64,000 nucleotides of DNA from the NCBI GenBank assembly GCA_963822445.1, contig CAWGHO010000002.1, positions 2,016,001 to 2,080,000 on the forward strand, given 5' to 3'. Below are positions 1 to 64,000 of the stretch, one piece after another. The translations under genes were made by a program, and so were the position numbers. Position 1 is the first letter of the stretch. The number at the start of each line of letters is the position of its first letter. The notes below the pieces were generated by a model. It ran no database searches. It had not been told where the DNA came from and saw nothing but the letters and a program-made list of their open reading frames with translations. The stretch is from an uncultured Acidobacteriota bacterium (lineage in GTDB: Bacteria > Acidobacteriota > Thermoanaerobaculia > Gp7-AA8).

Positions 1-270
1 TGGCAGATATTCTCCCTCACGAACGTATCCGAGAAGATCGCGGGCCTCGGCAATCCGTGCGCGATCCAGCGCGGCAGTGAAGCGTTCGCCGCGACCTGGA
101 CGCACAAGACGATCTTCAACTACCGCGGACTCATCGAGATGTTCGAGGTCCACGGCTTCCGCGACATCGCCATGAGCGGGGCCGGCTACTTCCCGTTGCC
201 GGCGCGGCTCGGCACTCTCGATGTGCGCCACAGCGCGTTCATCACCATCGGTGCGCGGAAGGAAAAATAG
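1..270 (+). CDS. 3' end of a probable class I SAM-dependent methyltransferase (partial)
   Basis: Frame 1 is open from base 1 to TAG at 268-270 (WQIFSLTNVS...HKTIFNYRGLIEMFEVHGF...ITIGARKEK). The H-x3-F...L-x6-GF pattern resembles methyltransferase C-termini; the SAM motif is outside the window. Confidence 0.45.
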   Translation, partial: WQIFSLTNVSEKIAGLGNPCAIQRGSEAFAATWTHKTIFNYRGLIEMFEVHGFRDIAMSGAGYFPLPARLGTLDVRHSAFITIGARKEK

Positions 271-303
271 GCAGGCCGGCTTCCCGAGTAAAATGGCCGC
301 CCT

Positions 304-1017
304 GTGATGGTCCCTCAACTCAAAATATCCATTTACGCCGACGGTGCCGACGTGCGCGACATGATTGCCGCCCGCGACGGCGGCCTCGTGAAAGGCTTCA
401 CCACCAACCCGACCCTGATGCGGAAGTGCGGCGTCGCCGATTACGCCGCATTTGCCCGCGAGGCGTTGGACGCAACCGGCGGGATGCCGATCTCCTTCGA
501 AGTCTTCGCCGACGACTTCGACGAGATGGAGCGCCAGGCGAAGCTCATCGCCACCTGGGGCGAGCCGGTCTTCGTGAAGATCCCCATCACGAACACGAAA
601 GGGGAGTCGGCCATCCCGCTGATCAAACGGCTCGCCGATGCAGGCGTAAAGCTGAACGTGACCGCGATTCTCACCCTCGATCAGGTTCGGGCAGTGGTCG
701 ACGCGCTGAATCCCGATATTCCCGCGATCGTCTCCGTGTTCGCGGGGCGCATCGCCGATACCGGTCGCGATCCCGTTCCACTCATGCGAGAGGCCGCTGA
801 GATCTGCGCCGCGAAACCAAAAGCGGAACTGCTCTGGGCCAGTCCTCGCGAGTTGCTGAACATCTTTCAGGCCGAGGAGTGCGGCTGCCGCATCATCACC
901 GTCACGTCGGACATCCTCAAGAAGCTGGCCATGGTCGGCAAGTCGCTCGACGAGCTGTCGCTGGACACGGTGAAGATGTTCTACAACGACGCCTCCGCGG
1001 CCGGATTCAAGCTGTGA
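304..1017 (+). CDS. tal: Transaldolase (short family)
   Basis: IYADGAD, GFTTNPTLM, VKIP Schiff-base Lys, LLWASPRE. Start is GTG 304 or ATG 307. Confidence 0.9.
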   Translation: MMVPQLKISIYADGADVRDMIAARDGGLVKGFTTNPTLMRKCGVADYAAFAREALDATGGMPISFEVFADDFDEMERQAKLIATWGEPVFVKIPITNTKGESAIPLIKRLADAGVKLNVTAILTLDQVRAVVDALNPDIPAIVSVFAGRIADTGRDPVPLMREAAEICAAKPKAELLWASPRELLNIFQAEECGCRIITVTSDILKKLAMVGKSLDELSLDTVKMFYNDASAAGFKL

Positions 1018-2015
1018 TCGTCACGCGCACGCCTTTCCGGGTCACCCTCGGCGGCGGCGGAACCGATCTTCCCTCGTACTACTCGCAGCATGGCGGCTTC
1101 ATCTTCGCGATGGGCCTCGACAAATACATGTACGTGACGGTGAACCGCCCGACCGTCGGCCGGAAGATCCGCCTGCATTACTCGCAGAGCGAAGTCGTCG
1201 ATCACGTCTCCGAGCTGCGCCACGAGCTGGCCCGCGAGGCCCTGCGCGCGCACGGGATCGAGCACAGCTTCGAGGTCGCCTCGATCGCTGACCTGCCCGC
1301 CGGCACCGGCCTCGGCTCGTCGAGTTGCTACCTCGTCGGTCTCCTCAACGCCCTTCATCACGACCGCCGCGACTACGTTCCGCTGCAGTCGCTCGCCGAA
1401 GAGGCCTGCCGCATCGAGCTGGAGATCCTGAAGCAGCCGATCGGCAAGCAGGATCAGTACATGGCTTCCTACGGCGGCCTGACCGTGCTCGAGATCGCGC
1501 GTGACGGCGCGGTGGCGGTTCGCCAGTTGCGGCCCAGCAGCAGCGACATCGCAGAGATGGTCGCGCACACGCACATCTACTACACCGGCTCGCAGCGCGA
1601 CGCGCGCGAAGTTCTGCACGAGCAGAACATGGCCATGCACAAGAAGGACGGCACCGACCACGCGCGTGTTTCGGAGAGCCTCCAGCGGATTCAGGACCTC
1701 GGCTACCGGATCCTCGAAGCCATCGAAAACTCGAACTTCGATCGCTGGGGCGAGCTCCTGCACGAGCATTGGACGAGCAAAAAGAAAATGTCCTCGAAGA
1801 TCTCGCTGACGAAGGTGGATGAGATCTATGACGAGGTGCGCGATCGCTTCGGCGTGCTCGGTGGAAAGATCATCGGCGCGGGCGGCGGCGGATTTCTGAT
1901 GCTGTACTGCCCGGCCCATCACGGCTCGCTCGAGCGATTCATGGAAGACCAGGACATGCCGCGCATGCACTACACCATCGAGCCCGAGGGGACGAAGGTC
2001 GTGGCGCAGACGTGA
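1014..2015 (+). CDS. hddA: D-glycero-alpha-D-manno-heptose-7-phosphate kinase (GHMP kinase)
   Basis: RTPFRVTLGGGGTD, PAGTGLGSSS, GKQDQY, GAGGGGF. GTG start overlaps the tal stop (GTGA). Confidence 0.85.
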   Translation: MIVTRTPFRVTLGGGGTDLPSYYSQHGGFIFAMGLDKYMYVTVNRPTVGRKIRLHYSQSEVVDHVSELRHELAREALRAHGIEHSFEVASIADLPAGTGLGSSSCYLVGLLNALHHDRRDYVPLQSLAEEACRIELEILKQPIGKQDQYMASYGGLTVLEIARDGAVAVRQLRPSSSDIAEMVAHTHIYYTGSQRDAREVLHEQNMAMHKKDGTDHARVSESLQRIQDLGYRILEAIENSNFDRWGELLHEHWTSKKKMSSKISLTKVDEIYDEVRDRFGVLGGKIIGAGGGGFLMLYCPAHHGSLERFMEDQDMPRMHYTIEPEGTKVVAQT

Positions 2016-2018
2016 TTT

Positions 2019-2993
2019 TCACGGTCCGCTGGACCGGAGAGCGATCGGACCCTCTTCCGCAAACACGTAATCGATCACGAACAGCGGCCTGCGTTTGACC
2101 TCGATGTAGATGCGGCCGAGGTACTCGCCCATGATGCCGAGGATGATCAGGATCAGACCGCTGAGGAAAAAGAGGCCCACGGCGAGCGTCGCCAGACCGG
2201 GCGTTTCTTCAGGCGTGTGGCCAAGGACGTAAAGCCCGAACGTCCGGATGACGATGAAGTAGATGCCGGTGAGAAACGACGGGATGGCGATCAGGAAGCC
2301 GAGGTAGCTCGCCAGGCGGAGCGGGACCATCGAGAAACTGAACAGGCCATCGACCGCGAGCTTGATCAGGCCCTTGAACGTGTAGCTCGGCGTCCCCGCG
2401 AAACGCTCGTGACGCTCGTAGGCAATGCCGATCTGGCGGAACCCGACATACGCGCGCAGCCCCCGGATGAAGCGGACCTGTTCAGGCAGCGCGAAGTTCA
2501 GCGCGTCCACGACCTTCCGGTCCATCAGACAGAAATCGCCGGAGTCGAGGGGGATGTCGATGTCGCTGATCAGGTGCAGCGCGCGATAGAACGTCGCGTA
2601 GGCGATCCGCATCGGCAGCGATTCCTTCCGCTGCTGCCGGATGCCGAACACGACCTCGTAGCCCTCCCGCCACTTGGCGACGAACTTGTGGAGCTCCTCC
2701 GGCGGATCCTGGAGGTCGCCGTCCATCACGATCACCGCTGCGCCCCGGGCCTGCTGGATGCCGGCGGAGATGGCCGCCTGATGGCCGAAATTGCGGGACA
2801 GCTTGACGATGCGGACGTGCGGATCGCGCCTTGCCGCTTCCATCAGCAGCGCCAGAGAGCCGTCGCGCGAGCCGTCGTCGACCAGTACGAGCTCGAAGTC
2901 GTCGCCCCATGTACGCCCGGCTGCGAGCGTCCGCTCCAGCAACTGCGGGATCACGGGCTCCTCGTTGTGGATGGGAATGACGACTGAGATCAC
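2019..2993 (-). CDS. GT2 polyprenol-phosphate glycosyltransferase (GtrB/ArnC-like)
   Basis: VDDGSRD, LSRNFGHQAA, MDGDLQDPPE, two C-terminal TM helices, GEYLGRIY. Confidence 0.88.
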   Translation of the reverse strand: MISVVIPIHNEEPVIPQLLERTLAAGRTWGDDFELVLVDDGSRDGSLALLMEAARRDPHVRIVKLSRNFGHQAAISAGIQQARGAAVIVMDGDLQDPPEELHKFVAKWREGYEVVFGIRQQRKESLPMRIAYATFYRALHLISDIDIPLDSGDFCLMDRKVVDALNFALPEQVRFIRGLRAYVGFRQIGIAYERHERFAGTPSYTFKGLIKLAVDGLFSFSMVPLRLASYLGFLIAIPSFLTGIYFIVIRTFGLYVLGHTPEETPGLATLAVGLFFLSGLILIILGIMGEYLGRIYIEVKRRPLFVIDYVFAEEGPIALRSSGP

Positions 2994-3016
2994 CGGGGTA
3001 ACATAACCCCCTCGCC

Positions 3017-4336
3017 ATGGCCCCTCAACTCAAAATGTCGAAACGATCGATCGGCATCCTCGGCGGCGGCATCTCCGGAATCGCGCTCGCCGCTCATCTC
3101 GGCGAGGACGTCGAGGTCGTCGAGAAGAGCTCCCGCATCGGCGGCTTGTGCGGCACGATCGTCGAGGACGGCTTCACCTTCGACGCGGCAGGCCCGCACA
3201 TCATGTTCAGCAAGAACAAGGAAGTCCTGAACCTGATGATCAGCGTCCTCGGCGACAACGTCCATCAGAACCGCCGCGAGAACCGCATCTACTTCAAAGG
3301 GAACCTGGTCAAGTATCCCTTCGAGAACGACCTGGCCGCGCTGCCGAAGCAGGACAACTTCGAGTGCATTTACGAGTACATCGTCAATCCGCGGGCCGGT
3401 GAGACTCCGGCGAGTCTCGCGGACTGGTCCTACGCGACCTTCGGCGCCGGGATCTCGGAGAAGTACTTCATCCCCTACAACCGCAAGATCTGGAACTACG
3501 ACCCGCAGAAGATCGGGCTCGAGTTCGTGTCCCGCATTCCGAAGCCGCCGATGGAAGACGTGCTGAAGTCTTCGATCGGCATTTCGACCGAGGGGTATCT
3601 GCATCAGTTGTACTACTCGTATCCGACCCATGGCGGATTCGAGTCGATCGTGAAGGCCTTCGCCGAGCGGGTCAAAGGCGACATCCGGACGAACTGGGCG
3701 GTCGCGTCAGTCGAGAAAGACGGGAACGGTTGGCGGGTGACGTCGGCGGATGGCGACGAGCGGCATTACGAGACGCTCGTGTCGACGTTGCCGATTCACG
3801 AACTGCTGAAAGTCTGGAAAGACGCGCCGGCGGCGGCACACGAAACCGCGGCGAAGCTCCGGTACAACTCGCTGGTCAACATCCTCATCGGCTGCAACAC
3901 CGATCCCGGTCACAACTACACGGCGCTGTACGTCCCCGATCCGGAGATCATGTTTCACCGGCTCTCCTTTCCGAAGGCATTCGGCGAACAATGCGTGCCG
4001 CCGGGCGGCTCGTCGATCATGGCCGAGATCACGACGAACGAAGGCGATGGCATCTGGGAGACGAGCGATGACGCGCTGATCGCGCGGGCCGTCGACGAGA
4101 TCGAGCGGATCGGCTTTGTCGATCGCCAGAGCATCGTGTACACGCGGGTCGTCCGTTTTCTCTACGGCTACCCGGTCTACGACCTCGAGTACCGCCGTAA
4201 TGTCACGGAGATGCGCGAAGCCGTCGCGGCGACGGGATTGCGCCTTCTCGGGCGGTTCGCGCAGTTCGACTACATCAACTCGGACGTGTGCATCGAGAGG
4301 GCGCTGGCCATGGCCGGCGAGCTTCGCGATGCGTGA
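3017..4336 (+). CDS. FAD-dependent oxidoreductase (protoporphyrinogen oxidase / UDP-galactopyranose mutase-like family)
   Basis: GGGISG dinucleotide motif, RIGGLC, GFTFDAAGPH, C-terminal LGRFAQFDYINSD. Alternative start ATG 3035. Confidence 0.75.
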   Translation: MAPQLKMSKRSIGILGGGISGIALAAHLGEDVEVVEKSSRIGGLCGTIVEDGFTFDAAGPHIMFSKNKEVLNLMISVLGDNVHQNRRENRIYFKGNLVKYPFENDLAALPKQDNFECIYEYIVNPRAGETPASLADWSYATFGAGISEKYFIPYNRKIWNYDPQKIGLEFVSRIPKPPMEDVLKSSIGISTEGYLHQLYYSYPTHGGFESIVKAFAERVKGDIRTNWAVASVEKDGNGWRVTSADGDERHYETLVSTLPIHELLKVWKDAPAAAHETAAKLRYNSLVNILIGCNTDPGHNYTALYVPDPEIMFHRLSFPKAFGEQCVPPGGSSIMAEITTNEGDGIWETSDDALIARAVDEIERIGFVDRQSIVYTRVVRFLYGYPVYDLEYRRNVTEMREAVAATGLRLLGRFAQFDYINSDVCIERALAMAGELRDA

Positions 4337-5072
4337 GCGGGAGCACTACCTCTACCACGAGGACGTCAACGAGGCGCTGCTGAGACTCTGGGGAAAACGG
4401 ACCGGCCTGCGCGTGCTCGACGTCGGTTGCGGCTTCGCCACGACCAGCGCGCGGATTCAGAAGCTCGGCAACGACGTGACGGGAATCGACGCCAGTCCGG
4501 AAATCGTCAGCGTCGCGCGCCAGCGGCTCGGTCGAGTCGTGCACGCGGACCTCGAAGACTTCGAAACGGTCGCCGCGGAGTTGGGGTCGGTCACGTTCGA
4601 CGTCGTGATCTTCGCGGACGTTCTCGAGCATCTGGTCTGGCCGGTTAGCACGCTGCGCCGGTACCTGCGGTTCCTTCGAGACGGTGGCACGGTCATCGTC
4701 TCGCTGCCGAACGTCGGTCTCTGGTCCGTGCGATTCGGCCATCTCTTCGGCAATTGGGACTACGCCGAGACCGGCGTGCTCGATCGCACGCATCTGCGGT
4801 TCTTCACGCGAAAGAGCGCGAAGTGGCTGCTCGATCAAGCCGGGCTGGAACCCATTCGGACGACGTACAACCCCGGGCTCGTGCGTCCGTTGGTGCCGCT
4901 GGCCAAGAAGTTTCTCGCGCCGGGCGAGAGTTCCGATCCGTCCGCGCTCATGAATTCGACGCCGTACCGGCTCTATCTCAGGACGATTCATCCGATCGAG
5001 CGCACCATCGCTTCGCTCTGGCCGGGGATGCTCGCATTTCAGATGATCTACGAGGCGAAACGGAAAGCATGA
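4329..5072 (+). CDS. Class I SAM-dependent methyltransferase
   Basis: VLDVGCG, FDVVIFADVLEHL, LDRTHLRFFT. ATG 4329 overlaps the upstream gene end. Confidence 0.85.
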   Translation: MREREHYLYHEDVNEALLRLWGKRTGLRVLDVGCGFATTSARIQKLGNDVTGIDASPEIVSVARQRLGRVVHADLEDFETVAAELGSVTFDVVIFADVLEHLVWPVSTLRRYLRFLRDGGTVIVSLPNVGLWSVRFGHLFGNWDYAETGVLDRTHLRFFTRKSAKWLLDQAGLEPIRTTYNPGLVRPLVPLAKKFLAPGESSDPSALMNSTPYRLYLRTIHPIERTIASLWPGMLAFQMIYEAKRKA

Positions 5073-5725
5073 AACTGACGGTCTCGATGATCACCATGAA
5101 CGAGGAGGGTGCCGTCGCGAAGGTGGTGAAGGACATTCGCGCGGTCGCACCGGACGCGGAGATTCTGCTCGTCGATTCGAGCAAGGACCGCACAGCGGAA
5201 ATCGCCGAAGGGCTGGGTTGCCGGGTGATCAAGCAGTTCCCGCCGCAGGGCTACGGGCCGGCAATGGACCGCGCGGTGCGCGAGGCCTCGGGCGACATCG
5301 TGGTTACCCTCGACTGCGACGACACGTATCCGGTCGAAGTCATCCCGCAGCTCGTGAAAATGATCGACGAGGGCTACGACCTGGTGAACACGACCCGCGT
5401 GCACAAGCGCCCGAAGGCGATGCCCTTCGCGAATTTCATCGCCAACCGCGTCTTCGCCCTCGGCGCGAGGATCCTCCACGGGATCAAGACCACCGACGTG
5501 CACAGCGGCATGCGCGCGTATCGCAAGTCGATGATCGACGCCGTGAAGTGGACGGCCAAAGGGGCCGCGCTGCCGGTGGACATGCTGATCATTCCGTTCC
5601 GGCGCGGCTACAAAGTGGCCGAGGTGAAGATCGATTACCGGGAACGGATCGGCGATACGACCCTGCACCGGTGGTCGAGCACGATCTGGACGTTCAGGCG
5701 GCTATGGAACGCGCGTCGAGCTTGA
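5069..5725 (+). CDS. GT2 glycosyltransferase, DPM1-like (polyprenol-phosphate sugar synthase)
   Basis: MNEEGAV, LVDSSKD, QGYG, LDCDDTYP, DVHSGMRAY, YRERIG. ATGA overlap with the previous stop. Confidence 0.85.
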   Translation: MKLTVSMITMNEEGAVAKVVKDIRAVAPDAEILLVDSSKDRTAEIAEGLGCRVIKQFPPQGYGPAMDRAVREASGDIVVTLDCDDTYPVEVIPQLVKMIDEGYDLVNTTRVHKRPKAMPFANFIANRVFALGARILHGIKTTDVHSGMRAYRKSMIDAVKWTAKGAALPVDMLIIPFRRGYKVAEVKIDYRERIGDTTLHRWSSTIWTFRRLWNARRA

Positions 5726-5736
5726 TTCGCTCCCTG

Positions 5737-5842
5737 AGTTCACCCCGCGCGAAGACGCGGGGTCAACGGAGCAGCCTTCGTGACGTGTGCACCGTGCGTT
5801 GCCGGTGCGCCATTGACCCCGCGTCTGCGCGCGGGGTGAACT
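5737..5842. repeat. REPIN-like inverted doublet of a 30-nt palindromic unit
   Basis: 5737-5766 AGTTCACCCCGCGCGAAGACGCGGGGTCAA and 5813-5842 TTGACCCCGCGTCTGCGCGCGGGGTGAACT are reverse complements at 29/30; each arm is itself a hairpin. Confidence 0.9.
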
Positions 5843-5855
5843 GGGGAAGCCGCCG

Positions 5856-6527
5856 ATGACCAGAGTCGCCATCCTCTGCGGCGGCTTCGGCACCCGCCTC
5901 GGCGAGCTGACCCGCGGCCTGCCCAAGCCGATGATCGAGATCGGAAGCCGGCCCTATCTCGAACGGGTCATCGACTCTTTCGCGGAGCGCGGCCTTCGCG
6001 ATTTCGTTCTGCTCACCGGTCACCGCGCGGAGGTAATCGAAGGGCACTTCGGCGACGGCTCGCGCTTCGGCGTGACCATCGCCTACAGCCGCGAGACCGA
6101 GCCGCTCGGCACGGGCGGGGCGTTGCGCGAGGCCCGCGACCTCCTCGGCGACCGGTTCATTCTCACCTTCGGCGATGTGCTCCGCCGCTTCGACTACGAT
6201 CGCTTCGTGGAGCAGCACATCGGCAACTGCCTCGCGGTCTACCCGCGGCGCACCAGCGGCAACGCGGATGTCGCGGAAGGCCACGTCGTCCGCTTCTGCA
6301 AGCACGCGCCGGAGCTGCCGTACGTCGACGCGGGGTTCGCGGTGATGCTGGCGGGAACGATCGATCTGCTGCCCGAAGCGGGGCCATGCTCGTTTGAAGA
6401 AGTCGTGTACGCGAACCTGGCCGAGCACGGGAGCCTCGAAGCGGAGATCGTCGATCACGACTTCTTCGACATCGGCACGCCGGAAGAGCTGGCGGCGACG
6501 CGCGCGGCACTGGAGACCGATTCTTGA
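5856..6527 (+). CDS. Sugar-1-phosphate nucleotidyltransferase (HddC-like heptose-1-P guanylyltransferase)
   Basis: ILCGGFGTRL, PKPM, EPLGTGGAL, FFDIGTPE; lies in the hddA/gmhA/gmhB context. Confidence 0.8.
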   Translation: MTRVAILCGGFGTRLGELTRGLPKPMIEIGSRPYLERVIDSFAERGLRDFVLLTGHRAEVIEGHFGDGSRFGVTIAYSRETEPLGTGGALREARDLLGDRFILTFGDVLRRFDYDRFVEQHIGNCLAVYPRRTSGNADVAEGHVVRFCKHAPELPYVDAGFAVMLAGTIDLLPEAGPCSFEEVVYANLAEHGSLEAEIVDHDFFDIGTPEELAATRAALETDS

Positions 6528-7483
6528 GAATTCTCGTGACCGGCGCGGCCGGTTTCATCGCCTCGAACCTCATTCCCCGCCTGCTCGCGCGCGGCGATGT
6601 CGTAGCCGGCGCCGACAACTTCTTCCTCGGCAAGCGGGCCTACGTCGCGAAGCATCCCAACTTTCACTTTCACGAGATGGATCTGCTCGATCTCGATGGC
6701 TTGATCGCGCTGATGAGCGACTTCAAGCCGGATCGCGTCTGGCATCTCGCCGCGAACAGCGACATCAGCTACGGAACGAGGTACACCGACTTCGATCTCA
6801 AGGGCGGCACGCTGGTCACGTACAACGTGCTGGAAGCCATGCGCCGCACGGACGTGAAAGAGATCGTCTTCTCCAGCAGCGGGGCGGTCTACGGCGAGCC
6901 GACGGTCATGCCGACGCCCGAGGATTACGGGCCGATTCTGCCGATCTCGCTTTATGCGGCGAGCAAGGCCGCCTGCGAGGCGCTGATCACCGCGTACGCG
7001 CACAACTACGATCAGTACGCGTGGATCTACCGCTTTGGAAACATCGTCGGTCCCAACCCGACCCATGGCGTGATTCACGACTTCGTGCTCCGCCTCCGCG
7101 AGGAGAAAACAAAACTGACCGTGCTTGGCGACGGCTCGCAGGCCAAGCCGTACGTGTACGTCGAGGATTGCCTCGACGGCATGGAGTTCGGCGTCGCCAA
7201 CGTCAGGGAGCACATCAACTACTACAACCTCGCCGTCGACGATCAGACCTCCGTCCGGGAGATCACCGACTGGACGATCGAAGCCATGGGCATCGACCGC
7301 AACACCATCGACGTGCAGTACGGCGACAGCCCGCGCGGCTGGCGCGGCGACGTCCCGCAGGTAAAGCTCGACACGCGGAAGATGACCGCGCTGGGCTGGC
7401 GGCCGACGCTCTCCAGCAACGAATCTGTTCGGCGGACGATCGTCGAGGTGGTCGAGCAGTTCCGGAGCGGACCGCTGACATGA
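6524..7483 (+). CDS. NAD-dependent epimerase/dehydratase (extended SDR)
   Basis: TGAAGFIA, SSGAVYG, YAASK, RFGNIVGP. TTG start overlaps the previous stop. Confidence 0.88.
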   Translation: MRILVTGAAGFIASNLIPRLLARGDVVAGADNFFLGKRAYVAKHPNFHFHEMDLLDLDGLIALMSDFKPDRVWHLAANSDISYGTRYTDFDLKGGTLVTYNVLEAMRRTDVKEIVFSSSGAVYGEPTVMPTPEDYGPILPISLYAASKAACEALITAYAHNYDQYAWIYRFGNIVGPNPTHGVIHDFVLRLREEKTKLTVLGDGSQAKPYVYVEDCLDGMEFGVANVREHINYYNLAVDDQTSVREITDWTIEAMGIDRNTIDVQYGDSPRGWRGDVPQVKLDTRKMTALGWRPTLSSNESVRRTIVEVVEQFRSGPLT

Positions 7484-9321
7484 GCCAGGTCCGGATCGCG
7501 ATCGCGTTGGCGATCAGCGGCGCTACGGCGCGGCTCGTCATGATGCAGTGGCTTCATCCACTCAACATCGACGAGCGGGAGTTCTACCGTGCCGCGCGTT
7601 GGATTGCCGAAGGACGCCTGCCGTTCCGCGACTTCTGGGAACACCACACGCCGTTCTCCTGGTTCGTCTACGCGCCATTCACGCTGCTGACCGACAGCCC
7701 CGGCGTGGCCGCGGTACTGGTGATGCGCTGGGTGCAGGTGCCGGTGTGGATCGCGACCTTCTGGCTCGTCAATGTCTGGATGCGCAACGCCGGCGTGGAG
7801 CGGTTCGCACGCTGGAGCGCGATGACCTTGGCGCTCTGCAGCTCGTTTCTGATGCTGCCGGCGGTGGAGTTCCGTGTCGATCCGCTGGCCTGCATGTGTT
7901 TCATGGCTGCGCTCGTCTGTTTGCAGAGGTCGGCGTTCCTGGGCGCAGGCATCGCCTTGGGCCTGGCGGTGTTGACGAACCTCCGCCTCGTTCCGCTCGT
8001 CGCCGTCACCACGCTGGTGCTGCTGATCGCGGACACGCAGGAGCGGACCTGGCGTGCCGCGGCGCAGCGCGTACGGGTCATCGCCGGCGGCGCCATCACG
8101 GCCGCGGCCGCAGCGATGTACTTCGTGGTCACCGGCTCGTGGTCGGCGATGGTCCGCTATCTCTATATCGAGAACACGATCGGCTATGGGGAAGCGCAGC
8201 TGGTCGGGATGATCGGTGGCGGCGTGCACCGCTTCCTCCTCGTGCCTTTCGGCATTCGCATCATCACCACCGATCGATTTTTCGACGTGGCGGCCATCGA
8301 TGTTGGCGGAGCGACGCTGCTGATTCTGAGCTACATCGGCCTGGTGCGGGCCATCCGCTCGTGGCGTACTCCCGATGATTTCTGGGTGCTGGCCTTCGTA
8401 CAGACCGTCAATCTCGTCGTCGTCCTGGGGTTGCCCTTCATTCACAACTACCACACCGAGCTTTTCGGGGTGTTGATGATTCCACTGGCGGCGTTGGTCA
8501 TCGCGCGCATTCCGCGCCGGGCGATGGTGATGGCCGTGCTCGCGCTGGCGTGGTGCGTCAGTCTCTTCGCGTCGCTGTTCCGCGGGAAGGAGCTCGATCT
8601 CGCATATCAGGACCTCATCCTTCGGGAGGTCCATGCACGCACGCGGCCGGGCGACAAGGTCTGGAGCGGAATGGTCTGGTCGCTGCGACGTGAGCCGGCG
8701 TATCACTTCTGGTTCCTTCCCGGCATCGTGCGGCCGCTGGTGAGGCTCGGGCACGCACCGCCGTACGTACCCGTCGAGCCGCCCGCAGCCGTCGTGGCCG
8801 ACTTCTGGTCCCTCGGCTGGTTCATCACCGTGCAGCCCGATGTCGGGCTCTACTTCATCCGGCACTACATGCCGGTATGGCACGACCTCTGGCTTCCCGG
8901 GCTAAACGCGCGACTGCGACCGAACACCGAGCCGGCGCAGTGGGCCGTGCCGATGGACGGGACGTATCGGGTGTACGTCTCGCGCGAGCTGGCCCGGCAT
9001 CGCTGGTACCGCAGGCCGATGTCCGTCGCGGCGGTGGAGGCTACGTACTCGCCGTATCTGGCGTTCACGTTGCCTGACCCGGGATCGGACGCGCGCGTGC
9101 AGTGGTGGATCGACGGAAAACCGGTCGTCCCCGGAGAGGCTGTCGATCTGCGTCGCGGACAACGCGTTGCGGCGGCGCTGCGGGAAGGCGAGCCCGTGGC
9201 TGTGCTTCTCTTGCGCGGCGACGACCGCAAGCTGTTCCGGCTGCCACCGCCCGGGATCTCGCTCGAGGGTTCAGCTTCGAAGGTCACGCACGTTCCGCAA
9301 TTCGGAGTGCGGATCGAATGA
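7480..9321 (+). CDS. Polytopic membrane protein, GT-C-like glycosyltransferase with a C-terminal soluble domain
   Basis: NIDEREF after TM1 and G-x-LPFRDFWEHHTP loop, RVD motif, many hydrophobic segments. ATG 7480 overlaps the upstream stop. Confidence 0.65.
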   Translation: MSQVRIAIALAISGATARLVMMQWLHPLNIDEREFYRAARWIAEGRLPFRDFWEHHTPFSWFVYAPFTLLTDSPGVAAVLVMRWVQVPVWIATFWLVNVWMRNAGVERFARWSAMTLALCSSFLMLPAVEFRVDPLACMCFMAALVCLQRSAFLGAGIALGLAVLTNLRLVPLVAVTTLVLLIADTQERTWRAAAQRVRVIAGGAITAAAAAMYFVVTGSWSAMVRYLYIENTIGYGEAQLVGMIGGGVHRFLLVPFGIRIITTDRFFDVAAIDVGGATLLILSYIGLVRAIRSWRTPDDFWVLAFVQTVNLVVVLGLPFIHNYHTELFGVLMIPLAALVIARIPRRAMVMAVLALAWCVSLFASLFRGKELDLAYQDLILREVHARTRPGDKVWSGMVWSLRREPAYHFWFLPGIVRPLVRLGHAPPYVPVEPPAAVVADFWSLGWFITVQPDVGLYFIRHYMPVWHDLWLPGLNARLRPNTEPAQWAVPMDGTYRVYVSRELARHRWYRRPMSVAAVEATYSPYLAFTLPDPGSDARVQWWIDGKPVVPGEAVDLRRGQRVAAALREGEPVAVLLLRGDDRKLFRLPPPGISLEGSASKVTHVPQFGVRIE

Positions 9322-9869
9322 AACGCGCCCTCTTCCTCGATCGCGACGGCGTGCTCGACGAGCTCGTGTTCTACGAGTCCAGCGGGGAGTGGGAGGCGCC
9401 ACGCGTCGTCGAGGACGTGCGGATGATCGACGGCGCGGCCGCGGCTCTCGAGCGATTCGTCGATGCGGGCTGGATGCTGTTCCTCATCACCAATCAGCCG
9501 AACGTGGCCAAAGGGAAAGCGTCTCGCGCGGACGTCGAGAGAGTGCACAAGGCCGTGATGCGCGCACTGAACGTGCCGGTCGCGCACAGCTTCATCTGCT
9601 TTCATCAGGCCGACGACGCCTGCGCCTGCCGCAAGCCGAAGCCGTTTTTCCTGCACAAGGCGCAAACCGCGTTCGGCGTCGATCTCGCGCAGTCATGGAT
9701 GGTCGGCGACCAGGACAGCGATCTTCTGTGTGGGCGCGCGGCGGGCTGCAAGGTCGCGCTGATCGAGCATCGCGGCTCGGAGCACAAGCGGGGGAACGTC
9801 GAGCCGGATTTGCGGGTGCGCGATCTCGACGAGCTGGCTAGCGCACTGATTCCCACTTCGTCTGGGTGA
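9318..9869 (+). CDS. gmhB: D,D-heptose 1,7-bisphosphate phosphatase (HAD-IIIA)
   Basis: FLDRDGVL, ITNQP, CFH...CACRKPKP, WMVGDQDSD. Confidence 0.88.
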   Translation: MKRALFLDRDGVLDELVFYESSGEWEAPRVVEDVRMIDGAAAALERFVDAGWMLFLITNQPNVAKGKASRADVERVHKAVMRALNVPVAHSFICFHQADDACACRKPKPFFLHKAQTAFGVDLAQSWMVGDQDSDLLCGRAAGCKVALIEHRGSEHKRGNVEPDLRVRDLDELASALIPTSSG

Positions 9870-10438
9870 CCTTCAGCGCTGGGTGCGACACCAGGAGGTG
9901 CCACACCACCGCCGCGAGCCCCTCCGTGTGCGGTGTGATGCGCTCCGTCGAAACGACCGGGATGAGCACGCAAGCGTCGGCGACCTGTTTCGTGTAGCCG
10001 CCGTCCTTGCCGACGATGCCGAAGACCTTCGCGCCGCGGCCGCGGGCTTCGTCGATGGCGCGCACGAGATTCACCGAGACGTTCTTCTCGACGTTTCCGC
10101 CGCCGACGGAGAAGACCAGCAGGGCGTCTTTGTCGTTCATGCGCGAGCCTTTCAGCCACTCGGAGAAGCAGCTGTCCCAGCCCTCGTCGTTCACGCGGGC
10201 GGTTAGCTCGGAGACGTTGTCGGTCGGCGTGTATGCCTCGAACTGGCAGATCTTGCGGAAGTCGTTGACGGCGTGACTGGCGTGTCCTGCGGAGCCGCCG
10301 ACGCCGAGGATGAAGAGGCGGCCGCCGGCTTCCCGGGCGGCGGCGAGGCCGGCGGCGACGCGATCGATGGCATCGGCGATCGATGCGGCGAATGACTTCG
10401 ATGCTCTCCTCGAGAAACGCGCGGCTGAACGACTCCAT
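9838..10438 (-). CDS. gmhA: Phosphoheptose isomerase (SIS domain), apparent +1 frameshift near 10378
   Basis: MESFSRAFLEESIEVIRRID in one frame continues as ADAIDRV...ILGVGGSAGHASHAVNDFRK...TPHTE in another; span 601 nt = 3n+1. Confidence 0.8.
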
Positions 10439-10463
10439 GGCGCCGGATCATACAATCCCTGAC

Positions 10464-12125
10464 ATGGCGGGCATGGGGCGCGTCGGCGCGGGAGCGGTGA
10501 TCGGCGCGGCCGTCGCGGCGGCGATTGCGCCATTTCTCGAGCCGCTGTTCGGCCCGCCGACAGGTGGCGTCGGCCTCCTGACCGTCCACGCGTATCCAAA
10601 AGGTTGGGATTACGCGGTCGTGGCGCTGCTGACGCTCGGCGCTTTCATCGGCGCGTGTAGTGTGGGCCTCCGGCCTACCTCTCCGGCGCCCGCCGCCGAA
10701 AAGGTGCGCGGAGTTTGGATTACGACCCTCGTCGTCTTCCTCCTCATGCTCTTCATCCACGACCACCCCCACGCCCTCATGGACCCCTTCCACGAAGGCG
10801 AGCACCTTACTCCCGGTTTCCTCTTCCAATCCGGCGAACGCCCTTTCCACGACGTCTTCGTTTTGCACGGTCTCGCCACGGACGGCGGTCTCGACGCGCT
10901 CGTTCTCGGCGATCCGCCATCGCCGCGTCGCGCGCGGCGGCTGCAGACTGTGCTTGATGCCGCGACTCTGGCGCTGCTCGTTCCGATCGCCGCGGAAGTC
11001 GTGGCGACGACGGCGGGTCTCGTCGCCGCGGTGCTGGCCTCGCTGTGTGCGACGGCGGCGTTCTGGGTTCCCGTCTTCCCCTACTTTCGCCTTGCGCCGG
11101 TTCTGATCGCGACGCTGGCGTTGCTGCGTTACGTCCGGACGAAGAGCCTCGTTCCGTTGTTCGTCGCGTTCTTCGCGTCGAGCGCCGGCTTGCTGTGGAG
11201 TCTCGACACGGGAACGTACGCCCTCGCGGGAACGGCGATCGTGGCCGCGCTCGTCGCCCGGAAGCGCGCGCTGTGGCTCCTGGCGTTCCTGCTTCCGCTG
11301 GTGCTGCTGCCGCGGCAGTTCTGGATCGATTCCTTCGTGATCATCCCCCGTGCGATCGATGCGGTCTGGTCGCTGCCGGCGCCGAAACCGTTCACCGTCG
11401 AAGGCCTGCACTACTACCTGCCGCCGGCTTTCTACGGGTTCCTGCTCGCCCTCGCATGGAAGCGGCGCGACCTGCGGATGGCGATCATCACTATCTTCGC
11501 TTTGCTCCTCTTTCGCACGGCGACGGGGCGGGTGAGCTGGAGTCACACCCGCTACGCCGTGCCGCTCCTCGGCATCGCCGCGGTGACCTTCGTCGTCGAA
11601 CCGCTGAGGAAGAAGCGCGTGTTGAGTACGATCGCGGTCGTCCTGCTGATCGTCTACTTCGAAGTGCCGCAGAACCTCGCCGCGGGCGGCAAGCTGCTCG
11701 CGGGCTGGCGCGCGCGACAGAAGCACGAAGGCCTCGTTCGCTATCCCTTCGCCACGGGCAAGGGCATTTACACCACCGAGCAGAACGCGAAAGAGCTGGC
11801 CGCGCTCAACGGCATGATCGAGTCGCTGGGCAAGGGTCCGATCCTCGACTTCAGCAACGAGCGCGCGCTGTACTACCTCATGCAGCGCAAGCCGCCGATG
11901 CGCTGCTTCGACATCCCCATGCTGTCGAATCCGGATCTGCTGGCCGAGGCGATGGGGGAGCTGGCTGCGAACCCGCCGGTTGCGGTGATCCTCGGCGGCG
12001 ATCCGAACGTGGCCACCTTCGACGGCGTCCCGAATCGCGACCGCGTCCCGGATCTGGCCGCCTGGATCGATGCGAACTATCCGCGGCGGTTCGAGGTGGG
12101 GCGGTTCGTCGTGGCTGCGCCGTGA
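10464..12125 (+). CDS. Polytopic membrane protein, possible GT-C glycosyltransferase
   Basis: DPFHEGEHL and PFHDVFVLHG loop, WSLDTG, about 12 hydrophobic segments and a soluble C-terminus. Start chosen 7 nt after TACAAT. Confidence 0.6.
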   Translation: MAGMGRVGAGAVIGAAVAAAIAPFLEPLFGPPTGGVGLLTVHAYPKGWDYAVVALLTLGAFIGACSVGLRPTSPAPAAEKVRGVWITTLVVFLLMLFIHDHPHALMDPFHEGEHLTPGFLFQSGERPFHDVFVLHGLATDGGLDALVLGDPPSPRRARRLQTVLDAATLALLVPIAAEVVATTAGLVAAVLASLCATAAFWVPVFPYFRLAPVLIATLALLRYVRTKSLVPLFVAFFASSAGLLWSLDTGTYALAGTAIVAALVARKRALWLLAFLLPLVLLPRQFWIDSFVIIPRAIDAVWSLPAPKPFTVEGLHYYLPPAFYGFLLALAWKRRDLRMAIITIFALLLFRTATGRVSWSHTRYAVPLLGIAAVTFVVEPLRKKRVLSTIAVVLLIVYFEVPQNLAAGGKLLAGWRARQKHEGLVRYPFATGKGIYTTEQNAKELAALNGMIESLGKGPILDFSNERALYYLMQRKPPMRCFDIPMLSNPDLLAEAMGELAANPPVAVILGGDPNVATFDGVPNRDRVPDLAAWIDANYPRRFEVGRFVVAAP

Positions 12126-12165
12126 AAGGGGACGCCCCTGGTCGTTCCTTTAAACTAGCCGACCT

Positions 12166-12531
12166 ATGCCGACGCACATTCAACAGCCGTCCATCGTTCA
12201 GGCCGCCGGGAACAAGCCGAAGATCATCGAGGAGTACATCGGCCGAGTGAACTCGGGCACCGAAGGGGTGAGCGTGGCCCGCATGAAGAGTCCGAGCGGG
12301 TGGGTGGAGCCTGGCCAGACCCCGGAGTTCGACGAGTACACAGTCGTCCTCCGCGGCACGCTCCGGGTGACCAGTCAGGGCGGCGGCTCGATCGACGTCC
12401 AGGCCGGCCAGGGAGTCATCGCCCACGCCGGCGAATGGGTGCAGTACTCGACGCCCGGGCCGGAAGGGGCGGAGTACGTCGCCGTTTGCCTGCCCGCGTT
12501 TTCTCCCGGAACCGTGCACCGCGATGCGTAG
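12166..12531 (+). CDS. Cupin domain protein (EutQ-like)
   Basis: KIIEEYIGRVNS, PGQTPEFDEYTVVLRG, VCLPAFSP. Confidence 0.75.
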   Translation: MPTHIQQPSIVQAAGNKPKIIEEYIGRVNSGTEGVSVARMKSPSGWVEPGQTPEFDEYTVVLRGTLRVTSQGGGSIDVQAGQGVIAHAGEWVQYSTPGPEGAEYVAVCLPAFSPGTVHRDA

Positions 12532-12620
12532 TTGCTCGGTTGCTGAGTTGCTGAGTTGCTGGGTTGCTGAGCAAAGGCCCCCAGGAACCCAGCAACCCAG
12601 CAACCCAGGAACCCAGCAAC
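12531..12620. repeat. Inverted octamer tandem array
   Basis: Five GTTGCTGA-like units (12531-12570), a 10-nt loop, then five CCAGCAAC-like units (12581-12620). Confidence 0.92.
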
Positions 12621-12621
12621 C

Positions 12622-13545
12622 ATGAAACTCCTCGTCCTCTCTGAACACGACGTCAACGAGCTCCTCACCATGAGCGAGTGCATCGCCGTGATGGAGGACG
12701 CCCTCGCCGCGCTGGCCCGTGGGGAGGTTCACAACCCCTTGCGGCAGAAGGTCCACGCGGCCGGCGCTCCCGGCCTCCTCGGGTTGATGTCGGCCTGGCG
12801 GGGCGGTGAGCAGCCGTACTACGCGCTCAAGGAAGTGTGCGTGTTCCCCCAGAACCCAAAACGCGGCCTGGACACCCACCTCGGCGCGGTCATCCTTCAC
12901 AGCGGGGAGACCGGCGAGCCTCTGGCGATCGTCAACGCCGCGGCTGTGACCGCCATCCGCACGGCGGCCGTTTCCGCGGTTGCCACGAAGCTCCTCGCCC
13001 GTCCCGACGCGTCCGTTCTGGCGATTCTCGGCACCGGCGTCCAGGCGAAGAGTCACCGCGAGGCCATCCCGCTGGTCCGGCCGATCAGGGAGATCCGGAT
13101 GTGCGGTCGGGAGGGGAACGCCGAGGAGACCGTGCGTGGGGCCGATATCGTCGTGACCGCCACGAATTCGCGCGAGCCGGTGCTGCGCCGCGAATGGCTG
13201 AGCCCGGGCGTGCACATCAACGCAGTCGGGTCCAGTATTGCCGCCGCCCGCGAGCTCGACGGCGCTACGGTCGCGGCCGCTTCGCTCTTCGTCGACCGCC
13301 GCGAGTCCACAATCAATGAATCGGGCGATTACCTCTTCGCCGTCGTCGATGGCGCCATCAGCGGCCCCGACCACATCAAAGCCGAGCTCGGCGAGATTCT
13401 GACCGGTACCGCAACCGGCCGGAAATCAGATGACGAAATCACGCTGTTCAAGTCCCTCGGCCTGGCCATCGAAGATCTGGCGTCAGCCGCGTTTCTCTAC
13501 GAAAAAGCGCGGGCGGAGGGGCGGGGCGTTTGGGTGGACTTCTAA
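12622..13545 (+). CDS. Ornithine cyclodeaminase / mu-crystallin family protein
   Basis: TAIRTAAVSAVAT, ILGTGVQA, HINAVGS, TLFKSLGLAIEDL. Confidence 0.9.
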   Translation: MKLLVLSEHDVNELLTMSECIAVMEDALAALARGEVHNPLRQKVHAAGAPGLLGLMSAWRGGEQPYYALKEVCVFPQNPKRGLDTHLGAVILHSGETGEPLAIVNAAAVTAIRTAAVSAVATKLLARPDASVLAILGTGVQAKSHREAIPLVRPIREIRMCGREGNAEETVRGADIVVTATNSREPVLRREWLSPGVHINAVGSSIAAARELDGATVAAASLFVDRRESTINESGDYLFAVVDGAISGPDHIKAELGEILTGTATGRKSDDEITLFKSLGLAIEDLASAAFLYEKARAEGRGVWVDF

Positions 13546-13588
13546 GCGGAATAAGAGGTTAGCGCCTCAGGTTGAGCCAGTTCCGGAC

Positions 13589-13617
13589 TTGACAAAGCCG
13601 ACCCACGTGCCTAAAGT
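13589..13617 (+). promoter_or_regulatory. Sigma70-type promoter of the str operon
   Basis: TTGACA (13589-13594), 17-nt spacer, TAAAGT (13612-13617), 74 nt upstream of rpsL. Confidence 0.75.
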
Positions 13618-13691
13618 GCGCGGGTTTTCCCTTCCGGGAGCAGTCTTTTCGCTGTAGGTGTCTTCAGAGTAATCAGAAGGATAAGCAACGA

Positions 13692-14069
13692 ATGCCAACG
13701 ATCAACCAGCTTGTCGCGCGCGGCCGTGATGCCGTCAAGTACAAGACGAAGTCTCCGGCCCTGCAGTCCAGCCCGCAGAAGCGTGGCGTCTGCACCCGCG
13801 TGTACACCTCGACGCCCAAGAAGCCGAACTCGGCCCTCCGCAAGGTCGCCCGTGTGCGCCTGACCAACGGCGTCGAAGTGACCACCTACATCCCCGGCGT
13901 CGGCCACAACCTGCAGGAGCACTCGATCGTGCTCATTCGCGGTGGCCGTGTGAAGGACCTGCCGGGTGTTCGTTACCACGTCATCCGCGGAACGCTGGAC
14001 GCCGTCGGCGTCGCCAAGCGCAACCAGAGCCGCTCCAAGTACGGGGCGAAACGACCCAAGAAGGCGTAA
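13692..14069 (+). CDS. rpsL: 30S ribosomal protein S12
   Basis: [29 protein letters not shown]. Confidence 0.99.
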
Positions 14070-14074
14070 CCACG

Positions 14075-14545
14075 ATGCCGAGACGCAGAGAAGTTCCGAA
14101 ACGCGAGATCCTTCCGGATCCGGTTTACAACAGCCAGCTCATCACCAAGTTCATCAACTCGCTGATGTCCGACGGGAAGAAGTCCGTCGCCGAGCGCGTG
14201 TTCTACGGCGCGCTGAAGAAGGTCGAGGATCGCGCGAAAGACGATCCGCTCAAGGTCTTCAAGAAGGCGGTCGACAACGTCAAGCCGGCGCTCGAAGTGA
14301 AGAGCCGCCGCGTCGGTGGCTCGAACTACCAGGTGCCGATCGAGGTCCGTCCGACCCGCCGCACCGCTCTGGCCATCCGCTGGCTGATCAGCTATGCCGC
14401 CGCGCGCGGTGAGAAGACCATGCAGGACAAGCTCGCGGGCGAGATTCTCGACGCCGCGAACAACCGTGGCAACGCGATCAAGAAGCGCGAAGACACGCAC
14501 AAGATGGCGGAAGCCAACAAGGCATTCGCACACTATCGGTGGTAA
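14075..14545 (+). CDS. rpsG: 30S ribosomal protein S7
   Basis: [29 protein letters not shown]. Confidence 0.99.
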
Positions 14546-14792
14546 ACTCTCCGGCCCTTCGGGGTTGGATTTTACGGTCGGATGCCTTAATCCGGCCCCC
14601 AACATCTAGCAGCTTTCCGTAGCTCCGTCTCGACCGGATAACACAGAACAGGTTCTGCGGTTCCGGACCGAGCAACGGGAAACCTAAAACTCGACTGAAT
14701 CACGTGTGGCCTCAGGCCTCCGTGTCTGCCATTTGGAGGCAGGCTGGAAGCCCGCACCACACGGTGTCCGCGGTAGAAGAAGAACACTCAAA

Positions 14793-16884
<2,092 letters not shown>

Positions 16885-16931
16885 TCTCAGCGACTACACC
16901 AGTCGGATTAGAACAGGGAGGTTAGATTCAC

Positions 16932-18122
<1,191 letters not shown>

Positions 18123-18131
18123 CTCACACGA

Positions 18132-18168
18132 TGGGCGCCGGTCATACGCCGGCGCCCACTGTTCTTTG
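18132..18168 (+). terminator. Possible weak terminator or processing hairpin between tuf and rpsJ
   Basis: TGGGCGCCGG-7 nt-CCGGCGCCCA followed by CTGTTCTTTG. Confidence 0.45.
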
Positions 18169-18182
18169 AGGAAAACGACATC

Positions 18183-18500
18183 ATGATGAACGAAAAGATC
18201 CGCATCCGACTCAAGGCTTACGACTACCGCGTGCTCGACCAGTCGACGTCCGAAATCGTCGACACGGCCAAGCGCACGGGGGCCAAGGTGGCGGGACCGA
18301 TCCCCCTGCCGACGCAGATCTCCAAGTACACGGTTCTGCGCTCGCCGCACGTCGACAAGAAGTCGCGTGAGCAGTTCGAGATGCGGACCCACAAGCGGCT
18401 GCTCGACATTCTCGAGCCGACGACGCAGACGGTCGACGCGCTCATGAAGCTCGAGCTCCCGGCCGGCGTCGACGTCGAGATCAAGGCGTTCGGCAAATAG
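18183..18500 (+). CDS. rpsJ: 30S ribosomal protein S10
   Basis: [23 protein letters not shown]. Confidence 0.99.
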
Positions 18501-18546
18501 ACCACATGAACCGGAGCACTCCGGTTCCAAGTGAAAGAACAGACAA

Positions 18547-19189
18547 ATGGCAATCGAAGGAATCATTGGCAAGAAGGTCGGAATGACCCAGGTGTTCGCC
18601 GCGGACGGAGCACTCGTCCCGGTCACCGTCATCCAGGCCGGACCGTGCCTCGTCGTCCAGAAGAAGACGTCCGAGAAGGACGGCTACGACGCCGTGCAGA
18701 TCGGGCTGGTCGAGAAGGTCTCGAACCGCCGCATCACTTCGGCGATGCGCGGCCATTTCGAGAAGGCCGGCGTCCAGCCGCTGCGCACGCTCGCCGAAGT
18801 CGACGTACTCGGGCGACGTCAACATCGGCGACCGGGTCCAGGCCGACCTCTTCAAGGAAGGCGATGCGATCGACGTGGTCGGTCAGTCCAAAGGCAAGGG
18901 TTACCAGGGCGTGGTCAAGCGCCACGGGTTCGCGGGTGGTCGTGAGTCGCACGGCTCGATGTTCCACCGCGCTCCCGGCTCGATCGGCGCGTCGGCGTTT
19001 CCGTCGCGCGTCATGAAGGGCATGCGCATGGCCGGCCGGATGGGCGGCGATCAGGTCACGGTCAAGAACCTCCGCGTGGCGAAGGTCGATGCCGAGAACA
19101 ACCTGCTCTACGTCCGCGGCGCAGTCCCGGGCGGCCGCAACGGACTCGTCTTCGTACGGTTCTCCAAGAACGGGAAGCGGGGCGAATAA
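18547..19189 (+). CDS. rplC: 50S ribosomal protein L3, apparent +1 frameshift at about 18800
   Basis: [10 protein letters not shown] in one frame, [15 protein letters not shown]...GAVPG in the next; span 643 nt = 3n+1. Confidence 0.95.
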
Positions 19190-19191
19190 CC

Positions 19192-19824
19192 ATGCCGACC
19201 ATTGACATCAAAGACTGGAACAACAAGAAGGTCGGGTCGGTCGATCTGTCCGACGACATCTTCGGCTATCCGTACAAAGAGCACCTCATTCACGAGGCAG
19301 TGCGCAACTACCTCGCCGGTCTCCGCCAGGGAACGCACAAGACCAAGACCCGCTCGGAAGTCGCGGGCTCGGGCAAGAAGCCGTTCAAGCAGAAGGGCAC
19401 CGGCCGCGCGCGTCAGGGCGGCAGCCGTCCGCCGATCCACCGCCACGGCGGCACGGTCTTCGGTCCGCAGCCGCGCGACTACTCCTACAAGATGAACACG
19501 AAGGAGAAGAAGGCCGCCCTCAAGTCGGCTCTCTCCCAGCGCGTGAAGGAAGGGAAGTTCGTGGTCGTCTCCGACATGTCGGTCGACGAAGCGAAGACCA
19601 AGTCCTTCGCCGCGAAGGTCGCCAACATCGGCGTGGAGGGGAAGGCTCTTCTCATCGACACGGCCGAGAACACCAACGCCCTGCTCGCGTCCCGCAACAA
19701 CCCGAAGCTGCATTTCGTCGACGCCCTGCACGTGAACGTGTACGACGTGGTGAACAGCCGCTACGTCGTCCTGAGCCAGGCCGCGCTCGATCGTCTGACG
19801 GAGGCACTCAGCAATGAACGCTAA
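19192..19824 (+). CDS. rplD: 50S ribosomal protein L4
   Basis: [24 protein letters not shown]. Confidence 0.98.
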
Positions 19825-20104
19825 TCAGATCATCCGCCGGCCGCTGGTCACCGAGAAGTCGACCATGCTCCGCGAAGACACCAACGTCATCGCCTTCGAA
19901 GTCGATCCGCACGCGAACAAGATCGAGGTCAAGAAGGCCGTCGAAGAGCTGTTCAAGGTCAAGGTCGAAGAGGTCCGCCTCTTCAACGTCCGCGGAAAGA
20001 TGAAGCGGATGGGCCGCTGGGCAGGCAAGCGCCGCGACTGGCGCAAAGCCTACGTCCGGCTCAAGGAAGGCGAGAAGGCGCCCGATTTCGTCGAGGGCGT
20101 GTAA
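19814..20104 (+). CDS. rplW: 50S ribosomal protein L23
   Basis: [27 protein letters not shown]. Confidence 0.98.
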
Positions 20105-20134
20105 TCGCACCGTAGCCGATAAGAAAGAAAAACT

Positions 20135-20959
<825 letters not shown>

Positions 20960-21251
20960 ATGCGCTCACAGAAAAAAGGTGCATTCGTCGACGACCATCT
21001 GACCAAGAAGGTCGAGGCGATGAACAAGCGAGCGCGACAAGAAGGTCATCAAGACCTGGTCGCGCCGCTCCACGGTCATCCCGGAGATGGTCGGCCACAC
21101 GATCGCGGTCCACAACGGCCGCAAGTTCACGCCGGTGTACGTCTCCGAGAACATGGTCGGCCACAAGCTGGGCGAGTTCGCGCTCACCCGCACGTTCAAG
21201 GGACACAGCGGCAAGAAGGTCGAGAAGACCGCCAAGCCTGCTGGCAAATAA
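20960..21251 (+). CDS. rpsS: 30S ribosomal protein S19, apparent +1 frameshift at about 21030
   Basis: [14 protein letters not shown] followed in another frame by [27 protein letters not shown]...GHKLGEF; span 292 nt = 3n+1. Confidence 0.93.
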
Positions 21252-21260
21252 GCGGAGAAC

Positions 21261-21656
21261 ATGATGGAAGCAACGGCAACTCTCAGATACCTCAAAGCCT
21301 CGCCGCAGAAGGTGCGCCTGGTGGCGGACCTGGTGCGCGGCAAGAAGGTCGAGGAAGCGCTCAGCATCCTCCGCTTCACCCGCAAGGGCTGCGCGAAGGA
21401 CCTGGAGAAGCTCCTCCGCTCGGCCGTGGCGAACGCGGAGAACAAGGAAACGAACGTCGACACCGACGATCTGGTGGTCTCGAAGATCTACGTGAACGAG
21501 GGACCGCGCGAGAAGCGCGTGCAGCCGGCTCCGATGGGCCGCGCCTACCGCATTCAGAAGCGCAAGGCCCACGTGACGGTGCATGTCTCGGACGAAGTCA
21601 AAGCGGTCAACGAGCGGAGCGGTGGCAAGCAAACCCGCGCCCGCGCCAGAAAGTAA
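21261..21656 (+). CDS. rplV: 50S ribosomal protein L22
   Basis: SPQKVRLVADLVRG, SAVANAE. Confidence 0.98.
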   Translation: MMEATATLRYLKASPQKVRLVADLVRGKKVEEALSILRFTRKGCAKDLEKLLRSAVANAENKETNVDTDDLVVSKIYVNEGPREKRVQPAPMGRAYRIQKRKAHVTVHVSDEVKAVNERSGGKQTRARARK

Positions 21657-21668
21657 CGGAGGCTACTC

Positions 21669-22319
<651 letters not shown>

Positions 22320-22347
22320 CCCGAACAGAGTCTAGGAGAAACGCATC

Positions 22348-22772
<425 letters not shown>

Positions 22773-22773
<1 letters not shown>

Positions 22774-22985
22774 TGGCCAGCAAGAAGACACTCAGCACGC
22801 TCAAAGACAAGAGCATCGACGAGCTCCGCAACCGTGAGCGCGACCTGAAGGAGCAGCTCTTCAAGCTGCGCTTCCAGCGCGCCACCGGCCGGATCGAGAA
22901 CCCCATGAAGATGCGGCAGGTCCGCCGCGAGATCGCGCAGATCGAAACGCTGCTCAACGAGCGCAATCGCGCGACGAACGCCTAA
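22773..22985 (+). CDS. rpmC: 50S ribosomal protein L29
   Basis: [21 protein letters not shown]; position in the operon. Confidence 0.95.
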
Positions 22986-22996
22986 GGAATACGCAG

Positions 22997-23281
22997 ATGG
23001 CAACGAAGGAAACGAAGAACGAGTCGCAGGCCGCGCAGAACAAGCGGACCAAGACCGGCGTGGTGGTCTCGAACAAGATGCAGAAGACCGTCGTCGTCGC
23101 CGTGGAAAACCTGGTCAAGCACGGGATGTATCAGAAGTACATCAAGCGCACGAGCAAGTTCCTCGCGCACAGCGAACAGCCGGACATCAAGATCGGCGAT
23201 CGCGTGGTGATCGAGGAGACCCGTCCGCTGTCCAAGCGGAAGCGGTGGAACGTCCGCGAAGTCATGGAGAAGTCGTCATGA
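22997..23281 (+). CDS. rpsQ: 30S ribosomal protein S17
   Basis: [25 protein letters not shown]. Confidence 0.98.
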
Positions 23282-23649
23282 TCCAGATGGGAACGGTTCT
23301 CCAGGTCGCCGACAACACCGGCGCCAAGAAAATCGCCTGCATCAAGATGCTGGGCGGCTCCACGGCCGGCCAGTACGCGCGGGTGGGCGACGTCATCACC
23401 GCCTCGGTCAAGGAAGCCTCGCCGGACGGCACGGTCAAGAAGGGTGCGGTCGTCAAGGCCGTCATCGTCCGGACCGTGAAAGAGACCCGCCGCCGCGACG
23501 GTTCGTACATCAAGTTCGACGACAACGCGGCCGTTCTGATCAATGACGCGCGCGAGCCGGTAGGCACGCGTGTGTTCGGCCCGGTGGCCCGCGAGCTTCG
23601 TGAGCGCAAGTTCATGAAGATCATCTCGCTGGCCCCCGAAGTCATCTAA
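23278..23649 (+). CDS. rplN: 50S ribosomal protein L14
   Basis: [35 protein letters not shown]. Confidence 0.98.
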
Positions 23650-23661
23650 AGGAAAAGCAGC

Positions 23662-24027
23662 ATGTACGGGAAAGCCACTTCGAAATTCAAACCAGAGCCG
23701 CCGAAACCGCACGTGAAGAAGGGCGACACCGTCGTCGTTCTCTCGGGCAAGGACGCGGGCAAGCAGGGACGCGTTCTGCGCGTCCTGTCCGCCAAGGGCA
23801 AGGCCATCGTCGAGCGGGTGAACTTCACCAAGAAGCACACCCGTCCGAACCCCGGCAAGAACGTCAAGGGCGGCATCCTCGAGCGCGAGTCGCCGATCTC
23901 GGTCGACAAGCTCCAGGTGGTCTGTCCGAGCTGTAACGAGCCGGCCCGCCTCGGCTCACACCGCAACGAAGAAGGCGTCGCGATCCGTTTCTGCCGCAAG
24001 TGCAAAGCGGATCTCGGCGGCAAGTAG
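23662..24027 (+). CDS. rplX: 50S ribosomal protein L24
   Basis: KKGDTVVVLSGKD KOW motif; C-terminal CPSC...CRKC. Confidence 0.96.
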   Translation: MYGKATSKFKPEPPKPHVKKGDTVVVLSGKDAGKQGRVLRVLSAKGKAIVERVNFTKKHTRPNPGKNVKGGILERESPISVDKLQVVCPSCNEPARLGSHRNEEGVAIRFCRKCKADLGGK

Positions 24028-24074
24028 CCAGTCACCGGATTCGTACAACGCCGAATCCATAAAGAGGAACCACG

Positions 24075-24617
24075 ATGGCACCAAGACTCAAAGAGCGGTA
24101 CCTGAACGAAGTCCGGAAGCGGATTCAGGACGAGTTCGGGATCAAGAACCCCATGGCAATTCCGAAGATCGAGAAGGTCGTGCTCAACATGGGCATGGGC
24201 GAGGCCATCTCGAACGCGAAGATCCTCGACACGGCCGTCGAGGAGCTCTCGACGATCACCGGCCAGAAGCCGGTGGTGACCAAGGCCAAGAAGTCGATCG
24301 CCAGCTTCAAGCTCCGTGAAGGGCAGTCCATCGGCACGATGGTCACGCTTCGCGGCGAAAAGATGTACGAGTTTCTCGACCGTCTGATCAACATCGCTCT
24401 TCCGCGCGTCCGCGACTTCCGCGGCGTGCCGGCGAAGTCGTTCGACGGCCGCGGCAATTACACCCTCGGCATTCGCGACCACCTGATCTTTCCGGAGATC
24501 GACGCGGGCAAGGTCGACAAGGCGAAGGGCATGAACATCACCATCGTGACGAGCGCGAAGAACGACGACCAGGCTCGTTTCCTTCTCCGCGAGCTCGGGA
24601 TGCCTTTCGGCAAGTAA
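24075..24617 (+). CDS. rplE: 50S ribosomal protein L5
   Basis: [28 protein letters not shown]. Confidence 0.98.
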
Positions 24618-24630
24618 GAGGAAAGATCAA

Positions 24631-24816
24631 ATGGCCAAGACCTCAATGATCGTGAAGGCGGAGCGGAAGCCGAAGTTCTCGACTCGCCAGCGCAACCGCT
24701 GCAAGCAGTGCGGACGTCCGCGTGGATTTCTGCGCAAGTTCCAGCTTTGCCGCATCTGCTTCCGCATGCTCTCGCTCGGTGGATACATCCCCGGCGTGAC
24801 GAAATCGAGCTGGTAG
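24631..24816 (+). CDS. rpsN: 30S ribosomal protein S14, zinc-binding type Z
   Basis: 61 aa with RCKQCGR and LCRICFR. Confidence 0.97.
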
Positions 24817-24843
24817 CTCGGACTGATTACAGGAGCAACACAC

Positions 24844-25248
24844 ATGTCGATGACAGATCCCATCGCGGACATGCTCACCAGAATCCGGAACGGAATTCAG
24901 GCGCACCATGACCGCATCGAGCTGCCCACCTCCAAGCTGAAGGTGGAAGTGGCGCGCATCCTCAAGTCCGAGGGTTTCATTGCGAACTTCAAAGAGGTGA
25001 GCGAGGACGGCAAGCCCCAGGGCACCCTCCGCGTGTACCTCAAGTACTCGGAAGACGGCGAGCCGGTCATTCACGGCATCGAGCGGGTCTCGCGCCCCGG
25101 CCGTCGCGTCTATCGCGGCAAGGAAGAGATCCCCGCGGTCCTGGGCGGACTCGGCCTCGCCATCGTCTCCACGTCCAAGGGCGTGCTCTCGGGTACCGAG
25201 GCCGCTCGCCAGGGCGTCGGCGGCGAAGTCCTCTGCCAGGTCTGGTAA
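24844..25248 (+). CDS. rpsH: 30S ribosomal protein S8
   Basis: DPIADMLTRIRN, SRPGRRVY, GGEVL. Confidence 0.98.
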   Translation: MSMTDPIADMLTRIRNGIQAHHDRIELPTSKLKVEVARILKSEGFIANFKEVSEDGKPQGTLRVYLKYSEDGEPVIHGIERVSRPGRRVYRGKEEIPAVLGGLGLAIVSTSKGVLSGTEAARQGVGGEVLCQVW

Positions 25249-25258
25249 GGAGCTGCAC

Positions 25259-25801
25259 ATGTCTCGTATCGGAAAGAAAGAGCTTCCCCTGCCGAAAGGC
25301 GTCGAGGTTCGTCAGGAAGGCAACAACGTCTTCGTGAAGGGGCCCAAGGGCACCCTGACCACGCCCATCGTCACCGGCATCTCCATGAAGGTGGACAACA
25401 ACGTGGTCAAGTTCGAGCGGCAGGACGACGAGGGGAAATCCCGCGCCTTCCACGGCCTCATGCGCGCGCTCGTGGCCAACAACGTCAAGGGTGTGAGCGA
25501 AGGCTTCAAGCGCGAGCTCGACATCGTCGGCGTCGGCTACCGCGCCGAGGTGAAGGGCAAGGAAGTGGTCTTCCAGCTCGGCTATTCACACCCGGTCCGG
25601 TTCCCGGTTCCGGAAGGCATCGACATCACCGTCGACGCCAAGACCGGCCACATCACCATCACCGGCATCGACAAACAGAAGGTCGGCCAGACGGCCGCCG
25701 AGATCCGCTCGCTGCGCCAGCCCGATCCCTACAAGGGCAAGGGCATCAAGTACAGCGACGAGATCATTCGCCGCAAGGCCGGCAAGGCCGCGGGCAAGTA
25801 A
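25259..25801 (+). CDS. rplF: 50S ribosomal protein L6
   Basis: MSRIGK, GVGYRA, PDPYKGKGIKY. Confidence 0.98.
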   Translation: MSRIGKKELPLPKGVEVRQEGNNVFVKGPKGTLTTPIVTGISMKVDNNVVKFERQDDEGKSRAFHGLMRALVANNVKGVSEGFKRELDIVGVGYRAEVKGKEVVFQLGYSHPVRFPVPEGIDITVDAKTGHITITGIDKQKVGQTAAEIRSLRQPDPYKGKGIKYSDEIIRRKAGKAAGK

Positions 25802-25858
25802 CGCGTAAGGCGACGACTAGTTCGCTGGCCATCAAACGTCAGCGAAGAGGAAAAGCAA

Positions 25859-26221
25859 ATGGCAGATCGTGCAAAAGAACGGGTAGCAGCAAGAGGCCGG
25901 GTCCGCGAGCGGATTCGCGGCAAGGTTCGCGGTACGCAGGAGCGGCCGCGTCTGGCGGTCTTCCGCAGCCTCAAGGGCATTTACGCGCAGGTGATCGATG
26001 ATGCCTCGGGCAACACGATCGTCTCGGCGTCGAGCCTGGAGAAGGACAGCGGAGCGAAAGGCTCGAATGCCGCGGCCGCGAAGGCCGTCGGCGAGCTGAT
26101 CGCCAAGAAGGCGAAGAGCAAGGGCGTGACGCGCGTGGTCTTCGACCGCGGCGGCTACCTCTATCACGGCAACATCAAGGCGCTCGCGGATGCGGCGCGT
26201 GCGAACGGTTTGGAATTCTAG
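25859..26221 (+). CDS. rplR: 50S ribosomal protein L18
   Basis: [20 protein letters not shown]. Confidence 0.98.
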
Positions 26222-26229
26222 GAGATCAC

Positions 26230-26802
26230 ATGCAGCGTCCAATGCAGCGTCCCGGTCAGGGCGGCGGTCCTCGCGGGGATCGTCGTCAGGAAGAGCGTTC
26301 CGAGAGCGGGATGATCGACAAGGTCGTCCACATCAACCGCGTCACCAAGGTCGTCAAGGGCGGCAAGAACTTCAGCTTCTCCGCGCTGGTCGTCGTCGGT
26401 GACGGTAAGGGCAAGGTGGGCTTCGGTTCCGGCAAGGCCAAGGAAGTTCCGGCGGCCATCAAGAAGGGCATCGAGATCGCCAAGAAGAACATGATCTCGA
26501 TCGCGCTTTCGGGCACGACCATCCCTCACGCCATCGTCGGTCACTACGGCGCGGGCAAGGTCATGCTCAAGCCCGCATCGGAAGGTACCGGCGTCATCGC
26601 CGGCGGTCCGGTGCGCGCCATCCTCGAGTCGGCCGGCATCCAGAACATCCTCACCAAGTCCCTCGGCACCGCCAACCCGCACAACGTGGTCAAGGCGACG
26701 TTCGAGGCGCTCAAGGCGCTTCGCACCGAGGAGCAGTACAAGAACCTGCGCGGCGAGCGTGAAGTGGCCGCGGCGCCGGTGGTGGAAGGAGCCGAGGCAT
26801 GA
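26230..26802 (+). CDS. rpsE: 30S ribosomal protein S5
   Basis: [17 protein letters not shown]. Confidence 0.98.
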
Positions 26803-27017
26803 AGCTGAAGCTTTTCCGCAGCAGAGAAAAGAAGAGCGGCGGCAAGACCATCCGCATCCGGCAGATCCGGAGCGGCATCGGCTGCCCGGTCGAGATGCGG
26901 GAGACCCTCAAGGCTCTCGGTCTCGGCAAGATGCATCGCGTCGCCGAGCGCGCCGACACGAAGGAAGTGCGCGGCATGATCGCCAAGATCCCGCACCTCG
27001 TTGAAGTAGTCGACTAG
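26799..27017 (+). CDS. rpmD: 50S ribosomal protein L30
   Basis: [23 protein letters not shown]; short basic N-terminal extension. Confidence 0.93.
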
Positions 27018-27028
27018 GAGTTACGACC

Positions 27029-27472
27029 ATGGAACTCAACAACCTCAAACCCAAAAAAGGCGCGCGCCACGCCAAGAAGCGTGTCGGCCGCGGTCCGGGC
27101 TCCGGCCACGGCAAGACCTCCTCGCGCGGTGAGAAGGGCCAGAAGTCGCGGTCCGGCTACAGCCGCCAGATGGGCTTCGAAGGCGGCCAGATGCCCCTTC
27201 ACCGCCGCCTGCCGAAGCGCGGCTTCACCAACATCTTCAAGAAGACCTACGCCGTCGTGAACCTGGCCGACCTGGAGCGCTTCGACAACGGCGCGACCGT
27301 CGACGAGGCAGCGCTGCGTCAGGCCGGCATCGTCAAGGGCCGCAATGACGGGATCAAGGTCCTCGGCAACGGCAAGCTCTCCAAGAAGCTCACCGTTTCC
27401 GCAACGAAGTTCTCCGAGACCGCCAAGCAGTCCATCGAGGCCGCCGGCGGGACCGTGCAGGAGATTCAGTAA
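27029..27472 (+). CDS. rplO: 50S ribosomal protein L15
   Basis: [26 protein letters not shown]. Confidence 0.98.
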
Positions 27473-28885
27473 GTGCCTAACGTCGTCGACACAGTCCGCA
27501 ACATCTGGGCGATCGAGGATCTCCGCAAGCGCGTGATCTTCACCTTCGCGCTGCTCGCGGTCTATCGCCTCGGCTCGTTCATTCCGACGCCGGGTGTCGA
27601 TCCGGTGGCGCTGACGGAGTTCTTCAAGGCGATCAACACCGGTGTGTTCGGCTTCCTCGATCTCTTCTCCGGCGGCGCTCTGAGCCGCCTGTCGGTGTTC
27701 GCGCTCGGGATCATGCCGTACATCTCGGCGTCGATCATCCTGCAGCTCCTCACCGTGGTCTGGCCGTATCTCGAGAAGCTCTCCAAAGAGGGCGAGATGG
27801 GCCGCCGCAAGATCAATCAGTACACCCGCTACGGCACGATCGTGCTCGCCATCGTCCAGTCGCTCGGCGTCGCCTTCTGGCTTCGCACCCAGCAGGCTCC
27901 GGGCGGCGCGCCGCTCGTTCCGCCGCACGTGCAGGACGCTCTGTGGGGCCTCGGCTTCCCGATCCTGACCGTGCTCACGCTCACCACCGGCACCGCGTTC
28001 ATCATGTGGCTCGGTGAGCAGATCTCCGAGCGCGGCATCGGCAACGGCATCTCGCTGATCATCTTCGCCGGCATCGTGGTCGGTCTTCCGGCTGCCGTCG
28101 TCGGCACGGTCGACGACATCCGCACCGGCGAGCGCAACATCTTCGCGATGCTGTTCCTGGTGGTCTTCATGGTCGCCGTGACGGCCTTCGTCGTCTTCAT
28201 GGAGCGCGCGCAGCGGCGGATTCCGGTGCAGTACGCGAAGCGCGTCGTCGGCCGCAAGGTCTACGGCGGTGCCAACACGTACCTCCCGCTCCGGGTCAAC
28301 ACCGCCGGCGTCATCCCGGTCATCTTCGCGTCGTCGATCCTGGTCATTCCCCAGACGATCGCCACGATGATCAAGCAGCCCTGGGCCACGGCCATCGGCA
28401 ATCAGCTGCAGATGGGCGAGCCGCTCTACTACCTGCTGCAGGTGGTGGGCATCATCTTCTTCGCGTACTTCTACACGTCGATCGTCTTCAATCCGGTCGA
28501 CACGGCCGACAACATGCGCAAGTACGGCGGCTTCATCCCCGGCATCCGTCCGGGCAAGAGGACGTCGGATTACATCGACCGCGTGCTGACCCGCATCACC
28601 TTCGTCGGCTCGGTTTACCTGGCCCTGGTCTGCATCATTCCGGAGTTTCTGATCTCCGGCGTGCACGTGGCCCAGCTGCCGTTCGGCGTCGGCGCGACAC
28701 TCGACCGCTGGCTGCCGATCTGGTTCACCGAGGGTATGGGTCTGAACTTCTACTTCGGCGGCACGTCGCTGCTGATCGTGGTCGGCGTGGCCATGGACAC
28801 CATGAATCAGATCGAGTCGCAGCTGGTCATGCGCCACTACGACGGGTTCATGAAAAAAGGCCGCATCCGCGGACGTAGAGGCTAA
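27473..28885 (+). CDS. secY: Preprotein translocase subunit SecY
   Basis: ALGIMPYISASII, GIGNGISLIIF, GFIPGIRPG, GGTSLLIVVGV. Confidence 0.98.
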   Translation: MPNVVDTVRNIWAIEDLRKRVIFTFALLAVYRLGSFIPTPGVDPVALTEFFKAINTGVFGFLDLFSGGALSRLSVFALGIMPYISASIILQLLTVVWPYLEKLSKEGEMGRRKINQYTRYGTIVLAIVQSLGVAFWLRTQQAPGGAPLVPPHVQDALWGLGFPILTVLTLTTGTAFIMWLGEQISERGIGNGISLIIFAGIVVGLPAAVVGTVDDIRTGERNIFAMLFLVVFMVAVTAFVVFMERAQRRIPVQYAKRVVGRKVYGGANTYLPLRVNTAGVIPVIFASSILVIPQTIATMIKQPWATAIGNQLQMGEPLYYLLQVVGIIFFAYFYTSIVFNPVDTADNMRKYGGFIPGIRPGKRTSDYIDRVLTRITFVGSVYLALVCIIPEFLISGVHVAQLPFGVGATLDRWLPIWFTEGMGLNFYFGGTSLLIVVGVAMDTMNQIESQLVMRHYDGFMKKGRIRGRRG

Positions 28886-28893
28886 AGAACAGC

Positions 28894-29544
28894 TTGAAGA
28901 TCATCTTCATCGGACCGCCGGGAAGCGGAAAGGGAACTCAGGCGAAGCGGCTCGCGGGCCGCTTCGAGATTCCGCATATCTCGACGGGCGACATGCTTCG
29001 CGAGGCGGTGGCCGCCGGTACGCCGGTGGGGCAGCAGGCCTCGTCGATCATGGCCGCGGGGCAGCTCGTTCCGGATGACCTGATGATCAGGATGATCGAC
29101 GAGCGTCTGGCCCGGCCGGACGCGTCGAAAGGCTTCATCCTGGACGGTTTCCCGAGGACGCTGGTTCAGGCCGAAAAGCTCGAAACCCTGGTCGGGAATG
29201 GGAAGGGGGACCTCCGGGTTCTCCAACTGCTCGTTCCCGACGACGCCATCGTCCGCCGCATTACTCTGCGACGGACGTGTGCGCAGTGCGGGGCGATTTA
29301 CCATTTGGAGAATCAACCCCCGGCGAACGACAGCGTGTGCGACCGCTGTGGCGCCGAAGTCATTGCACGGCCCGATGACACGGAAGAGGCCGTGCGCAAG
29401 CGTCTGGAGTCATTCCATCGTCAAACGATGCCGGTCGCTACGTTTTACAAGTCGAAAAGCATTCTCCGTGAGGTCGACGGGATTGGTCCCGTCGATGAGG
29501 TCTTTGAACGAATTGAACAGTCCCTTGCCAACGGAACGGTTTGA
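28894..29544 (+). CDS. adk: Adenylate kinase with zinc LID domain
   Basis: GPPGSGKGTQA, STGDMLR, LDGFPRT, CAQC...CDRC. Confidence 0.97.
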   Translation: MKIIFIGPPGSGKGTQAKRLAGRFEIPHISTGDMLREAVAAGTPVGQQASSIMAAGQLVPDDLMIRMIDERLARPDASKGFILDGFPRTLVQAEKLETLVGNGKGDLRVLQLLVPDDAIVRRITLRRTCAQCGAIYHLENQPPANDSVCDRCGAEVIARPDDTEEAVRKRLESFHRQTMPVATFYKSKSILREVDGIGPVDEVFERIEQSLANGTV

Positions 29545-29550
29545 ACGCCG

Positions 29551-30375
29551 ATGCTCGATCGCATGAAGGGACCGACACTCAAGAATCGCGAAGAGATCGC
29601 GATCATGGACCGGGCGAACCGGATCGTGGTCGAGATCCTCGAGATGATGCGCGACATGGTCAAGCCCGGCGCGACCACGGCGCAGCTCAACGCGATGGCC
29701 GAGGAAGAGCTGGCCCGGCGCGGCGCGAAATCGCCGTTCAAGGGTTACGCTCCGGGCGGCCTGCCGCCGTATCCCGCGGTGGTCTGCGCGTCGGTCAATG
29801 ACGTGATCGTCCATGGCATCCCCAGCCGGGCCAAGCTGCAGGAAGGCGACATCATCGGGCTCGACTTCGGATCGATCTTCGAGGGTTTCGTCGGCGACGC
29901 GGCCATCACGGTTCCGGTCGGCAACGTCAGCGCGAAAGCGAAGACGCTGATGGATACGACCCGGGAATGCCTGGAGCTGGCCATCGAGGAGATGCGTCCG
30001 GGCCGGCACATCGGGGACATCGGCGCGGCGGTTCAGGAACACGCCGAGTCGCGCGGATTCCACGTCATCCGGACCTTCGTCGGTCACGGCATCGGCCGCC
30101 GGATGCACGAGGAGCCTCAGGTCTACAACTTCGGCAAGCGCGGGCGCGGGCTGGAGCTGCGGGAGGGGATGGTTCTGGCCATCGAGCCGATGCTCTGTGA
30201 GATCGGGTCGAAGCTGCGGTCCAGACTGGACCGGGCCGGTTCGAACGGGATGTTGCAGGACACGCGAACCGATGCCGACGGTTGGACGGCGCGGACGGTC
30301 GATGGATCGCTCGCGGCGCACTTCGAGAATTCGATTGCAGTGACGGCCAACGGGCCGATGGTGTTAGGAAAATGA
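29551..30375 (+). CDS. map: Type I methionine aminopeptidase
   Basis: [35 protein letters not shown]. Start may be ATG 29563. Confidence 0.96.
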
Positions 30376-30451
30376 GGAAAAAGAATGGTGTTGTTTGATT
30401 AGGGGAGCACGAGCTCCACAGCGCGCAGCACCGAGGCCTGCAAAGGAAAGT

Positions 30452-30670
30452 ATGTCGAAGGAAGAAGCGATCGAAGTGACGGGGACGGTCCTGGAGACCC
30501 TGCCCAACGCTATGTTTCAGGTCGAGCTGGAGAACAAGCACAAGGTGCTTGCACACATCTCCGGCAAGATGAGGAAGCACTTCATTCGCATCCTTCCGGG
30601 TGACAAAGTTCTGGTCGAGCTCTCGCCGTACGATCTGACGCGCGGGCGCATCACGTATCGCTACAAGTGA
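30452..30670 (+). CDS. infA: Translation initiation factor IF-1
   Basis: [26 protein letters not shown]; AAGGA SD upstream. Confidence 0.98.
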
Positions 30671-30680
30671 GCCACAAATC

Positions 30681-30794
30681 ATGAAAGTACGTTCATCAGT
30701 CAAACGCATCTGCACGAAATGCAAGGTCGTCCGCCGTCAGGGCGTCATTCGGATCATCTGTGAGAATCCGAAGCACAAGCAGCGTCAGGGATAG
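30681..30794 (+). CDS. rpmJ: 50S ribosomal protein L36 (not in the ORF track)
   Basis: Manual translation: [37 protein letters not shown]. Confidence 0.97.
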
Positions 30795-30890
30795 TTTTTA
30801 GTCGTTAGTCGTTAGTGATTAGTCGTTAGTAGTCGGAAACGGTGATGTCCTCGGTTTTACTAACGACTAACCACTAACGACTAATCACTA
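30792..30890. repeat. Inverted heptamer tandem array
   Basis: (TAGTCGT)n at 30799-30830 and (ACTAACG)n at 30859-30890 are reverse complements at 29/32. Confidence 0.92.
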
Positions 30891-30922
30891 GTCGTCAGAC
30901 AGGCAACGGAGACAAGTAAGCA

Positions 30923-31306
30923 ATGGCACGTATCGCGGGTGTGGATCTTCCCCTCAACAAGCGGGTCGAAATCGGCCTGACCTATATCTTTGGCATCGGC
31001 CGCACGCGCTCGGGAAACATTCTCGAGCAGGCGGGCGTGGACCGGAACGTGCGCGTCAAGGACCTCACCGAGGACGACGTGCGCAAGATCCGCCAGATCA
31101 TCACCGACGAAGGTAAGGTCGAGGGTGATCTGCGCAAGGACGTCGGCCTCGACATCAAGCGGCTGATGGAGATCAACTGCTACCGCGGGATGCGTCATCG
31201 CCGCGGCCTGCCGGTGCGCGGCCAGCGGACGCACACCAATGCGCGCACGCGCAAAGGCCCGCGCAAGGGCGCGGTTGCCGGTAAGAAGAAAGCAACGAAG
31301 AAGTAA
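30923..31306 (+). CDS. rpsM: 30S ribosomal protein S13
   Basis: [28 protein letters not shown]. Confidence 0.99.
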
Positions 31307-31318
31307 GGGACGATACCA

Positions 31319-31732
31319 ATGGCAACTGCAAGAGCACCGAAAGCGGGCGCGCGTCGCGCCGGTACCAAGCGCAAGGAGCGGAAGAACGTTCCGCACGGCG
31401 TCGCGTCCATCGCGGCGACTTTCAACAACACCATCGTGGCCATCACCGATCCGACCGGAAACATCCTGTCGTGGTCGAGCGCCGGCCGCATCGGCTTCAA
31501 GGGGTCGCGTAAAGGCACTCCCTTCGCGGCGCAGGTCGCGGCCCAGAACGCCGCCCAGCTCGCGCAGGAGCACGGCATCCGCTCGGTCGACGTCAAGGTC
31601 AAGGGCCCCGGTGCCGGTCGCGAATCCGCGATCCGCGCGCTGGCCGCCTCCGGCCTCGACATCAAGTCGATCAAGGACGTCACCCCGATCCCGCACAACG
31701 GTTGCCGGCCGCCGAAGCGCCGCCGCGTCTGA
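31319..31732 (+). CDS. rpsK: 30S ribosomal protein S11
   Basis: [25 protein letters not shown]. Confidence 0.99.
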
Positions 31733-31826
31733 CCCGCGGTTTCAGTAGTCATCAAGTTACGCCGTGCAGCAGCCGGCGTAGACGCAACGCGCCATGGTGG
31801 CGCGGGTGCGAACGACAGGAGGCATA

Positions 31827-32453
31827 GTGGCTCGTTACACCGATCCCGTCTGCCGGCTTTGCCGGCGCGAGGGCATGAAGCTGTTTCTCAAGGGCGACCG
31901 TTGTTTCAAGGACAAGTGCGCCATCGAGCGCCGCAACTACGCGCCCGGCCAGCATGGCCGCCGCCGTTCCAAGGTTCTGGGATACGGCATCCAGCTTCGC
32001 GAGAAGCAGAAGGTCAAGCGCATTTACGGACTGCTCGAGAATCAGTTCCGCATCTACTTCCACCGCGCGGCGGCCCGCACCGGCGTCACCGGTGACAACC
32101 TGCTCCGCCAGCTCGAGCTCCGCCTCGACAACGTGGTCTACTCCCTCGGCTTCGCCGCCTCCCGAGCCCAGGCCCGGCAGCTCGTCCGCCACGGCCACAT
32201 CGAGGTCAACGGCAAGAAGATCAACATCCCGTCCTATCAGGTCCGCAAGAGCGACGTGATCCAGGTCCGGGAAAAGAGCCGCAAGAACGATCAGATCCGC
32301 CAGGCCGTCGAAACGGCTGCCGGACGCGGCGTTCCCCAGTGGCTCCAGCTCGAGCCCGATCAGTTCCGGGGCACGGTCACGGACCTTCCCAAGCGCGAAG
32401 ACATCCGTCTCCCGATCCAGGAACAGCTCATCGTCGAGCTCTACTCGAAGTAA
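31827..32453 (+). CDS. rpsD: 30S ribosomal protein S4 (GTG start, Cys-containing type)
   Basis: [38 protein letters not shown]; AGGAGG SD. Confidence 0.98.
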
Positions 32454-32526
32454 TCCAATCTCGATGTCGCATGGACGCGCACTCCGCGCGTCCATGCGCC
32501 GTCTCACGCACGAGGAGGCCGCTCCC

Positions 32527-33513
32527 ATGATGTGGTCAGATTTTCAGAAACCCAAAAAGCTCGATTACGATCCCGAGACTCTCACCCCTAACTACGGACG
32601 TTTCACCGCGCAGCCGTTCGAGCGCGGCTTCGGCACGACCATCGGCAACGCGCTCCGCCGCGTTCTGCTGTCGTCCATCGAAGGGGCGGCCATCACCGCC
32701 GTCCGCGTCGAAGGCGTGCTCCACGAGTTCTCGTCCCTGCAGGGCGTGGTCGAGGACATGACGGACGTCGTCCTCAACCTCAAGCAGGTCCCCTTCAAGC
32801 TGCACGGCAGCGGTCCCAAAACCCTTTACCTCGAGAAGCGCGGCCCGGGCGTCGTCACCGCCGCCGACTTCGAAGAGGACCCGGACATCGAGATCCTCGA
32901 CCCGACGGCGCACATCGCCACGCTGTCGAAGGAAGGCTCGCTCAAGCTCGAGGCCCGTCTCAAGAAGGGCCGCGGCTACGTCGTCGCCGACCGCAACGCC
33001 GACACGGATCTCCCGCTCGGCTACATCCCGGTCGACTCGATCCACTCGCCCGTCCGCCGCGTGAACTATCACGTCGAGGGCGCGCGCGTCGGCCAGATGA
33101 CCGACTACGACAAGCTGATCCTCGAAGTGTGGACCAACGGCGCGGTCTCGCCGCAGGAGGCGATCAGCCTGGCCGCCGAGCTGCTCGGCGATCACCTGCG
33201 CATCTTCAGCGCGTTCGAAACGCGTCTCGAGGACCGCGAGGAAGCGGCGGCGCCTGAAGTCGATCCGCGCCTGGCCGAGATGCTGGCCAAGCCGATCGAG
33301 GAGCTCGACCTTTCCGTCCGCTCCGCCAACTGCCTCAAGAACGCCAACATCCGCACCCTCGGCGACCTCGTACAGCGCACCGAGCGCGAGATGCTGTCCA
33401 CCAAGAACTTCGGCCGCAAGTCGCTCGACGAGATCAAAGACGTTCTCGCCAGCCTGGGCCTGTCGTTCGGCATGACGCGCGTCCCGGCCGGCAGCCGCGA
33501 CATGCGCGATTAA
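32527..33513 (+). CDS. rpoA: RNA polymerase alpha subunit
   Basis: [39 protein letters not shown]; GAGGAGG SD. Confidence 0.98.
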
Positions 33514-33526
33514 GTGAGGGATTGAG

Positions 33527-34093
33527 ATGAGACACGGAAACGCAAACCGCAAGCTCGGCCGCACGTCGAGCCATCGCAACGCGATGTTCCGCAATCAGCT
33601 CGCCTCGCTCATCGAGGCCGAGCGGATCGTGACCACGCTTCCGAAGGCGAAAGAGCTCCGCCCGATCGCCGAGAAGCTGATCACCCTGGCCAAGACCGAC
33701 AGCGTGCACGCGCGCCGTCAGGCCGCCCGCCAGGTTCCCGATGACGCCCTGATCGCGAAGCTGTTCGACACCATCGGCCCGCGCTTTTCCACCCGCCCGG
33801 GTGGCTACACGCGGATCATGAAGCTCGGCGCCCGCCGCGGCGATGCCGCGGAGATGGCGATTCTCGAGCTGGTCGAGCGCTCCGCCGACAAGACCGAAGC
33901 GAAGGCTGAGACTCCGGCCGCTCCGGCCAAGACCCGCGGCGCCAAGAAGGCCGCCGCTCCGAAGGTCGAAGAGCCCGAGGCCGAAGAGAAGCCGAAGAAG
34001 AAGACGTCTGCGAAGAAGGCCGCTCCCAAGAAAAAGGAAGCCAAGCCCGCTGACGAGAAGCCGAAGAAACCGGCCAAGAAAAAGGAAAAGTAA
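33527..34093 (+). CDS. rplQ: 50S ribosomal protein L17 with a Lys/Ala/Glu-rich C-terminal tail
   Basis: [30 protein letters not shown]. Confidence 0.97.
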
Positions 34094-34100
34094 CTTCCTC

Positions 34101-34130
34101 GAAAAAGCCCGCCACCCGGCGGGCTTTTTC
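34101..34130. terminator. Bidirectional intrinsic terminator
   Basis: GAAAAAGCCCGCC-ACCC-GGCGGGCTTTTTC between convergent genes, with A and T tracts on either side. Confidence 0.9.
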
Positions 34131-35928
34131 ATTTGAGCTCGATCACAAGCTCCTCGACGTTCAGGGCGTAAACCCATTCCGGTTTGCGCGGGCGGCGGCG
34201 CGTGGGAGCGGCGGGCGTCACGCCGTTCACTTTGGCGACCTCGCCGGCGATGGTCACGCGCAGATTCGCGGGACCTTCGAGCGAGCGGACGCGAATCACT
34301 TTCCCGTTCCGAGTCTGCTGCACGCGCGGTTCTTTCGGGGTGGGCCTTTCGTAGCGCGGACGCTCCTTTGTGTAGGTGGGCAGCGCCAACGCAATCACCG
34401 CGGAAACAACGGCTAGCGCGGCGACGACGCTTGCGAATCGGAACAGCGGTGCGATCCAGACTGCGACGAACGCGATGAGCACTGCAACGACGGACATCAG
34501 CCCTCCACCCAGCGCGTCGTAGAGCACGAGGCCCATCGGGAAAATGACGATGGCCGCGCCGGTCGCCGCAATCGCGCTGAGGGTCGTGTCATTCGCACGA
34601 GCCAGCGCGCAGATCGTCACTAGCACGGCCGGCACGAGGAAGAGGAAGCTCGGTCCGGGAAGGGTGAGCGCGAGCACGACCGCCGCCGCGTGAAACACCA
34701 TCGCCGCGCCGAAGATCATCGCGCGCTCATTTGATTTCTTGCGGAACAGTGCAACGGCGAACAGCGCCGCGGCCAGGCCGGTCAGCCACATCGCGATCAC
34801 CGAAGGCGCGGGATAGGCGACCCAGTTCGCGTCGCCGCTTCGCAGGCGCGCGAGCCAGGACACGGCAAACCCGCCGATCGCGGCGAACAAGATCGTCGCG
34901 AAGGTCGTCAGCACGCCGAACGTCATCGCCCGGGGCTCGGTCTTTCGTGCGCCGAAGAGAAGCAGGGTGAGACTGAGGAGCGCGATCCAGATCGTCCAGC
35001 TCGCGGGCCACCAGATCAGAAAAAATCCGAGGACGTCGAAGTAGACGGCGTCTTCACGGCTGCGCGCGGCGAGGTCGGCATTCACGAGCACGTGCAGCAT
35101 CGCCAGCGCGTTCTCCCGATGATGCTGCAGCGTGCGCGGGCTGGCGTGCCCGAGGTCGTCGAGCGGCGTGTGGTACCAGTGCACGCCGCGGATGGCGGCG
35201 AAGTTGATCACCGCCTTCCCGTCTCGCTTGAAGACCGAAACGTCGGTGTCGTTGGGAAGCAGGTCGTAAACGGTCTGGTAAAGCGAGGTTGCCTGCGGCC
35301 GCGGTAATGCCGAGGAGAGATGACGGATCAGCCAGCGATTGCCGCGGCTGGTCTCGAACATGTTGCTCGTGCCGTAGGTGCCGCGGTTCTCGACGTTGAC
35401 GATCGCCGCGACCTCGCGCATGAGCGCAGGATCGGCAGCAAAAGCCTCGGCACCGAGCAGTCCCGCCTCTTCGCCGTCGGTGATCAGAAAGACTACGTCG
35501 TTGCGGAAGCGCTGGCCGCGCACTTCACGGGCGATCTCGAGAAGCGCCGCGACGCCCATTGCGTCGTCCGAGGCGCCCGGTCCGGCGCGGACGGAGTCGT
35601 AGTGCGCGGCGAGCATGACCGCCTGACCGGAGCCTTGTCCGCGCGAGCGGGCGATGACGTTCTCGACCGTGGCGCAGGTGATGCGCGCGTTGCAGACGAA
35701 GCGGCGCTGGATTGTCGTTTCGTACCCTAAGTCGCGGAAGCGCTGGAGGATGCGGTCGCGGACGCGCGCGTTCTCTGCCGAGCCCAGCGGGTGCGGCTTT
35801 CCGTCGGCCACGAGCTCGCGAAGCACGGTCATGGCCCGGTCGTCAGCGGGGGCGGGGCCGTACGAGCGCCAGATCGCGACGGTCAGGACGGCCAGCAGCG
35901 GCAGGGCGATCGCGGTCAGACGGCGCAT
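34129..35928 (-). CDS. Membrane-bound M28 family metallopeptidase
   Basis: AAHYDSV, GASDDAMG, DGEEAGLLGA, YHTPLD, followed by several TM helices. Confidence 0.85.
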   Translation of the reverse strand: MRRLTAIALPLLAVLTVAIWRSYGPAPADDRAMTVLRELVADGKPHPLGSAENARVRDRILQRFRDLGYETTIQRRFVCNARITCATVENVIARSRGQGSGQAVMLAAHYDSVRAGPGASDDAMGVAALLEIAREVRGQRFRNDVVFLITDGEEAGLLGAEAFAADPALMREVAAIVNVENRGTYGTSNMFETSRGNRWLIRHLSSALPRPQATSLYQTVYDLLPNDTDVSVFKRDGKAVINFAAIRGVHWYHTPLDDLGHASPRTLQHHRENALAMLHVLVNADLAARSREDAVYFDVLGFFLIWWPASWTIWIALLSLTLLLFGARKTEPRAMTFGVLTTFATILFAAIGGFAVSWLARLRSGDANWVAYPAPSVIAMWLTGLAAALFAVALFRKKSNERAMIFGAAMVFHAAAVVLALTLPGPSFLFLVPAVLVTICALARANDTTLSAIAATGAAIVIFPMGLVLYDALGGGLMSVVAVLIAFVAVWIAPLFRFASVVAALAVVSAVIALALPTYTKERPRYERPTPKEPRVQQTRNGKVIRVRSLEGPANLRVTIAGEVAKVNGVTPAAPTRRRPRKPEWVYALNVEELVIELK

Positions 35929-35978
35929 CGGGGGATTGTCTCGCAACTCTTCGGCGGTGCCTTCGTAATCACTGAATC

Positions 35979-36755
35979 ATGAAGAGCTTCCTCGCCGCCG
36001 CCGCGCTCCTCCTCGCCACCACCGCGTCCGCCGCCGAGCTCACGGAGACGATCGACAAGACCTTCGACGTGAAGCCGGGCGCGCACGTCGTTCTCAACAA
36101 CGTGAACGGCGGGATCACCGTGAGCTCCTGGAATCAGCCGCGGGTTCGCGTGATTGCCGTGAAGAAAGTCGAAGGCGGCCGCAAGATCGCCCAGGAAGCG
36201 ATGAAGGAGTTGCGTGTGGAGATGCAGCCGCGCAACGGCGGGCTGGTCGTGAAGACGCAGTACCCCGAGGATCAAGGCATCTCGTCGTTCTTCGACTGGC
36301 TCACCGGCAACGACGCGAGCGCGCAGGTCCGCTACGAGCTCACGGTGCCGAAGTCGATGAACCTCGACATCTCCAACACCAACGGCGGGATCACCGTGAA
36401 CGACGTCACCGGGAAGCACGATCTCGACACGACGAACGGCCGCATCACCGCCGTGCGCTGCGCGGGATCGCTCGATGCCTCGACCACCAACGGCCGCATC
36501 AACGCGGAGCTGGTGCGGGTGACGCCGGGCCAGGACATCCGGCTCTCGACGACGAACGGCGGGATTACCGTGGCCGTGCCGTCGAACTTCGCCGGCGAGC
36601 TCGATGCCGGCACGACCAACGGCTCGATCCACACCGACTTCCCCGTTACGACCACGCGCGGCGACAACAATCGCCTGCGCGGCACGGTCAACGGCGGCGG
36701 CGCGCACCTGAAACTGCGCACGACCAACGGCGGGATTCAGATCAAGAAGTTGTAG
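35979..36755 (+). CDS. Secreted DUF4097-like beta-strand repeat protein
   Basis: Signal peptide and repeated (T/N)TNG(G/R/S)I motifs. Confidence 0.8.
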   Translation: MKSFLAAAALLLATTASAAELTETIDKTFDVKPGAHVVLNNVNGGITVSSWNQPRVRVIAVKKVEGGRKIAQEAMKELRVEMQPRNGGLVVKTQYPEDQGISSFFDWLTGNDASAQVRYELTVPKSMNLDISNTNGGITVNDVTGKHDLDTTNGRITAVRCAGSLDASTTNGRINAELVRVTPGQDIRLSTTNGGITVAVPSNFAGELDAGTTNGSIHTDFPVTTTRGDNNRLRGTVNGGGAHLKLRTTNGGIQIKKL

Positions 36756-36820
36756 GAGTGCGGCGGCAGAGCCGCCGCTTTGGGACGTACCAAAGCGGTA
36801 GCTCCGCTACCGCACTCCTA
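36753..36820. repeat. REPIN-like inverted doublet
   Basis: TAGGAGTGCGGCGGCAGAGCCGCCGCTTTGG and CCAAAGCGGTAGCTCCGCTACCGCACTCCTA, each with an internal hairpin. Confidence 0.88.
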
Positions 36821-36964
36821 AACGCCGCCGATGGCGGGCGTCGGTGCACACGCGGCCGCGCACTCGCCGAATCGTGAGGACGATCGCCGGGACCCGCAGA
36901 AACCGCAGGATGTCCACCGGACCGACCGGCGCGACGTTCATCGTCAGCGCTAGGAAGAGAGCCT

Positions 36965-38338
36965 TCACGCCTGTTCGAAGTACCGCTTCCGCTCCCAGTC
37001 CGTGACCACGGCATCGAACTTCCGCTGTTCGGTGCGGAAGAAGTGGAGGTAGTGCTCCACGACGTTCTCGCCGAAGACCTCGCGCGCGAACGCGCTGTTC
37101 TCCAGCGCCGCGATCGACTCGTTCAGCGAATGAGGGACCTGCGGCAATTCGAGCGCGCCGTAAACATCGCCTTCGAATGCCGGCGGCGGCTCGATCTGCT
37201 TCTCGATCCCATCCAGACCCGCGGCGAGTGTCGCGGCGAACGCGAGATAGACGTTCGCGTCCGCGCCGGCGGTGCGGCATTCGATGCGAAGCGATGAGCC
37301 GTGGCCGACGATGCGGAAGCCGGCCGTGCGATTGTCGTAACTCCAGGCGATCCCCGTCGGCGCGAAGGAACCGGCCACGTATCGCTTGTACGACGACGGA
37401 TACGGCGCATAGAACGGGAACAGCTCGCGGATGTGGGCCATCCATCCGCCGAGGAACCAGCGGAAGAGCGGGGAGCACTTGATCGGGCCGAGGGAGTCGT
37501 CGCCTTTGAAGAGAGGCTTGCCGTCCTTCGTCCAGAGACTCGCGTGAATGTGGCAGCTCGAGCCGGCGTAACGCTCGTCCCACTTGGCCATGAACGTGAC
37601 CGAGCGGCCGTTCTGCCAGGCGATCTCTTTCGCGGCGTGTTTGTAGATCGAGTGCCGGTCGGCCATCTCCAGCAGGTCCGCGTAACGAAGGCCGATCTCC
37701 TGCTGTCCCGGTCCCCATTCGCCTTTTGATGATTCGACGGGGACGCCTGATTTCTCCAGATGACGGCGGATCGCGCCGATCAGGAACTCTTCCTTCGTGC
37801 CCTGGAAGATGTGGTAATCCTCGATCAGTCTCCCGATCGGCTCGATGTTGACGAAGCTCTTCTTCGCCACCTCTTCGTACGAATCCTTGAACACGTACAG
37901 CTCGAGCTCCGACGCCCCCATGGCCACATAGCCCATCTCGTCCGCGCGGGCGAGCTGTCTCCGCAGAATGCTGCGCGGCGCGTACGGCACGAGCTCGTTC
38001 GCTTCCTCTTCGTACACGTCGCACAGCACGATCGCTGTTTTGTCCAGCCACGAGGCAACACGGAGCGTGTTGAAGTCGGGCACGGGACGAAAGTCGCCGT
38101 AGCCTTTCGCCCAGCTGGTGAACTGGTAGCCGGGCACGGGATCCATGTCCATGTCGCAAGCCAGCAGGTAATCGCACGCGTGAATCGCCCCCTCGGCCAC
38201 TTCATCGATGAAGAACCGGCCGACGATGCGCTTGCCGACCAGGCGGCCGTACATGTCGGGGAAGACCACCAGCACGGTCTCGATGTCGTTGTTGACGACC
38301 AGCCGCTTGAGCTCTTTGAGGTCGATTCGTCCCTGCAT
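36965..38338 (-). CDS. Glutamine synthetase family protein (gamma-glutamyl-amine ligase, PuuA-like)
   Basis: FPDMYGRLVGKR, ELELY, GEWGPGQQE, GSSCHIHASL, DNRTAGFR, RIECR. Confidence 0.85.
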   Translation of the reverse strand: MQGRIDLKELKRLVVNNDIETVLVVFPDMYGRLVGKRIVGRFFIDEVAEGAIHACDYLLACDMDMDPVPGYQFTSWAKGYGDFRPVPDFNTLRVASWLDKTAIVLCDVYEEEANELVPYAPRSILRRQLARADEMGYVAMGASELELYVFKDSYEEVAKKSFVNIEPIGRLIEDYHIFQGTKEEFLIGAIRRHLEKSGVPVESSKGEWGPGQQEIGLRYADLLEMADRHSIYKHAAKEIAWQNGRSVTFMAKWDERYAGSSCHIHASLWTKDGKPLFKGDDSLGPIKCSPLFRWFLGGWMAHIRELFPFYAPYPSSYKRYVAGSFAPTGIAWSYDNRTAGFRIVGHGSSLRIECRTAGADANVYLAFAATLAAGLDGIEKQIEPPPAFEGDVYGALELPQVPHSLNESIAALENSAFAREVFGENVVEHYLHFFRTEQRKFDAVVTDWERKRYFEQA

Positions 38339-38341
38339 GAA

Positions 38342-39724
38342 TTACTCGCTGACGTCGATGTAGACCGTTTTCCACTCCGAATAGTGATCGAGGGCCTGGA
38401 GACCGAGCTCGCGTCCGAGGCCGGAGCGTTTCACGCCGCCGAACGGGGCTTCGAGATGCACGCTGCTGCCGGAGTTGATCGAAAGGTTACCCGTTTCCAC
38501 GGCGCGCGCGACGCGCATGGCCCGGCCGATGTCGCGAGTCCAGATCGAGCCGGAGAGTCCGTAGATCGAATCGTTGGCCATGCGCACCCCGTCAGCCTCG
38601 GTATCGAACGGCATCACCGTGACCACGGGACCGAAGATCTCTTCACGCACGATGGTCATGTCCGGTTTCGCGTCGAGGAAGACCGCCGGCTGAAGATACG
38701 AGCCCGGGCCTTCCGGCGTCACTCCGCCGCAGGCGAGCGTCGCGCCTTCTGACTTGCCGCTGTCGATGTACTTCATCACCCGATCGCGATGCGCGGTCGT
38801 CACGAGCGGGCCCATTTCCGTCTCGTCATCGAGCGGATCGCCGACTTTCGTCTCGCCAAACTTCTTCACGAGCGCTTCGGCGAATCGATCGTAGATGCCG
38901 CGCTGCACGAAGATGCGACTGCGCGCGCAGCAGTCCTGGCCGGCGTTGCCGAGGGAGCTCGAGGCCGCGGAGTCGATGGCGCGATCGAAGTCGGCGTCGT
39001 CGAAGATCAGGTTCGGCGACTTGCCGCCGAGCTCCAGCGAAACGCGCTTGATGTCGTCCGCGGCGAGGCGCATCACGTTCATGCCCACTTCCGTCGAGCC
39101 GGTGAAGGCGATCTTGCGAACCAGTGGATGTTTGACCAGCGCTTCGCCGATGACCGAGCCCGATCCGGTGACGACGGAGAAGACTCCGCGAGGCAAACCG
39201 GCTTCGAGCGCGAGCTCCGCGAGGCGCATCGCGGTGAGCGGAGTTTGTTCCGCAGGCTTGAGCACGACCGTGTTACCCATGGCCAGTGCCGGCGCGGTCT
39301 TCCAGGCAGTGATGGCGATGGGGAAGTTCCAGGGAACGATGATTCCGCAGACGCCGACCGGCTCGCGGAAGGAGAGCAGAACGCCTGGTGCGGCCGCGGG
39401 GATGGTCTGGCCGCCGACCTTGTTCGTCGCGCCGGCGTAGTACTCGAACACATTCGCGGCGAGGCCGACTTCGTCGCGCGCATCGCGAATCGGCTTGCCG
39501 ACGTTGCGCGCCTCCATCTTCGCCAGCTCGTCTTTGTTCTGCCGGATGAGGGCCGCGAATTTGTTGAGCAAGCGACCGCGCTCGCGCGTATTGATCTTTC
39601 GCCATTCGCCGCGGAAGGCGCGGTCGGCGTTGCGCACGGCGTGGTCGAGATCATCGACCGACACGCGCGGCACGGTGGTGAGCGGCTCGCCCGTCGCGGG
39701 CTCGATGAGTGTGGTTGTTGGCAC
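38342..39724 (-). CDS. NAD-dependent aldehyde dehydrogenase
   Basis: PWNFP, FTGSTEVG, LELGGKSP, GQDCCA, EEIFGPV. GTG start at 39724 inferred. Confidence 0.92.
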   Translation of the reverse strand: MPTTTLIEPATGEPLTTVPRVSVDDLDHAVRNADRAFRGEWRKINTRERGRLLNKFAALIRQNKDELAKMEARNVGKPIRDARDEVGLAANVFEYYAGATNKVGGQTIPAAAPGVLLSFREPVGVCGIIVPWNFPIAITAWKTAPALAMGNTVVLKPAEQTPLTAMRLAELALEAGLPRGVFSVVTGSGSVIGEALVKHPLVRKIAFTGSTEVGMNVMRLAADDIKRVSLELGGKSPNLIFDDADFDRAIDSAASSSLGNAGQDCCARSRIFVQRGIYDRFAEALVKKFGETKVGDPLDDETEMGPLVTTAHRDRVMKYIDSGKSEGATLACGGVTPEGPGSYLQPAVFLDAKPDMTIVREEIFGPVVTVMPFDTEADGVRMANDSIYGLSGSIWTRDIGRAMRVARAVETGNLSINSGSSVHLEAPFGGVKRSGLGRELGLQALDHYSEWKTVYIDVSE

Positions 39725-39750
39725 CTCAGCCGTCCTGTGCAAAAACCGCG

Positions 39751-40599
39751 TCAATCCGGCGGCGGCAAATCCGCGGCCGGCTCGCCCTGCATCGTATGCC
39801 ACGCGATCGCGGCCAGCACGATCACGGCGCCAACCATCGCGTACCCCGACGGCCGCTCGCCGAGGAACAGCAGCACCCAAACAGGATTCGCCACCGGCTC
39901 GAGCATCCCCGTCAAAGAAGCCTCGGTAGCAGTGACGTACTTGAGCCCTTTCACGAACGCGGCGTAGGCGAAGCCGATCTGGAACACGCCGAGGAAGAGC
40001 AGTGCGGCGAAGGATTTCGGGGTCAGCGCGAAGTCATTCACTACAGCGGGGACCAGAGCCAGGGCGATGAAGACGTTGCCCCAGGTGACGGCGGCGCGGG
40101 ATGCGTCGTGCTCGCGGCGCAGCGACAGGATCAGCGCGGCGAAGAAGACGCTGGAGAGGAGGGCCATGCCATTCCCGGCCATGCCTTTCGCTTCGAACTT
40201 GCCGACGAAGAAGAGGGCTATCCCGGCCATGGCCACGACGATGGCGATCACGTCGCGGCGCCGCATCGGTTCGCGCAGGACCAGCGGCGAAAACAGCAGT
40301 ACCCAGACCACGCCGGCGTACTGCAGAAAGATCGCGTTCGCGGCAGTCGTCCACTTCGTGGCGATCACGAATGAGGTGAGGCAGGTGCCGTAGCTCACGA
40401 TCGCGGCGATGAACGCTGGCGACCAGCGCAAGCGTACGTGCTTTCGAAAGATGAGGAAAAGCGTGATCGCTGCGAAGACCGATCGATAGAACGTGACTTT
40501 CAGCGCCGGATCGATGACGTACTTGATGCCGATGCCGCCCGTCGACCAGAGCAGCGCGGCGAGGACGATGTAGAGCAGACCTTTTCGGCGATCGGTCAC
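39751..40599 (-). CDS. EamA/DMT family transporter
   Basis: About 10 TM helices, LEPVANPVWVLLFLGE. Confidence 0.88.
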   Translation of the reverse strand: MTDRRKGLLYIVLAALLWSTGGIGIKYVIDPALKVTFYRSVFAAITLFLIFRKHVRLRWSPAFIAAIVSYGTCLTSFVIATKWTTAANAIFLQYAGVVWVLLFSPLVLREPMRRRDVIAIVVAMAGIALFFVGKFEAKGMAGNGMALLSSVFFAALILSLRREHDASRAAVTWGNVFIALALVPAVVNDFALTPKSFAALLFLGVFQIGFAYAAFVKGLKYVTATEASLTGMLEPVANPVWVLLFLGERPSGYAMVGAVIVLAAIAWHTMQGEPAADLPPPD

Positions 40600-40612
40600 A
40601 GCGCGCGGGAGT

Positions 40613-40879
40613 CTACCGCGCCGCTTCGCGTCTCTTGTGATGAACGGTGATCGCGTATCCGAGGAGGGCGTTGATGACCATCGCGCCGTTCGTCACGGCG
40701 AAGACCCAGTTCCTCACCAGCAGGCTGTAGATGGTGAAGCCGACCGATGCGGCCATCTGTCCAACAAAGAGCCATCGCGAAACACCCGCGCTCGACTTCT
40801 CCCGCCACTGCTTCGCGACCTGATGGCCGAGGGTGACGATGAGGATGAGGGACGCGGCCCAGCCGATGGCGTCTGTCAT
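40613..40879 (-). CDS. PQ-loop / SemiSWEET-like 3-TM protein
   Basis: IGWAAS...QVAKQWREKSSAGVS...YSLL...VFAVTN; the PQ dipeptide is replaced by HQ. Confidence 0.7.
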   Translation of the reverse strand: MTDAIGWAASLILIVTLGHQVAKQWREKSSAGVSRWLFVGQMAASVGFTIYSLLVRNWVFAVTNGAMVINALLGYAITVHHKRREAAR

Positions 40880-40880
40880 G

Positions 40881-40957
40881 GGTGGTAGGCGGTATGCGGT
40901 AGGCGGTAGGCGGTGGAACGAGCGCGAGGTCTCCCGCCTACCGCCTACTGCCTACTA
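40881..40957. repeat. Inverted heptamer tandem array
   Basis: (GGTAGGC)x4 at 40884-40911, a spacer, then (CCGCCTA)x3 at 40934-40954. Confidence 0.9.
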
Positions 40958-41404
40958 ATTCGGCATATACGGTCCCCGCTCCATCCGCGAGCGGATCTCG
41001 CTTTCCGTGGGCGGGCAGGGCAGCGGGTCTTCGGGGGGCGGGACGACGTAGGCGCATTCGCGGACGACTTCCGCCATCGTGTCGATTTCCAGCGGTTTGT
41101 TCAGCACCGCGGAGACGAGTGAGGGGTCGAGGAATGCGTCGTTCTTCGGATCGCGAACGGCCATGATGAACGAGGTCGAATCGGGGCGGTGTTCGCGGAA
41201 GGTGGTGATGAAGCGCAGGCCGTCGTCGTCGGGCAGATCGATGTCGACGATGATCAGCGCGTAGTCGCAGCTGCTTACTTTCTGGAGCGCGGCGTCGGCG
41301 GTCTTCACGGTGTCGACGACGAGCGGCTGATGGCGGAGGATCGTGAAGAGCAGAACGCGCAACGCTTCGTTGTGCTCGACGATCAAGACTCTCGGCTCTG
41401 GCAT
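40955..41404 (-). CDS. Single-domain response regulator, atypical receiver
   Basis: RVLIVEHN, IIVDIDLPDDDG, LNKPL. Confidence 0.75.
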   Translation of the reverse strand: MPEPRVLIVEHNEALRVLLFTILRHQPLVVDTVKTADAALQKVSSCDYALIIVDIDLPDDDGLRFITTFREHRPDSTSFIMAVRDPKNDAFLDPSLVSAVLNKPLEIDTMAEVVRECAYVVPPPEDPLPCPPTESEIRSRMERGPYMPN

Positions 41405-41461
41405 CTGTATGACGTCCTTTTGTCGACTACCTAAAGTCCAAAAGACGTGCCACAGCGAGCG

Positions 41462-41905
41462 CTAGTTCGTCTCCTCTTCGTGCTCGCTGGGCGTCAGCTC
41501 GTCCTTCGCGGGAACGCACGTATCGGCCGGGAGCGGCTCGGTCACTTTAAGACAACCCACGACCGTGTCGACGAGGAGCTCCACGTCGAACGGCTTGTGG
41601 ATGGTGCCGACCACGAACGTCGTGTCGAAGTTGCGAGGCTCGATTCCGGCCGTCAGGACGAGGACGAGCGGACGCGTGGACGCGGATTCATCGGCGATGT
41701 GGGCGAGGACCTCGTATCCGCTCATGAGCGGCATCATCAGGTCGAGGAGCAGCAGCGAGTAGCGGCATTCACCCAGTCTCGCCACGGCTTCCACACCATT
41801 CCGCGCTGTTTCCACCCGCAGGCCGCGTCGTCTCAGAACCGTCGACAGCAGCGCACGGATCGCGTCGTCGTCATCGACGACAAGGATTCGTTTTTCGGAT
41901 TTCAT
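41462..41905 (-). CDS. Single-domain response regulator (CheY-like)
   Basis: ILVVDDD, LLDLMMPLMSG, VLTA, HKPFD. Confidence 0.88.
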   Translation of the reverse strand: MKSEKRILVVDDDDAIRALLSTVLRRRGLRVETARNGVEAVARLGECRYSLLLLDLMMPLMSGYEVLAHIADESASTRPLVLVLTAGIEPRNFDTTFVVGTIHKPFDVELLVDTVVGCLKVTEPLPADTCVPAKDELTPSEHEEETN

Positions 41906-41972
41906 TCGCCCAGCCCGCACACGCGACTACAAATAAAATTGAGGAGCAAACAGCGTTCCGAAACGCGCCGAA

Positions 41973-42524
41973 TTACTTGATGAGGCGGGAGATAGTTCGA
42001 AATTCGTCCGTTCCCGACACACCCACGAGCTCGAACAGCGCCATTTCCGTCGAGCTGAGCTTCGCACCTTCCGAAATCATGCGACGGAGGGCGATGTCCC
42101 GGTTCTCCGGCGTGCGCGAGGAGACGGCATCCGCGGCGATGGTGACTTCGAGCCCGGTGCCGAGCAGGTCCATCACGGTCTGATAGACGCACACATGCGT
42201 TTCGACGCCGGCGATCACGATTTGCCGCCGATTCATCGCTCCGAGTTGCGCCGAAAACGCGGCACAGCCGTGCGCGGAGAAACAGTCCTTTTCGATCGGG
42301 CGGTAGCCGCTGGTTTCATCGAGCGCGGTGCGAATCAAATCGACGGTCGGCCCGAGTCCCTTCACGTACTGCTCGGTGAGGATGACCGGAATGCCGAGGA
42401 TGTGTGCGCCGCGGATCAGGCGTTCGATGTTGCGGAGGATGGAGTCCGCGCCGTCGATGACCGGCATCAGCTTTTGCTGGACGTCGATGATGACGAGGAT
42501 GGTGTTGGACCGTTGCAATTGCAT
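41973..42524 (-). CDS. Isochorismatase family hydrolase
   Basis: IIDVQ, TEQYVKGLG, EKDCFS, GVETHVCVYQT. Confidence 0.9.
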   Translation of the reverse strand: MQLQRSNTILVIIDVQQKLMPVIDGADSILRNIERLIRGAHILGIPVILTEQYVKGLGPTVDLIRTALDETSGYRPIEKDCFSAHGCAAFSAQLGAMNRRQIVIAGVETHVCVYQTVMDLLGTGLEVTIAADAVSSRTPENRDIALRRMISEGAKLSSTEMALFELVGVSGTDEFRTISRLIK

Positions 42525-42542
42525 GCTCGCTCTCGCGTAACT

Positions 42543-42672
42543 GTAATCCTTCGCCGCAAAGCGGCGGAGGATCAACGGTTACACCGGCAGGATGTAGCCC
42601 AACGACGCTGCACGTTAGGCCGCATCCTGCCGGTGTAACCGTTGATCCTCCGGCGCTGCGCGCCGAAGGATT
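42543..42672. repeat. Long hairpin element with a perfect 30-bp inverted repeat
   Basis: 42565-42594 CGGAGGATCAACGGTTACACCGGCAGGATG is the exact reverse complement of 42623-42652; outer AATCCTTCG/CGAAGGATT also pair. Confidence 0.92.
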
Positions 42673-43589
42673 TAGACGACGCGATGCAAAGGCGACCCCC
42701 CCTGCAAGTACCGCAGCACGTTCGTCGCCGCGATCCGCGCCATCGCATTCCGAGCCTCCTCGGTAGCCGACCCGATGTGCGGCAGGATCACCACGTTCTT
42801 CATCGACAGCAGGCGCGGGTTCACCTCCGGCTCGTGCTCGTACACGTCGAGCCCCGCGCCGCGAAGCTGACCGCTGTCGAGCGCATCGCAGAGCGCGTCT
42901 TCATCCACGAGCGCACCGCGGGAGGTGTTGATCAGGTACGCGCCCGGCTTCATCTTCGCCAGAGCTTCAGCACTGATGACGTGGTGCGTCTCGCGCGACA
43001 ACGGCGCGTGAATGGAAATGACGTCGCTCGTCGCCAGCAGCTCATCGAGCGGTTCACCGCGACGCACGCCGACGATCTCCATCCCGAACGCGCGGGCGCG
43101 AGCGGCAACCGCGGTGCCGATTCTCCCCATGCCGAGGATGCCCAGCTTCTTTCCCTGCAGCGACGAGCCGAGAAGCTTGAGCGGCTCCCACTCGCACCGG
43201 CCTGTCGCGCGAAGCTCGGCGTCTCCTTCGACGATCCGTCGCACCACGGCCAGCATCAGCGCCATGGTCAGGTCGGCGGTGGCCTCGGTCAGCACGCCGG
43301 GCGTGTTTGTCACGGCAATCCCCAGCTCCCGCGCCGCGTCGATGTCGATGTTGTTGTAGCCGACGGCGTGGTTCGAAACGATGCGCAGATTCGGATTGGC
43401 TTCGAGGACGCGCCGCGTGATCGGATCCTGCAGCAGAGTGATCGCGCCATCGGCATCCGCCAGCAGCATGATCACGTCGTCTTCCGATCGCCCATGCTCG
43501 GTCGGATGCTCGATCACGTCGAAATGCGGCGCGAGGATGTCCCGCGCGACGTCTGGAAAATCAGCGGTGAGCACGACCGTGTATCTCAT
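42672..43589 (-). CDS. D-2-hydroxyacid dehydrogenase (glyoxylate reductase / D-glycerate dehydrogenase family)
   Basis: AVGYNNID, NTPGVLTEATAD, GMGRIG, NTSRG, LDVYEHEP, PHIGSAT. Confidence 0.92.
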   Translation of the reverse strand: MRYTVVLTADFPDVARDILAPHFDVIEHPTEHGRSEDDVIMLLADADGAITLLQDPITRRVLEANPNLRIVSNHAVGYNNIDIDAARELGIAVTNTPGVLTEATADLTMALMLAVVRRIVEGDAELRATGRCEWEPLKLLGSSLQGKKLGILGMGRIGTAVAARARAFGMEIVGVRRGEPLDELLATSDVISIHAPLSRETHHVISAEALAKMKPGAYLINTSRGALVDEDALCDALDSGQLRGAGLDVYEHEPEVNPRLLSMKNVVILPHIGSATEEARNAMARIAATNVLRYLQGGSPLHRVV

Positions 43590-43750
43590 CGCTCGCGGGT
43601 GAGGATGCGGCCGAGGATGAAGAGGAACCCGCCGATGGCGAGGAGCTTCACTTCCGTGCGCACGTCGCCCTTCGCCAGGCCGTAGGAGAGAGCGATCGGC
43701 AGGAGAACCAGCGCCGAAAGCTGGAGGAGGCGGCCGAAGAGCGCGCTCAT
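43586..43750 (-). CDS. Small 2-TM membrane protein, 54 aa (not in the ORF track)
   Basis: MSALFGRLLQLSALVLLPIALSYGLAKGDVRTEVKLLAIGGFLFILGRILTRER; its TGA overlaps the next ATG (ATGA). Confidence 0.7.
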   Translation of the reverse strand: MSALFGRLLQLSALVLLPIALSYGLAKGDVRTEVKLLAIGGFLFILGRILTRER

Positions 43751-43760
43751 GACGGCCGCT

Positions 43761-43869
43761 CTCGGAGCGCCGCCGGCTCGGCGGCTGTATCGCCGGCGGC
43801 TCGCCGGCTCTCGGGATGGCCGGCGCGGGACGCCGGCGGACCAGCCGGCGGGGACGCCAGCGCTCCGAG
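43761..43869. repeat. GC-rich composite palindromic (REP-like) element
   Basis: Terminal CTCGGAGCGC/GCGCTCCGAG enclosing short hairpins such as GCCGGCG-GCT-CGCCGGC. Confidence 0.7.
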
Positions 43870-43895
43870 GTGAGCAGCGACGGACACGGTGCCGC

Positions 43896-46430
43896 CTACT
43901 CTTTCGCCACGATGGCCAGCAGATCGTCCTCGAACAATCCCGCCGGCCGCTCGACGATGCGGCCGACCTCGCGGTCGCCGCGGTAGTAGATGAACGTCGC
44001 GATCTTCTGCACGTCCTTGCCGGCGATGAGCGCGGCCGGCTGCTGCTTGGAGCGGTCGACCGCGACGAACGTCGCCGGCAGCTCGATGCCGAACTGCGAC
44101 TTCAGATCCTCGCGGATGCGCAGGAACTTCGGCACTTCGCGCACGCTGTCCGGGCACCAGGTGCCCATGTAAACCTCCACGCGATCGCCGGCCCGCACGT
44201 ACGACTTCATCATCTCGACGACGGTGAGGTCGGGCTTGTACGCATTGCGCGCGTCCTCGTACTCCGGCACCCGAGAGACGATGCGCTCGGCCGTCGTCGG
44301 GCCGACCTCCAGCGGAAGGGAAACGTTGGCTACGCCGGCATCCGCACCCGGCGCAGCCTTTTCGTCGATGGCGATCGTCGTGACGCGGTCGCCGCGCTCA
44401 GTCTGATCGACGACCGAGTTCATCCCGTCGAACACCCGCGCGAAGATCGTGTAGCCGCCGTCGAGATGCGGCTGCGGCGAGTGGGTGATGAAGAACTGCG
44501 AGCCGCCCGTGTCCGGACCGGACAGGGCCATGCCCACCGCGCCGCGCGTGTACTTCTGCAGGTTGATCTCGTCGCGAATCGCGTAGCCCGGGCCGCCGCT
44601 CATGTCGTTGCGCGGATCGCCGCCCTGAATGACGAAGTTGGGGACGACGCGCATGAAGGACGTGTTGTCGAAGTACTTCTTCTTCGCGAGCTGCGCGAAG
44701 TTCCAGGCCGTCATCGGCGCGTCCTGCGCGAGCAGCACCAGATCGATCGTGCCGCGGGTCATGTGAATCGTGGCCGTGTGCGGCTGCCGCGACCAGCGCA
44801 CGATCTCCTCGTACTCCGCCGGCGTCCGCGTGACCGCGAGCGGCGTGAACGCCGGGAGCCGCTTGAACTGATCGCGCATCGCCTCGGCCGCAATCCTGCG
44901 CACGACCGGATCGCGATCGTCGAGCAGCGACTGCAGAAAGTCGCCGCGGGCGTCGAACTCGATCTTGGAGATGGCCGAGATGATCGAAAGCCGCGCGTCG
45001 TTCATCGCGTCGCTCTGCTCGCGCGTTTCCGCGTCCCGGAGCGTCTGCAGCATCGCGGTCGCGGGCTCGCTCTTCAGCTTCGTGTATTTCTCGATCGCGT
45101 TTGCGCGAACGACCACATCCGGATCGGTGATCGCCTTGCGGATGATGTCCGCTTCCGCGTCTGCGCTTTCGTCGGGGATGGCTCCCACGATGCCCGCGCG
45201 CACGAGCGCGTCAGGATTGCTGTTCCAGTACTTTGAGCGGATGGCCGGACCATGCGCTGTGGCCGCCGTTGCTTCGACTATGCGCAGCCGTGCCCACGAC
45301 GAGAGATCGTCGCCGAGGCTCTTGAAGATCTCGGTGTCGGGGGCGAAGTGCTTGGCGATCGCGCCCGCGGCGAGCTCCCGCTCCCACTGCGTGCCGTTCC
45401 GCAGGATCGACTGCAACCGCGCCCGCGCCGTTTCGTTGGTCTCGCCGTAGTAGCCGACCAGATCGATGATCGAAGCTCGGACGCCGGCATCCGGATCCTC
45501 GGTCACAGCGAAAATCCGCGGCAGATCTTCCGCGCGGAGCACTCCGCGATTCTTTTCGGCGATGCGAGCCGCGGCGATTGCCGCGTTGGTGCGAACCCAG
45601 GGATGCGCGTCGCCGAGGGCGGTGATCATCAGCGGCATCGAGCTGGCGGCGCCGATGCGGCCCAGGGCTGTCGTGGAGTAGGCGCGGGTGAGGACGTTTC
45701 GCTCGTTCATCAGCAGCTCGAGCTGCGCGCGTGCCGGCTCGAACGGCCGCCGCGCCAGCGCGTACGCCGCTTCCTGCCGCACGGCGTCGGATGCATCGCC
45801 GAGCGCGGCCATGGCCGCGGTGCTGGCGGTGTCGTTGTCGAAGCGGAAGACGTAGCGGATGGCTCGCGCGCGGATGCCCTCGGGCCACGGCGCGCGGGTC
45901 AGGAGCTGATAGCGGTTCCAGATCGATGCGGCGGCCGTCTTGTCCAGCGCGGCGAGCTTCGACAATCCCTCGACGGCCTCGGCGGCCACGCCGGCATCGG
46001 CGTCCGTCGTCTGATAGAACAGCGTGCCCGCGCCCTGCGGGTCGCCGATCTCGCCGACGGCGAAGGCAACAGCTTCGCGCACGCGGCGATCGGGGTCGCC
46101 GGCCAGCTTGCCGAGGTCGTCGATGCCTGCCCGTTTCTCGAACGGCGGGTCGAAGATGAGGCTTCTGTTCGCATCGATGAACGCGTGCTGGCCGATGCGA
46201 GCGAGGGCCAGGGCGATCCGCCGCCGGTGCGTCGGGTTCGGGTGAGCGATCCAGCGGTCGATCAGGGGCTGATCGATCTCGCGGCGATCCTCGAGCGCCA
46301 GAATGCGCGCCTCTTCTTCGACCGTCATTCCGTACGGCTCCGCGGCGGCAGGCGGTGCGGTGGCCGGGGGCGGTGTGGCGGTGGTGCAGGCCAGGGTGAG
46401 CATCAGGGCGAAGGGGACGGTGTTGCGCAT
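43896..46430 (-). CDS. Lipoprotein with HEAT repeats, a cyclophilin-type PPIase domain and a thioredoxin-like domain
   Basis: MRNTVPFALMLTLAC lipobox; L-x-D-x-D-x-x-VR repeats; FMRVVPNFVIQGGDP and GGSQFFIT; MGTWCPDS. Confidence 0.82.
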   Translation of the reverse strand: MRNTVPFALMLTLACTTATPPPATAPPAAAEPYGMTVEEEARILALEDRREIDQPLIDRWIAHPNPTHRRRIALALARIGQHAFIDANRSLIFDPPFEKRAGIDDLGKLAGDPDRRVREAVAFAVGEIGDPQGAGTLFYQTTDADAGVAAEAVEGLSKLAALDKTAAASIWNRYQLLTRAPWPEGIRARAIRYVFRFDNDTASTAAMAALGDASDAVRQEAAYALARRPFEPARAQLELLMNERNVLTRAYSTTALGRIGAASSMPLMITALGDAHPWVRTNAAIAAARIAEKNRGVLRAEDLPRIFAVTEDPDAGVRASIIDLVGYYGETNETARARLQSILRNGTQWERELAAGAIAKHFAPDTEIFKSLGDDLSSWARLRIVEATAATAHGPAIRSKYWNSNPDALVRAGIVGAIPDESADAEADIIRKAITDPDVVVRANAIEKYTKLKSEPATAMLQTLRDAETREQSDAMNDARLSIISAISKIEFDARGDFLQSLLDDRDPVVRRIAAEAMRDQFKRLPAFTPLAVTRTPAEYEEIVRWSRQPHTATIHMTRGTIDLVLLAQDAPMTAWNFAQLAKKKYFDNTSFMRVVPNFVIQGGDPRNDMSGGPGYAIRDEINLQKYTRGAVGMALSGPDTGGSQFFITHSPQPHLDGGYTIFARVFDGMNSVVDQTERGDRVTTIAIDEKAAPGADAGVANVSLPLEVGPTTAERIVSRVPEYEDARNAYKPDLTVVEMMKSYVRAGDRVEVYMGTWCPDSVREVPKFLRIREDLKSQFGIELPATFVAVDRSKQQPAALIAGKDVQKIATFIYYRGDREVGRIVERPAGLFEDDLLAIVAKE

Positions 46431-46514
46431 GGGCGCGAATGATAGGCCAGGTGTCAGAAAGCTCGTCAGTGCCCGGAGAGATCCCGCGTCTGCGCGCGGG
46501 ATAAACTTCGCATC

Positions 46515-47156
46515 GTGAGTACGTCCACTGTCGTGGTCGAGGGGCTGGGCCGCCGCTACGGCCGCCGGTGGGCGCTCGCCGACGTTTCCTTCGAGGTTCC
46601 CGCCGCGTCCGTGGTGATGGTTGCCGGGCGCAACGGGGCGGGCAAGTCGACGCTCTTCCGCGTGCTGGCCACGGCCATCCATCCCGATCGCGGCCGCGCG
46701 TCAGTTGGTGGATTCGACGTCGTCCGCCATCGCGAAGACGTCCGCCGGATGACGGCCATCCTCAGCCACCACAACTACCTGTATGAGGCGCTGACCGCCC
46801 GCGAGAACCTCGAAGTCGTTTGCAATCACCTCGAGTCCTCGCACTCGCAGATTCCGGCGGTGCTGGAGAAGGTAGGACTCACCGATCGGGCGAACGATCT
46901 CGTCTCCACGTTTTCCGCGGGCATGCGCAAGCGCGTGTCGCTCGGGCGGGTGCTCCTGCAGAACCCGACGGTCGTCTTGCTGGACGAGCCTTACGGCGCG
47001 CTCGATCCTTCCGGATTTCAGATGGTCGATGACTTTGTCGCCTCGCTGAAGCAATCCGGAGCGACGGTGCTGATGGCCACGCATCAGGTCGAGCGGGTGG
47101 CGAAGCTGGCGGACATGACCCTGGTGCTCGAAGCGGGGCGGGTGCTTTCGCGATGA
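46515..47156 (+). CDS. ccmA: Heme export ABC ATPase
   Basis: GRNGAGKST, FSAGMRKR, LLDEPY; operon context. Confidence 0.88.
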   Translation: MSTSTVVVEGLGRRYGRRWALADVSFEVPAASVVMVAGRNGAGKSTLFRVLATAIHPDRGRASVGGFDVVRHREDVRRMTAILSHHNYLYEALTARENLEVVCNHLESSHSQIPAVLEKVGLTDRANDLVSTFSAGMRKRVSLGRVLLQNPTVVLLDEPYGALDPSGFQMVDDFVASLKQSGATVLMATHQVERVAKLADMTLVLEAGRVLSR

Positions 47157-47809
47157 TCGTCGCCCTCCGCAAAGAGTTGCTCCTCCAGTGGCGCACCCGC
47201 GGCCAGATCATGGCCGTGTTCGTCTTCGGCGCGGCCGCGCTACTTCTCTTCAGCTTCGCCATCGGACCGAATGCCCACGCCCTGCGCACGTTCTCCGGCG
47301 GCTTCCTCTGGCTGGGTCTGCTGCTTTCGTCCACGCTCACGCTCGCCGAGAGCTTTCACGCGGAGATGGAAAATCGGGCTCTCGAAGGGCTGCTGCTCCT
47401 GCCCTCGAATCCGCGCGCGCTCTACTACGGAAAAGCCATCGCCAACTGGCTGCAGCTCACGCTGCTCGGGATCGCGCTGGTGCCGGTGATGGTCGTCCTC
47501 TACGACGCAGGCACTCTGCAACTGTTGAAGCTGCTTGTGGTGATCATTCTCGGAACAGCCGGTTTGTCAGCGCCCGGAACCCTGTACGCGGCCATGACCG
47601 CGCAGGTCCGGGCGAAACAGACCCTCCTCCCTCTGCTGTTGTTCCCGCTGATCGTCCCGGCCCTGCTCGCGTCCGTCAAAGCCACCTCGCTGGTGATTCT
47701 CGGCGACCCGATGGGGGAGTCGAACTCCTGGATCGGCCTGTTGTGCGCGTTCGATCTGATTTACTGGTCGCTGTGCGGTCTGCTATACCCAAGGGTGATT
47801 GAAGAGTAG
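47153..47809 (+). CDS. ccmB: Heme exporter permease
   Basis: Six TM helices, F-x-x-E-x-E-x-x-x-LEGLLL, LLPLLLFPLIVP. Confidence 0.88.
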   Translation: MIVALRKELLLQWRTRGQIMAVFVFGAAALLLFSFAIGPNAHALRTFSGGFLWLGLLLSSTLTLAESFHAEMENRALEGLLLLPSNPRALYYGKAIANWLQLTLLGIALVPVMVVLYDAGTLQLLKLLVVIILGTAGLSAPGTLYAAMTAQVRAKQTLLPLLLFPLIVPALLASVKATSLVILGDPMGESNSWIGLLCAFDLIYWSLCGLLYPRVIEE

Positions 47810-47813
47810 AACT

Positions 47814-48560
47814 ATGGATATCCCGACTCCCGCCACCAGCCGCACGCCGTACGTTCTTCTCGCGCTGGGCGTGTTGTGCCTGCTCGTCGGCTCGTACTGG
47901 GGCCTCTTCGTCGCGCCGAAAGAGCAGTTCATGGGCGATGTGCAGCGAATCATGTACGTGCACGTCCCCACGGCCTGGAACTGGATGCTGGCCGTGCTCT
48001 TCGCGACCTACGCGGCCATCGCCTTCCTCTTCACCAACAACCTGAAATGGGACGCGCGCAACGAAGCCGGTCTGGAGGTAGGGACGCTCCTCGCGGCGCT
48101 GCTCTGCTGCCAGGGCGCGATATGGGCCAAGCCGACCTGGGGAGTGTGGTGGGACTGGGACCCGCGACTGACCACGACCGCCGTGCTGCTCTTCGCGTTT
48201 CTGGGGATCCTCGCCCTGCGCAAGTTCGTCGAAGATCCGAATCGCCGCGCGATCTGGTCCGCGGTGGCAACGATCATCGCCGCGGTCGACCTGCCCATCG
48301 TCTACATGTCGGTGAAGTGGTGGAACTCCCTCCACCAGCAGCAATCCACGCCGCAAACAGTGTCGTCGGCGTTTCACGCGCCGCTGCGGATCAACGCGTT
48401 CGGGGTGCTTTTCCTGATGATCGGTTTTCTGATGTTGCGCTCAAGGCTGGCGACGTACCGGTTGCACGAGGAGCTCGGTGTCATGCCGAGCGAAGTCGAG
48501 GCACCTGGCGGCGCCCGGCCGGATCCCTCGACTGCGCTCGGGATGACGGAGGACGCATGA
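47814..48560 (+). CDS. ccmC: Heme chaperone-loading protein
   Basis: IMYVHVP, WAKPTWGVWWDWDPRLT (WWD domain), WWNSLHQ. Confidence 0.93.
   Translation: MDIPTPATSRTPYVLLALGVLCLLVGSYWGLFVAPKEQFMGDVQRIMYVHVPTAWNWMLAVLFATYAAIAFLFTNNLKWDARNEAGLEVGTLLAALLCCQGAIWAKPTWGVWWDWDPRLTTTAVLLFAFLGILALRKFVEDPNRRAIWSAVATIIAAVDLPIVYMSVKWWNSLHQQQSTPQTVSSAFHAPLRINAFGVLFLMIGFLMLRSRLATYRLHEELGVMPSEVEAPGGARPDPSTALGMTEDA
48480..48547. repeat. REP-like inverted doublet inside the ccmC 3' end
   Basis: GTCATGCCGAGCGAAGTCGAGGCACC and GATCCCTCGACTGCGCTCGGGATGAC pair at 22/26. Confidence 0.85.
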
Positions 48561-48691
48561 CCGATGGAATCGTCGTCGGAGGCTGGGAGTTCGTCTGGGC
48601 AGCGTACGGTCTGACCGCGACGGCCCTTCTCATTTATGGTGTGAGCCTCATCCTCAGACTCCGGCAAGCGAAGAACCATGCAAATCACTGA
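48557..48691 (+). CDS. ccmD: Heme exporter protein D
   Basis: MTDGIVVGGWEFVWAAYGLT, one TM helix plus a basic tail, between ccmC and ccmE; GGAGG SD. Confidence 0.8.
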   Translation: MTDGIVVGGWEFVWAAYGLTATALLIYGVSLILRLRQAKNHANH

Positions 48692-49160
48692 GACAGACCT
48701 CGCCCGCAAAAAGACGCGCCGGTTCATGTTCGGCGCAATCGCCATCGCCCTCGGCGCTTTCGCCGTCATCGCCTACAGCGGCATCAGCAAGAACCTCGTC
48801 TACTACTGGACGCCCTCCGACCTGAAAGCGAACGGCGACAAGGCTTACGGCGCGAACATCCGCCTCGGCGGCATGGTCGTCCCCGGCTCGATCAGGAAGC
48901 TCGGCGGATCGGCCGTCGAATTCGACGTGAAGGACGCCACGGACATCGTTCGCGTGAAGACCTCCAGCGTGCCGCCGCAGATGTTCCGCGAGAACATCGG
49001 CGTCGTGGTCGAGGGGACGATGATGCGCGGCGGCTACTTCCAGTCGAACCGGCTCATGGTCTCGCACAACAATGAGTACAAGCCCCCGGAGAAGGGGCAT
49101 CCGGTCGACCGCAAAGAGCTCGAGCGCATGATGAAATCCGTCGAACAAAACCAGTCATGA
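48678..49160 (+). CDS. ccmE: Heme chaperone
   Basis: LVYYWTPS, IRLGGMV, HNNEY (HxxxY). Confidence 0.92.
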   Translation: MQITETDLARKKTRRFMFGAIAIALGAFAVIAYSGISKNLVYYWTPSDLKANGDKAYGANIRLGGMVVPGSIRKLGGSAVEFDVKDATDIVRVKTSSVPPQMFRENIGVVVEGTMMRGGYFQSNRLMVSHNNEYKPPEKGHPVDRKELERMMKSVEQNQS

Positions 49161-51160
49161 TCCCTGCCCTCGGACGCATCCTCATCCTCGGATCCCTCCT
49201 CGCGGCCGCGGCAGGCTGCATTCTCGGATTCGCCGCCGGCCGCACCCGCTCACTCGATGGTCTGAAGTGGGCGCGCCGGTTCGCGTACCTCTACTCCGCA
49301 CTGATCATCGGCGCGGCCCTGCTGATGGAGTACGCGCTGCTGACGCACGACTTCTCCGTCGGCTACGTCGCGCAGGTCGGCTCGCGCGCGGTTCCGACCT
49401 GGGTCACCATCGTCAGCCTCTGGTCGTCGCTCGAAGGATCGATCCTCTTCTGGGGCCTCGTCCTCGGGGCGTACATCGCCCTGGCCACGTACTTTTCGCG
49501 CGATCGCTACACCGAATATCAGCCCGATGCGATCGGCGTGTGGCTCGGCTGCGCGGCGTTCTTCAGCTTCCTCATCGCCGGCCCTGCCAATCCGTTTCAC
49601 ACCGTGAGTCCGGTGCCGCTCGACGGACCGGGGCCCAATCCGCTGCTGCAGAACCACCTGCTGATGGCCATCCACCCGCCGTTTCTTTACCTCGGCTACG
49701 TCGGCATGACCATCCCCTTCGGCTTCGCCTGCGCGGCGCTGCTGAAAGGACGGATGGGACACGCCGTGCTCAAGCCGCTGCGCGAGTCGCTGATGCTGCC
49801 CTGGATCTTCCAGACCATCGCCATCATGCTCGGCGGCTGGTGGGCGTACGAGGTTCTGGGGTGGGGCGGGTACTGGGCGTGGGATCCGGTCGAGAACGCG
49901 TCGCTGCTGCCGTGGCTCACCGCGACGGCCGCGCTGCACTCGATCATCGTCGTAGAGCGCCGCGGCATTCTCAAAGGCTGGACGGCGACGCTGATTCAGG
50001 CGACGTTCCTCCTGGTCATCCTCGGCACGTTCATGACCCGCTCGGGCGTGTTCAACTCCGTGCACTCTTTCACCCAGAGCGCGATCGGCCCGACCATCCT
50101 CGGATTTCTCGCGGTGACGCTGCTCTTCTCCGTCGCGCTGCTCGCCTTCCGCATCGACAAGCTCGAGGCGGAAGGGAACATCGACGGGGCGATGAGCCGC
50201 GAGGGGATGTTCCTCGTGAACAACCTTCTGTTCGTGCTGCTCACCTTCACGGTGTTGATCGGCACGGTCTTCCCGCTGATCGTCGAGGCGGTGAAGGGCA
50301 AGCAGATGAGCGTCGGCCGCCCTTACTTCGACAGCATGGTCGTGCCGATCGGCGTGATCCTGCTGTTCGTGCTCGGCGTCGGTCCCGCGCTTCCGTGGGG
50401 ACGCGCGACGCGCGAGCAGCTCAAGAAAGCATTGCTGCCGCCGATTGCCACGGCGACGGTCTTCGCCATCCTCGGCTACATTCTTGGAATCCGTTCGCCG
50501 TGGACGGTGGTGACGATGTTCTTCGGCGGCTACACGGCTCACGTCACGCTGAAGGAGATGTTCGTCCCGATGATGCAGCGGCTGCGGCGCGGTGAATCAG
50601 CAGCCACGGCCTTCGTCGACGGACAGCTTCGCCGCGGACGCCGCCGGTTCGGCTCGTACATCGTGCACGCGTCGATGGTCGTGGTGATCATCGCCATCGC
50701 CGTCAGCAGCTCGATGCGCCAGGAAACGGAGCTGCACTTCACGAAGGGGCAGACTCAGAAAGTCTCGGGCTTCGAGCTGACGTTCGTTGGTGCCGAGGAG
50801 CGGCAGGAGCCTCACCGGCTTTCGACGATGGCGCGGTTCAACGTGATGCGCGATGGCAAGCAGGTGGCCACGCTGATCCCGCGCATGAACCAGTACCGGA
50901 TGATGCGCGAGCCCATCGGAACGCCGGACGTGCACACAACCGCCGGCGGCGACTTTTACATCGCGCTCAGCAACATCGACCCCATCGCGCAGACGACGAG
51001 CGTCACGGTCTTCGTCGCGCCGATGATCGTCTGGATCTGGATCGCGGTGATCTTCATGGGCATCGGCGGACTGATCTCCCTGATTCCTTCGCGACGCTCC
51101 GCTGTCATCCTGAGCGAAGCGAAGGACCCCCTGCCGTCAGCAGCTCCCGAGACCGCATGA
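49157..51160 (+). CDS. ccmF: Cytochrome c heme lyase
   Basis: NPLLQ, IHPP, WAYEVLGWGGYWAWDPVENASL, SVHSF. Confidence 0.95.
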   Translation: MIPALGRILILGSLLAAAAGCILGFAAGRTRSLDGLKWARRFAYLYSALIIGAALLMEYALLTHDFSVGYVAQVGSRAVPTWVTIVSLWSSLEGSILFWGLVLGAYIALATYFSRDRYTEYQPDAIGVWLGCAAFFSFLIAGPANPFHTVSPVPLDGPGPNPLLQNHLLMAIHPPFLYLGYVGMTIPFGFACAALLKGRMGHAVLKPLRESLMLPWIFQTIAIMLGGWWAYEVLGWGGYWAWDPVENASLLPWLTATAALHSIIVVERRGILKGWTATLIQATFLLVILGTFMTRSGVFNSVHSFTQSAIGPTILGFLAVTLLFSVALLAFRIDKLEAEGNIDGAMSREGMFLVNNLLFVLLTFTVLIGTVFPLIVEAVKGKQMSVGRPYFDSMVVPIGVILLFVLGVGPALPWGRATREQLKKALLPPIATATVFAILGYILGIRSPWTVVTMFFGGYTAHVTLKEMFVPMMQRLRRGESAATAFVDGQLRRGRRRFGSYIVHASMVVVIIAIAVSSSMRQETELHFTKGQTQKVSGFELTFVGAEERQEPHRLSTMARFNVMRDGKQVATLIPRMNQYRMMREPIGTPDVHTTAGGDFYIALSNIDPIAQTTSVTVFVAPMIVWIWIAVIFMGIGGLISLIPSRRSAVILSEAKDPLPSAAPETA

Positions 51161-51678
51161 ACCGCACCGTCGCCATCATCGGATTGATTCTCGCCGCCGC
51201 GCTGGTCGGCGTACTGTTCGTCGGACTGGGCAAGGATCCGTCGAAGATCCGCTCGCCGCGCATCGGCAAGCCCGCGCCGTCGTTTGCGCTGCGCGAAGTC
51301 GGCACGGGACAGACCGTCGATCTGGCGGCGTTCAAAGGCAAGCCGGTGGTCATCAACTTCTGGGCGACCTGGTGTGGACCTTGTTGGGAAGAGCATCCCG
51401 TGCTCGTCGCGAATGCGCGGAGACTCCAGCCGAACGTGCAGTTCCTCGGCGTGGTGTTCGACGACACCGAGCAGAAGATTCTCAGCTTCCTCCAGCAGCG
51501 CGGCTCGGGGTATCCAACCCTCGTCGATGAAAAAGGCAAGACCGCGATTGCCTATGGCGTCGGCGGCGTGCCGGAGACGTTCTTCCTCGACGCGAACGGC
51601 GTCATCGTGGCGAAGTTCAACGGCCCCATGTCGACCGATGACCTGCAGGAAAATCTGCAAAAGGCGTATCGCCAGTGA
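51157..51678 (+). CDS. ccmG: Thiol-disulfide oxidoreductase CcmG/DsbE
   Basis: NFWATWCGPC, GVPETFF, N-terminal anchor. Confidence 0.88.
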   Translation: MNRTVAIIGLILAAALVGVLFVGLGKDPSKIRSPRIGKPAPSFALREVGTGQTVDLAAFKGKPVVINFWATWCGPCWEEHPVLVANARRLQPNVQFLGVVFDDTEQKILSFLQQRGSGYPTLVDEKGKTAIAYGVGGVPETFFLDANGVIVAKFNGPMSTDDLQENLQKAYRQ

Positions 51679-52160
51679 TCGCGATTCTTCTGCTTCTTCT
51701 TCAGCTGAAAGTGCCCGATGCCGCGCAGTTCGTCGGCGCTCCGCAAGGCGCTCCGATCGCCGGCGCGCGACTCGACGAGCGGACGAACGACGTTTCCGCC
51801 CTGCTGCGCTGCCCGGTCTGCCAGGGCATGGCCGTCGCTGACTCGAAGGCGGAAATGGCCGTGAACATGAAGGCCCAGGTCCGCGAGCTCCTCGAGCGCG
51901 GCTACACCGAAGAACAGATCCTCAAATACTTCGAGCTCTCCTACGGCCAGTTCGTGCTGCTCGAGCCGAAGTTCGAAGGCTTCACCTCGCTGGTCTGGCT
52001 CCTGCCCGTCATCGCCCTCGCAATCGGCGCGGCAGTCGTGTTCTTCAAACTGCGCAAACTCGAGAAGCCCCACCCCGTAACCCCGCAACCCCGTAACCCC
52101 GAAACCGAAGATCCCTATCTCACCCGCGTCCGCGATCTCGTCGGCAAAGGAAAACCATGA
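51675..52160 (+). CDS. ccmH: Cytochrome c biogenesis protein CcmH/CycL
   Basis: LRCPVCQG, YGQFVLLEP, one TM helix. Confidence 0.9.
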   Translation: MIAILLLLLQLKVPDAAQFVGAPQGAPIAGARLDERTNDVSALLRCPVCQGMAVADSKAEMAVNMKAQVRELLERGYTEEQILKYFELSYGQFVLLEPKFEGFTSLVWLLPVIALAIGAAVVFFKLRKLEKPHPVTPQPRNPETEDPYLTRVRDLVGKGKP

Positions 52161-53407
52161 ACCCACCCACCGATTGGACCAGCGCGATCGCCATCGGTAT
52201 CGCGGGCCTGATCCTCGGCGCGCTCCTGATCTACTTCTTCACCCGCCGCAAGAGCGGGCCGGTCATCGAGAGCGATCTCGATCGCAAAGACCTCGAAGCG
52301 AAACGCGACGCCCTCGTCGCGCAACTGCGCGCTCTGCCGGACGACGCAATCGACGAGCGCTCGCGCCTCGAATCCGAGACCGCGTCGGTCCTACGCTCAC
52401 TCGACAAATGGGGAGCGGCCGTCTCGGCCGCATCGACGGGACGTCCCGTCCCGTCGTCAACCATGGACCCTACAGTCAAAGGCTTCCTCTGGGGCTCCGC
52501 TTCAACCGCCGCCCTCGCCGCCCTCCTCTACTTCGTCATGCAGGCCGCCACACCGCGTCCCGAAGGCGAAATGGCCACCGGCGGCTTCCCGACACAACAG
52601 GGCCAGCAGTCCACCGCCGCACCCGATCCGGTGATCGCGCAACTCGAGGCCGCCGTTAAAAACAACCCGAACAACACCACCGCCCGCCTCGATCTCGCGC
52701 AGCTCTATCTCGAGCGCGACAACATGATGGGCGTCTTCGAGCAGACCAAAGTCGTCCTCGAGCGCGAGCCGCAGAACAGCCGCGCGCTGACCTTGGCCGC
52801 ACTCGTTCGAATGGCCATGGGCGAAGCCGAATCGGCCGTGCAGATGCTGCAGCAGGCCACCAGCGTCGATCCGATGAATCTCGATTCGCGCGTCGCTCTT
52901 GCCTGGATTTACGCGCAGACGAACCGGGTCCCCGAAGCGGAAGCCGCGATCGCTGACGCCGTGCGCGTCTCGCCGGAGAACAAGGCCCGCCTCGAAGAAG
53001 TGCTCACGCAGATGAAGGCCCACGCGGCGATGCCGCAGCAGCAGGCCGCGCAAGCTCCGCAGACCGCGCCCGCTGCACCAGCGGCGGCGGCGAGCGGTCC
53101 CGGCGTCACCGTGAACATCGCCCTCGACCCCGGCGCGCAAAGCCGCTCCGGCGTCCTGTTCGTGATCGCCCGCAATCCGCAGGGCGGCCCACCCGTCGCC
53201 GTCAAACGGGTCATGGCCTCGTCGTTCCCGATGACCGTGCAACTGACGTCCGCCGATTCGATGCTCGGCCAGCCGCTCCCCGCATCCTTCCGCGTGGAAG
53301 CCCGACTCGACAGCGACGGCAACGCGACCACGAAACCACCCACCGACCCCAGCGCGTTTCAGGATGGTGTCGGGCCGGGTGCGGCCGTCGCGTTGTCGTT
53401 GAAATGA
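52157..53407 (+). CDS. ccmI: CcmI/CycH-like TPR protein
   Basis: Two TM helices, TPR-like repeats, C-terminal GPPVAVKR...FP...DSM...EARLDSDGNA domain. Confidence 0.75.
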   Translation: MNPPTDWTSAIAIGIAGLILGALLIYFFTRRKSGPVIESDLDRKDLEAKRDALVAQLRALPDDAIDERSRLESETASVLRSLDKWGAAVSAASTGRPVPSSTMDPTVKGFLWGSASTAALAALLYFVMQAATPRPEGEMATGGFPTQQGQQSTAAPDPVIAQLEAAVKNNPNNTTARLDLAQLYLERDNMMGVFEQTKVVLEREPQNSRALTLAALVRMAMGEAESAVQMLQQATSVDPMNLDSRVALAWIYAQTNRVPEAEAAIADAVRVSPENKARLEEVLTQMKAHAAMPQQQAAQAPQTAPAAPAAAASGPGVTVNIALDPGAQSRSGVLFVIARNPQGGPPVAVKRVMASSFPMTVQLTSADSMLGQPLPASFRVEARLDSDGNATTKPPTDPSAFQDGVGPGAAVALSLK

Positions 53408-53424
53408 CGTACACTCCGCCAACA

Positions 53425-53498
53425 GCCTCGGGGTGGCCATTGCGGCCTGAGATCACACCCGCGGAACCTGACCCGGTTCGGACCGGCGTAGGGAAGGC
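53425..53498 (+). ncRNA. TPP (THI-box) riboswitch
   Basis: GGGGTG...CTGAGA-TCACACCC...GAACCTGA-CCCGGT-TCGG-ACCGGCGTAGGGAA; P1 is GCCT/AGGC. Confidence 0.9.
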
Positions 53499-53500
53499 AG

Positions 53501-55531
53501 ATGACGGACATACTCTTTTTTCTTCTCGCACTCACTCTCGACGACACCCAACAACTTCCAACCGATCCCCGCTTTGCCGAGACGATGGTCGTCTCCGCGA
53601 TCCGCGCGGATGACGAGACCCCGGTCACGAAGAGCGACCTCGATCGCCAGGAGCTCGAAGAGCGCTATCACGGCCAGGACGTGCCGCTGCTCCTGCGCGA
53701 CACTCCTTCGATCAACGCCTACATCGAGTCGGGCGTTGGCGGCGCGGGCTACTCGTACATCAGTCTGCGCGGCATCGGCTCGTCGCGCATCAACTTCACG
53801 CTCGATGGCGTTCCGCTCGCTGATTCCGAGGATATGGCCACGTATTTCGCGGACTTCCCGGATCTTGCGCGCTCGCTGGAGAGCATTCAGATCCAGCGCG
53901 GCGTGGGGACGTCGACCGTCGGCTCCGCGTCATACGGCGGCTCGGTGAACATGGAGAGCATCGACCTCGCCCAGGATTCCGCGGTCGACGCGACGCTCGG
54001 AGCGGGCTCGTTCGGAAACCGGCAGGCCAGCGTCGGCTATCACTCCGGCGTGCTGCCCGGCGACTTCTCGCTCTACACGCGGCTCTCGTATCTCGAGAGC
54101 GACGGCTTCCGCGACAACTCCGGCATGCGCCAGCGCAACCTCTTCTTCAGCGGTGCGAAGCAGCTCGGCGACGCGCAGCAGCTCAAGCTCACCGGCTTTT
54201 CCGGTCACGAGCGGCAGCAACTCTCGTTCTACGCGACCGATGCCGACACGCTGAAGAACGACCTGCGCTCCAATCCGTTGCGCGGCGATGAGAAGGACAG
54301 CTTCGGCTACGACCTGGCCCAGTTGCAGTACATCCGCGCCATCGATTCACGCTCGGACATGACCGCGTCGGCCTACTACCAGCGCGGTTACGGCTGGTAC
54401 CGGCTGTTCGACTTCGGAAGTGACGTTCTGCGCGAGTACGGCCTCGATGGAACGCTCGTCGGCGGCATGCTCACCTACTCACACACAAACGGGGCGATGA
54501 CCATCAACAGCGGTTTGCATGTGAACCGCTTCAAGCGCGATCACACCCGCGACGATCTTTCGCTCGACGTTCGCGACTATGCGAATTACGGCGTGAAAGG
54601 GGAGGCCAACGCCTTCGCCAAGGTGAGCTGGGATCGCGAGCGCCTGCATCTCTACGGCGACGCCCAGGTCCGCTACGCTGATTTCGAATACCACGGCGAC
54701 GTGGACGTCGCGCCGATCTCCTGGACATTCTTCAATCCCAAGATCGGCGCTCGCTACACGCTCACGCCGGCGTCGACGGTGTACGGATCGTTCGGTCTGA
54801 CCACGCGCGAGCCGGCCCGCAATGACTTCTTCCACGGCGACGACAATCCCGCCGTCGCGTACGACCCTCGCGCGGTGAAGCCGGAGCGGGTGTACGACCT
54901 CGAGCTGGGCTGGAACTATCGTGCGGCGAACGTCGGACTCGCGGCGAATCTTTACGCGATGGAGTTCCGCAACGAGATCGCCGCTACCGGCGAGCTGTCG
55001 GACATCGGTTTGCCGCTGCGCCGCAACGTCGATCGCAGTTTCCGCCGCGGCCTCGAGCTGGAAGCGGATTGGCGCGTCGTGCCTTCGCTCCGCCTGCGCA
55101 CGAGTGCGAATCTCAGCCGCAATCAGATCGACGAATGGACGCAGTTCTACGACACCGGATCGATCACCTACCGCGACGTGGAGCCGCTGCTCACCCCGAG
55201 CGTGATCGTCAGCCAGTCACTCGAATACCGCCCCCTCACCGCCCTCACTCTGGGCGCAACCGGGCGGTGGGTAGGGGAGTCGTATCTCGACAACACCAAC
55301 CATCCCGATCTGACCACGCCGTCGTTCTTCACCGTCGACGCGACCGCCGCTTACGCGCTGAGCGATCGCGTCCGGTTCACCCTGCAGATCAACAACGCCC
55401 TGAACAACGACCTCATCTATCCGAGCGGCTACAGCTACCTCTACCTCGACAACGGCGCCGCGGCGGGCATCCCGTATTACTACCCGCAGGCGACGCGGAA
55501 CGCGGTGGTGTTGGTGGATCTGGACTTTTGA
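53501..55531 (+). CDS. TonB-dependent receptor, probably for thiamine
   Basis: TonB box ETMVVSA, plug motifs SLRG, LDGVPL and IQIQRG, C-terminal Phe; directly behind the TPP riboswitch. Confidence 0.85.
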   Translation: MTDILFFLLALTLDDTQQLPTDPRFAETMVVSAIRADDETPVTKSDLDRQELEERYHGQDVPLLLRDTPSINAYIESGVGGAGYSYISLRGIGSSRINFTLDGVPLADSEDMATYFADFPDLARSLESIQIQRGVGTSTVGSASYGGSVNMESIDLAQDSAVDATLGAGSFGNRQASVGYHSGVLPGDFSLYTRLSYLESDGFRDNSGMRQRNLFFSGAKQLGDAQQLKLTGFSGHERQQLSFYATDADTLKNDLRSNPLRGDEKDSFGYDLAQLQYIRAIDSRSDMTASAYYQRGYGWYRLFDFGSDVLREYGLDGTLVGGMLTYSHTNGAMTINSGLHVNRFKRDHTRDDLSLDVRDYANYGVKGEANAFAKVSWDRERLHLYGDAQVRYADFEYHGDVDVAPISWTFFNPKIGARYTLTPASTVYGSFGLTTREPARNDFFHGDDNPAVAYDPRAVKPERVYDLELGWNYRAANVGLAANLYAMEFRNEIAATGELSDIGLPLRRNVDRSFRRGLELEADWRVVPSLRLRTSANLSRNQIDEWTQFYDTGSITYRDVEPLLTPSVIVSQSLEYRPLTALTLGATGRWVGESYLDNTNHPDLTTPSFFTVDATAAYALSDRVRFTLQINNALNNDLIYPSGYSYLYLDNGAAAGIPYYYPQATRNAVVLVDLDF

Positions 55532-56088
55532 CCCTCTTCGAAATCCTCGCCGCCCTCATCACCCTGACCAGCATCTACCTGGCCACGCGCGAGAACGTCT
55601 GGTACTACCCGACCGGCATCGTCAGCGTGGTGATGTACGCCTGGGTCTACTTCGGCGCGCGGCTTTATGCCGAGGCGGGGTTGCAGGGGGTGTGGCTGGT
55701 CTTGCTGGTTTATGGATGGTGGGCGTGGCTGTACGGCGGGAAGAATCACACCGAGTTGCCGGTCACGCGCACGCCGCGCTGGGCCTGGATCGCCGTGATC
55801 GTCAGCGGCGCGGCCATGACCGTGATCATCGTCGCCATCCAGCGCAACTTCACCGACAACCCCGCGCCGTTCGTCGATTCCTCGATCGCTGCGTGGAGCA
55901 TCGTCGCGCAGTGGATGACTGCGCGGAAGTGGCTCGAGAACTGGCTGTTCTGGATCGCCGTCAACGCCGTGGCCGTGCCGCTCTACATCACCCGCGCGCT
56001 GTGGCCGACAGCCGCGCTCTACGCAATCCTCTTCGTCCTCGGTATCGAAGGCTGGCGCAAATGGCGACGCTCACTCGCATCTGCCTGA
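55528..56088 (+). CDS. PnuC-family vitamin transporter (PnuT-like by regulation)
   Basis: TTG start overlapping the previous TGA; YGWWAW, PFVDS, AQWMTARKWLENWLFWIAVN. Confidence 0.85.
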   Translation: MTLFEILAALITLTSIYLATRENVWYYPTGIVSVVMYAWVYFGARLYAEAGLQGVWLVLLVYGWWAWLYGGKNHTELPVTRTPRWAWIAVIVSGAAMTVIIVAIQRNFTDNPAPFVDSSIAAWSIVAQWMTARKWLENWLFWIAVNAVAVPLYITRALWPTAALYAILFVLGIEGWRKWRRSLASA

Positions 56089-56621
56089 CCGGTCCGGAGT
56101 GCACCGGCAAGACTGTTTTGGCCGCGGCACTCGCTCGCGAGCTGAACACGGTGTGGGTTCCGGAGTTCGCGCGCGAGCACGCCGAAACGTGTGGCCACGA
56201 GCTCAGCGCCGCCGACGTCGAGCCGATCGCGCGCGGGCAGATGGCGAATGAAGATCGTGTAACGCCCTCAGCCGACCGCGTTCTGCTGCTCGATACCGAC
56301 CTGATCTCCACCGTCGTCTACGCGCGTCACTACTACGGCTCCTGCCCGCGATGGATCGAAGAGGAAGCGCGGCGGCGCCGCGCCGATCTGTATCTCCTGC
56401 TCGACACTGACGTTCCCTGGAACCCGGATTCGGTGCGCGATGCGGGCGGTGATGAACGGGAGGATCTCTTCGACGCGTTCCGCGCGGCGCTGGATGAATT
56501 CGAAACGAGGTGGGAGATCGTCAGCGGCGACCGCGACGCGCGGCGCGCTTACGCGGCGCTCGCGATATCCACGGTGATCAGCAGCAGACACCCTTCCTCG
56601 GACGCCACGATATCCCCATGA
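56061..56621 (+). CDS. NadR-type P-loop kinase (kinase domain only)
   Basis: ICLTGPECTGKT, VPEFARE, LLLDTD, DVPWNPDSVRD. Confidence 0.8.
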   Translation: MATLTRICLTGPECTGKTVLAAALARELNTVWVPEFAREHAETCGHELSAADVEPIARGQMANEDRVTPSADRVLLLDTDLISTVVYARHYYGSCPRWIEEEARRRRADLYLLLDTDVPWNPDSVRDAGGDEREDLFDAFRAALDEFETRWEIVSGDRDARRAYAALAISTVISSRHPSSDATISP

Positions 56622-57025
56622 TGCGAGCTCGCCTCGGCGTGATGGAAATCGCCGGGGTTGAGCGCCAGCGCGCCGATGCGGCAGCTGCCGCGGATCACGA
56701 ACGAGTCCTCGCCCCCTTCGTGATCGTGCGCGGGGAGCATGGCCAGTGGCTCGAGATCGAGGAGGAAGCTCATCGTGCCGCGACGAAGATCTTTGTTGAG
56801 GCGCTTCGTCCGCGCACCGGGCGCGCACGTCGTCCAGCGGCCTTCATCCTGACGGACGGTCACCGACTCGTGCTCGCCGGGGACGCTCTCATCGAGCTGC
56901 TGGCGGCCGCGGACCGCGGCGAGGACGCGCGCGCGAACGAACGCCGGCGGCTCGATCGGCTCGATCGACTCCGCGGCGATGCCGTCCAGCATCTCCAATT
57001 CTTCTCGTGTCAGCGCATCGCTCAT
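56549..57025 (-). CDS. ChrR-like cupin protein (anti-sigma-like)
   Basis: PPAFVRARVLAA linker, PAHDHEGGEDSFVIRG, GDFHHAEASSHH. Confidence 0.72.
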   Translation of the reverse strand: MSDALTREELEMLDGIAAESIEPIEPPAFVRARVLAAVRGRQQLDESVPGEHESVTVRQDEGRWTTCAPGARTKRLNKDLRRGTMSFLLDLEPLAMLPAHDHEGGEDSFVIRGSCRIGALALNPGDFHHAEASSHHGDIVASEEGCLLLITVDIASAA

Positions 57026-57414
57026 TTCGTCTGGCGCCCCGCAACCTCGAGCCGAAGCTCGCTCATTCCGGTCCGGAGCATCGCCCGAACCGTTTCTTCC
57101 GGCAGAGAATACACGCGAGCGAGGTCGGCCACGGACATCCCGCCGTAGAACGCGGCCTCGACGAGCTGCCGTGGAGCCGGTCTCATCCCGGATGGTTCTA
57201 CGGACGGCGCGGTCGACCGGTCGTATCGGGTCAGCGCTTTCTCGCGCGTCAGGCGCACCAACTCGGCCAGTTCGGCCGGCACTGAGGCCGAGGTGAAGAT
57301 CTCCTCGAGAACCGCTGCCGCTGCCGTTTCGTCGCCGGTGATGCGGAGCGCCAGTGCAAAAAGCCGCGGCGCGTGCGCATCGTACAGAGCGATGATGTCG
57401 GAGGAAGATGACAC
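57022..57414 (-). CDS. Short, degenerate ECF sigma factor
   Basis: LYDAHAPRLFALALRITGD (region 2) and AFYGGMSVADLA...PEETVRAMLRTGM (region 4). GTG 57414 inferred; ATGA overlap with the cupin gene. Confidence 0.65.
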   Translation of the reverse strand: MSSSSDIIALYDAHAPRLFALALRITGDETAAAAVLEEIFTSASVPAELAELVRLTREKALTRYDRSTAPSVEPSGMRPAPRQLVEAAFYGGMSVADLARVYSLPEETVRAMLRTGMSELRLEVAGRQTK

Positions 57415-57434
57415 GGGAGCCCCAAGTTTAGCCG

Positions 57435-57470
57435 ACCTGACAACCTGATAACCTGACAACCCGACAACCA
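57435..57470. repeat. Solo octamer tandem array
   Basis: ACCTGACA ACCTGATA ACCTGACA ACCCGACA ACCA directly before ATG 57473. Confidence 0.85.
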
Positions 57471-57472
57471 AA

Positions 57473-58009
57473 ATGAACTGGCTCCTCAAGAACTTCCTCC
57501 GCGGCCTGGTCATCGTCGTCCCGATCGCGCTCACCGTCTATCTGCTCTTCCAGGCCTTTCTCGCGCTCGATCAGATCCTCAAGCTGCGCTATCCCGGTCT
57601 CGGTGTCGCCGTCCTGCTCCTGGCCACGATCGCCATCGGTGCGCTGACGTCGAACTTCGTCGGACGGCGGGTCTTCGGGCTCACCGAGATGATGTTCACC
57701 AAGGCGCCGATCGTCAGGATCATCTACGCGGCCATCAAGGATCTGCTGGAAGCCTTCGTCGGGAACAAGCGCCGCTTCGATCGGCCGGTCACGGTGATGG
57801 TCGGCGAGCACGCGAAGATGCTCGGGTTCATCACCCAGGAAGAGCTCGGTGCGCTCGGGTCGGCGGGAGAGATCGCGGTGTACGTCCCCTTCTCCTACAC
57901 CTGGGACGGTTGCCTGATGATCGTGCCGCGGGAACGCGTCCAGCCGCTCTCCGTGGACAGCGCGAGCGTGCTCGCGTTCGCTGTCTCCGGCGGCGTCTCA
58001 AAGGTCTGA
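57473..58009 (+). CDS. DUF502 family membrane protein
   Basis: FLRGLVIVVPIALT, PIVRIIYAAIKD, VYVP, VSGG. Confidence 0.82.
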   Translation: MNWLLKNFLRGLVIVVPIALTVYLLFQAFLALDQILKLRYPGLGVAVLLLATIAIGALTSNFVGRRVFGLTEMMFTKAPIVRIIYAAIKDLLEAFVGNKRRFDRPVTVMVGEHAKMLGFITQEELGALGSAGEIAVYVPFSYTWDGCLMIVPRERVQPLSVDSASVLAFAVSGGVSKV

Positions 58010-58116
58010 GCCGGTACCACCGGCGGCGTTGATGTTTGAGATCGCTTGGACGCGCATTCAGGACGCGCGTGATGAGGGCGGAGCGACTGACGCAGCGGGC
58101 CGTGCCCGCCAACGTC

Positions 58117-58144
58117 TTGCATCACAAAATGTTTCGCATATGAT
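58117..58144 (+). promoter_or_regulatory. Candidate promoter of the act operon
   Basis: TTGCAT, 16-nt spacer, TATGAT in an AT-rich patch upstream of actA. Confidence 0.5.
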
Positions 58145-58212
58145 GCGCGACGCCGCGCGAGCCCGCGCGTGGTGTCGTACGGCAGTTGCCTGCCCCCTCG
58201 CATTGAACTCTC

Positions 58213-58860
58213 ATGGCTCAAATCTTCGACCGTAGTGCGAACACACTGTCTCGCGTGACGATCTTCGGCGCGATCTTCATTGCCGGGTTCGTCTTGTGGG
58301 TCATCGGAGGCATCGTCCGTTCGCCCTACTTCACCAATCAGGGCATCGCCCGGGAGCAGCCCGTTCCCTTCAGCCATCAGCATCACGTCGGCGGCCTGGG
58401 CATCGATTGCCGCTACTGCCACACCAGCGTCGAGACCTCCAACTTCGCCGGCATCCCGCCCACCTCCACCTGCATGAACTGCCACTCGCAGATCTGGACC
58501 AACGCGGAGATGCTCGAGCCCATCCGGGCCAGCTTCCGGAACAACCGCCCCATTCGCTGGAGCCGGGTCCATCGTCTGCCGGACTTCGTCCAGTTCAACC
58601 ACAGCATTCACGTGCACAAAGGCATCGGCTGCGCGACCTGCCACGGGCGCATCGACAGGATGAACCTCGTGTCCCAGGCCTCGCCCCTGACCATGGAGTG
58701 GTGCCTGAACTGCCATCGCAATCCCGAGAAGTACATCAGGCCGCGTGAAGAGGTCTTCAACATGGCCTACGTCCCGAAGAATCAGGCTGCACTCGGCCCG
58801 AAGCTCGTCCAGGAGTACGGGGTGAAGAAGATGACGAGCTGTTCGGTGTGCCACTACTGA
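58213..58860 (+). CDS. actA: Alternative complex III pentaheme cytochrome c
   Basis: Five CxxCH motifs (CRYCH, CMNCH, CATCH, CLNCH, CSVCH), QPVPFSH. Confidence 0.92.
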   Translation: MAQIFDRSANTLSRVTIFGAIFIAGFVLWVIGGIVRSPYFTNQGIAREQPVPFSHQHHVGGLGIDCRYCHTSVETSNFAGIPPTSTCMNCHSQIWTNAEMLEPIRASFRNNRPIRWSRVHRLPDFVQFNHSIHVHKGIGCATCHGRIDRMNLVSQASPLTMEWCLNCHRNPEKYIRPREEVFNMAYVPKNQAALGPKLVQEYGVKKMTSCSVCHY

Positions 58861-58861
58861 C

Positions 58862-61800
58862 ATGAGCGATCCCAAGAATCTCGATTTCACCGAGTTCCGC
58901 CAGCGCGTCGGCGATCTTCGCGGCCGCGAGTTCTGGCGGAGCCTCGAGGAGCTCTCGCGCAGCGATGCGTTCGACGAGTTCTTCGAACAGGAGTTCCCGC
59001 AGCAGGCGTTGCCGCTGCAGAAGGGCGTCGACCGCCGCAACTTCATGAAGCTGATGGGCGCCTCGGTGGCGATGGCCGGCCTCGCGGCCTGCCGCCAGCC
59101 GAACGAGACGATCATCCCGTACGTCAATCAGCCCGAGAACCTGATCCCCGGCAAGCCGCTGTTCTTCGCCAGCGCCATGACCCTCGGCGGCGTCGCGACG
59201 GGCGTGCTCGTCGAGAGTCACATGCACCGCCCGACGAAGATCGAGGGCAATCCCGAGCATCCTTCCAGTCTCGGCGCCAGCGATTCCTTCATGCAGGCCT
59301 CGGTGCTCGGCCTCTACGATCCCGACCGCTCCCAGGTCGTGCGCAAGCTCGGTGACACCGCGACCTGGTCCGAATTCCTCGGCGCATTGCAGCCGGTACT
59401 CAACGCCGCGAAAACCAACGGCGCCGGATTGCGGATCCTCACCCAGACCATCACCTCACCGACCCTCGGCGCGCAAATCCAGGCGCTGCTCGCGCAGTAC
59501 CCGGGCATGAAGTGGCATCAGTGGGAAGCCGTGAGCCGCGACAACGTGCGCGCCGGCGCCCGCATGGCCTTCGGCAGCGACGCCAGCGTGCATTACGACT
59601 TCACCAAAGCCAACGTCGTCGTCTCCCTCGGCTCCGATTTCCTCGGCGAAGGCCCGGGACATCTCCGTTATGCACGCGATTTCATGTCGCGCCGCAAGGT
59701 CCGCCACGGCAAGACCCAGTCGATCAACCGCCTTTACGCAATTGAAGCCAGCGTGACCCAGACCGGAACCGTTGCCGATCACCGCCTCGGCGTGAAGCCG
59801 TCGCAGATCGAAGAGCTCGCGCGGCAGTTGCTGGCGGGAAATTCGGGCAACGCCGTCCTGCAGGCCGCGATCAAGGATCTTCAGGCCAATCGCGGCGCGA
59901 GCATCGTCATTGCCGGCGACGAGCAACCCGCCGCCGTTCACGCGATCGCTCACGCGCTCAATTCGCAACTCGGAAACATCGGCACGACGGTGATGGTCAC
60001 CGACTCGATCGAAGTCGCGCCGGTCAATCAGCTCGATTCCCTGCGCCAGCTCGTTCGCGACATCAACGCCGGCGCCGTCAACGGCCTGATCATCCTCGGC
60101 GGCAATCCCGTCTTCGACGCGCCGAGCGACATGCATTTCGGCAAATTGCTCGACACCGTGCCGTTCCGCGCGCATCTCTCGCTCTATTACGACGAGACGT
60201 CGATGCGCTGCCAGTGGCACATCCCCGATGTTCACTATCTCGAGACCTGGGGCGACGCCCGCGCGCACGACGGCACGATCTCCATCATCCAGCCGCTGAT
60301 TGCCCCGCTCTACAACGGCCGCTCCGCGCACGAGGTCCTCGGCGCCCTGATCGGCGGCCTCGATCAAACGCCATATCAAACCGTGCGCAATTACTGGTTC
60401 AGCAAAGGCGCTACCGAAGACACGTGGCGCAAATGGCTCCACGACGGCTTCATCTCGGGTAGCGCACTGCCGGTTCGCGCAGCGTCGGCGGCGTTCAACC
60501 CCGCAACCCCGCAACCCAGTAACCCCGCAACCGGTATCGAACTGGAACTCCGCCACGATCCGACGATCTACGACGGCCGCTTCGCCAATAACGCCTGGCT
60601 CCAGGAGCTCCCCAAGCCGCACACGAAGATCACCTGGGACAACGCCCTGATCATCGGACCGCGGCTCTCCGAGAAAATCGGCTTCACGGCCGAAGAGCGC
60701 GATCCCCTCGTCAATGAGAAGCAGACGCGGTTCGCCGAAGTCACGTATCGCGGCGTGACCATGCGGCTGCCGGTATGGGTCCTTCCCGGCCAGCCCGACG
60801 ACGTGGCCACGATTTACTTCGGTTACGGCCGCACGCACTCGGGCGGAATCGGCAACGGCAAAGGCTTCAACACGTATCCGTTCCGCTACGCCGACGCACT
60901 GCATGGCGGCGGTGGCGCGAAGATCGTCATGTCCGACGCCGCGCCGCGGATCTATGGCATCGCCTGCACGCAGGAACATCAGTCCATCGATCCGAAGCTC
61001 GTCGGCGAGCGCGGATTAATTCGCGCGGCGACCTTCGAGGGCTACAAGCAGAATCCGAACTTCGCGAAAGACCCGCATCACGGCAGCGACGTCACCGGTC
61101 ACGGCGACGAGTCGATGTACGAGCCGTACGACTACAGCAAAGAGCACGCGTGGGCGATGGTCATTGACACGTCCGTGTGCACCGGCTGTAATGGCTGCGT
61201 TGTCGCCTGTCAGGCCGAGAACAACATCGCCGTCGTCGGCAAGGAAGAAGTAATCCGCGAGCGCGAGCTGCACTGGTTGCGCATCGACCGCTATTTCCGC
61301 GGCAATCCGGATAATCCCGAGGTTTATCACGAGCCGGTGCCTTGCATGCAGTGTGAGAACGCGCCGTGCGAGCCGGTTTGTCCCGTCGAAGCGACCTCCC
61401 ACAGCGCGGAAGGTCTGAACGACATGACCTACAACCGCTGCGTCGGCACGCGTTACTGCTCGAACAACTGCCCATACAAAGTGCGGCGTTTCAATTTCTT
61501 CGGATATTCCGATTACGACACGCCGGCATTGAAGCCGATGCGCAATCCCGACGTCACCGTGCGTACCCGCGGCGTAATGGAAAAGTGCACGTATTGCGTA
61601 CAGCGCATCCGCGCCGGACAGATCGAGGCGAAGAAGCAGGGTCGCCGCGTGAAAGATGGTGAAGTCGTGACGGCCTGTCAGCAGGCTTGCCCGACTGAGG
61701 CCATCGTGTTCGGGGACATGAACGATCCCAACAGCGCGGTTGCGCAACTCAAGGCGCAACCGACGCATTACGCGTTGCTCGAGGAACTGCAGACCCGTCC

Positions 61801-61903
61801 GCGGACGACGTATCTCGCGACGATCCGCAATCCGCATCCGGACCTCGATACGGCAAAGAAGGCCGATACCGGACACGAGGAGGGACCGATCGGTGGCCAC
61901 TAA
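58862..61903 (+). CDS. actB: Alternative complex III molybdopterin-oxidoreductase-like/Fe-S subunit
   Basis: FWRSLEEL, Tat motif RRNFMK, KIEGNPEHP, CTGCNGCVVAC, CMQCENAPCEPVCP, CVGTRYCSNNCPY. Confidence 0.93.
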   Translation: MSDPKNLDFTEFRQRVGDLRGREFWRSLEELSRSDAFDEFFEQEFPQQALPLQKGVDRRNFMKLMGASVAMAGLAACRQPNETIIPYVNQPENLIPGKPLFFASAMTLGGVATGVLVESHMHRPTKIEGNPEHPSSLGASDSFMQASVLGLYDPDRSQVVRKLGDTATWSEFLGALQPVLNAAKTNGAGLRILTQTITSPTLGAQIQALLAQYPGMKWHQWEAVSRDNVRAGARMAFGSDASVHYDFTKANVVVSLGSDFLGEGPGHLRYARDFMSRRKVRHGKTQSINRLYAIEASVTQTGTVADHRLGVKPSQIEELARQLLAGNSGNAVLQAAIKDLQANRGASIVIAGDEQPAAVHAIAHALNSQLGNIGTTVMVTDSIEVAPVNQLDSLRQLVRDINAGAVNGLIILGGNPVFDAPSDMHFGKLLDTVPFRAHLSLYYDETSMRCQWHIPDVHYLETWGDARAHDGTISIIQPLIAPLYNGRSAHEVLGALIGGLDQTPYQTVRNYWFSKGATEDTWRKWLHDGFISGSALPVRAASAAFNPATPQPSNPATGIELELRHDPTIYDGRFANNAWLQELPKPHTKITWDNALIIGPRLSEKIGFTAEERDPLVNEKQTRFAEVTYRGVTMRLPVWVLPGQPDDVATIYFGYGRTHSGGIGNGKGFNTYPFRYADALHGGGGAKIVMSDAAPRIYGIACTQEHQSIDPKLVGERGLIRAATFEGYKQNPNFAKDPHHGSDVTGHGDESMYEPYDYSKEHAWAMVIDTSVCTGCNGCVVACQAENNIAVVGKEEVIRERELHWLRIDRYFRGNPDNPEVYHEPVPCMQCENAPCEPVCPVEATSHSAEGLNDMTYNRCVGTRYCSNNCPYKVRRFNFFGYSDYDTPALKPMRNPDVTVRTRGVMEKCTYCVQRIRAGQIEAKKQGRRVKDGEVVTACQQACPTEAIVFGDMNDPNSAVAQLKAQPTHYALLEELQTRPRTTYLATIRNPHPDLDTAKKADTGHEEGPIGGH

Positions 61904-63326
61904 AGATCCCACCCCGGTCCACGAGATCCGCCCTGTAACGCAGGAAGTGCGGATTCCCGAGCGCTTCATCCCCACGCCGACCATCGAGCCGGGTCACTCG
62001 TTCTCCACGATCACCGATCACATCTCCACGATCGTCCTCAAGAAGCGCACGCCGATCGGCTGGTTCATCGGCTTCCTGATCGCCCTCGGCGGCGTCGGCC
62101 TCCTGACCGTGTCGATGGCCGTGCTCATCGGCAAAGGCATCGGCATCTGGGGCATCAACCATCCCGTCGGATGGGGCATGGACATCATCAACTTCGTCTG
62201 GTGGATCGGCATCGGCCACGCCGGCACGTTGATCTCCGCGATCCTACTGCTGCTGCGGCAGGAGTGGCGCACGTCCATCAACCGCTTCGCCGAGGCCATG
62301 ACCCTTTTCGCGGTCGCGTCGGCGGGCTTGTATCCCGCGCTGCACACCGGGCGTCCCTGGTACGACTACTGGCTGTTCCCTTATCCGAACACGATGGGTC
62401 TCTGGCCGCAGTTCAGAAGCCCGCTGATGTGGGACGTGTTCGCCGTCTCGACTTACGCGACCGTCTCCGCGCTGTTCTGGTATGTCGGCCTGATTCCCGA
62501 TCTCGCCACGCTGCGCGATCGCGCCACGAACATCTGGGTCAAGCGCGCATACGGCGCCTTCGCCCTAGGATGGCGCGGCTCCGCGAAGCACTGGCATCGC
62601 TATGAGCACGCGTACCTGCTGCTCGCAGGTCTTTCGACGCCGCTCGTGCTCTCCGTTCACACCATCGTTTCGTTCGACTTCGCAGTAGCGCAGTTGCCGG
62701 GATGGCACGCCACGTTCTTCCCGCCGTACTTCGTCGCCGGTGCTGTTTTTGCGGGGTTCGCAATGGTTCTCACGCTTGCGATTCCGGCGCGGAAATTCTT
62801 CAAGCTCGAAGACTTCATCACCATGCGTCATCTCGAGAACATGGGCAAGGTGATGCTCGCCACGGGAATGATCGTGGCCTATGCCTACGCAATGGAGTGG
62901 TTCTACGGCATTTACTCGGGCAATGTCTTCGAGACTTACATGCTCAAGAACCGGTCCACCGGTCCATACGCGAAGATGTACGTCGCGCTCTGGATCTGTA
63001 ATGGACTCGCGCCGCAGTTGATGTGGTTCAAGCGCTTCCGCACGTCACCGTTCTGGCTGTTCGTCGTGGCGATGTTCGTCAACGTCGGGATGTGGCTGGA
63101 GCGCTTCGTCATCATCCCGGCGTCACTGCATCGCGACTTCCTGCCGTCGTCGTGGGGCATGTACCACGGCACGGTGTGGGACTGGAGCTTCTACATCGGC
63201 TCGATCGGTCTGTTCTTCGCGCTGCTGTTCCTGTTCGTGAGGTTCCTGCCGATGATCTCCATCTTCGAGATGCGCACCCTGCTCCCCGAGGCGCAGGCGC
63301 ACGCTGATCATGAGGAGGCGCACTAG
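61893..63326 (+). CDS. actC: Alternative complex III NrfD-family quinol-binding subunit
   Basis: NFVWWIGIGHAGTLISA, RSPLMWDVFAV, GMWLERFVII. GTG start after GAGGAGG. Confidence 0.93.
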   Translation: MATKDPTPVHEIRPVTQEVRIPERFIPTPTIEPGHSFSTITDHISTIVLKKRTPIGWFIGFLIALGGVGLLTVSMAVLIGKGIGIWGINHPVGWGMDIINFVWWIGIGHAGTLISAILLLLRQEWRTSINRFAEAMTLFAVASAGLYPALHTGRPWYDYWLFPYPNTMGLWPQFRSPLMWDVFAVSTYATVSALFWYVGLIPDLATLRDRATNIWVKRAYGAFALGWRGSAKHWHRYEHAYLLLAGLSTPLVLSVHTIVSFDFAVAQLPGWHATFFPPYFVAGAVFAGFAMVLTLAIPARKFFKLEDFITMRHLENMGKVMLATGMIVAYAYAMEWFYGIYSGNVFETYMLKNRSTGPYAKMYVALWICNGLAPQLMWFKRFRTSPFWLFVVAMFVNVGMWLERFVIIPASLHRDFLPSSWGMYHGTVWDWSFYIGSIGLFFALLFLFVRFLPMISIFEMRTLLPEAQAHADHEEAH

Positions 63327-63329
63327 GCC

Positions 63330-63878
63330 ATGGCGATCGGGAAGATCAAACAGGGCCTCTACGGCGTGATCGCGGAGTTCAATGATCCGCAGACGCTGCT
63401 CGATGCCGCCAATGCCGTGCGCGAGAAGGGCTACACCGCGACGGATGCGTTCTCGCCGTTCCCGATTCATGGATTGGCCGAGGCGGTCGGATTTCACAAG
63501 TCGCGACTGTCGGCGATCGTTCTGACGATGGGCCTGGCCGGCGGCATCGGCGGCTTCTTCATGTGCTGGTACGCGAACGTGATCGCGTATCCGCTCAACA
63601 TCGGTGGCAAACCGTACAACTCCTGGCCGGCCTGGATTCCGATCGCCTTCGAATGCGCGATTCTGCTCGCCGCGTTCGGCGCGGTTTTCGGCATGCTGGC
63701 CCTCAATGGCCTGCCGATGCCGTATCACCCCGTATTCAACGTGCGCCGTTTCGACAGCGCCTCGCGCGACAAATTCTTCCTGGTCATCCAGACGCGCGAT
63801 CCGAAGTTCCGGCTGGATGAAGTTCGCCAGTTCCTGCAAAGCCTCGGGCCACGGGAGGTAACCGATGTTCCGTGGTGA
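63330..63878 (+). CDS. actD: Alternative complex III subunit (DUF3341)
   Basis: FSPFPIHG, YPLNIGGKP, PIAFE. Confidence 0.9.
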   Translation: MAIGKIKQGLYGVIAEFNDPQTLLDAANAVREKGYTATDAFSPFPIHGLAEAVGFHKSRLSAIVLTMGLAGGIGGFFMCWYANVIAYPLNIGGKPYNSWPAWIPIAFECAILLAAFGAVFGMLALNGLPMPYHPVFNVRRFDSASRDKFFLVIQTRDPKFRLDEVRQFLQSLGPREVTDVPW

Positions 63879-64000
63879 CGCGCTAGCGCGCGAATGCAGA
63901 ATGCAGAATGCAGAATGCAGAAGCACACTGCCGGCGCGCCGTTCTCCTTTTTGCATTTTGCATTTTGCATTTTGCATTTTGCTTCTCGTCGGCTTGGCCG
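63865..64000 (+). CDS. actE: Probable 5' end of ACIII lipoprotein cytochrome ActE (partial)
   Basis: GGAGG SD, ATG 63865, frame open to the window end: MFRGDALARECRMQNAECRSTLPARRSPFCILHFAFCILLLVGLA. Identity inferred from operon order only. Confidence 0.6.
   Translation, partial: MFRGDALARECRMQNAECRSTLPARRSPFCILHFAFCILLLVGLA
63892..63982. repeat. Inverted heptamer tandem array
   Basis: (GAATGCA)x4 at 63892-63919, a spacer, then (TTTTGCA)x4 plus TTTTGC at 63949-63982. Confidence 0.92.

Follow-up and report, generated by a model that had tools for sequence, protein, structure and literature searches.

Closest described systems

The PF05635 proteins, four-helix bundles of the S23p or Avd-like type (23S-rRNA-IVS proteins), first became known from rRNA intervening sequences. 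S23p-bearing intervening sequences (IVS) of 23S rRNA occur in Coxiella burnetii, Leptospira, and others, and PMC4990558 describes complementary ends that enclose the PF05635 cargo in a stem of ~28–30 bp, a sporadic distribution, and an element regarded as selfish. According to that source, RNase III cleaves the Coxiella IVS in a stem of 28 bp, with tandem heptamers (GACAGAT, three copies) in the stem region at the cleavage site, and Xanthomonas S23p is a homopentameric toroid. The elements analyzed here share the cargo family, the enclosing ends, the stem length, the tandem heptamers, and the sporadic distribution. The IVS sits in helix 25/45 of 23S rRNA, whereas the present elements lie between or inside protein-coding genes; most copies are gene-less, the arms are regular and have five cores, and a single genome harbors ~12 families side by side. 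RNase III cleavage, known for the IVS, would extend to the present elements by analogy.

A second system is the (GGGANTN)n repeats of Xanthomonas (Rehm et al. 2015, PMC4692102). That paper reports mostly four-unit arrays with 70–75 ‘convergent’ inverted pairs per genome, which are intergenic, mainly between co-directional ORFs, and located at most 50 bp past a stop (sense strand) or ahead of an ORF (antisense strand). The arrays are transcribed, and within the unit some positions are conserved and others variable. These repeats, grouped here with the Nostoc GGGGA(C/T)T repeats, resemble the present elements in forming four-unit convergent pairs near an upstream stop. In Xanthomonas, one unit family per genome is described and read as a G-quadruplex former, whereas many families coexist here; the paper links the repeats to no gene, does not mention ‘XCC0516’, and calls the repeats unassociated with mobile elements (PMC4692102), whereas here PF05635 lies inside the arms.

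REP/REPIN sequences are also short intergenic hairpin repeats that form populations, in which a gene-bearing ‘master’ shares flanking repeats with gene-less copies. They differ in that the gene found here is not a Y1 transposase, the arms are tandem arrays, and the loops are unconserved except in one subfamily. Cyanobacterial STRR heptamers are grouped here with the TAACTGA direct repeats for comparison. The latter, known from marine Beggiatoaceae, cyanobacteria, and Bacteroidetes, share several traits with the present elements: they are dispersed, mostly intergenic arrays of 2–6 heptamers, adjoin start codons, have units with stops in every frame, and are suspected of spreading horizontally by a mechanism yet to be described (PMC4679880). 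Unlike the present elements, they are single direct arrays (one inverted case in 170), and no cargo gene is reported for them. A sequence-only reading of the locus had proposed a candidate for an undescribed system, with STRR heptamers as the nearest analogue. The Xanthomonas heptamer pairs and the Coxiella IVS stem heptamers are nearer, and both are partial precedents already published; the system is therefore not wholly undescribed.

Hairpin elements in the window

The window is the whole stretch of DNA analyzed, 64,000 nucleotides long. Tandem Repeats Finder (TRF) and direct sequence reading located four two-armed elements and three single arms, precisely those reported by the sequence-only reading:

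12529..12621, no strand assigned: two-armed element, GGTTGCTG family (TRF, fold)
30792..30890, no strand assigned: two-armed element, TAGTCGT family, between rpmJ (L36) and rpsM (S13)
40881..40957, no strand assigned: two-armed element, GGTAGGC family (TRF, fold)
52072..52106, + strand: single C-rich array, GTTACGGG family read as ACCCCGTA, period 8
57435..57469, + strand: single C-rich array, GGTTGTCG family read as ACCTGACA, period 8
60496..60532, + strand: single C-rich array, GTTACGGG family, period 8
63892..63982, no strand assigned: two-armed element, GAATGCA family (TRF, fold)

The 12529..12621 element has a period of 8 and arms at 12530–12571 and 12580–12621 (5.2 copies each) around an 8-nt loop; it starts in the TAG stop of a cupin-domain gene (12529–31) and ends 0 nt from the ATG of an ornithine cyclodeaminase gene. 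The three other pairs have a period of 7. Between rpmJ and rpsM, arms at 30798–30830 (4.7 copies) and 30859–30890 (4.6 copies) enclose a unique loop of 28 nt, and the rpmJ TAG stop (30792–94) opens a decayed first unit. On the minus strand, the 40881..40957 pair (40884–40914, 4.4 copies; 40934–40955, 3.1 copies) begins in the TAG stop (40955–57) of a response-regulator gene (40955–41404), and 4 nt separate its other end from the start of ORF 40613–40879. The 63892..63982 element (63892–63922, 4.4 copies; 63949–63982, 4.9 copies) lies 13 nt downstream of the TGA stop of an alternative-complex-III ActD gene, and its 3′ arm variant TTTTGCA creates G:T oppositions on the plus strand. A start at a TAG stop, noted by the sequence-only reading for three intergenic pairs, is seen in three of the four window pairs and weakens genome-wide to a slight trend, with TAG in 34 of 92 stop-adjacent cases (37%) versus 28% of all called genes. 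All four pairs form long hairpins, with RNA z-scores of −5.5 to −10.3 on both strands, except for the minus strand of the 63892..63982 pair, where z is only −2.3; the 12529..12621 fold reaches MFEs of −61.6/−70.5 kcal/mol (z −9.4/−10.3).

Each of the three single arrays holds 4.4–4.6 copies, and two of them lie inside coding sequence. The 52072..52106 array encodes a Pro/Thr-rich stretch in the C-terminal tail of the CcmH gene (ORF 51675–52160), and the 60496..60532 array falls between domains of a 1013-aa ORF with Fer4 domains (58862–61903), which we read as ActB-like of alternative complex III. Rickettsia palindromic elements are palindromic repeats likewise tolerated in frame inside protein-coding genes, but the arrays in these two ORFs are single arms only and have another architecture. 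The 57435..57469 array ends 3 nt upstream of the ATG of a DUF502 gene and lacks a clear partner arm. PF05635 had no match in the window, whose copies are gene-less. Unlike S23p-bearing IVS, the window copies have neither a 23S insertion site nor a PF05635 ORF; the stem of ~28 bp they share.

A genome-wide population of quantized arms

The window hairpins belong, as full members or half-members without a gene, to a population of small insertion cassettes spread through the genome. The 6.0-Mb genome contains 251 strict inverted pairs and 163 single arrays, and the soil bacterium's total is about 300 such elements. Although each locus had been claimed to have a unit of its own, the units recur as ~12 dispersed families, and the four window families alone have 15 (GGTTGCTG), 32 (TAGTCGT), 26 (GGTAGGC), and 31 (GAATGCA) strict pairs genome-wide. 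Contig C1 carries 141 arrays (65 + 76 of period 7/8, at least 3.5 copies, score at least 45), and its dinucleotide-preserving shuffle carries none; chance does not account for the window arrays.

Cassettes are placed between genes, as a rule beginning a few nucleotides from the upstream stop within runs of co-directional genes. The cassette reads 5′-(G-rich 7-/8-nt unit) × 4 + 3 nt, loop, complementary array-3′. Accordingly, arm lengths have modes of 31 nt (7-mers) and 35 nt (8-mers), and in relatives the arms of 9- and 10-nt units also hold ~4 copies. The mean paired length is 28.5 bp, 91% of it Watson–Crick. The pairs are strictly polar: 251 are inverted versus 2 direct, and the 5′ arm is the G-rich one in 232 pairs, with 0 reversed. 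A decayed partner stands on the expected side of 74 of the 161 ‘single’ arrays, versus 2 on the wrong side.

Quasi-palindromes are known to be corrected by template switching, a mutational process that could in principle supply a second arm to arrays grown by slippage, so that no dedicated machinery would be needed and the families would reflect mutational convergence and local duplication. In many bacteria, no long simple repeats are commoner than heptamer arrays (Mrazek 2007, cited in PMC4679880). Already disfavored, this account is very improbable given that a single 7–8-nt unit recurs at 10–70 unlinked sites, that copy number is sharply quantized and polarity strict, and that one protein family accompanies the arrays across phyla; the earlier statement that simple slippage did not produce the arrays is borne out.

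Variation between the units is limited to one or two positions; every other position is over 97% invariant in GTTACGGG and no less than ~90% invariant in the remaining homogeneous families. The 68 arms of one family show 65 distinct variant patterns. The two arms are statistically independent, and complementarity within homogeneous families is no higher between partner arms than between arms of different elements (for example GTTACGGG, 0.875 vs. 0.884). Loops and flanks are mostly unique among copies with near-identical arms. These properties, together with the absence of reversed pairs, the quantized arm count, the concerted change of units between species, and the existence of half-elements, would be accounted for together if the arms were synthesized afresh at each insertion and not copied from a donor: in telomerase-like or slippage synthesis, the two 3′ ends of a break would be extended by copying a short template over and over, filler would join them, and the pentameric protein would act as a ruler that stops at five cores. 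If true, a bacterial repeat-adding machine with telomerase-like logic would stand behind the unexplained heptamer arrays of many phyla. We consider this unlikely. The 94.7%-complete genome has no match to a reverse transcriptase (PF00078), no template locus was identified, 9 of the 15 GGTTGCTG copies were clearly copied whole with a conserved ~40-nt loop, and slippage shuffling of unit variants could also randomize the arm patterns. To our knowledge, there is also no bacterial precedent for the addition of 7–8-nt repeats.

The PF05635 cassette

In the full-size form of the cassette, a PF05635 four-helix-bundle gene (S23p/23S-rRNA-IVS protein, Avd-like) occupies the loop. Each of the six PF05635 genes found in this genome is enclosed by inverted 7/8-nt arrays, with six different units among them, 9–54 nt from the arm, and has ordinary protein-coding ORFs on both sides. 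The sequence-only reading had suspected ‘empty shells’, left by cassettes with a small cargo gene in other places, and had suggested a link to four-helix-bundle/IVP genes; both ideas are confirmed, the latter here, in relatives, and in other phyla. PF05635 was found in 35 of 35 genomes of the genus, with strict arms at 22 of 29 sampled loci; two of the seven misses are cut by contig ends and four have at least one array. Across many phyla, 43 of 76 loci with both flanks and a named organism have strict arms. In one Mesorhizobium genome, the unit of the cassette also occurs in ~5 gene-less convergent pairs, versus 0 for a reversed-pattern control. The protein is functional: across 11 cassette pairs that are orthologous or close relatives, pN is 0.10–0.20 versus a pS of 0.62–0.74. 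It matches PDB 2GSC (XCC0516; 5 chains) with an E-value of 3.7e-25. We know of no PF05635 protein with an established catalytic activity.

The arms of these cassettes are kept, as three observations indicate. First, median complementarity is 0.94 to the cassette's own arm versus 0.50 to the arms of other cassettes. Second, cassettes at one site in different species have different units, both arms having changed in concert; 71 cassettes hold 63 distinct units. Third, unit sameness rises with protein identity, from 1–3% of pairs below 60% identity to 36% at 70–80% and 67% above 80%.

Could an unlinked transposase, such as a Y1 tyrosine enzyme acting on DNA hairpins, move the elements in the way of REP/REPINs or MITEs, with the four-helix-bundle gene only a frequent passenger of the loops? 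The hairpin geometry and the dispersal of intergenic elements in families agree with this, as do composite elements, where GTTACGGG arms directly enclose a GGTTGTCG pair with no gap. The GGTTGCTG subfamily, loop included, was copied in MITE-like fashion, so the earlier assertion that no MITE was being copied around fails there; in every other family the loops are unique. Four weak Y1_Tnp (PF01797) matches exist in the genome, but arrays flank none of them, so a cognate-flanked Y1 gene of the REPIN–RAYT kind is absent, and no transposase was found linked to the elements. Target-site duplications were not found either (k = 3: 1 observed vs. 3.6 by permutation, the outer arm ends being fuzzy). 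The position of all six PF05635 genes inside arms and the co-variation of arms with protein across 70 cassettes are unlike what a random passenger would show, and we regard this explanation as unlikely. A diversity-generating retroelement (Avd with a reverse transcriptase) was rejected as well: the genome lacks a PF00078 match, and the neighbors of the six copies are ordinary ORFs.

Gain and loss between congeners

Comparison of the rpmJ–rpsM spacer across relatives revealed all of the states that had been envisaged, namely empty, filled, and unit-swapped. The spacer is 16–22 nt long and empty at 13 of 19 loci, and other units fill it in five relatives; the empty form also occurs on soil-metagenome contigs. 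At infA|rpmJ, rpmJ|rpsM, and rpsM|rpsK alike, some congeners have an empty spacer, whereas different units fill it in others. As judged from these sequence comparisons, cassettes come and go between congeneric species. In Xanthomonas turnover is slow, Rehm et al. giving 83% of arrays as common to two species (PMC4692102).

A model for the cassette

We propose that the element is transcribed together with the host operon and that its ~30-bp stem would form in RNA and be cut by RNase III, as for S23p-bearing 23S rRNA IVS. Cleavage would leave the flanking cistrons intact, which may be why insertion is tolerated even in a ribosomal-protein operon. By analogy with its solved relative, a homopentameric ring, the protein may bind a single-stranded arm, each subunit contacting one repeat core; such binding would account for both a fixed number of cores (five) in place of a fixed arm length and a conserved short core while the spacer of the unit drifts. 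Gene-less copies would be non-autonomous elements or relics whose arms are also those of a gene-bearing copy, resident or lost, much as REPINs relate to their RAYT. The whole account, from cassette population to pentamer, we hold to be somewhat better than an even bet.

Several findings count against the account. No sign of selection on RNA pairing was seen, as G:T versus A:C oppositions do not track the direction of transcription (58:55 for ++, 66:50 for −−; Fisher p 0.43). Gene-less loops show no resemblance to what lies inside the six gene-bearing cassettes of this genome (23 short matches vs. 16–37 in 20 random controls), which therefore lends no support to derivation by internal deletion. 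Seven of the ~12 families have no resident PF05635 copy, with arms as intact as in the others. The RNase III gene (rnc) reads in three frames in this assembly but is intact in 31 of 35 genus genomes; either the assembly is in error or this strain cannot carry out the RNase III step. The lack of extra complementarity between partner arms in homogeneous families, of target-site duplications, of a linked transposase, and of a known PF05635 catalytic activity weighs on the same side, as does the slow Xanthomonas turnover.

Placement relative to genes

Strong stems just downstream of stop codons could be intrinsic transcription terminators or simple mRNA-stabilizing hairpins. A GC-rich stem followed by a T run is rare, however: in only 10 of 251 pairs does TTTT occur in the 10 nt beyond the stem, counting both strands, and the elements are not commoner between convergent genes (26 of 230 pairs, 11%, vs. 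18% of all spacers), lying mostly within operons such as rpmJ–rpsM; we give this reading hardly any credence.

Regulatory repeats selected by the host are a further candidate, which we judge improbable. The four units would supply the four G-tracts that a quadruplex needs, and the GTTACGGG, AGTGGGC, and CAGCGGG families contain GGG runs. The elements are not a general G-quadruplex device, since a third of the pairs cannot form quadruplexes: 84 of 251 belong to families without any GG (TAGTCGT 32, GAATGCA 31, AGTCTCAA 15, AATTGAA 6) and yet have four-unit arms just as elsewhere. Units differ between species at one spacer and the spacer is empty in many congeners, so no conserved regulatory role is tied to a site, and the enclosed gene is left unexplained. 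Regulator binding is proposed for the TAACTGA repeats in PMC4679880, and the placement agrees with that described for Xanthomonas in PMC4692102, the G-rich strand following stops and the C-rich strand preceding starts. In this genome, elements start within −3 to +10 nt of a stop codon in 126 of 211 cases, flanking genes are co-directional for 159 of the 230 pairs that have two, and the single arrays ahead of start codons are C-rich in 45 cases versus G-rich in 11.

Hairpins of the window

The window lies at positions 2016001-2080000 of contig C2 in the source genome (G000), which comprises 6.0 Mb in three contigs with 64.5% G+C. The sequence-only reading had placed four two-armed elements and three single arrays in this stretch, and their coordinates were confirmed both in the sequence and by Tandem Repeats Finder (TRF). 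Each of the four pairs folds as a long hairpin with an RNA minimum free energy of -36.6 to -70.5 kcal/mol, and, relative to 200 dinucleotide shuffles, the z-scores of seven of the eight strand-folds are -5.5 to -10.3. The seven repeat sites are without an Rfam match; the sole Rfam match in the window is a TPP riboswitch (RF00059, 62.5 bits) at 53419-53511 on the plus strand, just before ORF 53501-55531. Two of the single arrays, 35-37 nt long, are located inside genes:

52072-52106, single array in the CcmH gene
60496-60532, single array in ORF 58862-61903, which has Fer4 domains and whose sequence reads as ActB-like

Both are translated as peptide inserts rich in Pro, Thr, and Asn and located in linkers or tails. 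At window positions 12580-12621, the 3' arm extends right up to the start codon (ATG) of the ornithine cyclodeaminase gene. Its variant unit, CCCAGGAA, puts AGGA 9 nt ahead of that codon, so this gene may draw its ribosome-binding site from the arm.

Genome-wide census

In a first TRF census of the whole genome (at least 3.5 copies, score of at least 45), period 7 is represented by 244 arrays and period 8 by 260, and every other period by 22 or fewer. In a shuffled control of the kind named in the sequence-only reading, a dinucleotide shuffle of contig C1 contains 0 arrays, versus 141 in the real contig. For the pair census, overlaps were merged and arrays of periods 7-8 with at least 3 copies and a score of at least 36 were retained; neighbours separated by a gap of at most 150 nt, with reverse-complementary units at no more than 2 mismatches, were counted as an inverted pair. 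The 665 arrays left after merging resolve into 251 inverted pairs and 163 single arrays; the first census, with its stricter rule, had yielded just 2 direct pairs. Among 161 oriented single arrays, 74 have a reverse-complement match of at least 16/21 within ~120 nt on the expected side and 2 on the wrong side. These 74 retain a decayed partner, which brings the true two-armed total to ~300.

The units group into ~12 recurrent families. The earlier impression of a different unit at each locus was thus mistaken, and arose because only 64 kb had been viewed.

Inverted pairs per unit family in the source genome
GTTACGGG: 68
TAGTCGT: 32
GAATGCA: 31
GGTAGGC (heterogeneous bin): 26
AAGGCTCA: 25
GGTTGCTG: 15
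AGTCTCAA: 15
AGTGGGC (heterogeneous bin): 12
GGTTGTCG: 11
GGATTGA (heterogeneous bin): 10
AATTGAA: 6

The PF05635 cargo

PF05635 (23S_rRNA_IVP, or S23p) has six above-cut-off matches in the source genome and none in the window. All six genes lie between inverted arrays, with arms 9-54 nt from the match and six different units: AGTCGTT, AGGGACG, a GTTACGGG-type unit, GAATGCA, GAAGGCA, and AATTGAA. Five of these units also define families of gene-less copies, the three largest among them, and seven families are without a gene-bearing copy in this genome. The arrangement supports the earlier suggestion that the window hairpins are empty shells of a gene-carrying cassette: they represent gene-less copies and half-copies of a class of cassettes, and PF05635 is carried by the full form of that class.

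The association extends across the genus and beyond. Every one of the 35 genomes of the genus has 1-9 PF05635 matches, and strict arms are present at 22 of the 29 best loci outside the source genome; of the other seven, two are cut by contig ends, four have at least one array that fails the same-period rule, and one has none. In a sample of named organisms (Acidobacteriota, Planctomycetota, Bacteroidota, Proteobacteria, Clostridia, Chloroflexi, Gemmatimonadota, and others), 43 of the 76 PF05635 loci having both flanks carry strict arms, and most others show one array. Purifying selection acts on the gene (pN 0.10-0.20 versus pS 0.62-0.74, 11 pairs). It is oriented like both neighbours at 20 loci and opposite to them at 5, although several of these loci are orthologous and are therefore not 25 independent events.

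Structures of PF05635 proteins have been solved; to our knowledge, their function is not known, and the DGR accessory protein Avd has its closest relative in this family. The protein encoded here resembles PDB 2GSC (XCC0516, five chains) with an E-value of 3.7e-25. XCC0516 has been described as a homopentameric toroid of four-helix bundles (PMC4990558), and PF05635 as related to Avd (PMC10053308).

In Mesorhizobium, which is cultivable (L162-L172, from the genomes of loci L138 and L141), the unit AGTAGGGG of the one gene-bearing cassette also occurs in ~5 gene-less convergent pairs, and some of its arrays are very long, at over 15 units. In the source genome, locus L160 (C1:1142500-1144100) has a 335-aa ORF exactly between G-rich and C-rich TAGTCGT arrays 1028 nt apart. 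Judged from its sequence, the predicted product looks like an ordinary alpha/beta-hydrolase, and no Rfam family was found in the 1028-nt interior. L160 is probably a chance neighbourhood of two half-elements, or else a cassette with a different cargo.

Placement among genes

Placement was scored on crude de novo gene calls (4547 genes, with small genes missed). Twenty-one of the 251 pairs fall within a called gene. The 230 pairs with two flanking genes comprise 159 in co-directional, 45 in divergent, and 26 in convergent spacers, for which the proportions among all genomic spacers are 64, 18, and 18%. In 126 of 211 cases, the element starts between -3 and +10 nt from the stop codon of the preceding gene; it usually ends 4-40 nt ahead of the next start. 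Single arrays conform to this pattern: G-rich ones follow stops (39 versus 26) and C-rich ones precede starts (45 versus 11), with 43-44 of the 163 inside called genes. TAG stops are mildly enriched beside elements (37% versus 28%). A T-run follows the stem in only 10 of 251 pairs, so the elements are not terminators. No target-site duplication was found at the stem ends, and element boundaries are fuzzy; by eye, a second copy of the stop codon was seen after the 3' arm in two insertions in relatives (two cases only).

Turnover between species

We compared the infA-rpmJ-rpsM-rpsK region in 19 loci (the source genome and 18 relatives), one further locus being incomplete. Alignment of the rpmJ/rpsM spacer across relatives, as the sequence-only reading had advised, revealed empty, filled, and different-unit states: the spacer is empty (16-22 nt) in 13 loci and filled (93-131 nt) in six, with at least four unrelated units. 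The infA/rpmJ spacer is empty in the source genome and filled in several congeners. The rpsM/rpsK spacer, also empty in the source genome, holds in four relatives one orthologous element with related loops and partly decayed arms. Three of the genomes (G002, G024, and G032) are unpublished. L062 and L072, among the 29 gene loci, come from them, as do one filled infA/rpmJ state, one of the four orthologous rpsM/rpsK copies, and the sole rpmJ/rpsM spacer that is filled outside the family; no conclusion depends on these genomes alone. The empty rpmJ/rpsM form also occurs on soil-metagenome contigs, including RNA libraries, at a likeness of at least 88% and possibly from other species; the soil metagenome and metatranscriptome runs, in the form of contigs, cover at most 48% of the sampled words, and the RNA-library contigs show only that relatives' empty spacers exist. 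Over the time that separates species of one genus, the cassette class is mobile. One relative (L018, genome G010) has an ordinary non-tandem palindrome of ~100 nt in the rpsM/rpsK spacer, where other species have tandem-unit hairpins; a second kind of hairpin element therefore uses the same sites.

The gene-bearing cassettes display a concerted change of unit. At one orthologous site (flanks 71-92% identical), the unit varies by species, examples being AGGTATG, AGGGATG, AGGAAAA/AGGTAAA, AGGTGAA, and AGTGCTG. At a second, the TTCCTCGG unit occurs in 8-, 9-, or 10-nt form. In orthologous cassettes, a change of unit between species is always matched in both arms. Across 71 cassettes with 63 distinct units, median complementarity is 0.94 between a cassette's own arms versus 0.50 with foreign arms. 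The same unit (at most 1 mismatch) is shared by 1-3% of pairs below 60% protein identity, 12% at 60-70%, 36% at 70-80%, and 67% above 80%; members of a clade keep a short core (AGG, AGT, or AGGCA) as the rest of the unit drifts. Arms and protein are inherited and change together. Because synonymous sites of the cassette genes are saturated and the arms still pair at 94%, we infer that the arms are maintained or regenerated rather than neutral relics.

Arm and loop anatomy

The number of units, rather than arm length, is fixed. Period-7 arrays peak at 31 nt (171 of 318 at 30-32 nt) and period-8 arrays at 35 nt (175 of 347 at 34-36 nt), and gene-flanking arms of 9- and 10-nt units in relatives also have ~4 copies. 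The typical arm is four units plus 3 nt, that is, five short cores with four spacers between them. Polarity is strict: the 5' arm has more G than C in 240 of 251 pairs, and neighbouring arrays are ordered G-rich then C-rich in 232 cases and the reverse in 0.

Variation within a unit is confined to one or two positions, as in GTT[N]CG[R]G, TAGT[S][R]T, and AGTC[K]CA[R]; at the remaining positions, invariance exceeds 97% in the GTTACGGG family and is about 90% or higher in the rest of the homogeneous families. The variant spectrum is the same in 5' and 3' arms, and 68 5' arms of the GTTACGGG family display 65 distinct variant patterns. In the homogeneous families, an arm is at least as complementary to a foreign arm as to its own partner (own versus foreign, 0.875 versus 0.884, 0.907 versus 0.920, and 0.881 versus 0.895). 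The two arms of an element are independent draws. A test for selection on a single RNA strand, based on strand-specific wobble pairs, gave no signal, G:T and A:C oppositions being independent of the transcribed strand, and no co-variation between arms was seen within the genome; there is therefore no sign of copy-by-copy selection on RNA pairing.

Loops are 3-66 nt long and unique, with no match to each other, to other genomic DNA, or to gene-bearing interiors except in the GGTTGCTG subfamily. There, nine of 15 elements (for instance at C1:1061903, C2:642109, and C2:1593942) have a common loop of ~40 nt holding its own palindrome (GCTCCGC...GCGGAGC). This subfamily was evidently copied as whole elements, and is the sole family where this is clear. 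Three origins of the loops were considered and rejected. First, loops are not enriched over random DNA for deletion remnants of resident gene-bearing cassettes. Second, capture from elsewhere in the genome finds matches only for the GGTTGCTG subfamily, and only to itself. Third, the loops are not older hairpins later decorated with arms, since their self-complementarity is not higher than that of random intergenic pieces (mean z -0.24 versus -0.45). A Shine-Dalgarno-like motif at the arm/loop junction (44 and 41 of 174, versus 15-17 mid-loop, equally on both strands) is uninformative as a remnant, being explained by extension of the stem 2 bp into the loop.

Relation to known systems

The sequence-only reading had proposed an undescribed system, which is only partly the case: IVS-like selfish cassettes and heptamer repeat pairs are already known. 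The abundant heptamer and octamer arrays of Xanthomonas, cyanobacteria, Beggiatoaceae, and others have so far been taken as quadruplex formers or regulator sites, and the question of the origin of rRNA intervening sequences (IVS) dates from 1990. A general role in quadruplex formation cannot hold here, since 84 of 251 pairs have a unit without GG. In Rehm et al. 2015 (PMC4692102), Xanthomonas (GGGANTN)n arrays, mostly of four units and forming 70-75 convergent pairs near a stop codon, have nearly the same anatomy as those described here; the authors interpret them as quadruplex formers, draw no link to mobile elements, and leave XCC0516 unmentioned. MacGregor 2015 reports single TAACTGA arrays (PMC4679880). 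In the freely readable literature, we found no paper that joins PF05635 genes to flanking tandem-repeat arms or describes gene-less populations of many families. The cassette would join three orphans, namely the PF05635 family, rRNA intervening sequences, and the heptamer/octamer arrays, and this genome, whose ~300 copies belong to some 12 families, is exceptionally rich material for testing the link.

Proposed mechanism

By analogy with S23p-bearing rRNA IVS, the element would be co-transcribed and RNase III would cleave its stem, so that insertions would do no harm. In the Coxiella IVS of this type, a 28-bp stem is cut by RNase III within the stem, with heptamers at the cut (PMC4990558). The RNase III gene of the source genome (TIGR02191; C3:961330-961919, loci L173/L174) is matched as two separate pieces and is spread over three reading frames. 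Compared with a congener, it has two insertions of a single base, one within an A6 run; the gene is intact in 31 of the 35 genomes of the genus. The copy in the source genome reflects an assembly error or else is a pseudogene, which calls for caution on the RNase III step.

Because the arms hold five cores and the protein ring is pentameric, the protein is predicted to bind one single-stranded arm with one subunit per core. If the proposal is true, one ring would occupy each arm through the five-fold core, RNase III would cut the stems, and gene-less copies would depend on a matching gene-bearing copy.

The boldest reading is de novo synthesis of the arms at each insertion. It agrees with the uniqueness of the loops, the independence of the two arms, the strict polarity, and the concerted change of unit, and we regard it as improbable. 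No reverse transcriptase was found in the genome, so the system is not a DGR, and an RT-based repeat adder would be one without a visible enzyme. Y1-transposase has four weak matches in the genome, none flanked by arrays, and the elements are therefore not REP/RAYT; neither reverse transcriptase, which was not found, nor RAYT, which is not linked to the arrays, was retained as a driver.

In practical terms, the hairpins disrupt assemblies and gene calls, are a source of stop codons and in-frame peptide inserts, and provide fast-evolving markers among congeneric species.

Composite and outsized elements

At at least four loci, a GGTTGTCG pair lies flush (gaps of 0-7 nt) within GTTACGGG arms, forming composite hairpins with stems of ~70 bp:

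C2:571885-572031, composite hairpin
C2:2334284-2334450, composite hairpin
C1:870523 onward, composite hairpin
C3:408479 onward, composite hairpin

These composites arose in one of two ways, by precise insertion of an element into a loop or by the addition of new arms to an older hairpin at its base. Two outsized elements (C2:909829-910086 and C3:131956-132121) have 10-13.5 units per arm, where nearly all others have ~4.4.

Follow-up and report, generated by a model that had tools for sequence, protein, structure and literature searches.

A stand-alone NadR-type kinase of an uncultured Acidobacteriota bacterium, encoded by the last of three overlapping genes behind a TPP riboswitch, is probably a thiamine kinase that makes thiamine monophosphate (TMP) for ThiL. 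This assignment comes from comparative genomics, without biochemical or expression data for any member of the group. The riboswitch, the gene order and overlaps, the fold, the gaps in the thiamine pathway and the phyletic pattern were observed directly; thiamine as the substrate and TMP as the product are inferred. With somewhat less assurance, we also favor the broader view that stand-alone NadR-derived kinases are a third, unrecognised bacterial family of thiamine salvage enzymes beside ThiK and thiamine pyrophosphokinase (TPK), in which a ribosylnicotinamide-kinase (RNK) domain, after losing the NMNAT partner, was taken over for work with PnuT. Such a family would explain auxotrophs that have ThiL without a TMP source, and, within the samples examined, would be the salvage route of about one third of Thermoanaerobaculia (41 of 121 genomes), of 18 of 201 Acidobacteriota and of a subset of Gemmatimonadota.

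In soil and aquatic communities, thiamine auxotrophy and the exchange of vitamins are shaping forces, and predicting from a genome which vitamer its owner needs requires that the salvage enzymes be known; a genome that has ThiL and lacks ThiE, ThiK and TPK looks metabolically broken. The kinase would close the TMP gap for many uncultured Acidobacteriota and Gemmatimonadota, and would correct a systematic mis-annotation affecting thousands of proteins named NadR, nicotinamide riboside kinase or "ATP-binding protein". It would also offer a compact example of kinase and facilitator families moving jointly from one cationic vitamin, nicotinamide riboside, to another, thiamine, while their sequences show little visible change.

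A TPP riboswitch and three overlapping genes

We scanned the whole window, a stretch of 64,000 nucleotides, with Rfam cmscan and obtained a single match, to RF00059 (E = 7.2e-10, model positions 1–105; Table 1). Membership of the TPP riboswitch family, for which we required a covariance score at or above the gathering score over the full aptamer, is met. The sequence-only reading of this DNA had proposed a TPP aptamer followed by three overlapping genes, and had suggested the RF00059 scan; the positive match and the overlaps read from the sequence bear it out, and its starting position, 53425, falls inside the aptamer. The receptor stop and transporter start have 4 nt in common (TTGA), the transporter and kinase genes overlap by 28 nt, and 12 nt separate the ccmI stop from the start of the aptamer. 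That the three genes are transcribed together is deduced from these overlaps alone. Scanning for promoters and terminators revealed neither a promoter-like site nor, on the + strand, a terminator-like site; no RNA data set was listed as containing this sequence, and the listed runs each covered at most 0.12 of the sampled words.

Table 1. Positions of the riboswitch and the three genes in the window.
Feature	Position	Strand	Evidence
TPP riboswitch aptamer	53419..53511	+	62.5 bits to RF00059 over the full model (gathering score 54.3); single match in the 6.0-Mb genome
Shine-Dalgarno-like GGGAAGG (53491-53497) and receptor ATG (53501-53503)	53491..53503	+	Sequence; Rfam P1 alignment
TonB-dependent outer-membrane receptor, 676 aa	53501..55531	+	PF07715 Plug 55.9 bits, PF00593 barrel 94.4 bits
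PnuC-family inner-membrane facilitator, 186 aa, TTG start	55528..56088	+	PF04973 171.2 bits, TIGR01528 82.9 bits
Stand-alone NadR-type P-loop kinase, 186 aa, ATG start	56061..56621	+	PF13521 (AAA_28) 130 bits

The GGGAAGG overlaps the junction and 3′ strand of helix P1, with the receptor ATG next to it, and GGGAAGG(C) followed by 1–5 nt and ATG is kept in 22 of the 33 aptamer 3′ ends examined. It is on the placement of these elements at the P1 3′ strand that we base the inference that TPP binds here and affects how the gene downstream is expressed. Control at the level of translation, with the GGGAAGG/ATG region as the site of repression once TPP closes P1, is likewise inferred. The MFE fold of positions 53412–53530 did not reproduce the aptamer and was no better than shuffles (z = 0.77), a result that is uninformative for a ligand-stabilised RNA.

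The receptor, whose gene lies directly behind the riboswitch, scored under the cut-off of every NCBIfam receptor subfamily; that it is a thiamine receptor, the counterpart of Bacteroides OMthi, is an inference. The transporter meets Pnu membership by its PF04973 score and by the WxxW(x)3D/N motif of TM6, as described for Pnu transporters in PMC5749112, here W139-L-F-W142-I-A-V-N146. The motif ends in N, as in the N. mucosa nicotinamide riboside transporter. The choice of D or N was dropped as a substrate marker because the riboswitch-linked PnuTs have both (N in 23, D in 11), so that this position is uninformative on specificity, and we found no other sequence marker separating PnuT from PnuC. 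PnuT was reportedly first predicted by Rodionov et al. in 2002 (J Biol Chem). Its identity here, together with thiamine transport, is inferred from indirect evidence only, the position of the gene behind the genome's sole TPP riboswitch. According to PMC5749112, PnuT of Shewanella woodyi binds thiamine and neither TMP nor TPP, in keeping with trapping by phosphorylation.

The kinase meets membership of the NadR ribosylnicotinamide-kinase domain family (AAA_28, PF13521) on score, Walker and lid residues, and fold. It does not meet that of NadR proper: only positions 164–319 of TIGR01526 (NadR), the C-terminal kinase part, match (105 bits, cut-off 341), NF005988 gives 54.6 bits against a cut-off of 201, and the 186-aa protein lacks both the NMNAT and HTH domains. 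Walker A reads G11-x-E13-x-x-G16-K17-T18 and Walker B D78-T79; in the kinase alignment G11, E13, G16, K17, D78, T79, D123 and R126 are invariant, and W120 is present in at least 90% of rows. The AF2 model (pLDDT 93.4) has the NadR kinase domain 8x7f as its best PDB match (TMq 0.86, rmsd 1.6 Å). Its sequence matches were to NadR kinase domains only, and identity to the solved ones is 20–26% in the structural alignments.

We found 2082 stand-alone relatives at E ≤ 1e-5, as well as PnuC-kinase fusion proteins. In the kinase tree, a single clade (SH-aLRT 97) unites the 85 kinases that are stand-alone, PnuC-linked or PnuC-fused, and it contains no NMNAT-fused member. In 60 of 78 loci the PnuT gene overlaps the kinase gene, and in 15 more at most 60 nt separate the two. 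As the sequence-only reading anticipated, annotation pipelines assign these proteins to NAD salvage: close relatives are named "NadR type nicotinamide-nucleotide adenylyltransferase" or "nicotinamide riboside kinase" by JGI, and "ATP-binding protein" by NCBI. No literature linking an AAA_28/NadR-type kinase to PnuT, thiamine or a TPP riboswitch was found in a search that excluded Rodionov et al. 2002, the Jaehme and Slotboom Pnu reviews (2015) and the supplementary tables of PMC6593275 and PMC5613172, which could mention one.

Thiamine pathway gaps and kinase distribution

The genome itself (6.0 Mb, 94.7% complete, assigned to Thermoanaerobaculia by its nearest relatives) encodes ThiL (258 bits, over cut-off) and a single AAA_28 protein over cut-off, the kinase described here, with no other RNK-type kinase. 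It gave no match to TPK (PF04263, TPK_catalytic; the kinase itself is a P-loop protein), ThiC was not found, and neither were ThiE and ThiD, for which there were only sub-threshold matches of about 21 bits each. NF007620, which we take to be the model of the E. coli-type ThiK, had no match in this genome and matched in E. coli only among the controls. A 740-aa frame matched the ThiM model at 37.6 bits, slightly above the cut-off of 27 bits, and is presumably another carbohydrate-kinase-type protein. With ThiC, ThiD, ThiE, TPK and an E. coli-type ThiK not found, ThiL is left without a visible TMP source, and because ThiL is kept, we infer that the kinase makes TMP and not TPP. The check for thiN, thiK and thiL suggested in the sequence-only reading thus returned ThiL alone. 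That reading had the kinase phosphorylate thiamine or a precursor. Thiamine is supported by the kinase's distribution and co-occurrence with ThiL, though specificity is not shown; a precursor is unlikely and was set aside, since without ThiD and ThiE, neither of which was found, its phosphorylated form would be useless.

Among 121 Thermoanaerobaculia genomes (the class sample), the kinase is present in 41, TPK in 26 and ThiE, over cut-off, in 57, and the union of the three covers all 121. Only three genomes hold two of them (kinase and ThiE in G063 and G089, TPK and ThiE in G050); kinase and ThiE also occur together in a Methylococcaceae genome (G124). ThiL accompanies 38 of 39 kinase-only genomes (the exception is G027) and 53 of 54 ThiE-only genomes, and is found in 0 of 25 TPK-only genomes. 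It is from this retention of ThiL in the absence of both ThiE and TPK, together with the complementary distribution, that thiamine kinase activity (EC 2.7.1.89) is inferred.

A TPP riboswitch lies 0.6–5.3 kb upstream on the same strand in 35 of the 41 kinase genomes of the class, and the order riboswitch-receptor-PnuC-AAA_28 recurs in 39 of 80 related loci, a positive outcome for the synteny survey that had also been suggested. One genome has riboswitch, receptor and kinase without PnuT (G014), and another has riboswitch, PnuT and kinase without the receptor (G088). An aptamer-core regex overlooked five riboswitches found by Rfam (L032, L035, L042, L046 and L049), so negatives that rest on the regex alone (15 loci) are weak.

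The complementarity with ThiE is exact in 61 Gemmatimonadetes genomes (kinase in 4, ThiE in 57), and eight kinase genomes outside the class all have ThiL (7 over cut-off) and no TPK (0 of 8). No TPP riboswitch was present within ~6 kb in any of 12 Rfam-scanned Gemmatimonadota PnuC-kinase loci, and their neighbors (an M20 peptidase, a glucose/sorbosone dehydrogenase, LigD and a two-component system) give no functional clue. The phylum sample of 201 Acidobacteriota genomes contains the stand-alone kinase in 18, all of them without ThiE; TPK was present in all three ThiE-less, kinase-less genomes tested. NMNAT-fused matches in this sample (n = 7) lie beside PnuC in six cases and beside a riboswitch in none, with ThiE present in five genomes and absent from two. 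NadA is found in 40 of 41 kinase genomes, and the kinase in only 1 of 25 NadA-less genomes. The kinase distribution follows the loss of ThiE, not that of NadA; in two phyla the kinase is found where ThiE and TPK are lacking, and it occurs together with ThiL. Related genomes are not independent samples. The unpublished genomes contribute only rows with ThiE and without the kinase (class sample: G004 and G104; Gemmatimonadetes: G143, G147 and G154; phylum sample: G004, G231 and G326). Leaving them out reduces the totals to 119, 58 and 198 and the numbers with ThiE to 55, 54 and 163, with the same conclusions.

Proposed salvage route and alternative roles of the kinase

We propose that the locus is a complete operon by which a thiamine auxotroph scavenges the vitamin. 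At low TPP, helix P1 would stay open, leaving the first gene's ribosome-binding site and start codon accessible, and the three translationally coupled genes would be expressed. The receptor would then carry thiamine over the outer membrane, and PnuT would let it diffuse across the inner membrane. With ATP, the kinase is predicted to phosphorylate the hydroxyethyl group of thiamine, trapping it as TMP, which ThiL, encoded elsewhere in the genome, would convert to TPP; TPP would in turn close the riboswitch and switch the operon off. The kinase would substitute for ThiK without being its orthologue, would provide an alternative to TPK, and would derive from the RNK domain of NadR-like proteins by loss of NMNAT.

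The alternative that survives best, though we judge it unlikely, is that the kinase accepts both thiamine and nicotinamide riboside, serving the riboswitch-controlled PnuT and also trapping nicotinamide riboside that enters through an orphan PnuC. Both compounds are cationic N-heterocycles with a primary alcohol. An alignment against NMNAT-fused relatives revealed no residue specific to the stand-alone clade: E35, R38, D52, D78, T79, T84, R106, Y111, D117, W120, D123, R126, R133 and R161 are equally conserved in both. Nicotinamide riboside activity is therefore not excluded, and, judging from these residues, the acceptor pocket may still take this substrate. A second, orphan PnuC paralogue (G000:C1:1446251-1446790) without another RNK-type kinase in the genome likewise leaves a second role possible. 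Against such a role stand the distribution, which tracks ThiE and not NadA, the loss of the NMNAT partner, and the relaxation in the stand-alone clade of sites 69 and 121, the only two conserved in the NMNAT-fused relatives alone; moreover, TPP would shut off the kinase whatever the need for NAD.

A plain nicotinamide riboside kinase, hitch-hiking from an ancestral PnuC-NadR pair while the riboswitch serves the receptor and transporter, agrees with the family models and database names, with the structural matches and with the 37–57% identity to NMNAT-fused relatives, yet we regard it as highly improbable. The gene overlaps PnuT by 28 nt downstream of the single TPP riboswitch in the genome, and where no PnuT intervenes (G014) it still follows the riboswitch. 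Across two phyla its occurrence is exactly complementary to that of ThiE and TPK, and it is found alongside ThiL; NadA is present in nearly all kinase genomes, and the true NMNAT-fused forms fall outside the clade and have no riboswitch. The context thus speaks against nicotinamide riboside as the physiological substrate, which the conserved residues do not exclude.

Even less credible is action on hydroxyethylthiazole, a thiamine analogue or TMP, or direct formation of TPP, notwithstanding that the kinase substrate is untested and that S. woodyi PnuT also transports pyrithiamine and oxythiamine (PMC5749112). There would be no use for a phosphorylated thiazole or pyrimidine in the absence of ThiE and ThiD. 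The contrast in ThiL between kinase-only and TPK-only genomes argues for TMP, and P-loop kinases of the NadR-type kinase fold generally transfer a single phosphate. That the protein is instead a non-catalytic, ATP-dependent regulator or gate of the Pnu transporter, as the PnuC-kinase fusions and tight gene coupling might suggest, can practically be set aside, given that the Walker A and B motifs and the lid residues typical of NadR kinase domains are invariant, and that the retention of ThiL without a TMP source would go unexplained.

Comparison with known salvage systems

The proposed thiamine scavenging operon closely parallels OMthi-pnuT-tnr3 of Bacteroides, which PMC5613172 places under a TPP riboswitch. 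Both combine a TPP riboswitch, a TonB-dependent receptor, PnuT and a thiamine-phosphorylating enzyme, often in one operon, for uptake followed by metabolic trapping. In Bacteroides, however, the last gene encodes TPK/Tnr3, which yields TPP in one step, whereas here an unrelated NadR-type P-loop kinase takes its place and ThiL is needed. The reaction proposed for the kinase is that of E. coli ThiK, which belongs to another protein family and, according to the review PMC3020362, converts thiamine and ATP to TMP, feeding ThiL.

With the PnuC-NadR pair of nicotinamide riboside salvage (PDB 8x7f, 1lw7, 6gye), the locus shares the transporter family, the kinase fold and motifs, and the trapping principle, but the kinase lacks NMNAT and HTH domains, control is by TPP and not NAD, and the distribution tracks thiamine auxotrophy rather than NadA. 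The NMNAT-fused NadR-like proteins of Acidobacteriota (P0121-P0151; loci L100-L106) are the nearest sequence relatives, with all conserved kinase residues and an adjoining PnuC; they differ in their cytidylyltransferase-like NMNAT domain, their position outside the stand-alone clade and the absence of a TPP riboswitch or receptor gene beside them (0 of 7). The transporter, finally, resembles S. woodyi PnuT as a PnuC-family facilitator with the WxxW(x)3D/N motif, but has N146 where that protein has D.

Operon layout, regulation and synteny

The sequence-only reading described a TPP aptamer followed by three overlapping genes, and it was right on all points: the Rfam scan for RF00059 was positive and detected no other RNA family in the window, each gene has its domain match, the receptor stop and transporter start have 4 nt in common, and the transporter and kinase genes overlap by 28 nt.

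Coordinates of the operon, its neighbors and other loci discussed (window positions unless a genome or locus handle is given; G, genome; L, related locus)
Feature	Location	Strand	Match or remark
TPP aptamer, full length	53419-53511	+	Rfam, 62.5 bits (gathering score 54.3)
TonB-dependent receptor, 676 aa	53501-55531	+	Plug and barrel domains
PnuC-family protein (PnuT), 186 aa, TTG start	55528-56088	+	PF04973, 171 bits
AAA_28 protein (kinase), 186 aa	56061-56621	+	PF13521, 130 bits
Upstream cytochrome c maturation cluster	49157-53407	+	ccmF (CcmF_C), ccmG-like redoxin, ccmH, ccmI-like TPR/CycH; overlapping genes
Downstream ChrR-cupin (anti-sigma-like) and sigma-70 region-4 protein	56549-57534	-	convergent
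Second PnuC of the same genome, 192 aa	G000:C1:1446251-1446790 = L006:1465-2043	-	PF04973, 181 bits
Tandem PnuC-family genes, Thermoanaerobaculia	L021:2418-3521
Split kinase match	G039:C7:17086-17694
Split kinase match	G043:C59:8750-9316
Split kinase match	G079:C73:2550-3083

The 3' end of the aptamer is GGGAAGGCAG, with the receptor ATG (53501) immediately after. Because the Rfam alignment assigns AGGCA to helix P1 as its 3' strand, a Shine-Dalgarno-like GGGAAGG overlaps both the junction and that strand, with the receptor start codon two bases past them. When 33 aptamer 3' ends were compared, 22 showed GGGAAGG(C) followed by 1–5 nt and ATG, and in the remaining 11 the spacer is longer. Scanning revealed no promoter-like site, nor a terminator-like site on the + strand. 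We infer that the switch acts by translational repression, the plain MFE fold being uninformative: TPP binding would close P1, and the block would be transmitted along the operon via the overlapping genes. In Holophagales-type loci (L044, L052, L068, L072, L078, L085, and L092), a conserved GC-rich hairpin (CGGAAGCGGGAGCTTCCGC-like) lies 3' of the aptamer, and ∼300 nt separate the aptamer from the receptor gene; this flank is a separate expression platform, different from the window's direct SD-in-P1 form.

The ccmI stop lies 12 nt from the aptamer, and since the scan showed no promoter-like site in this interval, the operon may be read through from ccmI or start within it. On the other side, the 3' end of the ChrR-cupin gene overlaps that of the kinase gene by ∼73 nt.

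The order riboswitch, pnuC, AAA_28 gene recurs elsewhere. We compared 80 related loci, calling riboswitches by our own sequence pattern and/or Rfam. The full riboswitch-receptor-PnuT-kinase order on one strand is present in 39 (34 by pattern, 5 more by Rfam), drawn from Thermoanaerobaculia, Holophagales, other Acidobacteriota, and one Methylococcaceae, and in 2 Gemmatimonadaceae loci a riboswitch-receptor unit converges on PnuC-kinase. Contig ends interrupt 10 loci, 14 have no riboswitch by Rfam, and 15 are negative by pattern only, without an Rfam scan. Of 78 loci, 60 have overlapping transporter and kinase genes, and in 15 more the gap between the two is at most 60 nt. One locus carries two tandem PnuC-family genes between receptor and kinase (sharing 73% and 46% identity with the PnuT of the window, with motifs ending in N and D).

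Among the 121 genomes sampled from the class Thermoanaerobaculia, a same-strand TPP riboswitch lies 0.6–5.3 kb upstream of the kinase in 35 of the 41 that bear one, and in 2 others the arrangement is convergent. The remaining four are two fragmented assemblies (G009 and G116), a genome in which PnuT-kinase lies apart from riboswitch-receptor (G052), and a 29%-identical match that probably belongs to another family (G089). The variants of G014, where riboswitch-receptor-kinase lacks an intervening PnuT, and of G088, where riboswitch-PnuT-kinase lacks a receptor, indicate that the riboswitch retains the kinase itself and not just its transporter.

Thiamine pathway genes and distribution of the kinase

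The window's own genome (6.0 Mb, 3 contigs, 94.7% complete), with Thermoanaerobaculia of the phylum Acidobacteriota as its nearest named relatives, contains a single TPP riboswitch and a single AAA_28 protein over cut-off, both those of the window. TPK (ThiN), ThiC, and the E. coli-type ThiK model were not found in it, ThiE and ThiD gave only sub-threshold matches (∼21 bits), and ThiL is present over cut-off (258 bits). A ThiM-model match of 37.6 bits within a 740-aa frame is presumably another carbohydrate-kinase-type protein. With these gaps, the organism has no known route to thiamine or TMP, yet keeps the enzyme converting TMP to TPP. The missing step is a kinase making TMP from imported thiamine, an inferred activity, and the sole candidate for it lies downstream of the genome's sole TPP riboswitch.

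The distribution of the kinase across the class supports the proposal of the sequence-only reading that this NadR-type protein is a thiamine kinase, as do its co-occurrence with ThiL and its riboswitch linkage, the activity itself remaining inferred. Kinase, TPK, and ThiE (over cut-off) occur in 41, 26, and 57 of the 121 genomes, every genome has at least one of them, and the only overlaps are kinase with ThiE in G063 and G089 and TPK with ThiE in G050. ThiL is found in 38 of 39 kinase-only genomes, 53 of 54 ThiE-only genomes, and none of 25 TPK-only genomes, as would follow if the kinase produces TMP, as ThiE does, whereas TPK bypasses it. Kinase and ThiE have been exchanged in more than one event: of the five ThiE-bearing genera in the family of the window, four lack the kinase, and no other genus of that family lacks it, and in another family, the sole kinase-bearing genus is the sole genus without ThiE. 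In 61 Gemmatimonadetes genomes, 4 have the kinase and the remaining 57 have ThiE, with neither overlap nor gap. Outside the class, ThiL is present in all eight of the kinase genomes checked (7 over cut-off), and TPK was found in none of them; they belong to Gemmatimonadota (six), Vicinamibacterales (one), and Methylococcaceae (one). One class genome (G106) has ThiE with no ThiL or TPK match, and another (G027, 200 contigs) has the kinase operon with no ThiL match; these may be assembly gaps or reflect further unknown enzymes.

The kinase family and nicotinamide riboside

The kinase matches just the kinase part of NadR models, far under the whole-protein cut-offs, and a PDB sequence search returned NadR kinase domains only (E values of 3.5e-11 to 1.7e-7). 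Its AlphaFold model (pLDDT 93.4) superimposes best on the NadR kinase domains 8x7f (TMq 0.86, rmsd 1.6 Å) and 1lw7 (TMq 0.78), followed by thymidylate kinases. Invariant residues are Gly11, Glu13, Gly16, and Lys17 of Walker A, Asp78 and Thr79 of Walker B, and Asp123 and Arg126 of the lid; the lid Trp120 is present in at least 90% of alignment rows. In longer relatives (37–57% identical), a cytidylyltransferase-like domain is present at the N terminus. What chiefly stays in doubt is whether the kinase acts also, or instead, on nicotinamide riboside.

Several observations count against the thiamine kinase reading. The window's genome encodes a second stand-alone PnuC paralogue, without any further RNK-type kinase. 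Riboswitches are absent from all 12 Gemmatimonadota loci scanned with Rfam, kinase and ThiE occur together in G063 and in the Methylococcaceae genome G124, and G027 lacks its ThiL match. No residue is conserved solely in the stand-alone clade, the strongly conserved positions all being common to NMNAT-fused relatives; Arg at 69 and Val at 121, the residue following the lid tryptophan, are conserved in those relatives and variable in the clade, a difference that might stem from relaxed constraint, although the evidence is weak. A solved structure with an acceptor in a NadR-type kinase site was not found, and the L. lactis NadR paper reports an empty kinase domain (PMC7221760). Moreover, same-lineage genomes are not independent, absences come from draft-genome samples, and expression data are lacking.

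The second PnuC is flanked by a Ser/Thr protein kinase on one side and a response regulator of the sigma-54 type on the other, and it is accompanied by neither a riboswitch nor a kinase partner. It scores higher against N. mucosa PnuC than the riboswitch-linked copy (56.5 versus 21.5 bits), but its TM6 motif ends in D.

Against a nicotinamide riboside kinase stands the NAD pathway itself. NadA serves de novo NAD synthesis; it is present in 40 of the 41 kinase genomes, and only one of 25 NadA-less genomes has the kinase, so that the kinase tracks the thiamine pathway rather than the NAD pathway. In 201 Acidobacteriota genomes, the kinase was matched in 25 (E≤1e-20) and ThiE in 166. We inspected the loci of the 16 matches outside the class. 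Of these, nine stand alone and follow the order receptor-PnuT-kinase, with an Rfam TPP riboswitch upstream in 8 and ThiE absent in all 9. The other seven carry a fused NMNAT domain; a PnuC gene adjoins six, a riboswitch or receptor lies beside none, and ThiE is present in five of these genomes and absent in two. ThiE is thus lacking from all 18 stand-alone-kinase genomes of this sample (nine in-class, nine out-of-class). Of the genomes with neither ThiE nor kinase, TPK was found in 3/3 scanned, 13 others lying outside the TPK scan. The phylum thus harbors both the classical PnuC-NadR pair and the riboswitch-controlled trio, and the two differ in behavior.

A tree built from 111 kinase domains has one clade of 85 (SH-aLRT 97) without any NMNAT-fused member; those forms lie outside it, as a basal grade under midpoint rooting. 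The clade comprises 79 of the 80 stand-alone kinases, four PnuC-kinase fusions (P0130, P0132, P0134, and P0136; 364–372 aa), one kinase-TerB fusion (P0125, 339 aa), and one kinase-glyoxalase fusion (P0123, 328 aa). Within it, riboswitch-linked and riboswitch-less (Gemmatimonadota) kinases are interleaved, which, with the ThiE pattern, argues for one function throughout. The kinase match of three genomes from a single genus falls into two in-frame pieces 50–90 nt apart, between residues 59–68, which looks like an insertion of ∼20–30 residues after the third helix rather than a frameshift.

Comparison with known systems

We regard a role of the operon in thiamine uptake and salvage as close to certain, and conversion of thiamine to TMP as quite probably the physiological reaction of its kinase. 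A full-text literature search, which did not cover the PnuT founding paper, two Pnu reviews, or supplements, found no link between a NadR-type/AAA_28 kinase and thiamine; an earlier in-silico mention of such a kinase cannot be excluded. For thiamine salvage in bacteria, the enzymes known are ThiK and ThiN/TPK (PMC3020362; PMC6593275). We rate the operon logic as already known and the enzyme family as new for a thiamine kinase, with its activity inferred. For Pnu transporters, it is accepted that the substrate is trapped by phosphorylation, and PnuT binds neither TMP nor TPP (PMC5749112). The OMthi-pnuT-tnr3 operon of Bacteroides (PMC5613172) has the same architecture as the window's operon, which differs in carrying a P-loop kinase in the place of TPK and hence requires ThiL.
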